Assembly (NCBI RefSeq): GCF_002571385.2
Contig: NW_019218601.1
Coordinates: 5,987-69,986, forward strand
Source: Stylophora pistillata
Taxonomy: Eukaryota
Reading direction: 5' to 3'
DNA length: 64,000 bases
Shown here: positions 1 through 64,000 of the stretch, one piece after another
Layout of the letters: each line of letters opens with the position of its first letter
Numbering within the stretch: the stretch's first letter is position 1
Made by a program: the position numbers and the translations under genes
The notes under the pieces: generated by a model
Databases searched by the model: none
Told to the model about the DNA's origin: nothing
Seen by the model: only the letters and a program-made list of their open reading frames with translations

Positions 1-850
1 TCGAAAGACATTATAACGGCAGATGGGCTACTAAACGCCCCGGGCCAAAGCAATGCCATTCAGAGAATGAAGAAAACATGGAAGCCTCATACGACACCGC
101 CACTGAAGATGATCTACTCGGCAAGTCTGAGGATAACGAACAAATCCCTCTGTACCAAATGCCTAGCAGAACATGCCCAGAATCCCTACAATATAGGGCG
201 AGGGCCAAAATAAGAGCAGACGAGGATTTCAAAAATGAGATAAAGCAAATCCTTAACAACGCGGAGCAAGAAACAGTAAAGGCGATCATGTGCTTCTATG
301 AACGTGAAATCGGTCGTTTTAATACCGAAATAAAGAAAAGAAAACGAGCCAAAACGGCTGGAACACTGAACACTAAGAACTGTAGTACGATCGAATCAGC
401 GCGCGTGGCGCAAGCTGAAAGCAATCAAGACAACTTAACGATCGAGACAGTCAAAAAAATAGCTGTACATCTACAAAGGCGAACGATTCGAAAAAGACGC
501 AATCCCTGATGTGCGTACTCAGTGCCACACATAAAGCAAATTCTCATGAAAAACTGGCATTTAATAGAAACACAACCACTACTGAGCGAACTATACAAAA
601 ATCCGCCGCTCGTATCTTACAAAAGAGGGCGGTCGCTCAAAGACATACTCGTGAGGGCTAAACTTTGAATAGGCTACTCTAAACACACGCTTGGGAGTCG
701 TGTAGGCCTGTCAACCCCATTTTACGCCACCATCTTCCTCTTCGCTACTGGAGACAACTTCGCTTCGTTCAGAAGAAGATTCACTTGACAAAACTTCAAT
801 ATCTGCCATCTCCTTCGCCCACGAATACAAACAAACAGTGAGTGAAATAA
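1..850 (+). mobile_element. Penelope-like retroelement remnant, internally deleted
   Basis: ORF 78-509 (CPESLQYRARAKIRADEDFK...) resembles a PLE N-terminal region. It is followed directly by a frame reading VPHIKQILMKNWHLIETQPLLSELYKNPPLVSYKRGRSLKDILVRAKL*, typical of the PLE RT C-terminal/thumb end. The RT core is absent. Confidence 0.65.
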
Positions 851-3800
851 ACCACGCTATCGGAGTGAACACAACCAGTGACGTCATCAATCCATTTCGC
901 TCGGTACCAGGGCCCGGACATGGTTTTGTGTAAAATTTTTGATTTGAACGGTTAAAAAAGATATCTTTCGCTTCTTTTTGGCCAAAGCAAATTATCTCAT
1001 GATGATCAGCATATTGAAAACTACAGGTTAGAGCAAATATTTCAGATGCGATAATTTCGTTTCAGTAGCACTTAAGGTTGACAAACATTTTCTTGTGAAT
1101 AGTCGAGAGAATTTGGTTACCCTATCGCCGCCAGAAATACGTTTTTTAGCAGTATAATTGGTATTCCAAAATGCGAAAACAAAAGCATCATTGACCACAT
1201 CCTTTTGCAAGGACTAGACGAATTCGACTCCAATAACGCCGAATCAGTTTAATTTGTTCTAGATAAATAAATTTTAAGCCTTTCTTTGGCTAAAAAGGAT
1301 TTACCCAATTAAACTTTGTCCGGGTGAAAACTTGTCAACATGTTTGCCGTAATGGCGGTAGAACATCTTCTTTATTTAGTTCAATTAAATTTCACTTTTC
1401 AAGGAGCTGAAACAGTTTCCCAGAGGAATATAAAGATAGAAATTGCACTCTACTCAGTACATCAATTAATGCAAACAAAATATTGACAAGAGTTTTCAAT
1501 TTTCATCAAGCAATCGCCCTCGAACTCAAGGAGTTGTTTACCTCTTCCTTCGCCTTGCGTAAATCCTAGTAGTTCTCAATTTTTCTTTCCGTGCACATAC
1601 AGAAATTATTGACACTGTTACGTCAACTCTAGCGCAGAGAGAGTGAATATGCATGGTCGTGAACCCCGCAACCTATTGTCCAATTCCAACTGCCATGCGC
1701 AAGACACTGCGGAGTTCTATTGGTTAAAAAATTATCCCGAAGGCATTCCATGGGTTTTTAAGTTCATATATGTTAATTTTGACTAAATTATAACTTCTCG
1801 AAAGCGAAACACAGTGTTTTGTCTCGTAAATATATTGCGATGTGAAGGAACTCGTTAAAGTTTGGGGTGTCCATGGTGTTCGCGACATAACTCTGTTTCA
1901 GGCAGTGATCAAAGGACCATTTAAGATTTCCAAGAAGACGTATTTAGCATCTTTGGGGTAAACAATGAAGCTTAGGGAAACTGTGGACAAAACATAGGTG
2001 AGTGAAATTTTGTGGAGTGCACTTTACACGAAAACACTAATAATTTATTAGGTTTGTATCGACGATTACTTCAACCACTAACAAATCCGAACTTTTCAAG
2101 CCCTTTTTAAGAACAAAACTTTCAGATTTAGTGACACATTTTGTGAAAGAATTCTCAAATGCAGATCCAATTTTCGTTTTTTTTTTTTATCCCCTAAAGA
2201 AATGAAATATTTGAGAAAATATTCTAGACAATTTGTAGATGAATGTGTACTTTAATAATTAAACAACGTTTTCAAATGGGTAGGACAATAATTAATGCTT
2301 GAATTCTTTCCCCTTCTCGCGAAAAAGAAATAAAATCAGTGTTTCTTTTAGTAGAAATTTCATGGTATATTTCTAGCAAAATCCAACGAGGAAATGATTA
2401 AATAACACACGTGTATTTGTAAGGGGATAAAGGTAAACTTTAATACATTTACAAAATAATTTTTTGTTGAACAAAATAAATCAATCACGGGTTCGCCGAT
2501 TCGCTTTGTTGTTCTTTGAGTTTGAAAATTGTATTTTCCAGTCAAACATTTTCCTATACAAAAAGTTGAAAAATTCCCAATTTCCTCTATAAGCCCCTAT
2601 CGAGCCTTGTGCTGAGGAACTATCCGTCTTTGAAAAATCTCTTCTCGCTTTTGTCCAGTTTTACACGCTCAAAGAGCAGAGATGATTTCCGATGAGCTTA
2701 ACTTTCATCTCGAATCGGTAAAAAATCAACATCAGTCAAAAGTGAGTTTTGTTATTATGTGGAATAAGATGCTGGAAATTTTGCCGGGGAACTATGGCAT
2801 CAAAGGCTTTAACAAACCAAAGCGACCTCATCAAGTTTTCGGTTTTACAGAAAGTCTGTCTTCTCAATAACTTCATTATTACTGTCAAAAAAACAAATTG
2901 TTATGATGAATTTTGAATCGCAGACCACAAAACAAAAACATCCTATTTACACTTTTCATCAAACGCTATAAAGAAACTGAGTTCTTTTTCCATAGGCTCA
3001 TCGGTCAGTTCAATGCTTCGATGCAGGGCGCATTTTTCTGTGTTCTTTGAATAAAAATATTTCTTAAGATTCCAGGTAAACATGAAAAATCTAAAGAATT
3101 AGTTCAGAATTTTAACAATTAATTTGCACGTAAAATGTCACTGGCTGTAAACTAGATTTAGGTGATTACTGCGTAAGCTCTAAAATAGAGCCATGATAAA
3201 AATTCGATTTATCAAAATAAATTGTTCAACTTTAGGTTTGCGTGCTCGCGTTTTTAATTGAGATCTCATTCCCGGTTGGTGTTTATTCTGACCTCACCGT
3301 TATACTGATAAAACCAATGGAAGATGAAAGACCCGTCACTGATTGGCTGGTGAGAGGGAAGACAAGGCAAATATGCTAAGCGTAAGTTCTTGTTATGTCT
3401 GCTACTTTGTCTTCCGCGCTGGCAATCTCACTTTTTTAATGAAATAAATGCTTAAAACCCACGAGAAGAAAAGAGAACTAAATTATTTTAACTGGTGAAA
3501 TTTCTGTATATTAAGTAAATCGAGCAAAATCTACAATCATCCGGAATTTTGTTACATTGAGTAAAACAAAGATCGTCTTATTCTAGCTGACCCTGCCCTC
3601 TCGACTGTGGAATTCTTTTTTTCATCAATGTTATCTAGGAATGAAAGAAAACCAAGTCCGAATTCTTCTCTGTGTCGCCTCCTACGCAGGCCTTTGGCCT
3701 ATAACGCGATTTGCGTGGGAGGTTTCAATCTTTTCTTCACCACAAAGGTCTTTAAAACTGCTCGAAATAGCACACATCAATCCTACTCGCATGTAGCTAC

Positions 3801-6800
3801 TGTGGTTAATTTTTTTAAGGAGAAAAACAAAGTCTGTGCGGGAAAAAATTTTAAATTAGAAGTGTCTTGACATTTTTTTTTTAAAGGTTTGTGACCTATC
3901 CTTGCGTGTTGGAATTCAGTTTTCCGATGCAATTTCAGATAACAGGATAAAACTGTTGGATAGTGTTACAACCCAACGTCAGGAAATCGGGGTTATTCTC
4001 ATCAATACAAAAAGTTAATTAGTGGCTACACACTGTAAAAGGATCAAGTAAAGAATGAACTCAAAAATTCAATGTATAAATTTGTATGATATCCCGGTTA
4101 AACCTTTCCACGAAATTCATTGAAAACCTTCTTGTCGGGCTCTCGAAAAACGCGAGAAAAAACTCGCGCAAGAGAGCAGACGCGCAAGGAGAACTTCCTG
4201 CTCGCGCGTTCAGATTATAATCACTCGAAATCCATTGAAAAGGCGCCAAAGTATTGATAACCTTGCTAGATAGGATTAAGCTAATTCCTGCAGGGTTTGA
4301 GATGATCATGATGCCACTAGGGTCACTTGCGTTACTCGGCGAATTAGTTAGCATATAGACCCTAAACAAACCAAGTTTGAGGGGTTGGAGGAGAATAATA
4401 TCTATAATGGCTAATGAGCTTTTCTGGAATGGCGGCTGACAATCAAAATTATTACCTAAGATATTCAGCACACAACCACCCACATAAGTATAGTTTCTTT
4501 GGGAATCTCATTTATTAAAGGTCAAATTGTCAGGTCTTTCTTCGGCCGAGAAAATTTATTGAAGTTTATTCGTATCTGTACCTCATTCACCGTCTGACGT
4601 GGAAACTTTTAGCACTCTCGTCGAACCTTGAGCTTTCTCATCACGAGTTTTGCCTTTCCTTAGGATTAGCTTTGATCTAGGTCTTCACTTTCAAAAATAG
4701 TTATTTTATAAATTGAAGAAAACTCAGCCTTTACACACCATTGTCAATAGAATCTTCAATCATTTCATATAACTCATAAGAATTAGAGACGAAGACGTTT
4801 GAAGTGAAGTTTCTTTCTCAGCTAACACTGGGCTCGAGTCGTTAGTTAAGTCCCAGCGGGGAACAAATAGCTATTTTTGAAACAGTTTGATCTCAATGAA
4901 AATAGTGCGTCGTCTAAACGAGCTAATGGCACCTGTTTTGAAATCTTCAATGATCTTTTTTGGCAGTTGATTGTTTTGGTGAGACGTACAGGTATGCTCG
5001 TCGGCACAACAGATTTCCTGTTGAGTGAGTGGGCGATGAAATATGTGGCACTAAAGAGTAAGTTTGAACTAGAAGCACGCAAACTTGATCAAGTACCAGG
5101 CAAAGTCGGAGACACAAAGATTTGCAAACCTCTCAAAAATTTTCTTTTCTTTTAGTATGCCAAAGTGAACGATGAATACCAACGAACAGTATATAGGTAA
5201 GGGGTTAGTGAAATTTTGCGAAGTTATTCAATTCTGTGTTTACTATGAGACAAAGGCTCACTTAGTTCGAGGCCTTAGACAGTCACTTGTTCAGAAGTTA
5301 CGTGCGTTAAATAAGAGAAAAACACATTGAAACATTGAGGCCTCTAAGGTACAAGTAAAACCAGGTCCTATTCCAAAAGTATCCCATGCGTATACTTGCA
5401 ACAAATTCACAACAAATTCACAGTTGAGCAGATAGTTCGGGCCCTTATATAGTTATCATTTTGTATTAGATGTAAAGAATGGCTTAAAACGGCAGCCATT
5501 GTATTAAAGGAACGTTGCTTTAACAAAGGTCGTTGTTTTTCACAGAGGGTGCAGGATTGGATTGTTTCGCTTTACAGAAGAGCGAGTTCTCACGCTTGTA
5601 ATTGTTTTTCCATTTTGTTCTTTCTTCACTGAAAATAAACCTTTCGTTTTGTTACAGCTCATTGACCTTTCTCTACTGGTGGTTACGCGTCACAATTTCA
5701 AATTAGATTCTTAGGCCTTGCATCGAATGAGAACTCTTTAGTAAGGTTTTCGAATGACATTGCAAAAAAGACTATTCGTTTGCCGGAGTCAGCAAAAGTG
5801 GTCTGTATACAAAGTTTTCAAAACTTTAAGTATGAAACAAACTTATAAATTTAACAAAACCACAGTTGGATAGCTGCCCACAGATATTGCCTGTTGCCCT
5901 TTTGTAGTGATGGCTTTTCTTAGGGAACGTTGATAGTATTTTGCTGGTGTGAATCAAATTTGGTAACGCCTAGTGACGCAAAAACACAGGTAACTCTCTT
6001 CGTCCTTAACAATCTGTTACTCACTTCTGTGTGAATTGAAATGGCCGCCTGGTTTACACTTTTGTTTTGACTCACCACTTGTATATAAACCAGCGTTTTG
6101 AGTTGGCCAAATGTTCACGCGTTATTTTCTTTGTTAGTTCCCAGTAAGAGTGGTGCGCTCTCGCCACGAGTTCTCAGCCGTCTAGTCAGTCAAGGAAAAG
6201 TTCTATTGTATTCATGATTCATTCACAATCGTAATTCAGAAGCAGTTTCAGCCGTGTCCCTTGAGACAAACAGAGTGCGTGCGAGCACAGAAAAGAACAA
6301 CACACGACTTTGAACAAAAAGGACAAGTGTTGTTGACGAAGTTTGATTTGGATTTTTTGACAGAACGTAGGTTAAACCTCTGAAAAGACTCTACAGAAGC
6401 CATAAAAGGAGCGAGGAATGGTCGAAAAGCTAAACAACAAACAGGAGCTACAAGGGGTCAGTTGATGTTTGTGTTTGGAAAGAACAAACATCAAAATTTG
6501 AAGTAAAAGTTTACGTAACTTGCAAGGTAAGTTTTGGTAATCGACCTCTGATGGGTGCTTCAGTAAACCTTGACGTTTCACTGCTCTGTTTGTAAAGTTT
6601 GGAAGAGTTTGTTTATCATTTTTGCATTCTCATAGAGAATGCTAGAATACTGGTGGATTGTAACGCGCGCTGTCATCTTATAATTGCCCTGAAATGCGCT
6701 CTGAGTCACGATTGAAATTGTCTTTTTCGGTAGAAACATCCGGATGCCCTAAGGCTTCGCTAAAATGGGTTGAGTGCGTGTTCAGATATTGATATTTATC

Positions 6801-9800
6801 CATCACGGACTGAAGTTCTGTTGGACCCCCCATTGTTTCTATCGCCATTGCTGATCGCATGAATAATGAGTCTATTTATTTAAGTGTCTTCACCCGTTGC
6901 CAAACGGTCATTTTCTCAGCTGGAAGTCCACCTAACCATATTGTGACTCGAATGCAAATATTCAGTCGGTATTTGCTGTTATAAATGTGCCCAACCAAAA
7001 CGCAAAACACCGCTAATTGCCTGTCTCTTCACACTTTTATAATGGAGCGATAAAAGCACCTTATTAATGAACGCTTATCTGATTTAAAGATGTCTTAACC
7101 TTTCACATGACAAATATGGATTATATTTACCGCAGAGCCCAACATCTTTTGATGTCAATTGCGACAAGTGAGCCATGTAAGGCCAAACGTTGCATGTTTA
7201 ATAGTTGGGCACGATGGTCGACGAGGATTACGTAAATGAAATAACCTCGGTATTTTAATATATTTCAAAGTTATTATGGCCGCTTAATTACTTGTTTGAG
7301 GCTATCTGTTTTGACTAATCACTCTTGCCGCACAAGCAGAACCAACATAAAATTTTTAAAACAAACTGAAATAACATGGATATTTAAAGAACACCTCGAT
7401 ACTATTCTAGGCGGTTAAAACGGTTACTCGTGCACATCCAGTATGGTTACACGTATTCTGACGCAATGAAGGAAATTGAAAGAAATGGGGTACAATACAG
7501 GTCAATGCATGAATTTAAAATGTATTCTTGCTAGTCACCCCTCCATATACCGGCCAAATAAATCATAACGAACAAGGAATAAGTAATTAAGTTTGTCGGT
7601 CTTCATTTCAGGTTTAATAATCTCGAACAGTACAGTCAATGGCGGCTTATGGTCGTCATCCATTTCGAAATAGAACGGAACAATAACAGTGATTTAACGA
7701 TTCAAACTAATATGCAAAACCTGCAAAACTTCTCGTGTCGGGGATCATCATGGAGAGAAATTTGCAAAAGAAAGACACTTGAATCAAAGAAGATAACTTC
7801 GTATTCGATTACAAGATAAAACGGTTAACGCGAATTCTTCGCAAGTTTTGACATAAACTTGGTATAAAATTCCCGCAGACGCTATGGCTCGGAAGTGAGA
7901 CAATTGAAATAAACGAATGGCTACAGCGCTGTTACGAAGGAAGGGTAACTTTGATTGGAAAGCAAGCTTACAAGTAAATTGATGAGCAAGTAAGTCTTTT
8001 ACTGTAGTCATTTTCAAGTACACGAAATTATTTTAGAGGGCATGTGGCATCGTGTATGAGTATTGTTATACGAACGTGTGCGCAGCTATTGTTGCGATGA
8101 CGAGTAAATAAGACTCCATTGAAGAGGTACGAACGGTACATAAACAGATCACCCACCAGTATCATAGCTCACTTCGTAACAGCTCTCTCTCCTCTTNCAC
8201 ATTACGAAATATTTTAAAATCTAATCTTCACCTCAGTTTGGCAGCCTATTGGCTTAAGGTTCTATAGTGCCTCTTGTTTCAGGAAACTAGTTGACCTCAC
8301 TTCCAAATTCCAAATGTCACAGGCTGAAAAAAATCTTCACCGGTTGATTTGGGTGAGGGTTAAAATAAGCAACACAGGTGCATCAGTTGTTGTAATTTCT
8401 TGTCCAAAGGACAGGCAGTGGGTCTTCTATTTTTTGAATTTGAAATACTTTCTTGTGTACTTTAGACACTTTTCAGGCATTCAAAACCGCGACGTATTCA
8501 GCCTTAGCCTCAGGGAAATTCCGAGGTTATCTTATTCAATTCAAGCTTCAAACTAAACAAAACTGAAGGATATTTTATGGTGATAACAAAGTCAGAGCCA
8601 ATTGTAGAATCTGTCTTAACTATCTTATCATTACACAACTGTTGGCTGTGTAATTAGCCACCTGTTTGTTCGGCATCCTATCACAGAGATTATTGAGATC
8701 AGATCTCTGAAGCAACCAGTGACTTGCTTTCCTATGTTCTAACATACTTCCAATCGCGTTTTTTACATTTAGTTTTGCAATTAGTCAAAAGTCTGAATTG
8801 ATGTTAAACCCAAATCCAAATGGTAACAACTTCAGCTTCATGGTAAATCCGAAAANTCTCGAACGAGGATTTAAATATATACGTTTGCCAGTCATTAATA
8901 TTCTCTCGAGTGCAGAAAGCAAACAGGCAAGTGCTGAAGTCTCTCAAGATGGAATTCTTAGACAAGACAAAACAGCATACACGGAAACTTAATAAATAAT
9001 GCTGAATAAAAGTGCCGAAACTGTCATAAAGTTGTATTGATGCTCCTGAAATCTCAGATAGGATGCAAATCTGTTGCAAAATATATCATTTGCCAAACCC
9101 TCCCTCAGGTAGATCTTACACTAAGCTGCCCACGTACCTAACATCATCTAAAATACATTTGAAGAAAGTGTGTTTCCTGTAGGCTAAATTAAAGGACAGC
9201 CAGCTATTTTATTGGGATTCTGTTTGGAGTGAATTTAGCATTGTTATAGCTTAAAAAAAAAAAAGCAACAACGAAAAGCAATTCTTCGAGTTTGTGAGAT
9301 GATTGAACGATCCGATCAAAATCAAATGAGAAATAACAAAATAATCAAGAAAATGCAAACATTTCTTCATATTTCAAAATAGATCAAATTGTGCAGTATT
9401 GAGGGCAAGATTATGAGTTTGATTATTCTGGCTTCATAGTTTTGTCATATAAAGTTTCATGTAAATTCCTCATCAAAATCCGACGTATTCGAAGTAGTTC
9501 GACCCCAACTAAATTTACCAGCGTCATGTGTAAGCAATCTAAAACCGAAATATCACAGAATATTTCAGTTGAATCGCTGAGAACATAAGTAAACACAAAT
9601 AACCTCTTTTTACAGCAACCTCAGGCAAGCTTTCTAAACGGTAAGATCACACAGTTGAGCCGTTTGTGTTCCTCTGTTGTTTAAGAGTCATTTAACTGCA
9701 GGCACGTAAGCTTTTAGAATTGACAACATTTGACAATTTGAAACAATAACATTTAATAACAAATCTGCGAGTGACTTTATCATAATGAATCAGGGAACAT

Positions 9801-11889
9801 TTTTAGCTCTGCATGAAAACTAAACTACCAAAGAAAAAGCGGGGTTCTTTTATTTTCGGTGAATTTTGACAAAACATCGAGTAAGAGTTTACTCTTTAAG
9901 AATCCTTAGTTGCAAAAAATCGCAAGAGTGGAAAGATATTTTATTCCTCCTAAAGTAAACTAGAAATGAACGGTACAAACTTCCTTATTTTCATGGAATT
10001 ATATATTTATCACACAGGTATTTCCTTTGAAATTGTAAAATTGAAAGCAGTTTTCTTTTCTTGTTTCTTTTCACAGAGTGAAAAGTCACGTACAAATGTT
10101 AGCACATTCGCGATTTTCATTTATACTTGGGAAAATTAATTTCCCTCCTCGGTTTGCTCAGTTGCATTAGCATAAAGTTTACATCTTGAGCTTTCAATAG
10201 TTCAAACCACTCTCACTCAATTTTCGGAATGGAATCAATACATGTAATAGACTTTGAGAATCACACCTGTCTCTTTATGCATTGCGCAAGACAGATTGCT
10301 TCTTAAATTTTAATTAGAATCCATCTTTTAAAATGTATCGTTCTCGCGTGAGATTTCACATCGAATATAGTTAAGTCATTAAACATATCATCGATGGAAA
10401 TTCTCACACATAAGTACCTTTTTTTCTCTTCCTTAGTCTTTCAGCTGTACAAGTTTTATAAAAATATTAACTTAACCTCAATGCAATCTCCAGCGTCTTC
10501 ATAAACTTAGTTATTACAAACCAAGTTNNNNNNNNNNNNNNNNNNNNNNNNNNNNNNNNNNNNNNNNNNNNNNNNNNNNNNNNNNNNNNNNNNNNNNNNN
10601 NNNNNNNNNNNNNNNNNNNNNNNNNNNNNNNNNNNNNNNNNNNNNNNNNNNNNNNNNNNNNNNNNNNNNNNNNNNNNNNNNNNNNNNNNNNNNNNNNNNN
10701 NNNNNNNNNTTTTTTTGCCTTAATATTTATTACTTGCCGTCAAATAGATAGATATGTCAGAAGCACCTTCATCCACTTAGGTTAAAATTTAGTCCGTATT
10801 ATTTACTAAACGTTGTAATTGACGGAGATTGGAGGTGAGTCACCTGCTGGATAATGGCTTAGTAGACACAGGAAGTCAACCGTAATTTATTGATGCCCAG
10901 TCTGGAAAACCTTCGAATGCCAACAAACATGTCGTATCATGCTAAAACCAAAAATGAAAACACACGAAAATGAAACTTTTCACTGCTGAAAAATGTTTCT
11001 GTTTTTGGAAACGTTTGCAAACAGAGAGTAAGACAAATGGTTTAGTATACACCAATGCCTACGGTATCGAAAAGTTAAGTGATCTCCGCCAAGAATAGCA
11101 CCGGCTGAGTACCTGTATCCATTACGAAAGTTTGTTTGAAAGGTCGAGGATGTTGACTTTAATTGTAGCAATTACCTTTGAGGGAAAATAAACTTCCTTG
11201 TCATTACAAGAGAATAGCGGAGTATGACCTTCATTCGATCGATTTTTGTTTCACGTTTAAAAACTTTCGCGAAAAGAGTTGAACAAATGGATCGTAAGAT
11301 TCTAATGAAACGCCTCGTGTAAATTTAGTGGATATTTTGGCGGCTAAAACAGTGTTTTTCAATTTGGACAACTTTATGATAGTAATTGGACGTGGGTAAG
11401 ATATAAAAATCGAAATTTAAGCCACATATTAGTCACTACTCTGGTTCGAGTTCTTGATAAATCAAGAGAGTGAATAATAATTATTAAGTAATTATTTCAG
11501 TAATTATTTATCCAGCACATAGACAGATTAAAGAAATCAATCTGTAATCCCGTGGGTGGAAGGCTGGGATTTCATCCTGAAAGTTAGATACTTTTTTCGG
11601 TTTCCCCTGCCGGTGTTCGAAGATCTGAGGTTTGTTAGCTACCTGTATTTCCCAGCGGGAGCTGCACATGGATGGCGGCCAATTTGTTGGGCTTGTAGCA
11701 CCTCACGCGGTGGCTATGAATACGTGATAAGTCAAGAGAACGACAACACACTAGAAAGATGTCGAATGACCACAATACTGTGCCATCTTAACACTTATTG
11801 TCTCATCCTAAGGGTCATCCTTTTGTGGTTAGCTGTATACATGTAAAGATGTCGAGATTTTTTTAACTAAGACACGACGACACGAACAT

Positions 11890-12728
11890 GTCGACACCGT
11901 TCTCGTCCGAATCCTGGTGAAAGACGTGAATGACAACAGCCCTGTGTTCTATGAACAACGTTACAAAAAACTCCTAACAGAGATACCAGAGCCTAAGACT
12001 GTGGTCGCCCAAGTTACAGCATTCGATAGGGACTCTGGGATAAATTCTGAGCTGGAATACTTTATAGTCAGCGGCAGTGACAGCCATTTTCGTATAGGCG
12101 AAAAGTGAGTGTCACTTTTCGTGTCACTTTTCTAAACAGTGTCACTGTTTAGAAGAACTTAAATTTGGTTTCCATTGGGATTAAAAAGACGATTATAACC
12201 TTGGTTGTTTCACAACAACTGTAAGTGATCCGTGACCGAGCGACACAAAGCAGTCCGTAAAATTAGACCATAGCGGGAAAGTGAATACCAGAGAAGTAAT
12301 TTTGTGGGTGACTGTTGTTTACACAAACCTACAAAACGCCCTCCACGAGCTTGAAGTTCTTAGCTAGATCCATGCCTTACCAGGACAGTTTACGATATCC
12401 AGTTAGTTCCTACTTGTTAACGAGTTCTTATATTTCTCACAATAGGACTGGAGCCGTTTCAACGAGCGGAAGCAAAAATCTAAAATCGCAGAATCTTCGT
12501 CTGTTTAACATAAGAGTGTCAGTGTCAGATTACGGGAACCCTCCGCGGAAGGCCAAACGGCAGGCTCGACTCTCTGTACTAGTATTCTTTCCACTCCGGT
12601 CACCTCTCATTCTAATCGAAACAACGGACACAACCATGACAGTTCGTTTTGACTTGAAGGACATGGCACGAAGCAACATCGCCAAATATGGCATCATTGT
12701 TCAAGAATTTGTTGATAACAACAACGAG
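11890..12728 (+). pseudogene. Orphan two-exon cadherin-repeat gene fragment with an FN3-like tail
   Basis: Exon ~11890-12104 reads DTVLVRILVKDVNDNSPVFYEQRY...VTAFDRDSGINSELEYFIVSG (DxNDN, AxDxD motifs). Exon ~12446-12728 contains VSVSDYGNPPR followed by ETTDTTMTVRFD...YGIIVQE and ends at a gtaagt donor. No flanking exons are visible and N gaps lie on both sides. Confidence 0.7.
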
Positions 12729-12859
12729 TGTAAGTACTTTATCTTTTTTCCCCAATTCATGATCATGAGACCAAGGAACCTGTCCTGACCCCAAGTCTTT
12801 TAAATTTAGTTCACAACTTTGAAACGAGTTCAATCACCGAGGGCTTGACCATTTTTCAT

Positions 12860-13050
12860 TCAGGTCCTCCTCCAAAAACTTACTTAAAGTGCCATCTGTC
12901 AAGCTAGCAGGTTATGGTCATAGGTGTTTCTCTTTTGTAGCACCGACTCTATGGAACTCTCTTCCGAACAACATAAGAGAGAGTGGCTCGCTATCAGATT
13001 TTAAGACCTGTATAAAGACATACCTTTTTAACAAATTTTATTATTAGACT
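12860..13050 (+). mobile_element. L2/CR1-type LINE 3' end
   Basis: Translates to LLKVPSVKLAGYGHRCFSFVAPTLWNSLPNNIRESGSLSDFKTCIKTYLF, the classic LINE ORF2 C-terminus, followed by a (ttag)-rich tail. Confidence 0.75.
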
Positions 13051-16000
13051 ATTGCTTAGTGAGTTAACTGGTTATTTAAGTAGTTAGCTAGGCCGCTAGA
13101 TAGCTGGTTAGCAAATTAGTTAATTAGTTAATCAGCTGGTTAGTTAGTTAGTAAATTAGTTAATTTCACTATAAGTTACAGTTTTTACTCTCATTATTAC
13201 AGATTACCTTATTAGTTAGTTTCTTTTACTCATATTTCAGAGATTTTCACGTTCTATAAATTTTATCAGTGTGATCTATAACACTACTGTANNNNNNNNN
13301 NNNNNNNNNNNNNNNNNNNNNNNNNNNNNNNNNNNNNNNNNNNNNNNNNNNNNNNNNNNNNNNNNNNNNNNNNNNNTAAGGGTCATCCTTTTGTGGTTAG
13401 CTGTATACATGTAAAGATGTCGAGATTTTTTTAACTAAGACACGACGACACGAACTTGACAAAAGGCTCAAAAATAGGTATGCTTCATCTTAAACATTTG
13501 AATTATCTTACAAGTTGCATAGCTATAGGGCATGTAAATTAGATTTTTTTCCAATCACTATGGACGTTTTCAATAGAAAAATAGCTTCTTCAATGTTACT
13601 TTCTGAAACCTATAACCTTATTTAACTTGGAAACGAAAAAGAAGGTCTTCTATATACCTATATCACGGGCCTACTCCAATCAGGAAGCAAGTCCGATATG
13701 CTATTAATCACCTCACACATAACGGGAAGCATTCGCTAAACGAAGAAATCAAACGAAACAAAACCGTTTGTAATTTACCAGCAGATATTCTAAGATTTCA
13801 TCACAACCAGACATTCGTGTTCTAGGGAATTAGTCTTGATTTGTTGGGGAAACTCTGGTTGACCGCCATGGCACAATTCTTACGGAGAACGAACGTATGT
13901 GGTTCAGTTGGATTGTTCTACGGGTTTTCGGTAGAACTGTTTTAAGAAATGGATGAAAACGTATACTTTCTTCACCTGAAGTGTAAAATGTGATGAGTTA
14001 GACCTGCGGGACAAAAAAAATTATGGTTTTAAACAGAAGACAATCTTTATGTTGGAAAGTTTCGATGGACTTCCTGATTCAGTTACTTAACGTATCATTT
14101 TGCGTTAGGATATTATTCTTTAAATAACTCTTTCGGTTCGGTTGTAAAGTTGAGAATGATAGATTTACAGATATATGAAATGAGCCCGAGGCAAATCACC
14201 AAACGAAAATGTACTGACCACACAAGATCTGTAAACCCAACAATACCATACCACGACAGGTACTTTTTCACCAAACTAAAAACAAAACGTAGAACTGAAG
14301 TACCATTAAATCTAAACCAAAATAGCGCTGTGTATTAATAACACGAACAACATAATGTGGCTCAAATTTTTTCTTTATTTTTTGTCAATATTGACAAGTT
14401 ATATCATGAATTGAAGTGATTATCGTCAAAACATATTTTGATATTCAACATGACCGGCATTATTTGCATGTCATAATACTAATACCGTGACGAAATTGAG
14501 CNNNNNNNNNNNNNNNNNNNNNNNNNNNNNNNNNNNNNNNNNNNNNNNNNNNNNNNNNAGAGAACCAAACGAAGATACATGTATTGTGGCAGTGCACAAA
14601 GATTACGTGCACTTTCTGAGATTTTCACCAAAGTTGACGCACACCTCGATCACGAAATGCCTCATGGTCAGGCATGTCGCACAACGTTTGCCATGTGAAA
14701 GGGGCAGATTTAAAAAAGACCTACTCGAAAACGTATTAGGAACCTTCATCAAAAGAATCCCAGATTAAGCAAGAAACAGCGGCAAGATTCATTTGGAAAA
14801 AAAGACATCGAGAAAGAATCCAACAACAAAAGCCGAAGACAAGGATTGACCTCTTTATTCTAGTGAGTTTTGTTTCATTAATAAGGTGCTATTATTATCA
14901 GCATGCGTGGGTAGTTTGTCCAGCTAATGCCAAGGATTGCAAATTAGAGAATAGAAACCTGCTCATGCATGATAAGATGACAGCGCGAACACGTATCATT
15001 ATTACAGTCACAGCGATGCATTTTTTTTTAGTTTCATTTCTGATTTTCTCCAGCAACTAAGAAATATCAACTCGAAAACGACTTCGACTTTGAGATACTG
15101 GCTCTCACAAATTGACTCGACCATTTTCAATTTTCACGGTGTGAGGCAGCTCAAGTTTGATAAAACCTCTTTCTCGCTAGTAATCAGCTGATATCCGTGA
15201 ACGATCACAGTCCCGATGGAGACGGAAAAACTCAGAAGACCACGCCAGTTGAAGAGGCGTTCTAATATTCGCTGGACATGGCTGGCGAGGACACCCGTCA
15301 GAATATTGTTAGTACAACACATCAGCCACTCAAAATGTCATACGGCAGGCATTGGTTTCATTCTTGGAAGGCCTGTGTCCTCTTCCATAATTCTTATCTT
15401 TGCATATTACTTCATATCAGATAATACAACTACTGCTGCAGAGCCAATTTCTAATAACCTGAGGGAAGCTATGATTCAAATGAGCATAGGGCAGAAGGAA
15501 CTATTGGAATGATCAGAAACTCGTCAACATCTTTCACTATAATCGGCTCCAGAAAATAAATTGGTCTTGATCTTGCGAGATTTGTTTCAGATAACAAACT
15601 AGGTGTACATTTATAGGAAAGTGTATTTGTAATTCTTCTTTGGTCCGATGTTTTTATGTAAACTGAACGGCGTTCGCGCTTGCGGCTTCTCTTTGGCAGT
15701 TTGTGAGAATGCCACGCGTAATGCATTATTGCTTTTATAATACGGCAAAAAGCCAATGTTCTCTGGGATTGAATTACCCAACTCTCATTTCAAAATAATT
15801 TAAAAACAGATCACTCTTCACCTAATATTAACAGAATTTTAATAACGTACTATGCGGACTCGTTACAATATCCTAATTAGACGATAAATGATAAAAATAC
15901 ACTGGGTATTCCAAAGAATTAATATCACAGCCAAATTAGATTTTAGCCAAAGATTTGACATCCCGGAACACCCTAACAAGATTGGTTATCCTTTTGAATT

Positions 16001-18136
16001 GAATAAAAAGTACCGATTGTTTTTCAATTACAGAACAGCTTAATCGAAGTCTAGCAAATAAACTCAGAAATTGTCCAAAGAGGTCGACTCAACGCTGTTC
16101 AAATATTCTATTTTCTAAGAAATATTTCAATGTTTTTGTGCATACCTTTACGTGCGATGAAAATCCAATTACAAGAGCGCTGCATTCATGAACCAATTTT
16201 ACGAATGACCGCATAACTGGGTNNNNNNNNNNNNNNNNNNNNNNNNNNNNNNNNNNNNNNNNNNNNNNNNNNNNNNNNNNNNNNNNNNNNNNNNNNNNNN
16301 NNNNNNNNNNNNNNNNNNNNNNNNNNNNNNNNNNNNNNNNNNNNNNNNNNNNNNNNNNNNNNNNNNNNNNNNNNNNNNNNNNNNNNNNNNNNNNNNNNNN
16401 NNNNNNNNNNNNNNNNNNNNNNNNNNNNNNNNNNNNNNNNNNNNNNNNNNNNNNNNNNNNNNNNNNNNNNNNNNNNNNNNNNNNNNNNNNNNNNNNNNNN
16501 NNNNNNNNNNNNNNNNNNNNNNNNNNNNNNNNNNNNNNNNNNNNNNNNNNNNNNNNNNNNNNNNNNNNNNNNNNNNNNNNNNNNNNNNNNNNNNNNNNNN
16601 NNNNNNNNNNNNNNNNNNNNNNNNNNNNNNNNNNNNNNNNNNNNNNNNNNNNNNNNNNNNNNNNNNNNNNNNNNNNNNNNNNNNNNNNNNNNNNNNNNNN
16701 NNNNNNNNNNNNNNNNNNNNNNNNNNNNNNNNNNNNNNNNNNNNNNNNNNTCTTATTTCAACACAGATATGGTTGAACACTTTCTTTCACTTTCTTTCCA
16801 AAGTTTCCTGTATGACATAATGCACTTCACGTCAAAAGGCGTATCTGAGGGGGAGGGCAAACAGGGCATGTGACTCCCCCCCTCTCAACCTGGTATGAAA
16901 AGGTATTAATAATCAGTTAAATATCCTGATTTTAATAAGGCACTTGTGTAAGACCTCAGCAATTAAAAATCATTTCCACGCCCCTCACATCCATTATTAA
17001 GCGTCTGAATTTTAAACCCCTAACTTAAGAAATCGCCAGGTGAAAAAAGGGACACTTTTTGACCTGTCTATAATTCACAGTCCAGTTCTACTATTACGCA
17101 GCTTACGGAAGTTTTCTAAATTAATGGAGTCAAATTGGTTTTTATTTAGCTTTACCACAACCAAAGGCAGCATTCCAAAAGGAAGCGAGAAAGAATTATG
17201 ATGCAGTTGTATACAGTGTCGGCACTGCTCTGGTGTTAGTCATTATATTAGCCTTTCTGAGGGGATTCTATCGATTAAAATTGGATAGAAAGAGGTCAGT
17301 AACATTTTCGTGTTTTTTTTTTAAGTTTAAGCTTGAGGCTTCTTACATCTCATGAGATATCAAACGCATTATAATGTGTCCAACAGCTCTTCAAAGCGAA
17401 AACTCCTTTGATTTTATCAATTCAGGTCCAGTGTCTTGTCATTCGACATGCCTCTTAGGAAGTGACTACTCTTCTTGTAAAATCTCCATCTCCTTGTTCG
17501 CATACAATGCTTGTAATATTATAAAGATTAATCATAACTATATCTTGTAGCTATATTGTTACCTGTGACTTATGAGCCTTTGTGTGGTCAGCGGTCTGAC
17601 ACTCATGGCGGCCATTTTGGTTTTGTGAATTAGGCTGGAGATTTACGTTGATTAAAACCTGACTTTCAGGTCAATCTACTCGTTTGCTTTTAACACAATG
17701 TCAAAATTTTAGTATGCACGCAACGGAAGGCACTCACGCAGTCAACGGGAGAGATCCCAGTCTGTTATGTGATTGATCACTTTCGCGGCTTTGAGAGATA
17801 TGACTGTTTTTATTATTTCATAGAACATTAAAAGCAAATTTGCACAACCTGCATATGGCATTAGCTAGTCTTGGCGGGTATTAGCAATAAATAAGTAAAT
17901 ACTACACATTGTAAGGTAAAGAGATTTCATAACTACAATATTACTGGGGTTATAAGCCATGCATTAGTTTACTACATTAGAAGCTAAAAGATACGTACAG
18001 TTGTCATATAAATTAAATACAATAAAATTACTAGTGAGTTAAAACGAGACATAATAATCAAATACAGGAAGAGCAGACTGGAAAGTAGAGAGGAGAGAAT
18101 AAAGTGTGACATATGGATGTGAGCGAAGTACTACAG

Positions 18137-18450
18137 TTATAATATTCGATAATCATTAGTATTGAATTTCAATATTAGTGAATGGGCGTTAACACAATAG
18201 TCCTCAATCCCAAGTATAGTCAAAAGCAACTTATGAATTTTCCTTTTAAATGCTCTTTTCGTGAACTTACGCAAGTCAGGGTTTAGAGAGTTCCATAACC
18301 TCGTACCAAATGCAGAGAAAGACTTAAATTTCACATAAAAATTCTCTGCGGAAGAGAAACGCGTGTTATATGTATGGAAGTCAGATGAATTAACAAAAAG
18401 TTCACGAATATTCCTAGGTGTAGAGCTAGTAGAAACGTCATGCATTATGG
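18137..18450 (-). mobile_element. CR1/L2-type LINE 3' fragment
   Basis: ORF contains HTYNTR...SFSAFGTRLWNSL...FKRKI, the ORF2 C-terminal motif set. Confidence 0.75.
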
Positions 18451-19746
18451 CAGAAAGTAAGGAGCGAGGAGGAACGAGAATAAATTCAACTGATCGTGTA
18501 AAAGTGAAAGTTTGGCTTAAGAACCTTATAACTGATGCGAGCAGCCAGATTCTATCCTTGTAAACTCCTCATGTACTCTGTTAAGCTCTTTAACACCGAC
18601 AACACTCCGAAAAAAATGACGAGTCCCTGAATGCGGACGTGCACTTGAAACCAAACATTTTTTTTTAGGATTCATGAAGAGAAGAAGAAGCGTATTTCAT
18701 TTCCCATGAGTAATCCACGGTTCCAGGAGCCAAACTCACCAGTTGAAAAGATTAAAACTCCAGGACCCGCAAAGTGAGTATCACCTGTCACAAGGTACAA
18801 GTAGCGAAGAAAGAAATGCACGCCACTTGTTGAATCACTCGCATGGTCGTTCTACCAAACCATGATAATAAACACCACCAGTGAAATAAGTTTTATACTA
18901 GCTCACTTCATTCACAAAGGGATTAGAACTGGCTGCTTCGTTTGATAGCTTTTTGTCTCTTGCAAACGATCCAGATATTATTTGACATACTATTATTTGA
19001 TATACTACGACAAAACGAGCATAGATTCAGATATTATGAAAGACCTTATTGACTACTTTTTCTTCTATGGAAAATGCAGATGATGTGTAGTTTCCAATCA
19101 GAGATCTTTGCGCTCTGCATCACTAAACATGTCCCGACCTATCTGGACAAAATATCTAGTCTGCTAAATACCTTATTCTAAACACTTATGCATGCTCTGT
19201 TCTCTTTTATTCAAGGAAAATGGTTGCTGTCAATCTCGACAAGGGCTCAGGTATGTAACAAAGACACTATTCTCATTGCTGCATGGTATGCAGCCAACTA
19301 GTCGCTCATCGACGAGAATGCTTATTACTTTTAATACAATCAGTTAAGTTGTAGTAGCAAAAACACCATAGATCAGATATACTAGGGGTGAAGCGTTATA
19401 ACTGGTTGGCTTCCACTGGACGAGATTCCGCGTGCTTCACTCCGCAGAAATAGCCGTTGCTCATAATCTCGTCATAGCGCAGCGGAGAAACAAAAGCTTC
19501 GCAAGCTTTTGTTTGTGCCAATGTTTGTCACTATAACTGCGTGTTTCACGGCCTACCCCAGCTGTGTTCGAAAAATTCCAAAGGGAATAAATGCTTACAA
19601 TATGGTCTGATCTTTTTTCTCTTTTTATTTCAGAGTTCAGTCACCGGGACGAAGACGAAGGTTCATCCCCAGACTCCGCACTAGGTACGTGTCCGTCGAG
19701 CAACTCCGAGCCTACACCAAGAGAAAACATCAAGCCAACGTACTTT

Positions 19747-21750
19747 ACCTTTGAGTTTTAGGGAGAATCGCGGAATCTTTCCCCGAGGTAACCCCTCACA
19801 CACTTCTTTGCTTCTTTCTTGTGCCTGTTAATTTGTCGCTCCATCTTGTTGTGGTCTTTCAGGGCATGCTCGTCTGGAACTTCTTAGAAAGCAATATCTG
19901 TCTGTCTTTCACACTGCAGGATCCCCGAAGGTCAGTGTCCTGCAAAATCTTCTTCCCTTCTCCTAACCACTTTCTTAATCTTTCGTTTCTGTCTCCTTTT
20001 CTCTCTGTCTCTTTTTTTGGTTCGCTCCTCAAGTCTCAACTCCTCTTTCAAGTCTTCTCTCCTTGTTCATCTTCTGCTCTCTTTTCCTTCGATTTTTGTT
20101 CTTGGCTCTTTTAATTTGCTCTCTCTTTTCTTTTGACTTCCAAAGCTCTATTACATCTTATCTCTTCCCGATTGTCCTCTTCTCTTCTCTGTTAAACTTT
20201 CTTTAGTCAACTGTGTTAGCGACATAATTCCTTTCCCTTCGTTTTACCACTATTTTCCTTCCACGACAAGGCGTGCTGGTGCGCATGAACCTTCATTTAA
20301 GCTACATCTTTTCAAACTACTGAAACCTCATATCAGCTATTAATGTGTTAACAATCGAAATTGTTAACGTAAGAACCCAAAAACTGGCTTCAGTCCGTTA
20401 CTTACTGATATTAGTCAGGTTAGATCTCCACATGCAATCTTAACAACATCTGTTGCTACTCCGTCACAAAAAATCTTACAATGGTTATTCAGAAAGGTTT
20501 CAACAATCCAGCCTTTAAGTCTTTCACTTAGCCCGTTCCTTTGCCCCTCACCAATCTTGCTTCATCTCTATCGAATCTTGTTTTCTGCTTCTTCCGGCAG
20601 ACACCTTCTAAAGGACTGTGTAGGATGCAAGGTCGACCCGTTTAGATAGGTCAGTCCTTCAAATTCTACATTTTATTTCTCGTTTTATTCTTTCGGTCCC
20701 ATAGCAAGATCAACCCCTTGCACTTGCCACAATCCATCATGGTGCTTTAAGTATTACTCACGCTTCCTCCCGGTTCTGGAATCTTTGGGATATTTAATTC
20801 CTCTCTGTACACTGCAGCTGAATTTTGCGTTGTAACTTCAAAAAAACAAACCATAAGTCCGCCTTTCATCCAACCCATTGTTCCATTTGCCAACATGCGG
20901 ATTCACTTTAACCAATGCCGACCATACACGTCGACTTCTAACACATCTGTAGCATACCCTAAGTACTCACATAAACTACACAAAACCACTCCCCTCAAGA
21001 AAGAAATGACGTAAATTTAATAAAAAGGTCGCTATCTGTACATGCAGAAAAACTTGATAATTCCCTTCAGTTAAGCTCCGGGTAAATAGTTGGGTGTATC
21101 TAGTTGATCTCAAACTAAGCTGAAACTTTCTCAAACATGATTTAAAGATTGGTTAGTATTCTTCAATAAAACACATTACATTTGTATCTTGGTTATAAAT
21201 CAACAGCTAAAACATTTGCTGTCACCCTTCAATTGAGACCAACATCACATTCTCTTAAGTATTTACCATACAGTCTTCCAACGAGTATGACTGATAAAAC
21301 TAATATCTAGTTATAATTTAAATTCAACAACTATTTTTTTCCCAAAATTTAAAATAGTGAGATGTTTAAAAGGTATCTTTTGCTTATCAAAATCATTTTG
21401 TAAGCTGCTTACAGAGATAAGACAGGAAGTATAACATAAACTACCAGTATTCATAGAAATAAATGTCACTGTGAAAACGCTTTTTTGATAGACGATTCCT
21501 TCGTGCACTTACTGAGGGGTTGTCACTAGATGGCATGCCTCGTAGGTAGGTAAATATCTCGCTTTCCCTAACCCTTTATAATGACTAACCCTAATAGAAA
21601 TGACTACTCAAGTGCGAATACAAAATTGTTACAAGTCAAGTGAAGAATTAAAAACTGAATTTGAACTGATAAAACCTACCTACGAGATATCCCAAATTTA
21701 TAGTGAGGCCCTAACATCTGTAATGACCCAAAACCTTGGAACATACCTAA
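19747..21750 (-). pseudogene. Possible decayed multi-exon gene encoding a Lys/Glu/Arg-rich protein
   Basis: Several exon-like segments have ag/gt boundaries (e.g. MFQGFGSLQMLGPHYKFGISR, ESEIFTYLRGMPSSDNPS, PLEGVCRKKQKTRFDRDEARL). A purine-rich 19750-20300 block reads as K/E/R-rich but has stops in all frames. No family recognised. Confidence 0.3.
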
Positions 21751-23560
21751 ATTGATTTGATTGACTTGAACAATTTTCAATTGAGCGTCGAAAGTGATAC
21801 GCGATTGCTTTGCTTTTGCTTTACGTCGCTCTTTGATTGGTCTAGAAAAATCAACCCACTCTTTCAACCAATCAGATGCAAAACTAAAACCAATCACCCG
21901 TGTTTTCCCGCGCTACGGGCAGAAGGGTTTGTTTTAACTTAAGTTGTAATTGGCTTTTTAAGATATTTCCTTTCTTCTGATTGACCATTTTCAATAATTT
22001 ACAACACTCAATCGAGAAGAGCTTTTAAAGTACAATTAAGCAAGTTACTGAGCTTAAAACATTGGTTAAGAACGTACTGTAATATAAAGATCTTAAAATC
22101 AAACTCCACATTGAAAACTTCTCTCGGGGAGAGAAATTATCAAAATTATCAAATCATGTCACTATGATTAAAAGATAAAATCACGAAATTCAAGTGCAAC
22201 TGAGTAAAATTAAGGAGAAACTAACTCCCCAAAGTACACAGCCTTACTAATAAACGTGGTTTGCGTTTTGCAGATGAAAGTACGCGGCCATTACAGAGTA
22301 GAAGACGTCCAACATTACAGGAAGTGAGATTAAAAAAATACTTTAACTCCGTGGAGTCCTCATCGTGTGCATCGTGTGACCACGTGAAAATTTACTGCGT
22401 GCAGGAGACAGTCACGTGATCGCACAATAGCCTGTCACCATACAGACCCTTACCGGACAAGATCAAACTAGATTACCATCACAAGTCAAGTTTACAACAC
22501 AAGACAGTTCTAAGATAGGGTCTATTTCTGTTTTTTAAGACGAGGCTTTATGTAAAATCTCAAATATGAGCTTTACTTTTATCGAAAGAAATTTCGGGAT
22601 AAATCTGTAATGGCGACGCTGGTTTTTCAGCAAGCTTCGGTTTAAAACGAAGGCAAAACTTAGCTCGTAATGGCATTGTCAAAATGAGTCTTTTGTCGTC
22701 CGCTTTAAGAGCGTCATGGTTTAGAGAAATTTTCGGCGATTCGAAGGAATTAACACGTTATTCCACACAACCTGGCGACTCCAAACCAAAGAAATGAATT
22801 ATTAGAGTATTCAAATTCGCTTTAAAAACAAACTCAAGAGTTAACATAAATTATAAGATTATGAGCACGTAATAAGCACACAACGTCATTTTAAAAACGT
22901 AAAATTATTGTTATTGGAGCGAGTTTAGTTCGTATCAATATTAATCCGAAATTGTGGCTTCTTAACCAATCAAAAAGCAACGCTGAAACTGAGCGCGACT
23001 TGGTTGGGCGTTTCCCGCGCCTTTACTGGTCACGTGAATTTAAGCGATTCCCATTAGTCTTATGTGTTGCCTCAACACGAGGTTTTGTCTTAGTGTTAGT
23101 GAAACGTCTTTCAAAAGCGGTCTGCTGCAAAGAAGCGAAACTAAAAATGTGGATTGAACGCTAAAATGCTGATATTTATCTTTCCAGTTGAAATGTTAAT
23201 AAGACGTTATCTTGTTAAGAGTAAAATTATTACTTTGGGAGAGTTATCCTAGCTATAAAGTATAAATACATATATATATTATATAAAAATGATAATCTTG
23301 TATACGGATCATTTTAAGATTTTCTCTTCATTAATGAGGACCAAGTGGCGACGTTTTCATTGCCTTTTAATACTCCACTGACTGGTTTGAAATTCTTAAG
23401 TTAATCTAAGGTTAATCCAAAACAATAATTTTCGATTTTGTCCAATTATTTTCTTTACAATCAACTTACGGTTTTTTCAAATTTATAGAAAATGTTTCTC
23501 CTCGGGAACGCATGAATACGAGTACGACGGTTGACAAACAAAGCAAAGTGTACCCCGGGT

Positions 23561-23780
23561 AATAGTCCATTTTACAGTTGTGTGCGTGGTTGCCAAACCT
23601 TTGAATGGGAGTAAGGCTAGGGTTGACCTTGTTATGATACAAACCTTGCTGCCTTACAAATGTAAATCACTTTTTTATCTTGCTAAGTAGATACAGGTCT
23701 CTATCACAACAAGGTCACCTTCAGCCTCACTCTGAATCAAAGGCTTGGCAACTAAGTAAACAACTGTAAAATGGCCTATT
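23561..23780. mobile_element. Palindromic MITE (~220 bp)
   Basis: Inverted termini aatagtccattttacagttgtgtg...gttgccaaacctttga and tcaaaggcttggcaac...caactgtaaaatggcctatt, with an internal inverted gaccttgttatgata / tatcacaacaaggtc. Confidence 0.75.
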
Positions 23781-24699
23781 CTAAAACTACAGAATTCCGA
23801 TTGGCAACACTCCCTTTTAAGTGTTATATTTTTCTTGTAAGTCTAGTACGAGCGATTGGTTTTACATCGAGGAAATAACTTTGAGGCATAAGTATGTTTC
23901 TTTTCCATTCTTGTTTTCCCGGTTAATTTAAAACTGTAAGTAGGAGGCTTGATTTTAACTATTTCTAAGAATTTATGGGTTCATACAAGGACTACTGTTG
24001 GACTATAATAATGTGTTCAGAGTAGCAAAGTGATCGCGCTCAATAGATTGTTAATAAGTAAATTATTGGTTTGAAATACGTTGGAAGCAAAAAACAAAAA
24101 AACAAAAAAAACACAACTGTTGTAGAAGCTAGGTAGTCGTATAAGTACAAAATACCATGAAGCAAAGTTTCCTACTAGGTGCTAAACATCTATATCTGAG
24201 CAATAAAAAACTCTGTGGTTTAGCACAATTTAAAATGTGCCAGTTCCACTGTGTCGGTGTGCTATTGGCTTAACCTCTTACCTGGGCTTGCCTCATTCCC
24301 ATTGTATACAACGACCTGCGTTAACTAACGAGTGTTACAACTGTGCCAATGGTAGCCCTCACAACTGTGCTATTCACAGAGCGACATTAGTTCATTTGTA
24401 ATGAAGTTTTGGATCTCTATAGCTTAAGCTACAGAGCGTTATAAGTTATCATACTTTGCGCATGTTACCAATTCTGTAATAGTGGCAAGCAATTTAACTT
24501 AAGGCAGATTTAATCTATCTGAGACAATTGAAGAGTAATTTAAGAAAATAATAAATAAGTTTAACCAGCTGAGTTAGGAAAGATATAAAAACCGCATAGT
24601 TGGTTTGCTTTCTCTTCGATGGTTTCGCTTTCGATTTTTGTTTGTCTTTTTCATAGTAAAAATAAAAGGTTTCAACAAAATTCAAAAATGACAGGTATC

Positions 24700-27600
24700 T
24701 TAAAATTTCAAAATAGAACGAAGTAAGAGAAAATGTTTGTGTCCCAACATTTTTAACATCTTCGCCTGTACCCACTCGATGCTGTCCAAGCTACTAGCCG
24801 TGTCATACCAAAGAGGCTGGTCATCTGACACACATTCAAGTTTTTCCAATAATTTTTTCCCATTTAAGTGTACCATATCAAAGCTTTCTGGCCAATCTTC
24901 CCTGTCATGCAGCCTGGTAGTCAGTAAGTTAATTGTGCTTGGATTATTGGCACTAAGCACAATCTGCGTTCTGATCTATCAAAACTACAGGTTTTCGCAC
25001 AGGTTGTCGAAACGTCAATCACCACCACTCACAACTGTCCTTCTCAGGACTACACTCACCCAGTAGATCGCACTACACTTTCACACATGTTACCCCCCGG
25101 GTTCAAACCAATTACTGTAAAACTACATGAGTAAGCCCTACATAACCCCAAGGATGTTTCCCATTTTGGGGATGGTTTATTCCAGGCAACACAATTCATG
25201 ACCGTTAGTGTTAAAATAGTGACATGAACGACAAAACTGTAAAAATAAACGGAAAGAAACGAAAGCAGCTTTATTATTTACACAGAGAAAAACCTTGAAA
25301 TCGTTACAATAAATAACTTGGAAAAACATCAAATTATTTTGTCTGGTGCAATGCACCAAAAGGAACGTCGTTGGGTAAATTTTTCATCTTTTTGCAAGTA
25401 AGAACTTTTACAAAACTTATGAAAGCGTACAAAATATTTCTTACACTTAGTATGAACATTAAAGATATATCCAAGACTAACAAAACCGTGAGAGTTCGGG
25501 ATATCAACGTTCTATTTTCGTAAAATAATCTGAAAGTAAAACAAAGGACAAATACTATTGTCAAAGAACTGAAGAGATAAATTACATTCTGGTAAAAAAT
25601 GTTTCGAGAAAAACTAGAGACACTAAGGCAGTTTTCGCCTCGGCTTATAGCTGGTGCATATAGAGGGCAACTTTCTATAGAAACTGTGGTGCTCCTGCTA
25701 CGGTGGGGGGAGGTGGGGCGTAGGGGGTATATAGATGATTTGATTTATCAACTGAGTTTATAATGTAAATTGGCCACCGTAGAGAGTTTCAAAAGCTCAC
25801 ATTTCGAGCGTTAGCCCTTTGTCATTCTCTCTGACGAAGGGCTAGGTTGATAAAAACCAAAATATATTAAAATAAATTATTCATTGTTTTTGGTTAAAAT
25901 CATAAAGCAACTGGAGCAATTAGTGATTTGAATCAAAATCTAAAACCTTCACTCGTGTTTTCTCACGGTTAAGACATTTTCTTGCTTGTACCAAGAGTCC
26001 CCCTTGGCTCCTAGCTTCCTTCGATCTGTTTAGTAGCTGTGATTAATTTGGTTTCAGTCTGGTGACATGCAATTTAAAAGCGCTCTATCCTCTCTCTATT
26101 GTCTCATAAATATACCTGATAAATAAGAATCATCTTGTTTACGACAGAACTTGAACCTCTACAGTACCCGCACTGTAACCTTTCTGCTCAAAGAGAAACA
26201 ACAGGATTCAGATTTTCAAAATTCAGAATAAGTTTACTTACAAAACTAACAAAAGGAATATCACAAAACGATAACGACACTTACCACCAGAACTCGGATT
26301 TTTTTGTTTCTTCTCACGAGTTTGGCGATTCGAGTCTTCTCCTAAAAAAATGAGTACAGCTTAACGGCCACATCATCATTGAGTCAGGAAACGAAATAGC
26401 CGAAAACAGCCGATTTGGGCCAGACCGATAGCGCCGAATGTAGCCGCTACAGCCGAGTACATCCTCGTCCAGCCGAATACATTCTAAAATAACCGATCTA
26501 ACCTATCTATGGTGTGGCGATGAAAGTCGGCTCTATTACGGACGAACTATGGGAAAACTAGGAGCGTCATTTTCTGACAAAAAAGCATTTTAAGATTTCC
26601 AGTAATTTAACGCTGTTTATGGATGCTACATATCTAGCTACAGTTACAAGAACATATATAACACAAAAATTTCTCGTACCTTTTTGTTGGCAGAATTCGA
26701 GTACACAATGCAGCACTCAAAAGCCTGCAGTGGAAATTACAAAAACCGAAAACGGTTCCTTAGTAAATTGATTCTAAGTATTTTTACTAGACTAACAACG
26801 TGAAATTTGATCCTCAGAGCGCCAGAAGCAGGATTTTCGCGCGCAGTTTCCAATTTCAGAGATTGTATACTCAATCTTGTCAACACAGTCCCTTCATGCT
26901 TATTCAAACAACACAAATACACAGCCATATCCATGACTAACCTGGGCAGGAGGAGAAGTGTAAAACTTGTCATCAAGCACCCTCAGGTCTCTTTGATTCA
27001 CTTCCCACACATCACCAATGTCCAGTAGTCGGATGCAAATCTAAAGATAACATTTAAATAGTCAATTTGTTAGAAGCCCCAGGAAGAAAATTATATATTT
27101 TTTTCAGTTTGTAACCATTCAAATGATCCGTTACAAACCAAGACTCGCACAGGAAAACCAATTTACCTTTCCCTTGTCCAGGGTTTTCTCTACAAGAGCA
27201 CGGTACCAATACTCATCTCGCCCCTTCACGGCACACTGCTTGTATATAAAAATCTCACTCGGATCAAGGGTTTTATTGCTGGCTTCTATGTGGGTCCTGT
27301 CATAAAATAACTGCTTGATTAACAACACACTTTCACTGCTAAACAAACTCGATCGAGAGGAGAGGAAGCTAGGAGACCGATTCCTCCATATAAGCCAAAG
27401 GGAATCCCCAAAAGGAATCCCCAAAAGGAATCCCCAAAAGGAATCCCCAAAAGGAATCTTCTACTTTCAGACTCTATGTGTCTCCAGTCAAAAATACTGC
27501 ACGCATTTCGTGTGGCGCTCCGTCATTCCTTTGGACCACTGTTTGACATTGCATGGGCGTCTGAGGGGGGCTTAGGAAAAACGAAAGACGCTACTCCTTG

Positions 27601-28107
27601 AGATACGGAACAAAACCCAGAATTGCATGGACGCGTTTGAAAAACCCTTCATTTGGCTTATGGCCGCCAAGCACACAAAATACTTACCCCATGCGTACCA
27701 TGGCATCCACGAAGGCATCTTCCTCCTTCCTGGCTCGAGTAATTTTGGCCCAAAAAGTGCCACTGTTTGTCAAGTTCTCTTGAACTATAATAGAATGTTC
27801 TTTCCCTACAACAATGAGAAAACATGTAGACATGTATTTAAGAAACCATCATCAAAGGTCAGCGCTACTTCCAACGCAAGAGTCTTGCTTATACACTTTA
27901 AACCTCGCCGTCTTGTCCACGAGAGTGTGCCTTAAGATTAGGATTTTCATAGAACTCATCCACCACCATTCGAGTTTTGGATTTCAAACCATTGGCAGGC
28001 AAAGCGCGAGGAATTCAGATGACACACCATAAAACCAAAGGAAAGAAAAGGGAGAAAAGCTAGGGCACATATCGCAAAATATCGCTCCTTCGACACGATA
28101 GCGTCAA

Positions 28108-28140
<33 letters not shown>

Positions 28141-31100
28141 CGAATATTTATCCAGGATAGCCCTTCAGTACCAAGTACTGTTATCAACGGGGTCCTGCTG
28201 TTAAAAAAAAAAAACCTGTTGATAAAAATATATATATATATATATATTTAACATAATTGTAACATAAATAAGAATAAACAAAAATATTTAAAGAAGACAT
28301 GCACCAGATTAAAACCGTTAAAAACTACAATAAAAAATCACCAGTAAAAAATCGTACAGGGCTTTCCTAAATAAAACTTTAGAATTAATGTTTCTCAAAC
28401 GTAATGGCAATGAATTAAAAAGTGAAGCACCCAAGAAATAAAAACTAAGGCGCGCAAAATCCAACTTCACCTTGGGTAGTTTTATTGATTTCCCATTGTT
28501 TCTAGTGTTTAAGGAATTATGGTGAAAACGTTGAAAATAATTCGTAAATGGGAAACATGTAGTTCCATTGAGGCAGACAAAAACAAAATAGCACGCTTTC
28601 TTTTGCAGAAAGCTGTCAATTGTTAAAAACCGAAGATCGCAGTTCTTCGGACTACATTTCGGGGTAATGACTTTGAGGCTTCGTTTCTCAATGGAGCGGA
28701 TCATGCGCTTGCGGGACTCTGGCCATCCAAGACTATTACAGCCGCAATACATAAATATTGGCATAATCATCGATTGGTAAATTCGTTGGGCACAAAATGT
28801 ATCAATGCTGGAACGGACACGCCGTAAGAGGCAACAAAATTCTGCTAAATCATTATCCATTTTTCACTGCACAAATATTTGTCAAACACTTGCTAATTTT
28901 CCTAGTTCATGTCAGTAGATGCAGTCATTTACTGTATGCTTCTTTGTCGAGCTTTCCACGTATACCATTGTCTAGGGTATTAGGGTCTTTGCAAAACTCT
29001 CCTGCTTCCCTCCGCCCCTCCTTAATCAGGAGATGCCCATATATATCAATGATTAAAACCAGAGTGATACTTGCAGGCCTGGATAAAATTCATGTCAAAA
29101 AAAGCTACTAGGCTGTGACTTCCTAACCTATCTCAAGGGGTACGTAGTCAGATATCACTAATTCCTCTGTGCTTTCTTGAGAAAGTAGTTCTGGTGACAG
29201 CAAGCAACTTGAAGACACTTCCCGACACGACTCGCTATTAGCCAGACCTGCAATGGCTGGGATGTCATCTGACCTGCCTGCGATGGTAACAAACAAAACA
29301 TTTCTTTAGTACCAATTATTGTGCAACGACATTACTTAATGGCAATTACTTACCATATTTAGTACCAACAAAGCACGCATGAATTTCGACATTTATGGCT
29401 AACAACAAATCTCTCTCTTGTACGCTCCAAAAACAATACTTAGTGCAATGGATAACCACTCTCCTCAAGAACCAAAAGGAACATAACGAACTTAACGCAT
29501 TGCATTTCCTAAAATTCATTTCATAATTGAAACGAAAGAAATTAATTTTCTAAAAGATCTTCTCACCATCAGCCACTGAGGTTGTCTGAATGAGCCTAGA
29601 ATTGGAAGGTTCTCCAGGTTCCAGATCACTTAAGTCACCGGGGTACTCTGCCATTTCTGTTTTAAGACTGTTCTTGAGAAGATTCTCTGTATTCCTGTCG
29701 CTCAAGGGTGGGAGCTGGGCTGATAAGTCTGTGTCAAGACTTGTTTTGGAAGGTGTTCTAGTTTCCCAGTCACTCTCGCCAGAGGGCCCAATTGCAGTTC
29801 CTTCAACAAGACTTGTTTTAGAAGGAGTGCCCGTCTCCCAATCACTCCCACCTATGAACTGAGATGCGAATTCTTCGTCTAAGCTTGTTGTCGACATGGT
29901 TGGCACAACTCCTCTTTGTTCTTGAGGAAGACTCTTATCCGGAATTCCTGCTTCCAAGTCACTTGTGGCACAAAGTGGTGTGACTGTATTAACTCTTTCA
30001 CCTGTCTTTGATGATGTTTCCAGAGGACGTATATCAGTGGACTTAGCAACTGTATCAGTTTCAATGGTAGTCTTGGAAAGAGAACTTGACGCATTGGTTG
30101 GTCCACCCACATCCCTCTGAAGACTTGTTTTGGAAGGTGTCCTAACTTCCCAATCACTCCCATCATTGGACGGGACAGTTTCTACTCCTTCAAGACTTGT
30201 TTGGGAAGGTGTCCTAGCCTCCCAATCGCTCCCATCATTGGAAGGAACAGTTTTATCTCCTTCGAGACTTGTTTTGGAAGGTGTTCTAACCTCCCAATCA
30301 CTCCCATCGTTGGACGGGACAATTGCTGCTTCTTCAAGACTCGATTTGGAAGGTGTTCTTACCTCACAGTCATTCCCATCACTGGACGGGACAGTTTCTG
30401 TTTCTTCAGGACTTGCCTTGGAAAGCATTCTACATTCCCGATCATGCGCGTCACCGGGAACTTCAGCTGTCGCTCCAGCTGGACTTATCGGGGAAGAAGA
30501 ACGATTTTCCTTGTCACTGGATGTAAAGGGAGCACGACTGTTGTTTTCAGTTAACGGGTCCCTTTTTTCCATGGGAATTTCCTCCTCACTATTCAAGGGC
30601 TGAGAGGTTATATCATTGACCACTGCAATGTCTACATTTTTAATATTACCATCAGGTTCCTTATCAGCAGAAATTGTGTCTTTCTCAATTTTAATCCTAT
30701 TGGGATCACTGCTTTCCAGCCGCTCCATGACTGTTGCATTAGGCCGACGAGAGTCATACTCATTAATAACGACTTCTTTGTCACTCTCGATTTGATCAGC
30801 ACCCTGGTCACTGTGACCAGGTCCATCACTGCTGACATTTGTGGAATCGACAGATAGGTTTTCACAGTCATCGCTGTTGACCTCACCAGAGATCTCTGTC
30901 TTGTCGTTACCAGTACCTGGCCCTTCAGAAGTTTTCAAGCTGTCTTCCATCTGATAAGAAAGTACAATAATGCGCCTTAGTCCTTGATGAAACAAACAAA
31001 AAATCTGACTGCTTGGAATCAAACCAGTTATCTCCTCATTACCAATCCCTTGCTCTTCCACCGAACTATAGGGTGCTTGGGGTGAGTTAGACTGTCCAAG

Positions 31101-34100
31101 ATAAAAAAAGTTAATGAGACTAAACCCTGGACAATTATGGGAGCAATTTGTTACCACCAAAAGTTTAATACCCGACAGAAATTTAGACAAGGGCTTGCAC
31201 TATTCTATAAAGTATCTTTCTTTTGATAGTCCATTTGGCATATGGGAGAAAAATAAACACGTGAAAAAATAGTAATAATAAAATAAAGTCGATAACAGTT
31301 TGTCACTTGAGGGAGCCGCAATCGACTCTTGACCATCCCAGAGGTGGAGAACGTCTGTATCTTACTCCTTTGAGTGAGTATGCAGTCTTCGGTTTAAGTA
31401 TTGACATTCTTAAAGTTGTTTAGAGTGTAAAGTTACTGATCTTTTTTTATCTCGAGACATCTAATAATTGCTTGAACATGTATGTCCATGCGGTTTAAGA
31501 GGTAAACTATGACGGACATCTAAATTGACAATGTAACCGGTCAAAATAACCGGCAAACTGTAAGTCGGTCCAAATAAAATAAACTTCAGCCTAGCCAGAC
31601 ATATTGTTCTTTTTCCAGCGTTTTGAACACTTTAGGCAGCTAAAGCCACTCGTGTTTAAGTACATGTATGCACTTACTTCTTGATCCCAGTCTTCTTGAG
31701 ATGCTGGTGAATCATCACTTAACTCCTCTTTGGCAATTTTCCACCAAGGTAGCTCGGCATCACTCCTGAGCTGTTTCTCTTTTTGATTGTCGATGTTTGA
31801 CTGGCGAGTATTGATAGCATCTTGCAAAATTGAGTTGAAGTAAGTGATACTTTCGTAAGCCTTCACAATGCTCCGTCCCACGTCATTAGCAATTTCGCAG
31901 CCGTCCATAGCTTCCGTGAAGTACCCGACAGAGACACGACTTTCAGGTCTAAACTTTATATCCTTAAAATAAAGGCTGTTAGCATAGATCCACCTGATGT
32001 CACATCTTCCAACCATCTTTCCACCAAATTTAAAAGGCTCATTGAGCATGGGACAGCTCTGTGTCGGGTCAACAGAGGTTAACATTTCAGCCAAACCGCA
32101 GAATTTGATGAATTTATGTCCTGCAAACAGGAGGAACACTGAGCCCCTGCCTCCATTTCTAACACTGTTCAAGGCCAAATTTAACATTCTATTAGTTCTC
32201 GTATTGGAGCACCAAATATCAAACTTCATGGCTTCGATAATTCGCCTGGGGTCTGACTTGATCAACACAAAACGAGCATATGGTAGTTCCTCCATGCAAA
32301 TCATACTCACAGAGCATTTGTTCAAGATGTAGTTGTACATTGCGACATCAACAACACCAACAGATAAGTGGTTATCTGGCACTGCGTTGCGATAATGCTC
32401 GATTGAAAACACTTCATTGACTTCTGGCCCCAAAGTGGGAGCCTCACTTCCCAGGTGCTGAAAAGTGGATCCTTTTTTGACCAAGAGCTCATAAGCAGGC
32501 ACATCAGTGACCTTTTGCTCTGTCTGCACCTTTTTAGCCACGCCCTCAACTGAATATTCAGAAGTAGGCTCATTTTGTGTCTGGCTTTCAGATGTGGGCA
32601 TGTTTTCAGCTTGATCCTTAAGCCCTGACATCTGATTACCCTGGTGGTCATGCACGAGTACATCTTTGGTTTGGAGTTCAGATGCTGGCATATCATTGGG
32701 TAGGTGGTCAGAACTAGGTACATTGTCGACCTTACTCTCAGACATAAATAATGCTTTGGCAAATGAATCTTGCCCAGGAAGGTGCAGTATACCAGGGATT
32801 CTGGCTTGTTTGGACGCAGGTAGAGAAGATATCTTGTCTAACACTTTATCCCTTTCTGGGGATAAAGGGACAAACTCTTCAGCATCGGGACGAAGTGTTT
32901 GCTTGCTACCAATGATTTCGGCATTGACTGAAATTTTGTCTTTACCAGTGACCTTCTCGTCAGAAACACTGTGCTCAGTGTCTGTCTTTGCCACCGTCTC
33001 TCCAAAGGATACGGCATGTTCACTGTCTACCTCTTGAGCAAGATTGCATGTTCCACCAGTGTCTTGAGTCTGTACTTCACTGGCATCTTTTTGAACCACA
33101 GGTTCTTCGGCATTTGCTTTTGCTTCTCTTGGCTGAGCAGGATGGTCCTCAAGCAAAACAATTAACCACAAATAAGCCATCAAATCTAACGCTGCCACCC
33201 AATACTTGTAATAGCTCTGCCTTTACGTAAATGAACAGTTACCTGGACTTCACAGGCATGAAAAGTGGGTCAATGTAAAAATTGATCTCACTGACTTACA
33301 TATTAGTTCTTTTGGATTGTCTGTCATATGACAATTAAGTCTAGGTCTGGGATGACCCCCTGTCTGTCATATGACAATTAAGTCTAGGTCTGAGATGACC
33401 CCCCCCTGTCTGTCATATGACAATTAAGTCTAGGTCTGAGATGACCCCCCTTGTCTGTCATATGACAGTTAAGTCTAGGTCTAAGATGACCCCCCTTGTC
33501 TGTCATATGACAGTTTAGCCTAGGTCTAAGATGACCCCCCCCCATGAATCAAACCAAGACTTCTTGATCTAGAGTCAAGCACACTTAGCACTAGGTAATC
33601 ACTGTCATTTCAACTGTAAAATTATCAAAACAGGCTTTCATTTACGTGATTAACGAACATTTCATATCCTCCTTCTTGAACAAAAGGTGGTGTGTGCATG
33701 AAAACAGTATTCAACTAAAATGTTGATTTGAAACAAAAGCACTGCAGCCTATGAATTTGCACATTTAAGACTGTTCACTACTCTATCAAATCCCCATGGA
33801 AAAAAATAACAGTGACAATCTGTAGTCATACCTGGAGGTAATAGTACCACAATAGTGAAATAATGTCAACTGGATGTCAACTATATATTGTGAATAAAAT
33901 TGTATGCATATTCTCTTCTATTTGCTGACATTATCTGTAAAATTCAATGCACTTGTATGTATTTCTATTCTCACCTCTGTTGCAAGCTTTTGTTCCTCCA
34001 CTGAAATAATGAATACAACAATAAACAATGCTTCAAGCTCTGGCGAAATAAAATCATTACACTAACCGCCTCCCGGTTAGCTCAATGGATAGAGCGCTGG

Positions 34101-37100
34101 TCTGTTGTGTGGGAGGTTGAAGGTTCGAGCCCCGGCCGGACCAACAATCAGGGTCTTAAAATAATTGAGAAGAATTTGCTGCCTTTCTATAACATCAAGA
34201 AATGGTTAGATATTCTAGTCTTCTCGAATAGGGACGAATAAATGGAGGTCCTGTCTCCTGCAGGGTTGGGGTACGAGACGTTAATTTCCCACACACGAGA
34301 TTACTGTGTGATGGATGTCCATCCCTGGGTGGGATGGGTGGGTTTACAGAGGGCCATGCGTTAGAAAACTCTTTACTGGGTTAATCATGTATTTACCCTC
34401 TTGAAATAAAGAACATTGTATTGTATTGTATTGTATTGTAACATTTGAGGGGTTGCCATGCAAGGTTGATTTAAAAAAACATAGCTCTTTCACTCTTTTA
34501 ATTACCAATTGGATGGGTTTCTGATACATTTTCTCAAAAATTCAACCCTGGGAGTATAAACTTCTGTAAACGTTCTGTATCACAGAACTGATTTTTAACA
34601 CTGACTGCTGTTTTGCCTATGGGAGTGAGGATGCTCAGAGGGACAGGGAGTTGAAGAACTTTTAGAATGGTCTGGAAAACTTAAAATTATCTTACAATTC
34701 AAGTTAGGGAAGCAAAAATCTGATGTGACAAACCTAGTTGAGCCACCTTGCTGTTGATGCACACAGCGTTGTCCCCACAAGTAGACAACAACAGATGATA
34801 GATAACAGTGCCCTTCTTGTCAATGACCTTTTGGATAGCAAAAATAAATAGACAAGAAGCAAGATGAAAACAAAGTAAATTACTTTGCAACCTATAGGTA
34901 ACCACAACCTATAGGTAACCACAACCTATAGGCAACTGTAATAGAGTTTTCACATGTAGAGTATATTGAGGTAAGTGTAATAGGGGTAAGTTTCTAAAGA
35001 AACTGTCGTGCTGCGTTGCATTGGTAGGGGTAACAAGGTAATTTGGTAATATATCAACTAAGATGAAAATTGTAAAATGGCCACCGTAAAGAGTTAAAAA
35101 GCTTTTTAAAATTTACAATTTCAACTTAGTTGATAGTACCAAATTACCTTGAGGTGAGAGTAACTGGCAAGAGATGGTAGACTACGCAGAAGTCTGGGTT
35201 GGCTTTTATGATCTTATTGAAAACTTTGTGCACAACTCTTCTGAATAACAAATGCTAAGGACAAATACATGTACTTCAGAAGTGCAACACATTGAGTCAT
35301 TCACATTCAAGGACCAAAACCCATACGATACTTCCAGAATGTATTGCCAGAAGAAAATTCCAAGTGTCATCAATAAATTGTTCATCAATCAGTCTTAGCC
35401 CTGAGACCAACAGGAAATGAAAAATTGTAATACCATGATAAAATTCTAACCAATATTTCCTGCTGTGCAAAAAACTTACCTGGCCTTGAACTGCTGCCAT
35501 CAATTCTCTACTGAACGTCAGATCTTTGAAGCACCACTTTGCCTGCAAAAGAAAGAAGTTTCGTCTAGCCCCTTACTGCTTTGGACTACTGTATTCTGCC
35601 ACCTCTTCCTGGATAAAATGCTTGTCCTTTGGAAGAAACCCATGTTAAGAAGATGTTAACGAACTTGTGCGCGTGCGACTCACATGCACGTGCTTTGGGA
35701 TTACATAGGTTAATAATATCATAGGCGAATCACACAAACCTTTTTTATCATTGACAAGTGCAATTTTCTTAGAGAAGAGTTGAGAGGTTTTTGGTTTATC
35801 GAGTGGCGGTTTGTTTAACAGTTGTTGTCATTTACCGTGAGTTTACAGTTCTCCATGTTGGAATAAATGTGTTTGCTTTGATTTTCCATTTCACTTCCAA
35901 ACAAACCCCCAAGGGATTCTCCAAGTTAGCCTGCAGCGCAGGTGTCTTATTAGGGCTAGTCAAAAACTTTCCTTCCAAAATTTGAGTTGCCAAACTCAGG
36001 GGGCTGCTTATCATCCAGTGTGGCTTATCTGCCTATCTTATGGTTAAAAGCTGAAAGTTTCTAAAGAAACTGTGACCGTACTGTGTCGGTAGGGGTAACA
36101 AGATAATTGGTTATATCAACTGAGTTGAAATTGTAAATTGGCCACAGTAACGAATAAAAAAGCTGAATGTCAGCTTTTTTATTAGTTAAGGTGGCCAATT
36201 TACAATTTGAACTTAATTGATATAACCAATTACTTTGTTATGGCTACTCAAAGTTGGTGCCTACATTGTTAACAAAAATTCTCATTACCTCATAGGGCAA
36301 TTGAGTATCCAAATTTGATAAAAGGCAAGCTTGAAATGCCTAAAAAAAAAAAGAGAAAGAAAAATGAACAAAGCATGTGGTTTACCTCTGTCTTCTGGAT
36401 GCAGAGCAGTTCAAAATTAAATTTACTATCTAAATGACTGATAGAGCGAGACTCATTAAATCACTTTAAAAATGTTTCCACCACAATACATAGCCTGACT
36501 TTACCTGATATGGGATAAATTTCTCATCCAGATCAGATGAAAGTTCACAAAGAAATGAAGGCACAGATTCCTCAACAAATCCATAGTCGAGAAACCGGAT
36601 CTTACACTGAAAAAGGAATAAAAAAAAATGTACATTCAACATATTGTACCTTTCAAAGTATATTAAGTCTTAAATCAGACATTCCTAAGAATGTGACTCA
36701 AGCAACCAATTCATCTGTCACATGCAGTCCCATCCAAGCATGTAAAGACAAGACTCTCCAAAACCATTAGAGTGATCTAATCCCATAAAGGGAAACTGTG
36801 ATTAGCAATGGGTCATGTAATAGATTAAGTTATTGGTAATAAAAAGTCAAAATTCAATTTCCAGAAAAATAAAAATATTGAGATGAATTTGAGCTGGCCT
36901 TGCCATCATTCAAACATAATATCAATGAGATATAATTCTGTACTTCAAGGCTATTAGAGATCATCATGCCTCACTGCACCCATCATAATTTATTACTAAT
37001 TTCAATCACTTCGTGGTGAGATAAACAATGGTTAAAATCTTGGAAATTATAAAATGTCAATGATGTTTGAACGACATAATGCATTTACCTTTTCAGAGGA

Positions 37101-40100
37101 CGGTACACTTTCAACCCTGGTACGGCAGAACTCCTTGCTCTGTCTGTTAAGAGCTGCACAAAATGTACCTACTTTTGGCACAACAGGGTTTCCAAAGCCA
37201 TGCTTTTTATAATGGTTACTAGAAGAAAAACAAATGCTCCTTGTCATGAGCAATACTAGCAAAGACCTATTCTCCACAAGTGCACAAGCTGAACTATACT
37301 TTACCGGGTATTTAACTTAAGAATTGTGTTTCCTCATACCAATTCAGTTGACAGTTATTGAGAATTATGCATGTTACAGAAAGATAAAACTGCATAGAAT
37401 TTATTAATAGTTGTCCATTTTTAAATGTTTTGTCTGATACCATAAAAGCCTCCCTTTAAAATCAAAATCATGGTAGAACCTTGTGCTCTTAGTAAAAAAG
37501 ATGAGATAAACTTGTTCATTCATATGATACACTGGTTTAGAGGCGTTTTGACATCTCTTGTAAAACTTGTTTTAAAAGTGACCATACTGTTTTCCACACA
37601 TTTCCAACAGCACTGACAATAAGAATCTGTTTAGAAATCAAGAGCTTCTACAGTTGGTTATCATTTCCTTTATTCTCACAACCTCAAAGTTTGATTCAGG
37701 GATGATAATAAAAGGAGAAATTAGATACTAGTCACTCTTTGGATTCAAAAGGGTCAAGGAAGTAGTCATACTTTATGGCCATTACAATCTCCTTTCTCAT
37801 TTCTATTGCTGGTTCTCCTGTCTTGGAAATCCAGAAGGATCCATTCCTTGCCAGTGATCCAATTACGCTGACAGGGAAGACCTCTTTGCCTTTGGAAAGT
37901 CAATAAAACCGATTAAAATTATTCCACCATCTCTTAGTTAAGTCTCTCTCTCTCTGATGTTTTAAAACTAAAAATAACAAACAATTTTAAGTCAACTGTA
38001 CCTTCCATCTCCTTACTGAGTTGAACTTTAGGTTCCTCAGGCACCTCTTGCTCTTCATTGCCAGGTAGTGTGTCCTGGGCAGGGACAGAGGTTGGCTGTT
38101 GGAAGGAATCTGACTCAGAGCTGTCTGGTTGCTTTATAGTCACTGTAGCATTTGTATCTGCAACAGCTTGATCAAGTTCACTGCTACTTTCTTTATCTGG
38201 AGTACTACATTGTATCAGCATGTTGGACACCTAAAAAATGCAAATGTGCAAATTGGGACAAAAATAAACTCAACAGTGCATTCCCAAATGACTAAACACC
38301 ATACAGAAAAAAAAAAAATAATAAGTAAATTGATAAATAAAAGCTGTCTATTACTACAAACTGTCAACTCTTCCATTTTTTTTTGCAAGCCTTTCTTCCC
38401 ATCCACAAATATATTCACCAGATTATTTTTGACTTACTGTATTTACCTACATGCCTAACAAGAATCTATCGACCAAATCTTTTTACCAAACACGATGTTA
38501 TGAACGTTGCCAATCCTTGCTTGACCATCATAGAGTCTCTGCGGCTCAGTGCTAGAGCATCAGAACGCCAATTCCAAAGGTTTGAGGTTTTAATCCTCAT
38601 GGAGACTCATATTTTTTTTCTTGTCTTACACTCATAACTGCAAAGACTAGCAAAAACTAACGATAAAAACCGATGTTTCGGTGTCATCATGACGCCATTG
38701 TCAAGGAGAAATAAAAAATGAAGTTTGTAGCAAGGTGTAACACTAAATTAGCATAAATATGTTACGAGCTAATTAAACAAATACTTTTGCGCGAATTGAA
38801 TCGCTTTGCACGTTCAGAGTGGGTTTTAAGTCCCTGATGAGAAGCATTTCGTTCACCAAACAATCGAACTGTTACTACACTTTTTCAGAATGCTAAAACG
38901 TTTCAGTAGGTCTTTTGGGACTTCGCTGTGCCGTTCATGGTAGTGTTTATATATTGAAGATGCCTTTCGTTTATGTCCATCCACGCGTGTGTGTAAGTGT
39001 CCGCGTGTATAGCCCACATAACCCGCATCACACAGGTCACATTGAAATTGATAAACGACGCGTTGTTGGTTGACAATCTGTGGCTTGATTTCTCGTACTT
39101 TAAGATCTTGGCCAACTTTGCGGCTAACAAATACTGGCTGGACAGTTGTCTGCACCTTCATGCTAAGATTCTTGAGCTCTTTCTTAACATAATTTGCTGA
39201 TTCCTGATCTTTGAAAGGTATGACCACACGAACAATGGATATTGGTCCTTTGGGCGTCTGTGTGGGCTGCGTACCAACAATTCTTGATTGTAAGAAGGTG
39301 TTAATGGTAGAATTTACCAGGCGTTCCGGGTATTTAAGCCGTGCGAAAACTTTCTTTAGGCGATCACACTCATCAGAGAAATGGGCCCAGGAGGAAGATA
39401 ATCGGTGTGCGCAATCCAGCATAGTTTTCAGCAAGCTCCGTTTGTAGCAATTGTCTACATGGCTTTGGTAGTGTAATAGTAGGCCCGTGTTTGTTGGTTT
39501 CACATATACCTTGGTTTCAATCCGACGTGCATGGTTGATTAGTTCGGTGCCAAGGAAAGGAAGCTTGCTGTTCTTCTCCACCTCCACGGTGAATTTGACC
39601 AAAGTGTGATTTCTCTGATGAGTGTGATCGCCTAAAGAAAGTTTTCGCACGGCTTAAATACCCGGAACACCTGGTAAATTCTACCATTAACACCTTACAA
39701 TCAAGAATTGTTGGTACGCAGCCCACACAGACGCCCAAAGAACCAATATCCATTGTCCGTGTGGTCATACCTTTCAAAGATCAGGAATCAGCAAATTATG
39801 TTAAGAAAGAGCTCAAGAATCTTAGCATGAAGGTGCAGACAACTGTCCAGCCAGTATTTGTTAGCCGCAAAGTTGGCCAAGATCTTAAAGTACAAGAAAT
39901 CAAGCCACAGATTGTCAACCAACAACGTGTCGTTTATCAATTTCAATGTGACCTGTGTGATGCGGGTTATGTGGGCTATACACGCGGACACTTACACACA
40001 CGCGTGGATCGACATAAACGAAAGGCATCTTCAATATATAAACACTACCACGAACGGCACAGCGAAGTCCCGAAAGACCTACTGAAACGTTTTAGCATTC

Positions 40101-43100
40101 TGAAAAAGTGTAGTAACAAGTTCGATTGTTTGGTGAACGAAATGCTTCTCATCAGGGACTTAAAACCCACTCTGAACGTGCAAAGTGATTCAATTCGCGC
40201 AAAAGTATTTGTTTAATTAGCTCGTAACATATTTATGCTAATTTAGTGTTACACCTTGCCACAAACTTCATTTTTTATTTCCCCTTGACAATGGCGTCAT
40301 GATGACACCGAAGCGTCGGTTTTTATCGTTAGTTTTTGCTAGTCTTTGCATTTCTAAATCTTTATTGCACTCATAAACTTCATTTTTTATTTCCCCTTGA
40401 CAATGGCGTCATGATGACACCGAAGCGTCGGTTTTTATCGTTAGTTTTTGCTAGTCTTTGCATTTCTAAATCTTTATTGCACTCATAACAAGACAAAAAA
40501 AATCATATTTTTCAAGAATCTAACAGGTATACTCAAGTGCCAGTCTTGCAGAGAGAACATTCTTATATTTTTTTTTTCTTTGTCCCACACTCATGACAAG
40601 ACAAAAAAACATCTTTCTCAAGAATCTAACATGTATACTCAAGTGACAGTCTTGCAAAGAAAACAATCATAATAACAGTAAATGTTTTCCTACTTTTGCC
40701 AGATACTGAAAAGCTTTTTCAACTGCTCCTGTACAACCTTTGATTTCTGCAACTCTCCTTTTGGTGGCTAATTGCATTTGCACCAACTGGTTTAAGGTTT
40801 GCTGCAAGCAAAATTAATTACAGTTCAGAATCACCTTAATTTTTCTTTCAATTATTAGGTAGCCTTATCTTTTCCAAACTTGGCAGAAAGATAAATATAT
40901 CTTATTAACCAAGCGCGAGGGCCGTACTGGGAGAATATTGGCCCGAGGTCTTGACAGTACGGACCGAGGGCCGATATTCTTCCAGTGCGGTCCCGAGCAA
41001 GCTTGGTTAATAAGAGATTTATTATACGACTGAAGTTCAAAGGGACACAAGTGCAGTATCATTCGGGACCATTCAGGACAGTGCCCGGTCCAATACTGAG
41101 AGAATATTGACCGGCAATAGAGCATTTTTATTGGTTGATTTTAGTTATTGGCCCTCTGACAGCCCGAGTCGTGTAATAAATAAAATTATACCTTCTCTTC
41201 TTCTTCTGTGTACTTTAACCTTGTCAGCACACTTTGGAGCAATTCATTCTCCACCTCAAGTAACCTGTTTGAAAACACAAAATGTAGCATGTCATGAAAC
41301 ATAAAGTTCTCCATCTTCATTGGACAAACAATGATTTTTTTCTCAAAATAAAAAAGTAGATTTATTGTAAAACTTAGACATGTTCAAAACTTAAAAAAAA
41401 AAACCTTTTTGAAGTAAAACTGCCACACTGATAAACCCAAATACCATGACAATATGTTCACATGTGAACTCATAAATGACATGGTCATTATGCCAGGAAC
41501 AAACCCTGGTGAAAATCCTGGCCAGGATCCTGCAGGATCCTGCAGGATCCTATAGGATCTTGAATAGGAACAGGATCCTAACTAGGATCCTGTATAGGAT
41601 TTAAATCCTGACTAGGATCCTAGAAGGATAACAAATTCTGAATAGGATCCTAAGTAGGATCTTAGAGATAAATAGGATCCTATGTACGATCACTGGCCTG
41701 ATCAGGATCCTGGGCAAGAATGATATCCTGGATATATAGAGGATCCTGTGTAGGATCATTATCCTGATCAGGATCCTAGGCAAGAATAGGATCCTGGATT
41801 ATATATAGGATCCTGTGTAGGATCACTATATTCTGATCAGGATCCTGGGGAAGAATAGGATCCTGGACATCTATAGGATCCTATGTAGGATCATTATCCT
41901 GATCAGGATCCTGCGCAAGAATAGGATCCTGGATATATATAGGATCCTATGAAGGATCACTATATCCTGATCAGGATCCTGGGAAAGAATAGGATCTTGG
42001 ACATCTATAGGATCCTATGTAGGATCACTATCCTGATCAGGAACCTGGATATATATAAGATCCTATTAAGGATCGCTATCCTGATCAGGATCCTGGATAT
42101 ATATAGGATCCTATTTAGGATCACTATATCCTGATCAGGATCCTGGTCAAGAATAGGATCCTAGATATATATAGGATCCTACATAGGATTACAGCATTAT
42201 AACACTTTCCTAGCATTTTAGTCTACACCTTTGATGTTTGATGTCACATTGTAATTAGTACCCGCTTTTGTATTACATCATATTGTAAATAATTTATTCA
42301 TCTATTGTATGCTATATAATTGTTCATACTCAGTTACTCATTAACTGAAGATGGCATATGCATGCCAAAACATGTCTTTCAAAAAAGTTGTATATTTCTT
42401 ACAATGTCTACCATACTTGCTATTACCGCGACCTTGTGGAATTATTGTTTTAACCGAATTTAAAAAAAGGTGAAGGTAAGTCTTAAGATTATAACCTTGG
42501 AAGAAGATCAATTATTAATCCTGACTTCATACACAACACCAAAATGGCCTCCACCGCCTAGGATGATTTGCTAGATGTAGGGGAATTCCATGCTGACAAA
42601 GATGATTTAAAACAGGTCAAGAATCACACAAAAGATTACATAGCAGGACTAAAGGAAATAGATAAAGAAAAATTACGAGCGCATGTCATGGAAGCTTTTT
42701 TGGCATTTGTAAGATTTTATTACAAGAAATCTTTGAAGCCTAATCCGTGTGATTGCGCTGATTGTAAAAATGGAAGGAGAAATTACAAGAATCCGACAAC
42801 AGGAACATTAAAGACTAAAGTCACAGCAGATAAATTGTTAACCTTAATTGTAATTTATATTATTTTCTGTGTATTCTAGTGGAGTGAGTTTGTTTTAAAT
42901 AAAGTTCCTATTTTTAATAATATTCGGTATTTTTCGTGACTATTACACCATGTTTTTATCATACACTTGAACTTTTTATCATACCTTTGAACTTGTACAA
43001 GATCCTACAGGATCCTATAGGATCTTGTACAAGATCCTACAGGATCCTATAGGATCCTACAGGATCCTACAGGATCTTGTATAAGATCCTGAATAGGATT

Positions 43101-46100
43101 TCAGGCAAGATCCTAGTAAGGATCCTATCAAGATCTTGCACAAGATCCTGAACAGGATTTTCACCAGGGAATCCAGAATTTCATAGATACAGGCATATCA
43201 AAATAATCAATACTAGATTTTCATTTACTGTTGCACCTTAAGCTTTTTGCAAGGACAACAAATACATACTTTTCAATGTCTTGGACATCTTGTGACAATC
43301 GCCGTTGTTTCCCCTGTGGAAGAAATTACACACCTATCATTTCTATGATCACTGTGATAGTATATGTAGAGAGCATATTTGGTGAAAGAACTAGAAATAT
43401 ATTTGCATTCAAGACCCAAGTAGTGTATCTTCCATATCCTCACTAATGACAAACTTAAATACTACTTAAGCCTGGTTCACACATACAATACAAATGCAAG
43501 TGCAAATGCAAGGATTTACAAGTGTTACAATTACCCAATGCAAATGCAAATGCAAGCGTCAACACAAAAAAGGAAGAAATTTTCATTTACTTAAGCTTGC
43601 ACTTGTGTTTGCATTCAATCCCCACAGATGTGAACTATGGAAATGCTTTAAATGCAAGATGAAAAACACAGGTTCCATTGGTTCCATTCCACCATGGTAA
43701 ACTTCAAAATAAAATGGTGTTGATGTCTTCCTTCATTCCCAAAGAAAAACTTGTGGAAAGTAATGACAAATTTCCTGTACTTTTTGACAGAAGTTCTCCA
43801 AAATTTAAAGGAAAATCAAAGAAAAGAGTCTTCCCAGGAAAGATGTAACCAGAGAAGTGGGCCCAAGAGACAGTATTTTTTACAAAAGCATCTAAACGTA
43901 AACAGCATCTCTATATTGATAAAACGGCTTTCAAACCATTCAGTAAACAATTAAAGCATAAATTTTCTCTTCAGAGCTGTGCAATTGAAAATGAATAATA
44001 AATATATTGTAGCAAACTCTATGGCAGAGGCTAAATCATTGTTGGCAATCTTTGAAAAATACTTCCAATGCACTTGCATGTCTCCCTTTCTTTGTGAAAT
44101 GTGAACTTGCTTGCATTTACATTCACAACACATGTATGAACCAGGCTTTTAAAGCTAAATTAGTTTCTCTAGTGTAATGCAAAGAGGGGGAATGATGCTC
44201 TCCTTTGGATGAATCAGAGTCATCCACACCCCAACATTAGTGTTTACCAGAATTGGCTGACATTAACTGTTATATGCACCACTGTATTCATCCTATTCTT
44301 TCTGTATATGTGACACTTTACTTTTCCTTCTGATTCATCAACAGCTCAAATCAAGCAAATCTTCTGCTAATGCTCATCATTTGATAAATCCACAAAGCAA
44401 CACAACATGAGTGTGTGTAACATGATAGCATTTTTCATAACGAAAATTTTCCGTCATAGACTTGTTGCTTTTTCAAATTCAAAAGTTCTTTGATTTACAC
44501 AACAACGTTACACAAAGAAAACTTATGGTACTGAGTATCGAAGACACATCGGTCCCACAATTTTTTTGTCAATGGAACTCATGTAAATCGTATATGCACG
44601 TCTGACTGCCCTGCATCTGAGCCTATGAAATGAGTCTGCACAGTTAATGTATGTCTGAGTGGCACTGTAAGTGGAAATAGTACAGTGAAAGTGTAATGTC
44701 TAATCCTAATTCATCCAGGTTTCTTTATTCCTTTACTCAGAAGCCTTTTAGGGTAATTTTTCTCCATTGGTTTTAAAGAATCCAACCATCAAGTTATAAA
44801 CGAAAAGAATTATACTGAGTTTTTTTTTTTTTTTTTTGAAAGCTTTCAAATCTGAAATCAGAGTTCACACTTAGTCTGGTTTACTCGTATATATCTTAAC
44901 CCAGGGAATCTGGCAAATGAAACACTGGATCACCAGATTTCTCGAACTGGAAAATAGAAAAGCTACATACTGTATGTCTCCAATAACCCATAATTACAGC
45001 CCAATCTATACAAGCTGTCACCATGGGGAATGATGGGGTGACCCCTTAGTACAGGTTGACCAGCTAATGACTTGCATGATGTTTGTCTGTAATGTTTGTC
45101 CTAAACATGGAATAAATTTTAATTGAGATTATTCTTAATTCTGTCTGAGTAGTTTGGCTTTAAGTGTCAATTCAATAGAGGTGGAAGACAATACAAACAG
45201 GCCATTTGGACTCGGTCAAGGGTGACCACGAACACGTAATAGAAGTGAAAATTACAGTACTTAAAAGTAAAAATTTTGGGACATTTACACAACTGCTTTA
45301 TACAGAGTGGCAGCTTAATGCAGCAGACCTTAATGCAGGTGTAACTACAAGTATAATAAAAATTTGGATGTTTTACCAAGACTTCTATTTGTTCATATCT
45401 GTGTGCCTTGAAAACATCCAGGCTATGCACTTGAATATTACACTGAGGGCACAGACAGATAATTCTATCTGTAAGATAAAAAAAGAAATCATAAATGTAA
45501 CTGTTGTCAAAAAAGTGTCTCTTGGTTTCATGTTAACTATGAACCAGTGGCATAAAATATACAGTACAACTTGTGCTTAGTTTCATTAGCTGATCCTGCT
45601 TCAAAAAAAACTTGCAATTGTTTACAGATTAAAGAATCAGGTTTAAAAGAATAAAAATTAATCCATGCATGAACAGCAAAAGTCAAGTCCCAGATCAGCA
45701 ATGAGACAGATTCGGATTTTACTTTTCCACATTGTTTGTGTCATTACCCATTCAGATTTTGATAACCACAAGATAAGTATTGACCTGAGCGCTGTGCCTC
45801 TTAAGGATTAGAAAATCCAAAGGATATTTTGGCCACAGTTACAGGAGTAGGAAACAATATGCCACAGTTCGGATATAATTTATGAATCTTGTATGTATTC
45901 GATGTGTTTAATATGCCACATATACATTGACATTTGCAGCAGTTGCACATGTCTATTGAAATATGATGCAAAAATTTGAGCCACACAAAACAAAAGTGTT
46001 GGTCTGTTGACCTCGTTCATTCTTATTCAGGTACAGCGTCATGGTACATATCCAGCAGACCTGGTTCTTTTTTGAGTGTTGGTGCCTAGATCTACTGCAA

Positions 46101-46527
46101 GTCTGAATTCCTTTCTAGTGTTGATGCTTAATTTCTACGCACCAAGATATTAATTTTAGTAAGTCTAACTGTTTTTTGTTGATTTTTTTGTTTGTTTGTT
46201 TGTTTTTTTGTTTAACCACATTTAGTATTGTACTCATTTTAGCTGTCATTTTAATCTTTACCGGGTGCAAATCACGTGCATTCACCTTGGACAAAATCAA
46301 CATGTTTACCATGTGTTTCCTGCACCAAAACATGCTTACATGCATGATTTGCACTGATACAAGAACAGATCACTGGTTTGGAATACAAATCTTTCCAAAT
46401 AAGCAAACAGTGTGAAATTTTAGGAGGTGACCTTACCATATTTGCAATCAAAACACTTGAAATCCGCTCGCTTCTCAGGATGATTGTAGCACATAGGCGC
46501 GTTTAGCGACAAGCTCGCAGCAGCCAT
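24700..46527 (-). CDS. Multi-exon B-box / coiled-coil / Tudor / PAM2 / YTH / Tudor protein (RNF17/Qin-like with a YTH domain)
   Basis: Manually spliced gt-ag exons (approximate): 46527-46437 (Kozak gccATGG), 45468-45377, 43313-43270, 41264-41192, 40801-~40700, probable ~38430-38364, 38230-38002, 37889-37772, 37218-37089, 36607-36505, 36339-36289, 35541-35480, 34828-34734, 34001-33976, 33147-31678, 30950-29567, 29277-29128, 27806-27699, ~27311-27167, 27039-26942, 26723-26680, 26341-26285. The 3' end is uncertain (~25325 or ~24700). B-box: CYNHPEKRADFKCFDCKYDRIICLCPQCNIQVHSLDVFKAH. Tudor 1: GTFCAAL...FCRTRV...KIRFLDYG...AFQACL. YTH: RFVLIKS...DIWCS...VFLLF...FCGLAEM...DIRWIY. Tudor 2: CAVKGRDEYWYRALV...IRLLDIG...PAQAFECC. 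Reading phase across 40700-38230 is not fully resolved. Confidence 0.8.
25005..25120 (+). mobile_element. Short PLE-derived/SINE-like repeat fragment
   Basis: ggttgtcgaaacgtca...ccttctcaggactacactcaccc...cccgggttcaaacca pattern, resembling common cnidarian PLE termini. Confidence 0.45.
25665..25860. mobile_element. Interspersed repeat (tttctaNagaaactgt...ggccaccgt family); related fold-back copies at 34990-35150 and 36058-36240
   Basis: Three diverged copies share tttcta(a/t)agaaactgt...tatcaact...tgtaaattggccac. The intronic copies fold back on themselves. This copy carries ttcgagcgttagccctt and ctgacgaagggcta, pieces of a minimal hammerhead-like motif also seen at 60090-60125. Confidence 0.6.
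27401..27458 (+). repeat. 13-bp tandem repeat (ggaatccccaaaa) x4
   Basis: Directly visible in the sequence. Confidence 0.9.
28110..28860 (-). mobile_element. CR1/L2-type LINE 3' portion with microsatellite tail (intronic)
   Basis: ORF 28318-28860 reads LLRRVRSSI...IYQSMIMPIFMYC...NTRNNG...SFYFLGASLFNSLP. An (aat)n tract at 28110-28140 is the (att)n tail on the minus strand. Confidence 0.85.
29730..30400 (-). repeat. Coding 72-nt (24-aa) tandem repeat, 4 tandem copies plus 2 downstream copies
   Basis: TVPSNDGSDWEVRTPSKTSLE-type units within ORF 29550-31190. Confidence 0.9.
31815..32290 (-). other. YTH domain (YTHDF-like) within the large exon of the Tudor gene
   Basis: Aligns by eye to the YTHDF consensus (VFIIKS, KYxIWCST, VYLLFS, HFCGVAEM, FDVRWIF, SRDTQE, TSIFDD). 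Here these read FVLIKS, KFDIWCSN, VFLLFA, KFCGLAEM, CDIRWIY, AMDGCE, NSILQD. Confidence 0.88.
33317..33543 (+). repeat. ~44-bp minisatellite x5 (tgtctgtcatatgacaattaagtctaggtctgagatgacccc)
   Basis: Five tandem copies, each containing the palindrome tgtcatatgaca. Confidence 0.9.
34066..34340 (+). mobile_element. tRNA-derived SINE
   Basis: A-box tagctcaatgg and B-box ggttcgagcccc in a tRNA-like head, followed by a non-tRNA body (cagggtcttaaaataattgagaag...). Confidence 0.75.
38535..38637 (+). mobile_element. tRNA-like SINE interrupted by the Penelope insertion; it resumes at ~40489
   Basis: Head ggctcagtgctagagcatc...ttgtcttacactcataa continues as caagacaaaaaa after the PLE. An uninterrupted tail copy is at 40565-40620. 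Confidence 0.55.
38638..40488. mobile_element. Penelope-like element, two 5'-truncated copies in inverted orientation (GIY-YIG endonuclease)
   Basis: The minus copy (38638-39603) has the RT thumb (KFTVEVEKNSKLPFLG, KVYVKPTNTGLLLHYQSH) and GIY-YIG (VVYQFQCDLCDAGYVGYT). The plus copy (39604-40216) is nearly identical, and its 3' segment is duplicated (40262-40376 / 40374-40488). The sequence cactcataa flanks both sides. Confidence 0.93.
40895..41025. mobile_element. Hairpin/palindromic MITE (Crypton-like)
   Basis: tcttattaaccaagc...gcttggttaataaga inverted arms, with inner gggccgtactgggagaatattggccc / gggccgatattcttccagtgcggtccc. Confidence 0.6.
41504..43169. mobile_element. Non-autonomous DNA transposon with CCC termini (EnSpm/CMC-like) and AGGATCCT-rich subterminal arrays
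   Basis: 17-bp TIRs ccctggtgaaaatcctg / caggattttcaccaggg with a putative 2-bp AA TSD. Dozens of aggatcct motifs lie in 41520-42190 and 42995-43160. Confidence 0.8.
43468..44148. mobile_element. Harbinger-like MITE
   Basis: TIRs aagcctggttcacac / gtatgaaccaggctt, with subterminal aaatgcaag repeats. Confidence 0.65.
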
Positions 46528-46808
46528 GGCCACCAACTTCACACAAGAAGCTACTTTATGTGACCTTCTTTAACGTTTTCCAAAAAAAACAAAATTTATA
46601 ATCTTCCACGAAAGTTACCCCCGTAACGAGAATTCACGCTCGTTACATTCTCAATTCTCATAATGACAACCCACTGTAAACCAACTGGTGATTGTCTTAC
46701 GCATGCTTCGAAGTCTCGCGCGTTTTTTCGCCCGAAGATGACGAATCTTCGCCTGACTCTTCGGGAAAACTTCGCCAACTTTAGAAATTCCCGATACAAC
46801 GAATGCTC

Positions 46809-47302
46809 GTTACTATGGTGACGCCCGCAGGTCAGGAGGAACGCGTGCTTGTCACTGTTGCCACCGACCTATAATGCACAGTCACCACTGGAAAAAAGAA
46901 AGCAATATTATACCGTCGATACTTCGACAAATTCTTTCTAGAATCGCATAACCGAATAAAATCTTGCATTCTTATTGGTTAACGAAGCGAGGTATGACGT
47001 TGGAACTGCGAGTTAAAAACGAGGCTAGAATAAAAAACAAACAATATTATTGCTGTTTTCTTTTTTTATTATTTCTATTCAAGGAAAATTCATTACATGA
47101 CTAGTGAATTCCGCGTTAAAAACCAATATCAGATTCCGCGTGCAATTTCCCGAGCCAGGTAATGAAATTTCTTTTAATATTCGCAAAAGAATTCACTGCA
47201 GCGAACCGATGACAAGTTTTTCTGCGTGATCAGTGATAATCACTGTTGAGTTTCCTATGCATATTTACATATTTGTATCTCGCGTGTTGCCATCTGGGTG
47301 AC
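46809..47302. promoter_or_regulatory. Divergent promoter region with RFX X-box-like motifs
   Basis: gttactatggtgac (46809-46822) and gttgccatctgggtgac (47286-47302) lie between the divergent ATGs at 46527 and 47608. Confidence 0.5.
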
Positions 47303-47607
47303 TTGACATCAAAAGAACAAAGCAATTGTCTTGATAGAACAATAGCTCACCATGAAAACCTCTAATTGGAAATAAAAGAGAACGCCTTTTAGGCTTAAAA
47401 ATTTGCATTCAAACGAATAAGTATTTGTGTTTTAATTCCCATGGGCTCGCGCGGCCTTCTGGTTTTATTGTTAATGAAGTCACACGGATAATTAAGTATA
47501 ATGTATTATTAGTCAATTGTCTATCCAGTTGAATCTTAGTGCTTTAGTAGATTATGCCTTTCTAAGATCACGCTTTTATCGGGGTTGAATCTAGACAGCG
47601 AGCAAAA

Positions 47608-50600
47608 ATGAGAGGAACCAGAAAATCTACCCTTATGACTCCGGATCCGTACCATATACCTGGGTAAGTAACATCGGGCAGGATTTTTTACTCAGGCGCG
47701 CGCTAACCAAATCGCTTGCTCCTCACAAATGCTTTCAAATGGAATACTAGCATCATTTTCGCCAGCAAGCATTTATGCTTTCATGATTGCTTTGCTTCCA
47801 CAGTTATTGCGGTTATTGCCCACAATTCAAGTACCAAATTGGCGAAACTTTCGGAAGAACAACCTCTCAGCTTTTGACAACATCAAGTGTGGCTTGCTCT
47901 GGCAGGCCTGTACTGTCCGACATTACTCCACATCCTCGACCGCCGAAGGACAACAGGAGATCTTTGATAGCTGCGCGTTGCAAAAATCTCGGGGATCAGA
48001 AATTGTGCGATGAAATGGTGCCGAACTATACAGGTAAGAACTAGGAACAATGTTTTTTCTTCCTTTTAGCTCTTAAACATATCTTAGCGCCCTGTTTTGA
48101 AACGATTATCTAATCGTATTTTATAATCCTTGGTACACAAACGAGTGTCATAAAAGTTTTCTTGCGGTTAGCTTTGCTAAACAGAGGAAAACAAAACCCT
48201 GTCTGTAGAGGGACTTGTCAAAAAGATATTAGAATATAATACTGTTTCATTACGAATCCTAAAACAACTTTCCTGCGTTCCTCTATAAACAACAGAAAAT
48301 AGATCAAAAGAATTCAATGGTGACAGACACAAACACAAGAGTAGCAAACGCTTTATTCAAGTTAAGAGAGGACCAGAAACATAAAAAAGACCGACGATGT
48401 TTCAATAAAAAATTGAATCATGTTGGAGCTGGATGAAGTGGTTTGAAATTATTTAATTCGCTTTTAAGAGATAAATAAGATTCAGACGTCCCAGTGTTTC
48501 CCTGTTGTGTGACTCTTGCGATGAATAGTTTACAGTTGTAACCAAGGGAGCAGACAAGTCTCGATTTCATGAGCTCTAAAATTTATGTAATGTATGCGTT
48601 GCCCATCAGATCGCTGAATATTGCGTTATCTTTGTTTGTCTAACTATGATATGCCGCTGGAACATCTGCCAGTCTAGGCACTACAGAAAAGCTAATAACC
48701 GGTGAGGCTCAAACAATTTCTTTCACGAATGTTTCTTTTTTACTTTTGAACAAGTACTCCAGCAAAAAAAAAAATTACTGACCGGTTTATCTGCGATGAT
48801 ATTTGCCCACTAAAATGAGCAGATGTTCAAAAGTATAGCTCTTGGTAAAAAAAAAAAAAAAAAAAAAAAAACGAAATAAAAACTGAATTTTACCAAAGGT
48901 TTAACCTTCACGGGTGTATCAAAATTTAATACAATAGGCATGTAAATGAAGTGTGTCGGTGCAAGGTACCGTTTCTGCTTTCAGTTTCCTCATTTCTATC
49001 CCTTTTCTCGAGAAGGAATTAAAGAATCCAGCCAGAGACATGAGGCTGCGGCCATAAATGACTCGAGCATATTTAACAACTATTTACCGAGGTGACGGTG
49101 GCTAGGACAAAGTTGAATAACGTCAAAGGTATGCGGTCACAATGCGGGTTCAAGCGCACGTGCGAGGTTTGAAATTTAGCGAAATTTGCCGCCGAAAATG
49201 ATAAGGAGCTGGTATTTAAAACCAAGGCATTTTATTGCAGTCGAAGGCATTTTCCCATGTCAAAGTTTTTTAAGGAGAAAGTTAATTTTCGAAATTTTTT
49301 CGGGGGGTGTACAAGGTTTTTGGAAGTTGTTCTGCAAAAGGAAAGCGGTAAGGAAAACAACACCTCTAAGGAACAGAATAGAAAAGTAACCTTGAGAACG
49401 TCTCAAAATCCGTTTTCCGCACCAAAACCTAGCGCGTGTGTCTACGTTATTCAGCTCTGTCGGTGGCTGGTGGTGGAATTTACCGAGCCACGTAAGTGGA
49501 GAGGTAAATATACACCGACACTTGGGTGGACAGGTCTTTTAGCATTAGCTTGAATATTGCGATGATAAAGCACAAAGAGATGACTAACTCATTCCGCCAA
49601 CGATTACAATAATTTCGAGCGCCGCTTCTTGTGCGCGTTGCTCGGAGGTGAACAGCAAAGAATATTCGAAGTTTGAGTAGCTAATCAGAACGTGCCTCGA
49701 GGGTTATCCACTGTATATGCTAAATGAAAATATAGAGCGGTGCCACAAAATTTTAACAAACGTGCGCGGTTGATGTTACTTGATATGCCTCCAAGTGTTC
49801 CCTTTTTCAAATGAGAAAAGTGGTCTGATAGCAAGTTGCAGATGGTTGTATGTTTTATTGGGCCCCGTACCCAACCCGTGAGGGACATGTATTTCGCCCC
49901 AAATCCCGATACGCAAAGGAAAAATCCCTATCCCATTTGAAAATATGCAAAGCTATTACAGAATTTACCTTTACCCTTTTTCGTTTATAAGGCTATATAC
50001 CAAAAGGAGAGCATTACTTTGGAAAGCCTTACGCAGACACATGTCTAAGCGCTATTGCAAGTTTCCAAGAAGACCAAGTGAAAAATCATCAGAAGATCCG
50101 CGACCTTAGGACAATCGCAGAGCTACAAAAAGGCAAAGACGTTCCCAAAGAACTGATCTCCAGTGATACCCTGATTACGACCAAGTACCAGACTCCTCTC
50201 AAGTCAATAACTATTCGCCCTAAGGCGTATTATTCCCCATTTGCTCTACAGCATTCGCTCTCTCCATTCATTATGAGTAACGACGACCCGAAGAAATTCC
50301 TCATGTCGGGATACACGGGATTCGTTCCCCGAGCCAGGGGCGAAATGGGAATGGGCTATCCATCGTTGACGAATAAAGCGCTGTGTGATTTTGCGGTTGA
50401 AAGTGACAGGCTGAAGCGGGTCAAGGAGCTTCCGATAACTGTCAATCGACCCGAGATCAAACTCGTCGACACCAAGCCGATTTACATCCGAGGTTCGGGT
50501 CAAGTTCCTCATTACACTGGACATGTGCCAGGTAAATTGCTCACTCTCTTAAACAGGTTCCCTCGGAAACGGAATTTACTAAGGCTTTGTGTAACTCCAT

Positions 50601-51126
50601 GGCTTCAAGTCGTACAAGATTGCTTCCCCTTCCATCTTGCTGTTTAGCCAAATATTGTGTCGATTTTTAAAAGCAAGCCTATCAAGGTACACTTTTTGCG
50701 AATAAAGGGGAATTGTGTTTGCGGCTCTGCCATTTATTACACTAAGAAAACATCATCTTTCTCAACTTACTAGAAAGGTTGCGTAAGTAAAAAGGAAGGA
50801 GTAAAACTTCAGAAATCTCCTCAATTTTGAATTTAGCTTATTTGTCCGTGTTGTAAAGAATTCTTGATGCGTGGGGTTTCATACGCAATAATCGAAGGTA
50901 CTCTTCTTCCGATTGGCGGATTAAATTCGTACCTAGATCTCTTTCCTGGCAAAGCCCTCCTCGTCAGTGAGAGATCTGGGTACAAGATTAATGGCAGATT
51001 CCTTCCCTCCAAGATTAACCAAACGTCTCACTTTCTATTTGGTTTTCAGGTGAGAAGTTCCGTTATGGAATGACATTTGGGTACAGCACTCAGAACGCAA
51101 CGCCTATGAAAGCCCTAACCGCCTAA
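47608..51126 (+). CDS. CIMIP2: FAM166/CIMIP2-family ciliary microtubule inner protein (~300 aa)
   Basis: Exons 47608-47663, 47804-48033, 49992-50531 and 51050-51126 have canonical gt/ag sites and consistent phases. Motifs: TPDPYHIPGYCGYCPQFKYQIGETFG, MVPNYTGYIP..HYFGKPYA, SGYTGFVP, VPHYTGHVPGEKFRYGMTFG. The paralog (A/B) is not resolved. Confidence 0.9.

Positions 51127-64000: not shown

What the first reader, a model, noticed from the sequence alone, without database searches (positions are those of the whole stretch)
24700..46527. B-box/coiled-coil/Tudor protein fused to a YTH fold and a PAM2 motif: candidate link between piRNA/germ-granule scaffolds and m6A/poly(A) control
Seen in sequence: spliceable exons give B-box - CC - eTudor - PAM2 - YTH - repeat array - eTudor in one polypeptide, and the exon phases are consistent from Tudor 1 through YTH and the repeats to Tudor 2. 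Established: B-box plus extended Tudors marks RNF17/TDRD4 and Drosophila Qin/Kumo, which are piRNA ping-pong regulators. Canonical animal YTH proteins are YTHDF, YTHDC1 and YTHDC2, and I know of no Tudor-YTH fusion among them. Inference: a lineage-specific germline RNP adaptor that couples Piwi/Tudor granules to methylated or motif-bearing, PABP-bound mRNAs.
Basis: partly seen in the sequence, partly recalled or inferred. Interest (0 to 1): 0.9.

Follow-up and report, generated by a model that had tools for sequence, protein, structure and literature searches.

The report
Coral Tudor–YTH fusion gene, already described
This is a real 23-exon coral gene (Stylophora pistillata LOC111345078) encoding a zinc-finger/coiled-coil/Tudor/YTH/Tudor protein; the architecture was already reported for corals in 2020, and its methyl-reading pockets look remodelled, so its function remains open.

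Summary
The window is Stylophora pistillata. A 23-exon minus-strand gene (46660-25246, all 22 introns GT-AG) encodes 1572 aa, identical to RefSeq XP_022808069.1. Three full-length intronless contigs from three sequencing runs show one mRNA covering B-box, helix, eTudor 1, PAM2-like motif, YTH, repeats and eTudor 2.

Pfam on the whole protein gives Tudor x2 (3.7e-26) and YTH (5.7e-14). The B-box and PAM2 hits are below their cut-offs. Predicted structures match YTHDF YTH domains and piRNA-pathway extended Tudors.

The architecture is not new. Bell, Wolf and Koonin (BMC Biol 2020) reported B-box/multi-eTudor/YTH proteins in corals.

New here:
- An ortholog exists in the anemone Nematostella (LOC5517765).
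- The YTH pocket keeps one of three cage residues, and the substitutes are invariant across corals.
- Both Tudor methylarginine cages are incomplete.
- The PAM2-like motif is invariant in corals; docking to the coral's own PABP MLLE gives only weak support.
- An acidic tryptophan motif (DWE) occurs in every ortholog. It is tandemly amplified here (5 copies) and in a close relative (13-14).

Germline expression and Piwi, PABP or m6A binding remain untested.

The parts
25246..46660 (-). Whole transcription unit of LOC111345078, 23 exons. Exons: 46660-46437, 45468-45377, 43313-43270, 41264-41192, 40801-40694, 38230-38002, 37889-37772, 37218-37089, 36606-36505, 36339-36289, 35542-35480, 34827-34734, 34000-33975, 33147-31678, 30950-29567, 29277-29128, 27805-27688, 27296-27167, 27040-26942, 26724-26680, 26341-26285, 26183-26116, 25529-25246.
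   Evidence: Alignment of intronless contigs L002-L004 to the window; GT-AG at all 22 introns.
26139..46527 (-). Coding span: ATG at 46527, stop codon at 26141-26139, 1572 aa.
   Evidence: Script translation is 1572/1572 identical to P0200 = XP_022808069.1; coordinates.
45401..46491 (-). B-box-type zinc finger, aa 13-53, split over exons 1 and 2. Ligand pattern C-x2-H-x8-C-x2-C-x8-C-x2-C-x4-H-x7-H.
   Evidence: Pfam zf-B_box E 0.0028, below cut-off. All eight Cys/His are invariant from Nematostella to corals.
38207..43298 (-). Long helix, aa 67-144, exons 3-6; coiled-coil candidate.
   Evidence: AlphaFold2 model: one helix spanning residues 67-144, pLDDT 62-82.
33981..38026 (-). Extended Tudor domain 1, aa about 205-405, end of exon 6 to exon 13.
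   Evidence: Pfam TUDOR. Model pLDDT 76-90. Foldseek matches BmPAPI, TDRD1 TD3 and TDRD2 eTudors at E 4e-13 to 7e-13, TM up to 0.76 over about 190-215 columns. Cage versus SND1: F740 to N, Y746 to C, Y763 to F, Y766 kept, N768 to F.
32866..32895 (-). PAM2-like motif LRPDAEEFVP, aa 492-501, in a disordered stretch of exon 14.
   Evidence: Pfam PAM2 E 0.084, 13 bits against a cut-off of 20. L, R, A, E, F and P are invariant in 12 coral sequences and the motif is present in all named coral orthologs. Complex test with the genome's own MLLE gave weak support.
32776..32796 (-). Invariant motif PGILHLP, aa 525-531, in the disordered region; function unknown.
   Evidence: Invariant columns P118 G119 I120 L121 L123 P124 of alignment A2; pLDDT below 50.
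31765..32370 (-). YTH domain of YTHDF type, fold aa 667-868, Pfam match aa 698-837 = 31858-32277. Pocket residues R709, W719, L775, F779, K780, F781, M785.
   Evidence: Pfam YTH E 1.2e-14. PDB sequence search: YTHDF2 E 9.1e-13. Model pLDDT 70-87 with the pocket loop below 50. Foldseek: YTHDF1/2/3 E 8e-14, TM 0.71-0.82. Pocket alignments.
31678..31701 (-). Acidic tryptophan motif SQEDWDQE, aa 890-897, the last codons of exon 14.
   Evidence: S, Q, E, W, D and E are invariant in A2. Present in all orthologs; Nematostella has HQDWDL.
29745..30356 (-). Array of 24-aa units of the form VPSNDGSDWEvRTPSKTSLE within exon 15. There are five DWE motifs (aa 1115, 1139, 1163, 1267, 1291) and six TPS[KQ] sites. 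The tandem core lies at 30120-30423.
   Evidence: TRF period 72, 4.2 copies, 83% matches. Motif positions. A 12.3-copy array of the same unit lies in the close relative L015.
26142..29140 (-). Extended Tudor domain 2, aa about 1405-1572, end of exon 16 to exon 22.
   Evidence: Pfam TUDOR best stretch 1420-1530. PDB sequence hits to TDRD1 and TDRKH eTudors at E 8e-6, aligned over about 107 residues. Of the cage, only the Tyr of the WY pair is kept, and Asn is replaced by Asp.

Best explanation
Shown: this is the annotated S. pistillata gene LOC111345078. It is a single 23-exon transcription unit whose mRNA encodes, in order, a B-box-type zinc finger, a roughly 78-residue helix, extended Tudor 1, a roughly 260-residue disordered segment, a YTHDF-type YTH domain, a roughly 500-residue acidic disordered linker, and extended Tudor 2. 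The disordered segment carries a PAM2-like motif and an invariant PGILHLP motif. The linker carries acidic Trp motifs. The gene is conserved, with collinear exons, across robust and complex stony corals and in the sea anemone Nematostella. It is therefore an old hexacorallian gene and not a mis-joined model. It belongs to the coral eTudor-YTH class described by Bell et al. 2020. Inferred mechanism: it is a multivalent RNP-granule scaffold or adaptor. The B-box and helix would mediate self-association, as in TRIM-like proteins. The two eTudors have incomplete methylarginine cages and would bind partner peptides (possibly PIWI N-termini) without needing methylation, as TDRD2/TDRKH does. The YTH domain would bind RNA through a remodelled but strongly constrained pocket, with R709, W719, L775, F781 and M785 invariant among corals. 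Its specificity is probably not canonical m6A in this lineage. The linear motifs in the disordered regions would recruit effectors: PABP through the PAM2-like motif and unknown partners through the DWD/DWE motifs. Pocilloporid corals have amplified the DWE motif in tandem.
For: Gene and transcript. Domains. Folds. Conservation of the whole architecture: named models from Desmophyllum, Oculina and Montipora; a 4149-nt intronless contig from another coral; three unnamed assemblies with collinear Tudor-YTH-Tudor exons; and Nematostella LOC5517765 with TUDOR 1.2e-28 and YTH 2e-07. Prior description. Pocket substitutions, with the substitutes invariant. The same genome keeps a separate canonical YTHDF exon with every canonical residue (177 bits). 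Tudor cages. PAM2-like motif: invariant in corals and located in a disordered region. Complex test against the genome's own MLLE gave weak support. The ipSAE was 0.37 against 0.02 for the best of 3 controls. The runs agreed in at least 89% of contacts and the partner's pLDDT was at least 52. That mark was reached by 51 of 78 solved complexes and 2 of 108 mismatched pairs. At 0.60 or under, however, it was reached by only 5 of those 78 and by all 4 mismatches that passed (of 180). Solved PAM2-MLLE complexes exist, so the pass may also come from the model's memory. W motifs.
Against: No expression, localisation or binding data of any kind were obtained, so every functional step is inference. The PAM2 HMM score is below its cut-off, and the Asn of the consensus is Arg. 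Nematostella keeps only PPEFVP. The pocket loop is modelled with low confidence (pLDDT below 50), and two alignment methods place the second cage position differently (L775 by MAFFT, K780 by hhalign). A hydrophobic W/F/M pocket might therefore still take a methyl group. Orthologs such as Montipora have Trp at the hhalign position, giving a YTHDC1-like W-W-M set. The B-box is below the Pfam cut-off and was modelled with low confidence. Incomplete Tudor cages do not prove absence of methylarginine binding.
Confidence: 0.55

Rival explanations
1. Canonical double methyl-reader, as the first reader and Bell et al. proposed. The YTH domain reads m6A on mRNA or piRNA precursors and the eTudors read symmetrically dimethylated arginines of PIWI proteins. 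This would couple m6A-marked, PABP-bound RNAs to germ granules.
For: The YTH and eTudor folds are genuine. The first cage Trp (W719) and the basic residues equivalent to R411/K416 are kept. By the hhalign register, complex-coral orthologs keep a Trp at the second cage position. YTHDC1 works with a W-W-L cage (from my knowledge of the family), so Met at the third position need not be fatal.
Against: In this gene Y418 is deleted, D422 is Arg, W486 is Lys or Leu, W491 is Met and R527 is lost. Tudor 1 keeps 2 of 4 cage aromatics and Tudor 2 keeps 1 of 4; both lack the Asn. The same genome has a fully canonical YTHDF.
Confidence: 0.2
2. GW182-like effector. The PAM2-like motif together with multiple acidic Trp motifs in a disordered region recruits PABP and deadenylase complexes (CCR4-NOT, PAN2-PAN3). 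RNAs bound by the YTH domain would then be deadenylated or stored.
For: The PAM2-like motif is invariant in corals. DWD/DWE motifs are present in every ortholog, including Nematostella. They are amplified to 5 copies here and 13-14 in a close relative, with 90% identity between repeat units. The combination of PAM2 and W motifs in GW182/TNRC6 proteins is established knowledge, recalled from memory.
Against: No test of W-motif binding was possible. The MLLE test gave only weak support. W motifs of GW182 are usually flanked by Gly, Ser or Thr, whereas these sit in a fixed longer unit with a TPSK site, which could equally be a phosphorylation module or another ligand site.
Confidence: 0.15
3. Gene-model artefact: two neighbouring genes (a Tudor gene and a YTH gene) wrongly joined, or a read-through transcript.
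For: The PAM2+YTH exon is a large symmetric phase 0-0 exon (1470 nt) among many small exons. It could in principle be skipped or be of separate origin. The 2017 annotation named the locus 'YTH domain-containing family protein 2'.
Against: Eight assembled RNA contigs from this species are collinear without gaps across Tudor 1, YTH and Tudor 2, or across YTH and Tudor 2. The same order is found in at least eight other coral lineages and in Nematostella.
Confidence: 0.02

Closest known systems
Coral B-box / multi-eTudor / YTH proteins of Bell, Wolf and Koonin 2020 (BMC Biol 18:159, PMC7641849)
   Same: Same domain order (N-terminal B-box, eTudors, YTH) and same host group (stony corals). This gene is a member of that class, and is possibly one of the sequences they saw.
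   Different: That paper gives the architecture only. It does not mention the PAM2-like motif, the W-motif arrays, the state of the YTH and Tudor pockets, or the Nematostella ortholog, and it calls the class coral-specific.
YTHDF1/2/3 (m6A readers)
   Same: Best sequence and fold matches for the YTH domain: E 9.1e-13; Foldseek E 8e-14, TM 0.71-0.82. The YTH domain is also preceded by a long disordered region.
   Different: Two of three cage tryptophans, the Asp that contacts N1, Y418 and R527 are replaced. There is a five-residue insertion in the cage loop. The protein is fused to Tudors, a B-box and a coiled coil, and the disordered region is acidic, not P/Q/N-rich.
TDRD2/TDRKH and Papi extended Tudor domains
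   Same: Top fold and sequence matches. Like TDRD2, the cages here are incomplete, which in TDRD2 goes with methylation-independent PIWI binding (established knowledge, from memory).
   Different: No KH domains and no transmembrane anchor. Two eTudors flank a YTH domain.
RNF17/TDRD4 and Drosophila Qin/Kumo
   Same: B-box plus eTudor combination. The nearest named Atlas clusters are RNF17-like and TDRD1-like with B-box, at score 0.84, a lead only. Qin Tudor 3 is among the fold matches.
   Different: No RING finger was found. There are two eTudors, not five. A YTH domain is present. Orthology was not tested by a tree.
GW182/TNRC6
   Same: A PAM2-type motif plus several Trp-centred motifs in a long disordered region (resemblance recalled from memory).
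   Different: No GW-rich Argonaute-binding domain, UBA or RRM. Here the W motifs are acidic DWE units inside a 24-aa repeat. No binding data exist.

Membership tests
YTH domain (PF04146) | Profile HMM match above the curated cut-off | tested here: met
   54.6 bits against a cut-off of 22.1 on the single exon; 52.5 bits on the full protein.
YTH domain (PF04146) | YTH alpha/beta fold | tested here: met
   AlphaFold2 pLDDT 70-87 over residues 260-461 of exon 14. Foldseek YTHDF1/2/3 E 8e-14, TM 0.71-0.82.
Canonical m6A-reading YTH (YTHDF/YTHDC type) | Three-residue aromatic cage (W-W-W, or W-W-L in YTHDC1) | tested here: not met
   Only W719 is kept. The second position is K780 (hhalign) or L775 (MAFFT). 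The third is M785. The loop is modelled at pLDDT below 50.
Canonical m6A-reading YTH (YTHDF/YTHDC type) | Asp/Asn contacting N1 of m6A (D422 of YTHDF2), plus Y418 and R527 | tested here: not met
   D422 is R709, Y418 is deleted and R527 is lost.
Canonical m6A-reading YTH (YTHDF/YTHDC type) | Selective binding of m6A RNA | not testable with these tools
   Needs a binding assay.
Extended Tudor (piRNA-pathway TDRD type) | Tudor HMM above cut-off | tested here: met
   92 bits in two stretches on the full protein. Single exons alone score 15-17 bits.
Extended Tudor (piRNA-pathway TDRD type) | SN-like extension wrapped around the Tudor core (about 180-200 residues) | tested here: met
   The Tudor 1 model matches eTudors over 190-215 columns, TM up to 0.76. 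Tudor 2 was tested only by sequence alignment over about 107 residues to TDRKH.
Extended Tudor (piRNA-pathway TDRD type) | Four-aromatic cage plus Asn for symmetric dimethylarginine | tested here: not met
   Tudor 1 keeps 2 of 4 aromatics, with Asn replaced by Phe. Tudor 2 keeps 1 of 4, with Asn replaced by Asp.
RNF17/TDRD4 - Qin/Kumo | N-terminal RING finger | tested here: not met
   No RING family among the Pfam hits at E up to 1.
RNF17/TDRD4 - Qin/Kumo | B-box zinc finger | tested here: inconclusive
   15.7-20.4 bits against a cut-off of 24.1 in all orthologs. The eight Cys/His ligands are invariant. The model has low confidence there.
RNF17/TDRD4 - Qin/Kumo | Four to five eTudor domains; orthology by tree | tested here: not met
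   Two Tudor stretches only. No tree was built.
PAM2 motif (PF07145) | HMM above cut-off | tested here: not met
   13 bits against a cut-off of 20, E 0.084.
PAM2 motif (PF07145) | Key positions Leu, Ala, Phe and Pro in a disordered region, conserved in orthologs | tested here: met
   LRPDAEEFVP. L, A, E, F and P are invariant in 12 coral sequences. The region is disordered. The consensus Asn is Arg. Nematostella keeps only PPEFVP.
PAM2 motif (PF07145) | Binding to the PABP MLLE domain | tested here: inconclusive
   Weak support: 0.37 against 0.02 for the best control. Runs agreed in at least 89% of contacts and partner pLDDT was at least 52. The mark was reached by 51/78 solved complexes and 2/108 mismatches. 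At 0.60 or under it was reached by only 5 of the 78 and by all 4 passing mismatches of 180.
Coral eTudor-YTH proteins (Bell et al. 2020) | B-box, eTudors and YTH in one coral protein | tested here: met
   compared with the text of PMC7641849.

The most novel reading that the evidence does not exclude
The protein is a cnidarian analogue of GW182 built on a Tudor/YTH chassis. On this reading neither 'reader' pocket reads methyl marks any more. The YTH domain binds RNA by another rule. A PAM2-like motif and a tandemly amplifiable array of acidic Trp motifs (5 copies in Stylophora, 13-14 in a close relative, one or a few elsewhere) recruit PABP and deadenylases or PIWI/Argonaute proteins. Valency is tuned by repeat number.
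Probability: 0.15. Interest if true: 0.75.

Novelty: already known. Interest (0 to 1): 0.35.

Why it matters
A Tudor-YTH fusion physically joins the two best-known methyl-mark reader folds of RNA biology, and Bell et al. used it to argue for how the piRNA pathway arose. This work shows that the gene is real at the mRNA level. It is also older than 'some corals', because Nematostella, a laboratory model with transgenesis and knockouts, has an ortholog. And the canonical reader residues are largely replaced by other, equally conserved residues. That turns a curiosity of domain architecture into a testable question: what do a constrained non-canonical YTH pocket and cage-less eTudors bind? The conserved linear motifs give concrete handles for pull-downs. 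The architecture itself, however, is not a discovery.

Tried and rejected
**Read-level evidence**
There is therefore no read-level or tissue-level expression evidence. Transcript evidence comes from Logan contigs found through protein look-ups.

**Homolog and literature searches**
- The third homolog search, with a full-length alignment, was capped at 8000 candidates. It returned only the Nematostella protein and a fish TDRD7A, so it says nothing about octocorals, medusozoans or other phyla.
- The Atlas search with the YTH part gave only generic YTH clusters.
- Paper searches for the accessions (LOC111345078, XP_022808069, PFX14217, A0A2B4RCZ5), for the SRA runs and for LOC5517765 found nothing.
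- The held supplements of Bell et al. and of the Stylophora cell atlas do not name the gene.
- The 2025 Tudor-family survey (PMC12147562) does not mention YTH.
- The search of earlier findings returned nothing.

**Ideas rejected**
- Rejected: that the PAM2-like motif was inherited from YTHDF. The genome's canonical YTHDF exon has no such motif.
- Rejected: that the DWE motifs are LC3-interacting motifs. The residue three positions after Trp is not aliphatic (from the sequences).

**Handling of the spliced model**
- The join was computed only inside scripts, to count identities with database proteins.
- Full-length and sub-domain searches used database ids (P0200) or natural transcript contigs (L003, L001) by reference. 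Window exons were searched one by one.

Full report
**What is in the window**

The region holds one minus-strand gene. The largest open exon (31591-33198) gives a Pfam YTH match of E 1.2e-14. Small flanking exons give only weak Tudor and B-box matches when scanned one at a time: E 0.007 and 0.026 for Tudor, and 0.042 for the B-box.

A search of 1.84 billion representative proteins with the YTH exon found six close relatives. Their clusters contained a 1313-aa Desmophyllum pertusum gene model with B-box, two Tudor stretches and YTH. That protein maps collinearly onto the window from 46527 to 26279.

A further search found full-length Tudor+YTH proteins of Oculina, Montipora and Stylophora pistillata. 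The Stylophora protein XP_022808069.1 (LOC111345078, 1572 aa) matches the window's large exons at 99.8-100%. The window is therefore from the S. pistillata genome, and the gene is already annotated. The 2017 annotation called it 'YTH domain-containing family protein 2' (PFX14217.1).

**One transcript**

Three intronless contigs assembled from three sequencing runs carry a 1577-aa ORF. They are L002 (SRR13022793), L003 (SRR13022794) and L004 (SRR10968448), each about 5.15 kb. They align to the window at 98-100% identity in 23 blocks from 46660 to 25246.

All 22 introns are GT-AG. The window's exons, joined only inside a script, translate to 1572 aa, identical at every position to XP_022808069.1. 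Five more 5'-truncated ORFs from the same protein cluster are collinear without internal gaps. A fourth full-length intronless contig (L001, SRR26904559, 4149 nt, 1298 aa) shows the same Tudor-YTH-Tudor mRNA in another coral.

The transcript ends at 25246, not 24700, and the stop codon is at 26141-26139. The PAM2+YTH exon is 1470 nt and phase 0-0.

**Domains**

On the full protein, Pfam gives:
- TUDOR 3.7e-26 in two stretches
- YTH 5.7e-14
- B-box 0.0028, below its cut-off

The eight B-box Cys/His ligands are invariant from Nematostella to corals.

An AlphaFold2 model of aa 1-405 shows a single helix over residues 67-144, a disordered stretch, and a folded domain at about 205-405 with pLDDT 76-90. 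Foldseek matches that domain to extended Tudor domains of BmPAPI, TDRD1, TDRD2, Papi, SND1, Tudor and Qin (E from 4e-13, TM up to 0.76, 190-215 columns).

A model of exon 14 shows residues 1-259 disordered and 260-461 folded, with pLDDT 70-87. The folded part matches YTHDF1/2/3 YTH domains (E 8e-14, TM 0.71-0.82).

**Prior description**

[quoted passage not shown] They add that B-box zinc fingers are present in the coral eTudor-YTH proteins, and they compare these with Qin. Only that paper and its preprint hold the three terms eTudor, YTH and coral in the searched library. The architecture is therefore known, though no experiment has addressed it.

**Spread**

Collinear Tudor-YTH-Tudor exons are present in three further unnamed assemblies (L008, L009/L010, L011) and in a close relative (L015, 75% identity).

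Stylophora, Oculina and Desmophyllum belong to the robust clade and Montipora to the complex clade (my knowledge), so the gene predates the deepest split among stony corals.

It also exists in the sea anemone Nematostella vectensis (LOC5517765, XP_048584030.1, 1254 aa). That protein has Tudor x2 at 1.2e-28, YTH at 2e-07, and 33% identity over the N-terminal 400 residues. The class is therefore at least hexacorallian, not coral-specific. Nothing can be said about other cnidarians.

Four alignments of the YTH domain were examined:
- phmmer against YTHDF2
- MAFFT against about 140 canonical YTH domains
- MAFFT including the genome's own canonical YTHDF
- a profile-profile alignment

All four agree on the following, in YTHDF2 numbering:
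- the first cage Trp is kept (W719)
- Y418 is deleted
- D422 is Arg (R709)
- W491 is Met (M785)
- R527 is lost

The second cage Trp is either L775 (MAFFT) or K780 flanked by F779 and F781 (hhalign). Both cases involve a five-residue insertion in a loop that the model predicts with low confidence.

R709, W719, L775, F781 and M785 are invariant across the 12 coral sequences aligned. The pocket therefore looks changed but constrained, not decaying. Montipora-type orthologs have Trp, and Nematostella has Tyr-Trp, at the hhalign position. Some lineages may thus retain a YTHDC1-like cage.

For the Tudors, alignment to SND1 and TDRD1 shows that Tudor 1 keeps two of four cage aromatics and Tudor 2 keeps one. 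Both lack the Asn. This resembles TDRD2/TDRKH, which binds PIWI without methylation (my knowledge).

**Linear motifs**

LRPDAEEFVP (aa 492-501) lies in the disordered region. It is invariant in L, R, A, E, F and P among coral sequences. It scores only 13 bits against PAM2 (cut-off 20), and Nematostella keeps only PPEFVP.

The genome's own PABP MLLE domain was found at G000:C507:140418-140615 (E 4.3e-28). The complex test gave weak support:
- ipSAE was 0.37 against 0.02 for the best of three controls.
- The runs agreed in at least 89% of contacts, and the partner's pLDDT was at least 52.
- The mark was reached by 51 of 78 solved complexes and 2 of 108 mismatched pairs.
- At 0.60 or under it was reached by only 5 of those 78 and by all 4 mismatches that passed (of 180).
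- Solved PAM2-MLLE complexes exist, so the pass may reflect the model's memory.

Other conserved islands are PGILHLP (aa 525-531), SQEDWDQE at the end of exon 14, and a DWE motif in the linker of every ortholog.

In Stylophora the DWE motif sits in a 24-aa unit that also carries TPSK, a minimal CDK-type site (my reading). There are five W-bearing copies. The close relative L015 has 13-14 copies, with 90% identity between units.

**Interpretation**

The shown facts are the gene, the mRNA, the domains and folds, the conservation and the residue states. The inferred mechanism is a multivalent RNP scaffold with these elements:
- self-association through the B-box and helix
- methylation-independent peptide binding by the eTudors
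- RNA binding by a YTH pocket of altered specificity
- effector recruitment by the PAM2-like and Trp motifs

I put the canonical double-reader model at about 0.2, a GW182-like effector reading at about 0.15, and a gene-model artefact at about 0.02.

**Limits**

Exons were searched by reference, and whole-protein work used database or transcript references.
- N runs in the window lie outside the gene and were left alone.

Noticed in passing
window 38853-39650 (-) and 39761-40216 (+), inside intron 5: Two ORFs on opposite strands with GIY-YIG endonuclease similarity: E 0.00024 (21.8 bits, just under the cut-off) and E 0.066. They are probably remnants of Penelope-like retroelements in head-to-head arrangement.
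   Followed up: partly
L015 12637-13522 (unnamed close relative, 75% identical YTH exon): The 72-nt repeat encoding VPSNDGSDWETRTPSKTSL is expanded to 12.3 copies at 90% identity, against 4.2 copies at 83% in the window. This is large copy-number variation of a coding minisatellite between sister lineages.
   Followed up: partly
G000:C677:85749-86159 (+) (L012): The same genome has a canonical YTHDF gene whose YTH domain and P/Q/N-rich disordered region lie in one 489-aa open exon. It has all m6A-cage residues and no PAM2-like motif.
   Followed up: partly
window 40263-40488: A perfect tandem duplication of a 112-nt unit (2.0 copies, 100% identity) in intron 5. Intron 3 holds minisatellites built on GGATCC-containing units (41523-42146 and 42992-43076).
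   Followed up: no
window 33317-33540: A 45-nt minisatellite (5 copies, 93% matches) in intron 13, just upstream of the PAM2+YTH exon.
   Followed up: no
window 28318-28860 (-), intron 16: A 180-aa ATG-initiated ORF with no Pfam match. Its sequence looked to me like the C-terminal tail of a retrotransposon reverse transcriptase, but this is not supported by any search.
   Followed up: partly
window 61353-61730 (+) and 62248-62796 (+); 50078-50647 (+): Neighbouring plus-strand genes: two exons of a caspase (Peptidase_C14, E 3.1e-08 and 5.8e-34) and an exon with a CMI2B-like ciliary protein match (E 2.8e-05).
   Followed up: no
L002-L004 versus window 46527-46542: The assembled transcripts carry an in-frame ATG five codons upstream of the RefSeq start (1577 against 1572 aa). 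They differ from the reference protein at 12-17 residues, consistent with other individuals or populations of the species.
   Followed up: partly

Follow-up and report, generated by a model that had tools for sequence, protein, structure and literature searches.

Gene structure and domain organisation

The window analysed here is a stretch of 64,000 nt from the genome of the coral Stylophora pistillata, and all coordinates are positions in it. Its minus strand carries an intact, spliced gene, P0002, whose product is identical (100%) to XP_022808069.1 (LOC111345078). The exon chain is exact, with GT-AG at all introns, and spliced RNA contigs span 15 of the 21 introns; the full-length Logan translations of the gene are P0212 and P0216. 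RNA contigs, which attest the presence of RNA only, join the B-box, Tudor and YTH parts, and both joints of exon 14 are present in them in four of four runs each. One database record labels the gene automatically as 'YTH domain-containing family protein 2'. An artefact or a pseudogene was rejected on the grounds of the open spliced 22-exon gene, the RNA joints and a dN/dS well below 1. The protein is organised in the order B-box, coiled coil, Tudor, PAM2-like motif, YTH, acidic region, Tudor:

46527..26139, minus strand: whole gene, 22 coding exons, 1,572 aa
45377..46527, minus strand: exons 1-2, single B-box-like zinc finger, aa 11-57 (Pfam zf-B_box, E 0.0028, 18.2 bits)
40694..43313, minus strand: exons 3-5, conserved helical region, aa ~62-146
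34734..37889, minus strand: exons 7-12, extended Tudor 1 with an incomplete methyl-arginine cage (Pfam TUDOR)
31678..33147, minus strand: exon 14, 1,470 nt, phase 0 at both ends, with the PAM2-like motif, the YTH domain and the EDWD motif
29567..30950, minus strand: exon 15, long acidic region
30120..30423, minus strand: 72-nt repeat in exon 15, 4.2 copies
26139..27805, minus strand: exons 17-22, extended Tudor 2 with an incomplete cage (Pfam TUDOR, E 3.7e-26)

The B-box-like finger scores below the Pfam cut-off of 24.1 bits and is 74-81% identical among corals and 38% to Nematostella. The helical region (62-67% and 36%, respectively) likely encodes a coiled coil, judging from its sequence and its position following the B-box. 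The acidic region is poorly conserved, with 10-18% identity between species.

An sDMA-reading extended Tudor domain has four aromatic cage residues and an Asn, and the cage columns were placed by this consensus. Tudor 1, with Papi/TDRKH and TDRD1 as its best PDB matches, has N/C/F/Y/F in these columns, where an intact control has F/Y/F/Y/N; Tudor 2, best matched by TDRKH, has G/Y/L/I/D. None of ten family Tudor domains had a complete cage, compared with five of six in the control protein: at most two of the four aromatic residues (His not counted) occur in Tudor 1 and at most one in Tudor 2, and the Asn in none. The matching exon lengths of Tudor 2 (118/130/99/45/57 nt) and Tudor 1 (118/130/102/51/63 nt), together with their mirrored phases, suggest that the Tudor exons were duplicated. 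In the fly piRNA pathway, extended Tudors that lack a cage serve to bind proteins (PMC12526068).

The YTH-encoding exon

Exon 14 combines the following motifs and pocket positions:

32866..32895, minus strand: PAM2-like motif L-x3-A-x2-F-x-P, aa 492-501, predicted binder of MLLE (poly(A)-binding protein)
32776..32796, minus strand: conserved motif PG[IV]LHLP, aa 525-531, found in 24 of 29 rows but not in Nematostella
31810..32349, minus strand: extended YTH domain, aa 674-853, with N- and C-terminal helices like YTHDF; Pfam core 31858-32277
32242..32244, minus strand: Arg709, N1-reading position, adjoining a one-residue deletion by which the beta1-alpha1 loop loses its Tyr
32212..32214, minus strand: Trp719, cage wall 1 (IWCS), hhalign posterior 1.0
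32002..32073, minus strand: remodelled recognition loop with Leu775, Phe779 and Phe781 in a 5-residue insertion, and Met785
32044..32046, minus strand: Leu775, aligned to cage wall 2, hhalign posterior 0.45
32014..32016, minus strand: Met785, aligned to cage wall 3, hhalign posterior 0.79
31684..31695, minus strand: acidic Trp motif EDWD, about 40 residues past the YTH domain

The PAM2-like pattern lies in a disordered region and was found in 26 of 29 rows, compared with 26 of 4,800 shuffles; it is degenerate in Nematostella and absent from the sequence P0033. Pfam PAM2 matched one of six peptides, at a sub-threshold E of 0.033. The predicted complex of the motif with MLLE scored 0.38, while the best of three controls scored 0.02, and the runs agreed in at least 81% of contacts with a partner pLDDT of 54. 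This support is weak: of 78 solved pairs, 51 attained the pass mark, as did 2 of 108 mismatched ones; 5 of those 78 passed with 0.60 or less, and so did every one of the 4 mismatches that passed among 180. Because a PAM2-MLLE complex of this kind is already known, the pass may mirror that resemblance. The D/E-W-D/E pattern at the EDWD position occurs in 27 of 29 rows, Nematostella included.

A YTH domain at 31815..32290 had been proposed by a sequence-only reading of the window, and it is indeed located there, with the IWCS motif and the loop letters as described; the domain is larger than claimed and belongs to a multi-exon protein. The minus strand of 31780-32340 has a stop-free translation and matches Pfam YTH (PF04146) with an E of 1.2e-14 and 54.6 bits, against a cut-off of 22.1. 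The AlphaFold2 model (pLDDT 83, pTM 0.85) indicates an intact YTH fold, to which Foldseek also matched it (E 3e-12), and in the VIA comparison residues 18-198 of the model matched YTHDF3 392-566 with Z 19.8 and an rmsd of 3.0 over 171 aligned residues. By profile, YTHDF is the best match (E 9.6e-20), followed by YTHDC (about 1e-5) and Mmi1 (about 1e-3). Among the fold matches listed, the lowest rmsd was 2.0 over 130 residues, to YTHDC2, and Mmi1 was absent, which excludes nothing. ESM Atlas matches were to generic YTH clusters only.

Residues of the m6A pocket

The pocket was examined in one alignment that sets 28 family rows, which share descent and so do not count as independent events, beside the 148 other YTH domains that score highest with the family profile, most of them of YTHDF type. 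Trp719 and Cys720 are invariant in all 28 family rows, so the first cage Trp is kept, as had been claimed. The column of cage wall 2 holds Leu in 25 of the 28 rows and Trp in none, compared with Trp in 142 of the 148 other domains. At wall 3, Met predominates (23 rows; Cys in three, Ile in one and Leu in one), and no family row has an aromatic residue where all 148 other domains do. The N1-reading column, which is Asp in 139 of the 148, is Arg in 26 family rows, Gln in Nematostella and Thr in P0033. An Arg stands at or beside this site in P0002: Arg709 is placed with an hhalign posterior of 0.58, and the position next to it holds Arg as well. The N1-reading residue is Asp in YTHDF and Asn in YTHDC1. 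The proposal of a remodelled pocket is thus upheld by changes in walls 2 and 3 and the N1-reading column across the 28 rows.

The loss of two Trp, as the sequence-only reading had it, holds for wall 2 and is overstated for wall 3, because the third wall can be Trp, Tyr or Leu, with Leu in YTHDC1 (PMC6112328); a non-aromatic residue there is normal in YTHDC1, and the claim takes a YTHDF-only view. Met may stand in for Leu at this wall, given the canonical set of Trp, Tyr and Leu. The abnormal changes of the pocket, as aligned, are therefore the second wall and the exchange of Asp to Arg. The m6A-specific contacts come from two Trp rings (PMC6112328).

Among positions that contact the RNA backbone in YTHDF, the Arg527 and Asn462 columns are not kept in the family rows. 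The Lys416 column is Lys or Arg in 28 of 28, and the Asp528 column is also kept. The domain has a net charge of +7, compared with +3 for the YTHDF of the same genome, and the values range from +1 to +8 across the 28 rows; these are total charges and not a surface map. The same genome carries a YTHDF and a YTHDC1, both with normal cage residues, and YTHDC2 was not found in searches of this genome, which intron-split genes could escape.

The assignment of walls 2 and 3 depends on the register of the recognition loop, the least confident part of the AlphaFold2 model (pLDDT 63-68). The loop from the AEM strand to the following Trp has 32 residues, compared with 27 in YTHDF; this length of 32-33 is like the 33 of the YTHDC1 of the same genome. 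The loop of P0002 has no Trp in either register, and a loop Trp occurs in 3 of the 28 rows. Both MAFFT and hhalign align Leu at wall 2. The distance from the strand to wall 2 is 13 residues in 129 of 142 rows of other YTH domains, and coral YTHDC1 keeps it, its extra loop length coming after wall 2; this near-fixed distance favours Leu as wall 2. Counted from the C-terminal side, wall 2 would be Lys or Arg in 20 of the 28 rows, Trp in Montipora and the sequence P0030, and Tyr in Nematostella, a column with nine different residues, and HMMER aligns the Nematostella loop Tyr to the cage Trp. With the shifted register, 3 of 28 rows thus have Trp or Tyr at wall 2, which leaves room for a rebuilt cage. 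Phe779 and Phe781 are both present in 25 of 28 rows, with Trp at the second site in Nematostella; the insertion of P0033 is devoid of aromatic residues. In P0030, a 6-residue deletion in the loop restores the YTHDF spacing, with Trp and then Met five residues on.

Conservation and origin

Orthologs were found in the stony corals Oculina and Montipora and in the sea anemone Nematostella (LOC5517765), and none was recognised outside Hexacorallia in limited searches where most matches had no taxon, so this range is a minimum. A supplement of the Nematostella cell atlas contains one name, YTHD2-like-1, which is unlinked to a gene. The YTH domains of the corals share 40-58% identity with one another and 23% with that of Nematostella, with 37 invariant columns in 22 rows, and the pocket change, as read from the alignment, is old and common to corals and the anemone. 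An RNA allele, 32103 A>G, which alters a conserved Phe, was seen in a single contig in each of two near-identical runs.

Neutral evolution had been named as a possible sign of decay. In four lineages (L007, partial and 31% identical, was left out), dN/dS of the YTH domain is 0.21-0.38 in six of six pairs, with upper bootstrap limits of 0.39-0.69, compared with 0.46-0.67 for the disordered part of the same exon; neutrality fails, and the domain is under purifying selection. For the loop, the values are 0.19-0.35, three of six intervals including 1.

A quick first tree of 59 rows, with one YTHDC row, had too few to place the family. In free trees with three YTHDC-type rows the family has long branches and does not fall within the YTHDF crown; grouping it with animal-like YTHDF was not rejected (p-AU 0.13), and grouping it with coral YTHDC1 was (p-AU 0.017). 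The YTH domain of the family is intron-free, whereas that of coral YTHDC1 is split by introns. We infer that a tandem-Tudor gene probably acquired an intron-free YTHDF-type domain, carried on a single symmetric exon, before corals and anemones diverged.

Comparison with known proteins

Coral proteins with a B-box, several extended Tudors and a YTH domain were described by Bell et al. 2020 in BMC Biol (PMC7641849), with a proposed link to piRNA. P0002 likewise has a B-box-like finger, extended Tudors and YTH in one protein, and its family is very likely the eTudor-YTH family of that paper; the sequence-only reading described the pocket and missed this B-box/Tudor/PAM2 host protein, already named in print. 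Bell et al. treat the coral YTH as an m6A reader, the word 'aromatic' does not occur in the main text, and the parts of the paper covered here contain no mention of PAM2, Tudor cage loss, an anemone ortholog or exon structure. The relevant parts of PMC5832417 and PMC4738411 do not describe the family. Subscription papers being outside the scope, a search by accession found no paper, only Bell et al. (journal and preprint) name the family, and no report was found of the pocket change, PAM2 motif or Tudor cage loss in it. The architecture itself was already published in 2020.

The best sequence and structure matches of the YTH domain are YTHDF1-3 and Pho92, with which it shares the extra N- and C-terminal helices, the first Trp, the Cys, the Asp528 column and the lack of introns; it differs in its non-aromatic walls 2 and 3, the Asp to Arg exchange, the one-residue deletion and the 5-residue insertion, as well as in lying between Tudor domains, whereas in YTHDF the YTH is the sole folded domain after a long disordered region. 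With YTHDC1 and YTHDC2 it shares the non-aromatic third wall and the loop length of 32-33, but these retain the second Trp and the Asn at the N1 site. The combination of a B-box with extended Tudors is known from Qin/Kumo/RNF17; unlike Qin and RNF17, the family has no RING and only two Tudors, with YTH and the PAM2-like motif between them. The piRNA factors Vreteno, Tejas and Krimper eTud1 have cage-less Tudors, as the family does, which in these factors bind proteins without methyl-arginine. A link to PABP, predicted for the family, also operates in the plant YTHDF protein ECT2 (PMC10702811). ECT2, however, is an m6A reader whose Tyr-rich region makes the contact with PABP, a part that the PAM2-like motif is predicted to play in the family. 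Cage-altered YTHDFs in green algae provide a precedent for cage loss outside animals (PMC10617740).

Mmi1, which had been put forward as a cage-degenerate precedent, does not serve as one: its m6A pocket is conserved, it fails to bind m6A because its N1-reading residue is Ala and the pocket rim is acidic, and its RNA groove is on the opposite face (Wang et al., PMC4737157). It resembles the family in having a YTH fold with a changed N1-reading residue and, as is likely for the family, in not reading m6A, whereas the coral domain has changed cage residues and is basic.

Possible function

The reading that we prefer, with a probability of roughly 0.5, is that P0002 is an expressed hexacoral YTH protein kept by selection, likely blind to m6A and likely a methyl-independent RNA adaptor, whose PAM2-like motif is predicted to recruit PABP. 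With the second Trp gone, the methyl-pi contacts needed for m6A selectivity would be lost, and Arg would alter the reading of the base; the basic domain suggests that the pocket face probably still holds RNA. Through PAM2 the protein would be attached to PABP on poly(A) mRNA, the two cage-less Tudors would bind its partners with no need for methylated arginine, and dimers would form through the B-box and the helical region. The setting might be cytoplasmic RNP granules in germ or stem cells beside the piRNA machinery, a guess from domain company only, and the role could be to control the translation or stability of a set of mRNAs, the ordinary YTHDF and YTHDC1 retaining the m6A job. Against the m6A-blind adaptor speak the uncertain loop register, the Gln at the N1-reading site of Nematostella, which could act like the Asn of YTHDC1, the lost Arg527 and Asn462 columns, which fit a complete loss of RNA binding, the degenerate PAM2 motif of Nematostella and its absence from P0033, the place of the family beyond the YTHDF crown, and the YTHDC-like loop length.

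It is possible, if on the whole unlikely, that Trp719 and Met785 enclose a rebuilt hydrophobic cage together with at least one of the two loop Phe, whose place a Trp or Tyr takes in some orthologs; such a cage would read m6A or another methylated base akin to it, N1 receiving a hydrogen bond from Arg or Gln. The invariant Trp719 and Cys720, the near-constant pair of Phe with a Trp at the second site in Nematostella, the resemblance of Met to the third-wall Leu of YTHDC1 (PMC6112328), the restored spacing in P0030 and the low dN/dS of the loop, tempered by its wide intervals, would all suit such a cage, but the nine residues at wall 2 counted from the C-terminal side are unlike a cage wall, P0033 has no aromatic residue in its insertion, and both MAFFT and hhalign put Leu at wall 2. 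The kept first Trp is weak proof, since Mmi1 keeps its pocket and does not bind m6A (PMC4737157). More tentative is a bolder proposal, of a third, hexacoral-specific kind of animal YTH whose pocket, rewired with Arg at the base-reading site and walls of Leu, Phe and Met, reads another RNA mark or a specific unmethylated motif, and which couples those mRNAs to PABP and a methylation-independent piRNA Tudor scaffold.

The loss of methyl-cage residues in all three reader domains, the unkept Arg527 and Asn462 columns and an EDWD motif conserved to Nematostella would also suit a YTH fold that now serves in protein binding or as a structural part and binds little RNA, a course that the two Tudors seem to have followed; its Arg-lined pocket might then accommodate an acidic peptide with a Trp, for instance the EDWD of P0002 itself. 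The basic charge, the Lys or Arg throughout the Lys416 column and a PAM2-like motif that puts the protein on mRNPs make this doubtful. Binding of unmethylated RNA in the groove opposite the m6A pocket is feasible for a YTH domain, as Mmi1 shows, but is highly improbable here: the N-terminal segment fills this groove in YTHDF2, MRB1 and YTHDC1 (PMC4737157), the conserved N-terminal segment of P0002 superposes on that of YTHDF, and Mmi1 scores far below YTHDF (E about 1e-3 and 1e-19). The long branches, the low identities and the allele that hits a conserved Phe might be taken for neutral decay of a redundant YTHDF copy; with an open gene of 22 spliced exons, a domain kept from corals to the anemone with its 37 invariant columns, and dN/dS well below 1, this is scarcely credible, and it is refuted in the four lineages sampled.

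Animal YTH domains are taken as m6A readers by default. A lineage of animal YTH domains that is conserved and has its pocket rewired would serve as a natural experiment in how the fold changes its specificity, and would correct the one published account of the coral Tudor-YTH proteins, which relies on m6A binding. The third kind of YTH, if real, would mean a direct link from YTH to piRNA kept since the split of corals and anemones. The single ortholog in Nematostella lies in a genetic model.

Gene structure and transcripts

The flagged stretch is part of a minus-strand open frame with a Pfam match to the YTH domain (E 1.2e-14), and this frame is 100% identical to part of the 1,572-aa protein of Stylophora pistillata LOC111345078 (XP_022808069.1, here P0002). 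Chained on the window, P0002 is encoded by 22 coding exons running from 46527 to 26139 on the minus strand, with all introns of the GT-AG type. In four of four runs (X12 and X13 are apparently one data set) RNA contigs connected exon 14 with the exons downstream of it and with the Tudor exons upstream, 15 of the 21 introns were seen as RNA joints when both contig sets were pooled, and the entire protein is covered by two Logan translations; such contigs are evidence of presence and carry neither expression level nor cell type. An A>G allele at 32103, carried by a single contig in X12 and another in X13, turns the codon of the conserved Phe756 into Leu (codon read by eye). The domains and motifs of the gene are as follows.

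Domains and short motifs of the Tudor-YTH gene
aa 11-57 of P0002: B-box (Pfam, sub-threshold)
aa 698-837 of P0002: YTH domain (Pfam), which is accompanied by two Tudor domains (Pfam)
33147-31678, minus strand: exon 14, 1,470 nt, phase 0 at both ends, holding the entire YTH domain
32776-32796, minus strand: PG[IV]LHLP motif, about 25 residues after the PAM2-like motif, in 24 of 29 rows
31684-31695, minus strand: EDWD acidic Trp motif, C-terminal to YTH, conserved to Nematostella
29567-30950, minus strand: acidic exon with five SDWE copies; one copy each in Oculina, Montipora and Nematostella

The EDWD and SDWE motifs look like possible counterparts of W-acidic kinesin-light-chain motifs, or of Trp anchors for decay factors. 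Besides these, the window contains several repeats and neighbouring genes.

Other features of the window
38853-39653, minus strand, and 39599-40216, plus strand: a pair of retroelement fragments in intron 5, nearly identical and in inverted orientation, with a weak GIY-YIG match (E 4e-4), which we take to be Penelope-like
about 34060-34400: probable SINE in an intron, a repeat of very high copy number that begins like a tRNA
near 40890-41180: second high-copy repeat
33317-33540 and 41500-43100: intronic tandem repeats (45-nt x5; GGATCC-rich arrays, 30-134 nt)
49991-50647, plus strand: exon of a CMI2B-like (ciliary microtubule inner protein) gene, the upstream neighbour of the Tudor-YTH gene on the opposite strand
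61305-62796, plus strand: caspase gene exons (Peptidase_C14, E 5e-37)
about 16200-16750: N run (assembly gap), outside the Tudor-YTH gene

The gene model PFX14217.1 mistakenly takes the intron 5 retroelement as its first exon.

Family and origin of the YTH domain

The architecture of P0002 recurs in Oculina patagonica, Montipora, Nematostella vectensis (LOC5517765) and one further transcript, and homolog searches yielded 23 further single-exon frames of the family, including a distant one (P0033). The family rows form a single group in two trees (support 95/90 and 99/97), in which long branches connect the two most distant rows. Since the same genome encodes a YTHDF whose three cage residues are all Trp, as well as a YTHDC1 whose cage reads Trp, Trp and Leu, the Tudor-YTH domain is an extra, old paralog. 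Profile scores were best for YTHDF (E 1e-19; YTHDC1 1e-5; Mmi1 1e-3), which was also the first match for the Nematostella and P0033 domains, and the family YTH domain, like that of coral YTHDF, contains no intron. In the unconstrained tree the family falls outside the YTHDF crown. Tests under LG+G4, in which three rows were YTHDC-type and branches were long, did not reject nesting with animal-like YTHDF (p-AU 0.13) and rejected nesting with coral YTHDC1 (p-AU 0.017). The family domain is likely a fast-evolving YTHDF copy. About 100 additional disordered residues precede it in Stylophora and the homolog P0003 (32400-32750, minus strand), and none in Oculina, Montipora and Nematostella.

Both Tudor domains of P0002 are extended Tudors closest to TDRKH/Papi. 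Their exon lengths (118/130/102/51/63 against 118/130/99/45/57 nt) and phases match, which demonstrates an internal duplication, and the symmetric YTH exon between them would fit a later exon capture.

Recognition pocket

The fold is that of a YTH domain, with YTHDF3 as the top structural match (Z 19.8, rmsd 3.0, 171 residues, N-terminal segment included); the match to YTHDC2 has Z 17.7 and rmsd 2.0 over 130 residues. The AlphaFold2 model, built on a 22-row alignment, reached pLDDT 83 and pTM 0.85, its weakest part being the recognition loop (pLDDT 63-68).

Pocket columns were compared between 28 family rows, which are mutually related, and 148 other YTH domains, mostly YTHDF-type, together everything returned by the searches. 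For YTHDF2 we assumed the customary residue numbers, checked by spacing on the PDB sequence alone; those of YTHDC1 follow the cited section of PMC6112328. The first cage Trp is invariant (28/28 and 148/148). Wall 2 is Leu in 25 of 28 family rows (Ser, Tyr and Val once each) and Trp in 142/148 controls; wall 3 is Met in 23/28 (Cys 3, Ile 1, Leu 1) and aromatic in all 148 controls; the N1-reading column holds Arg in 26/28 (Gln 1, Thr 1) and Asp in 139/148 controls. A one-residue deletion removes the Tyr418 column, the Arg527 and Asn462 columns are not conserved, Lys416 remains basic and Asp528 is mostly conserved. The third wall of YTHDC1 is Leu, so that Met there is not abnormal, and the methyl selectivity of m6A reading comes from two Trp rings (PMC6112328, a review, section cited).

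The family loop is five residues longer than that of YTHDF, and the identity of wall 2 depends on the side of counting. From the N-side it is Leu775: the strand-to-wall-2 distance is 13 in 129 of the 142 controls whose loop could be measured, the YTHDC1 of this genome retains this distance with its extra loop length falling after wall 2, and hhalign also assigns Leu775, though at a posterior of 0.45 (Met785 0.79; Arg709 0.58). From the C-side it is Lys780, flanked by a conserved Phe on either side, in a column that is Lys/Arg in 20/28 rows; Montipora and P0030 have Trp there, and Nematostella has Tyr. The P0002 domain certainly lacks the second cage Trp. The homolog P0030, which groups with Montipora P0217 in one tree, has a six-residue loop deletion that brings its Trp and Met to the YTHDF spacing of five residues, possibly a secondary return to a YTHDF-like cage.

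Selection

A metagenome scan gave four loci, of which three are full exons, and Nei-Gojobori dN/dS was calculated over 183 codons among these three and Stylophora. The YTH domain gave 0.21-0.38 in 6/6 pairs (bootstrap upper limits 0.39-0.69), which rejects decay of the domain, a reading that is scarcely credible. The three Stylophora pairs are near saturation (dS 1.3-1.7), and the three others gave 0.28-0.38 at dS 0.16-0.28. Values were 0.46-0.67 for the disordered part of exon 14 and 0.19-0.35 for the recognition loop alone (24 codons), where three of six intervals extend beyond 1. The domain is under constraint, though much weaker than in canonical YTHDF.

Possible function

The remodelled cage noted in the sequence-only reading is a real, conserved feature: a member of the YTH fold in which two defining properties of an m6A reader are missing. 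The same reading suggests that Phe residues may rebuild the cage. Such a cage, with the two conserved Phe beside Lys780 as candidates, is possible but rather unlikely. Mmi1, named there as a cage-degenerate precedent, does not serve as one: according to the cited section of Wang et al. (PMC4737157), its m6A pocket is conserved, Ala362 and an acidic rim prevent m6A binding, and the RNA lies in a groove on the other face, a groove taken up by the N-terminal segment in YTHDF2, MRB1 and YTHDC1. The P0002 domain retains this segment and has a net charge of +7, so that it departs from the m6A rule in another way than Mmi1, and an Mmi1-type groove is very improbable. YTHDFs with an altered cage have been reported in green algae (PMC10617740).

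The domain could also be a protein-only module, which we consider less likely than a rebuilt cage. Complete cages were found in 0/10 family Tudor domains against 5/6 in a control protein; cage-less extended Tudors serve protein binding in fly piRNA factors (PMC12526068, section cited), and TDRD2 favours unmethylated PIWI peptide (PMC10212539, section cited). The YTH domain itself keeps the first Trp and a basic Lys416 column.

In 26/29 rows (shuffles 26/4,800) a PAM2-like motif precedes YTH by about 180 residues; among the 29 rows scanned the pattern is missing in P0033 and two Nematostella isoforms, which retain the core alone. Pfam PAM2 matched one of six peptides, below cut-off. The predicted complex with the PABP-type MLLE domain of the same genome was a weak pass (0.38; best of three controls 0.02), with contact agreement of at least 81% and partner pLDDT 54. 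Scores up to 0.60 include passes from 5/78 solved complexes and all four passing mismatches of 180, and a similar complex is already known, so that this pass adds little.

Coral B-box/multi-eTudor/YTH proteins have been reported and tied to the piRNA pathway by Bell et al. 2020 (PMC7641849), whose main-text parts cited here do not examine the pocket; searches of the open-access literature turned up no further description of the family and no paper citing its accessions. The host protein, a Tudor-YTH protein of hexacorals, is known but uncharacterised, and its YTH domain is most likely, with a probability of about 0.5, an m6A-blind RNA adaptor linked to PABP and Tudor partners.
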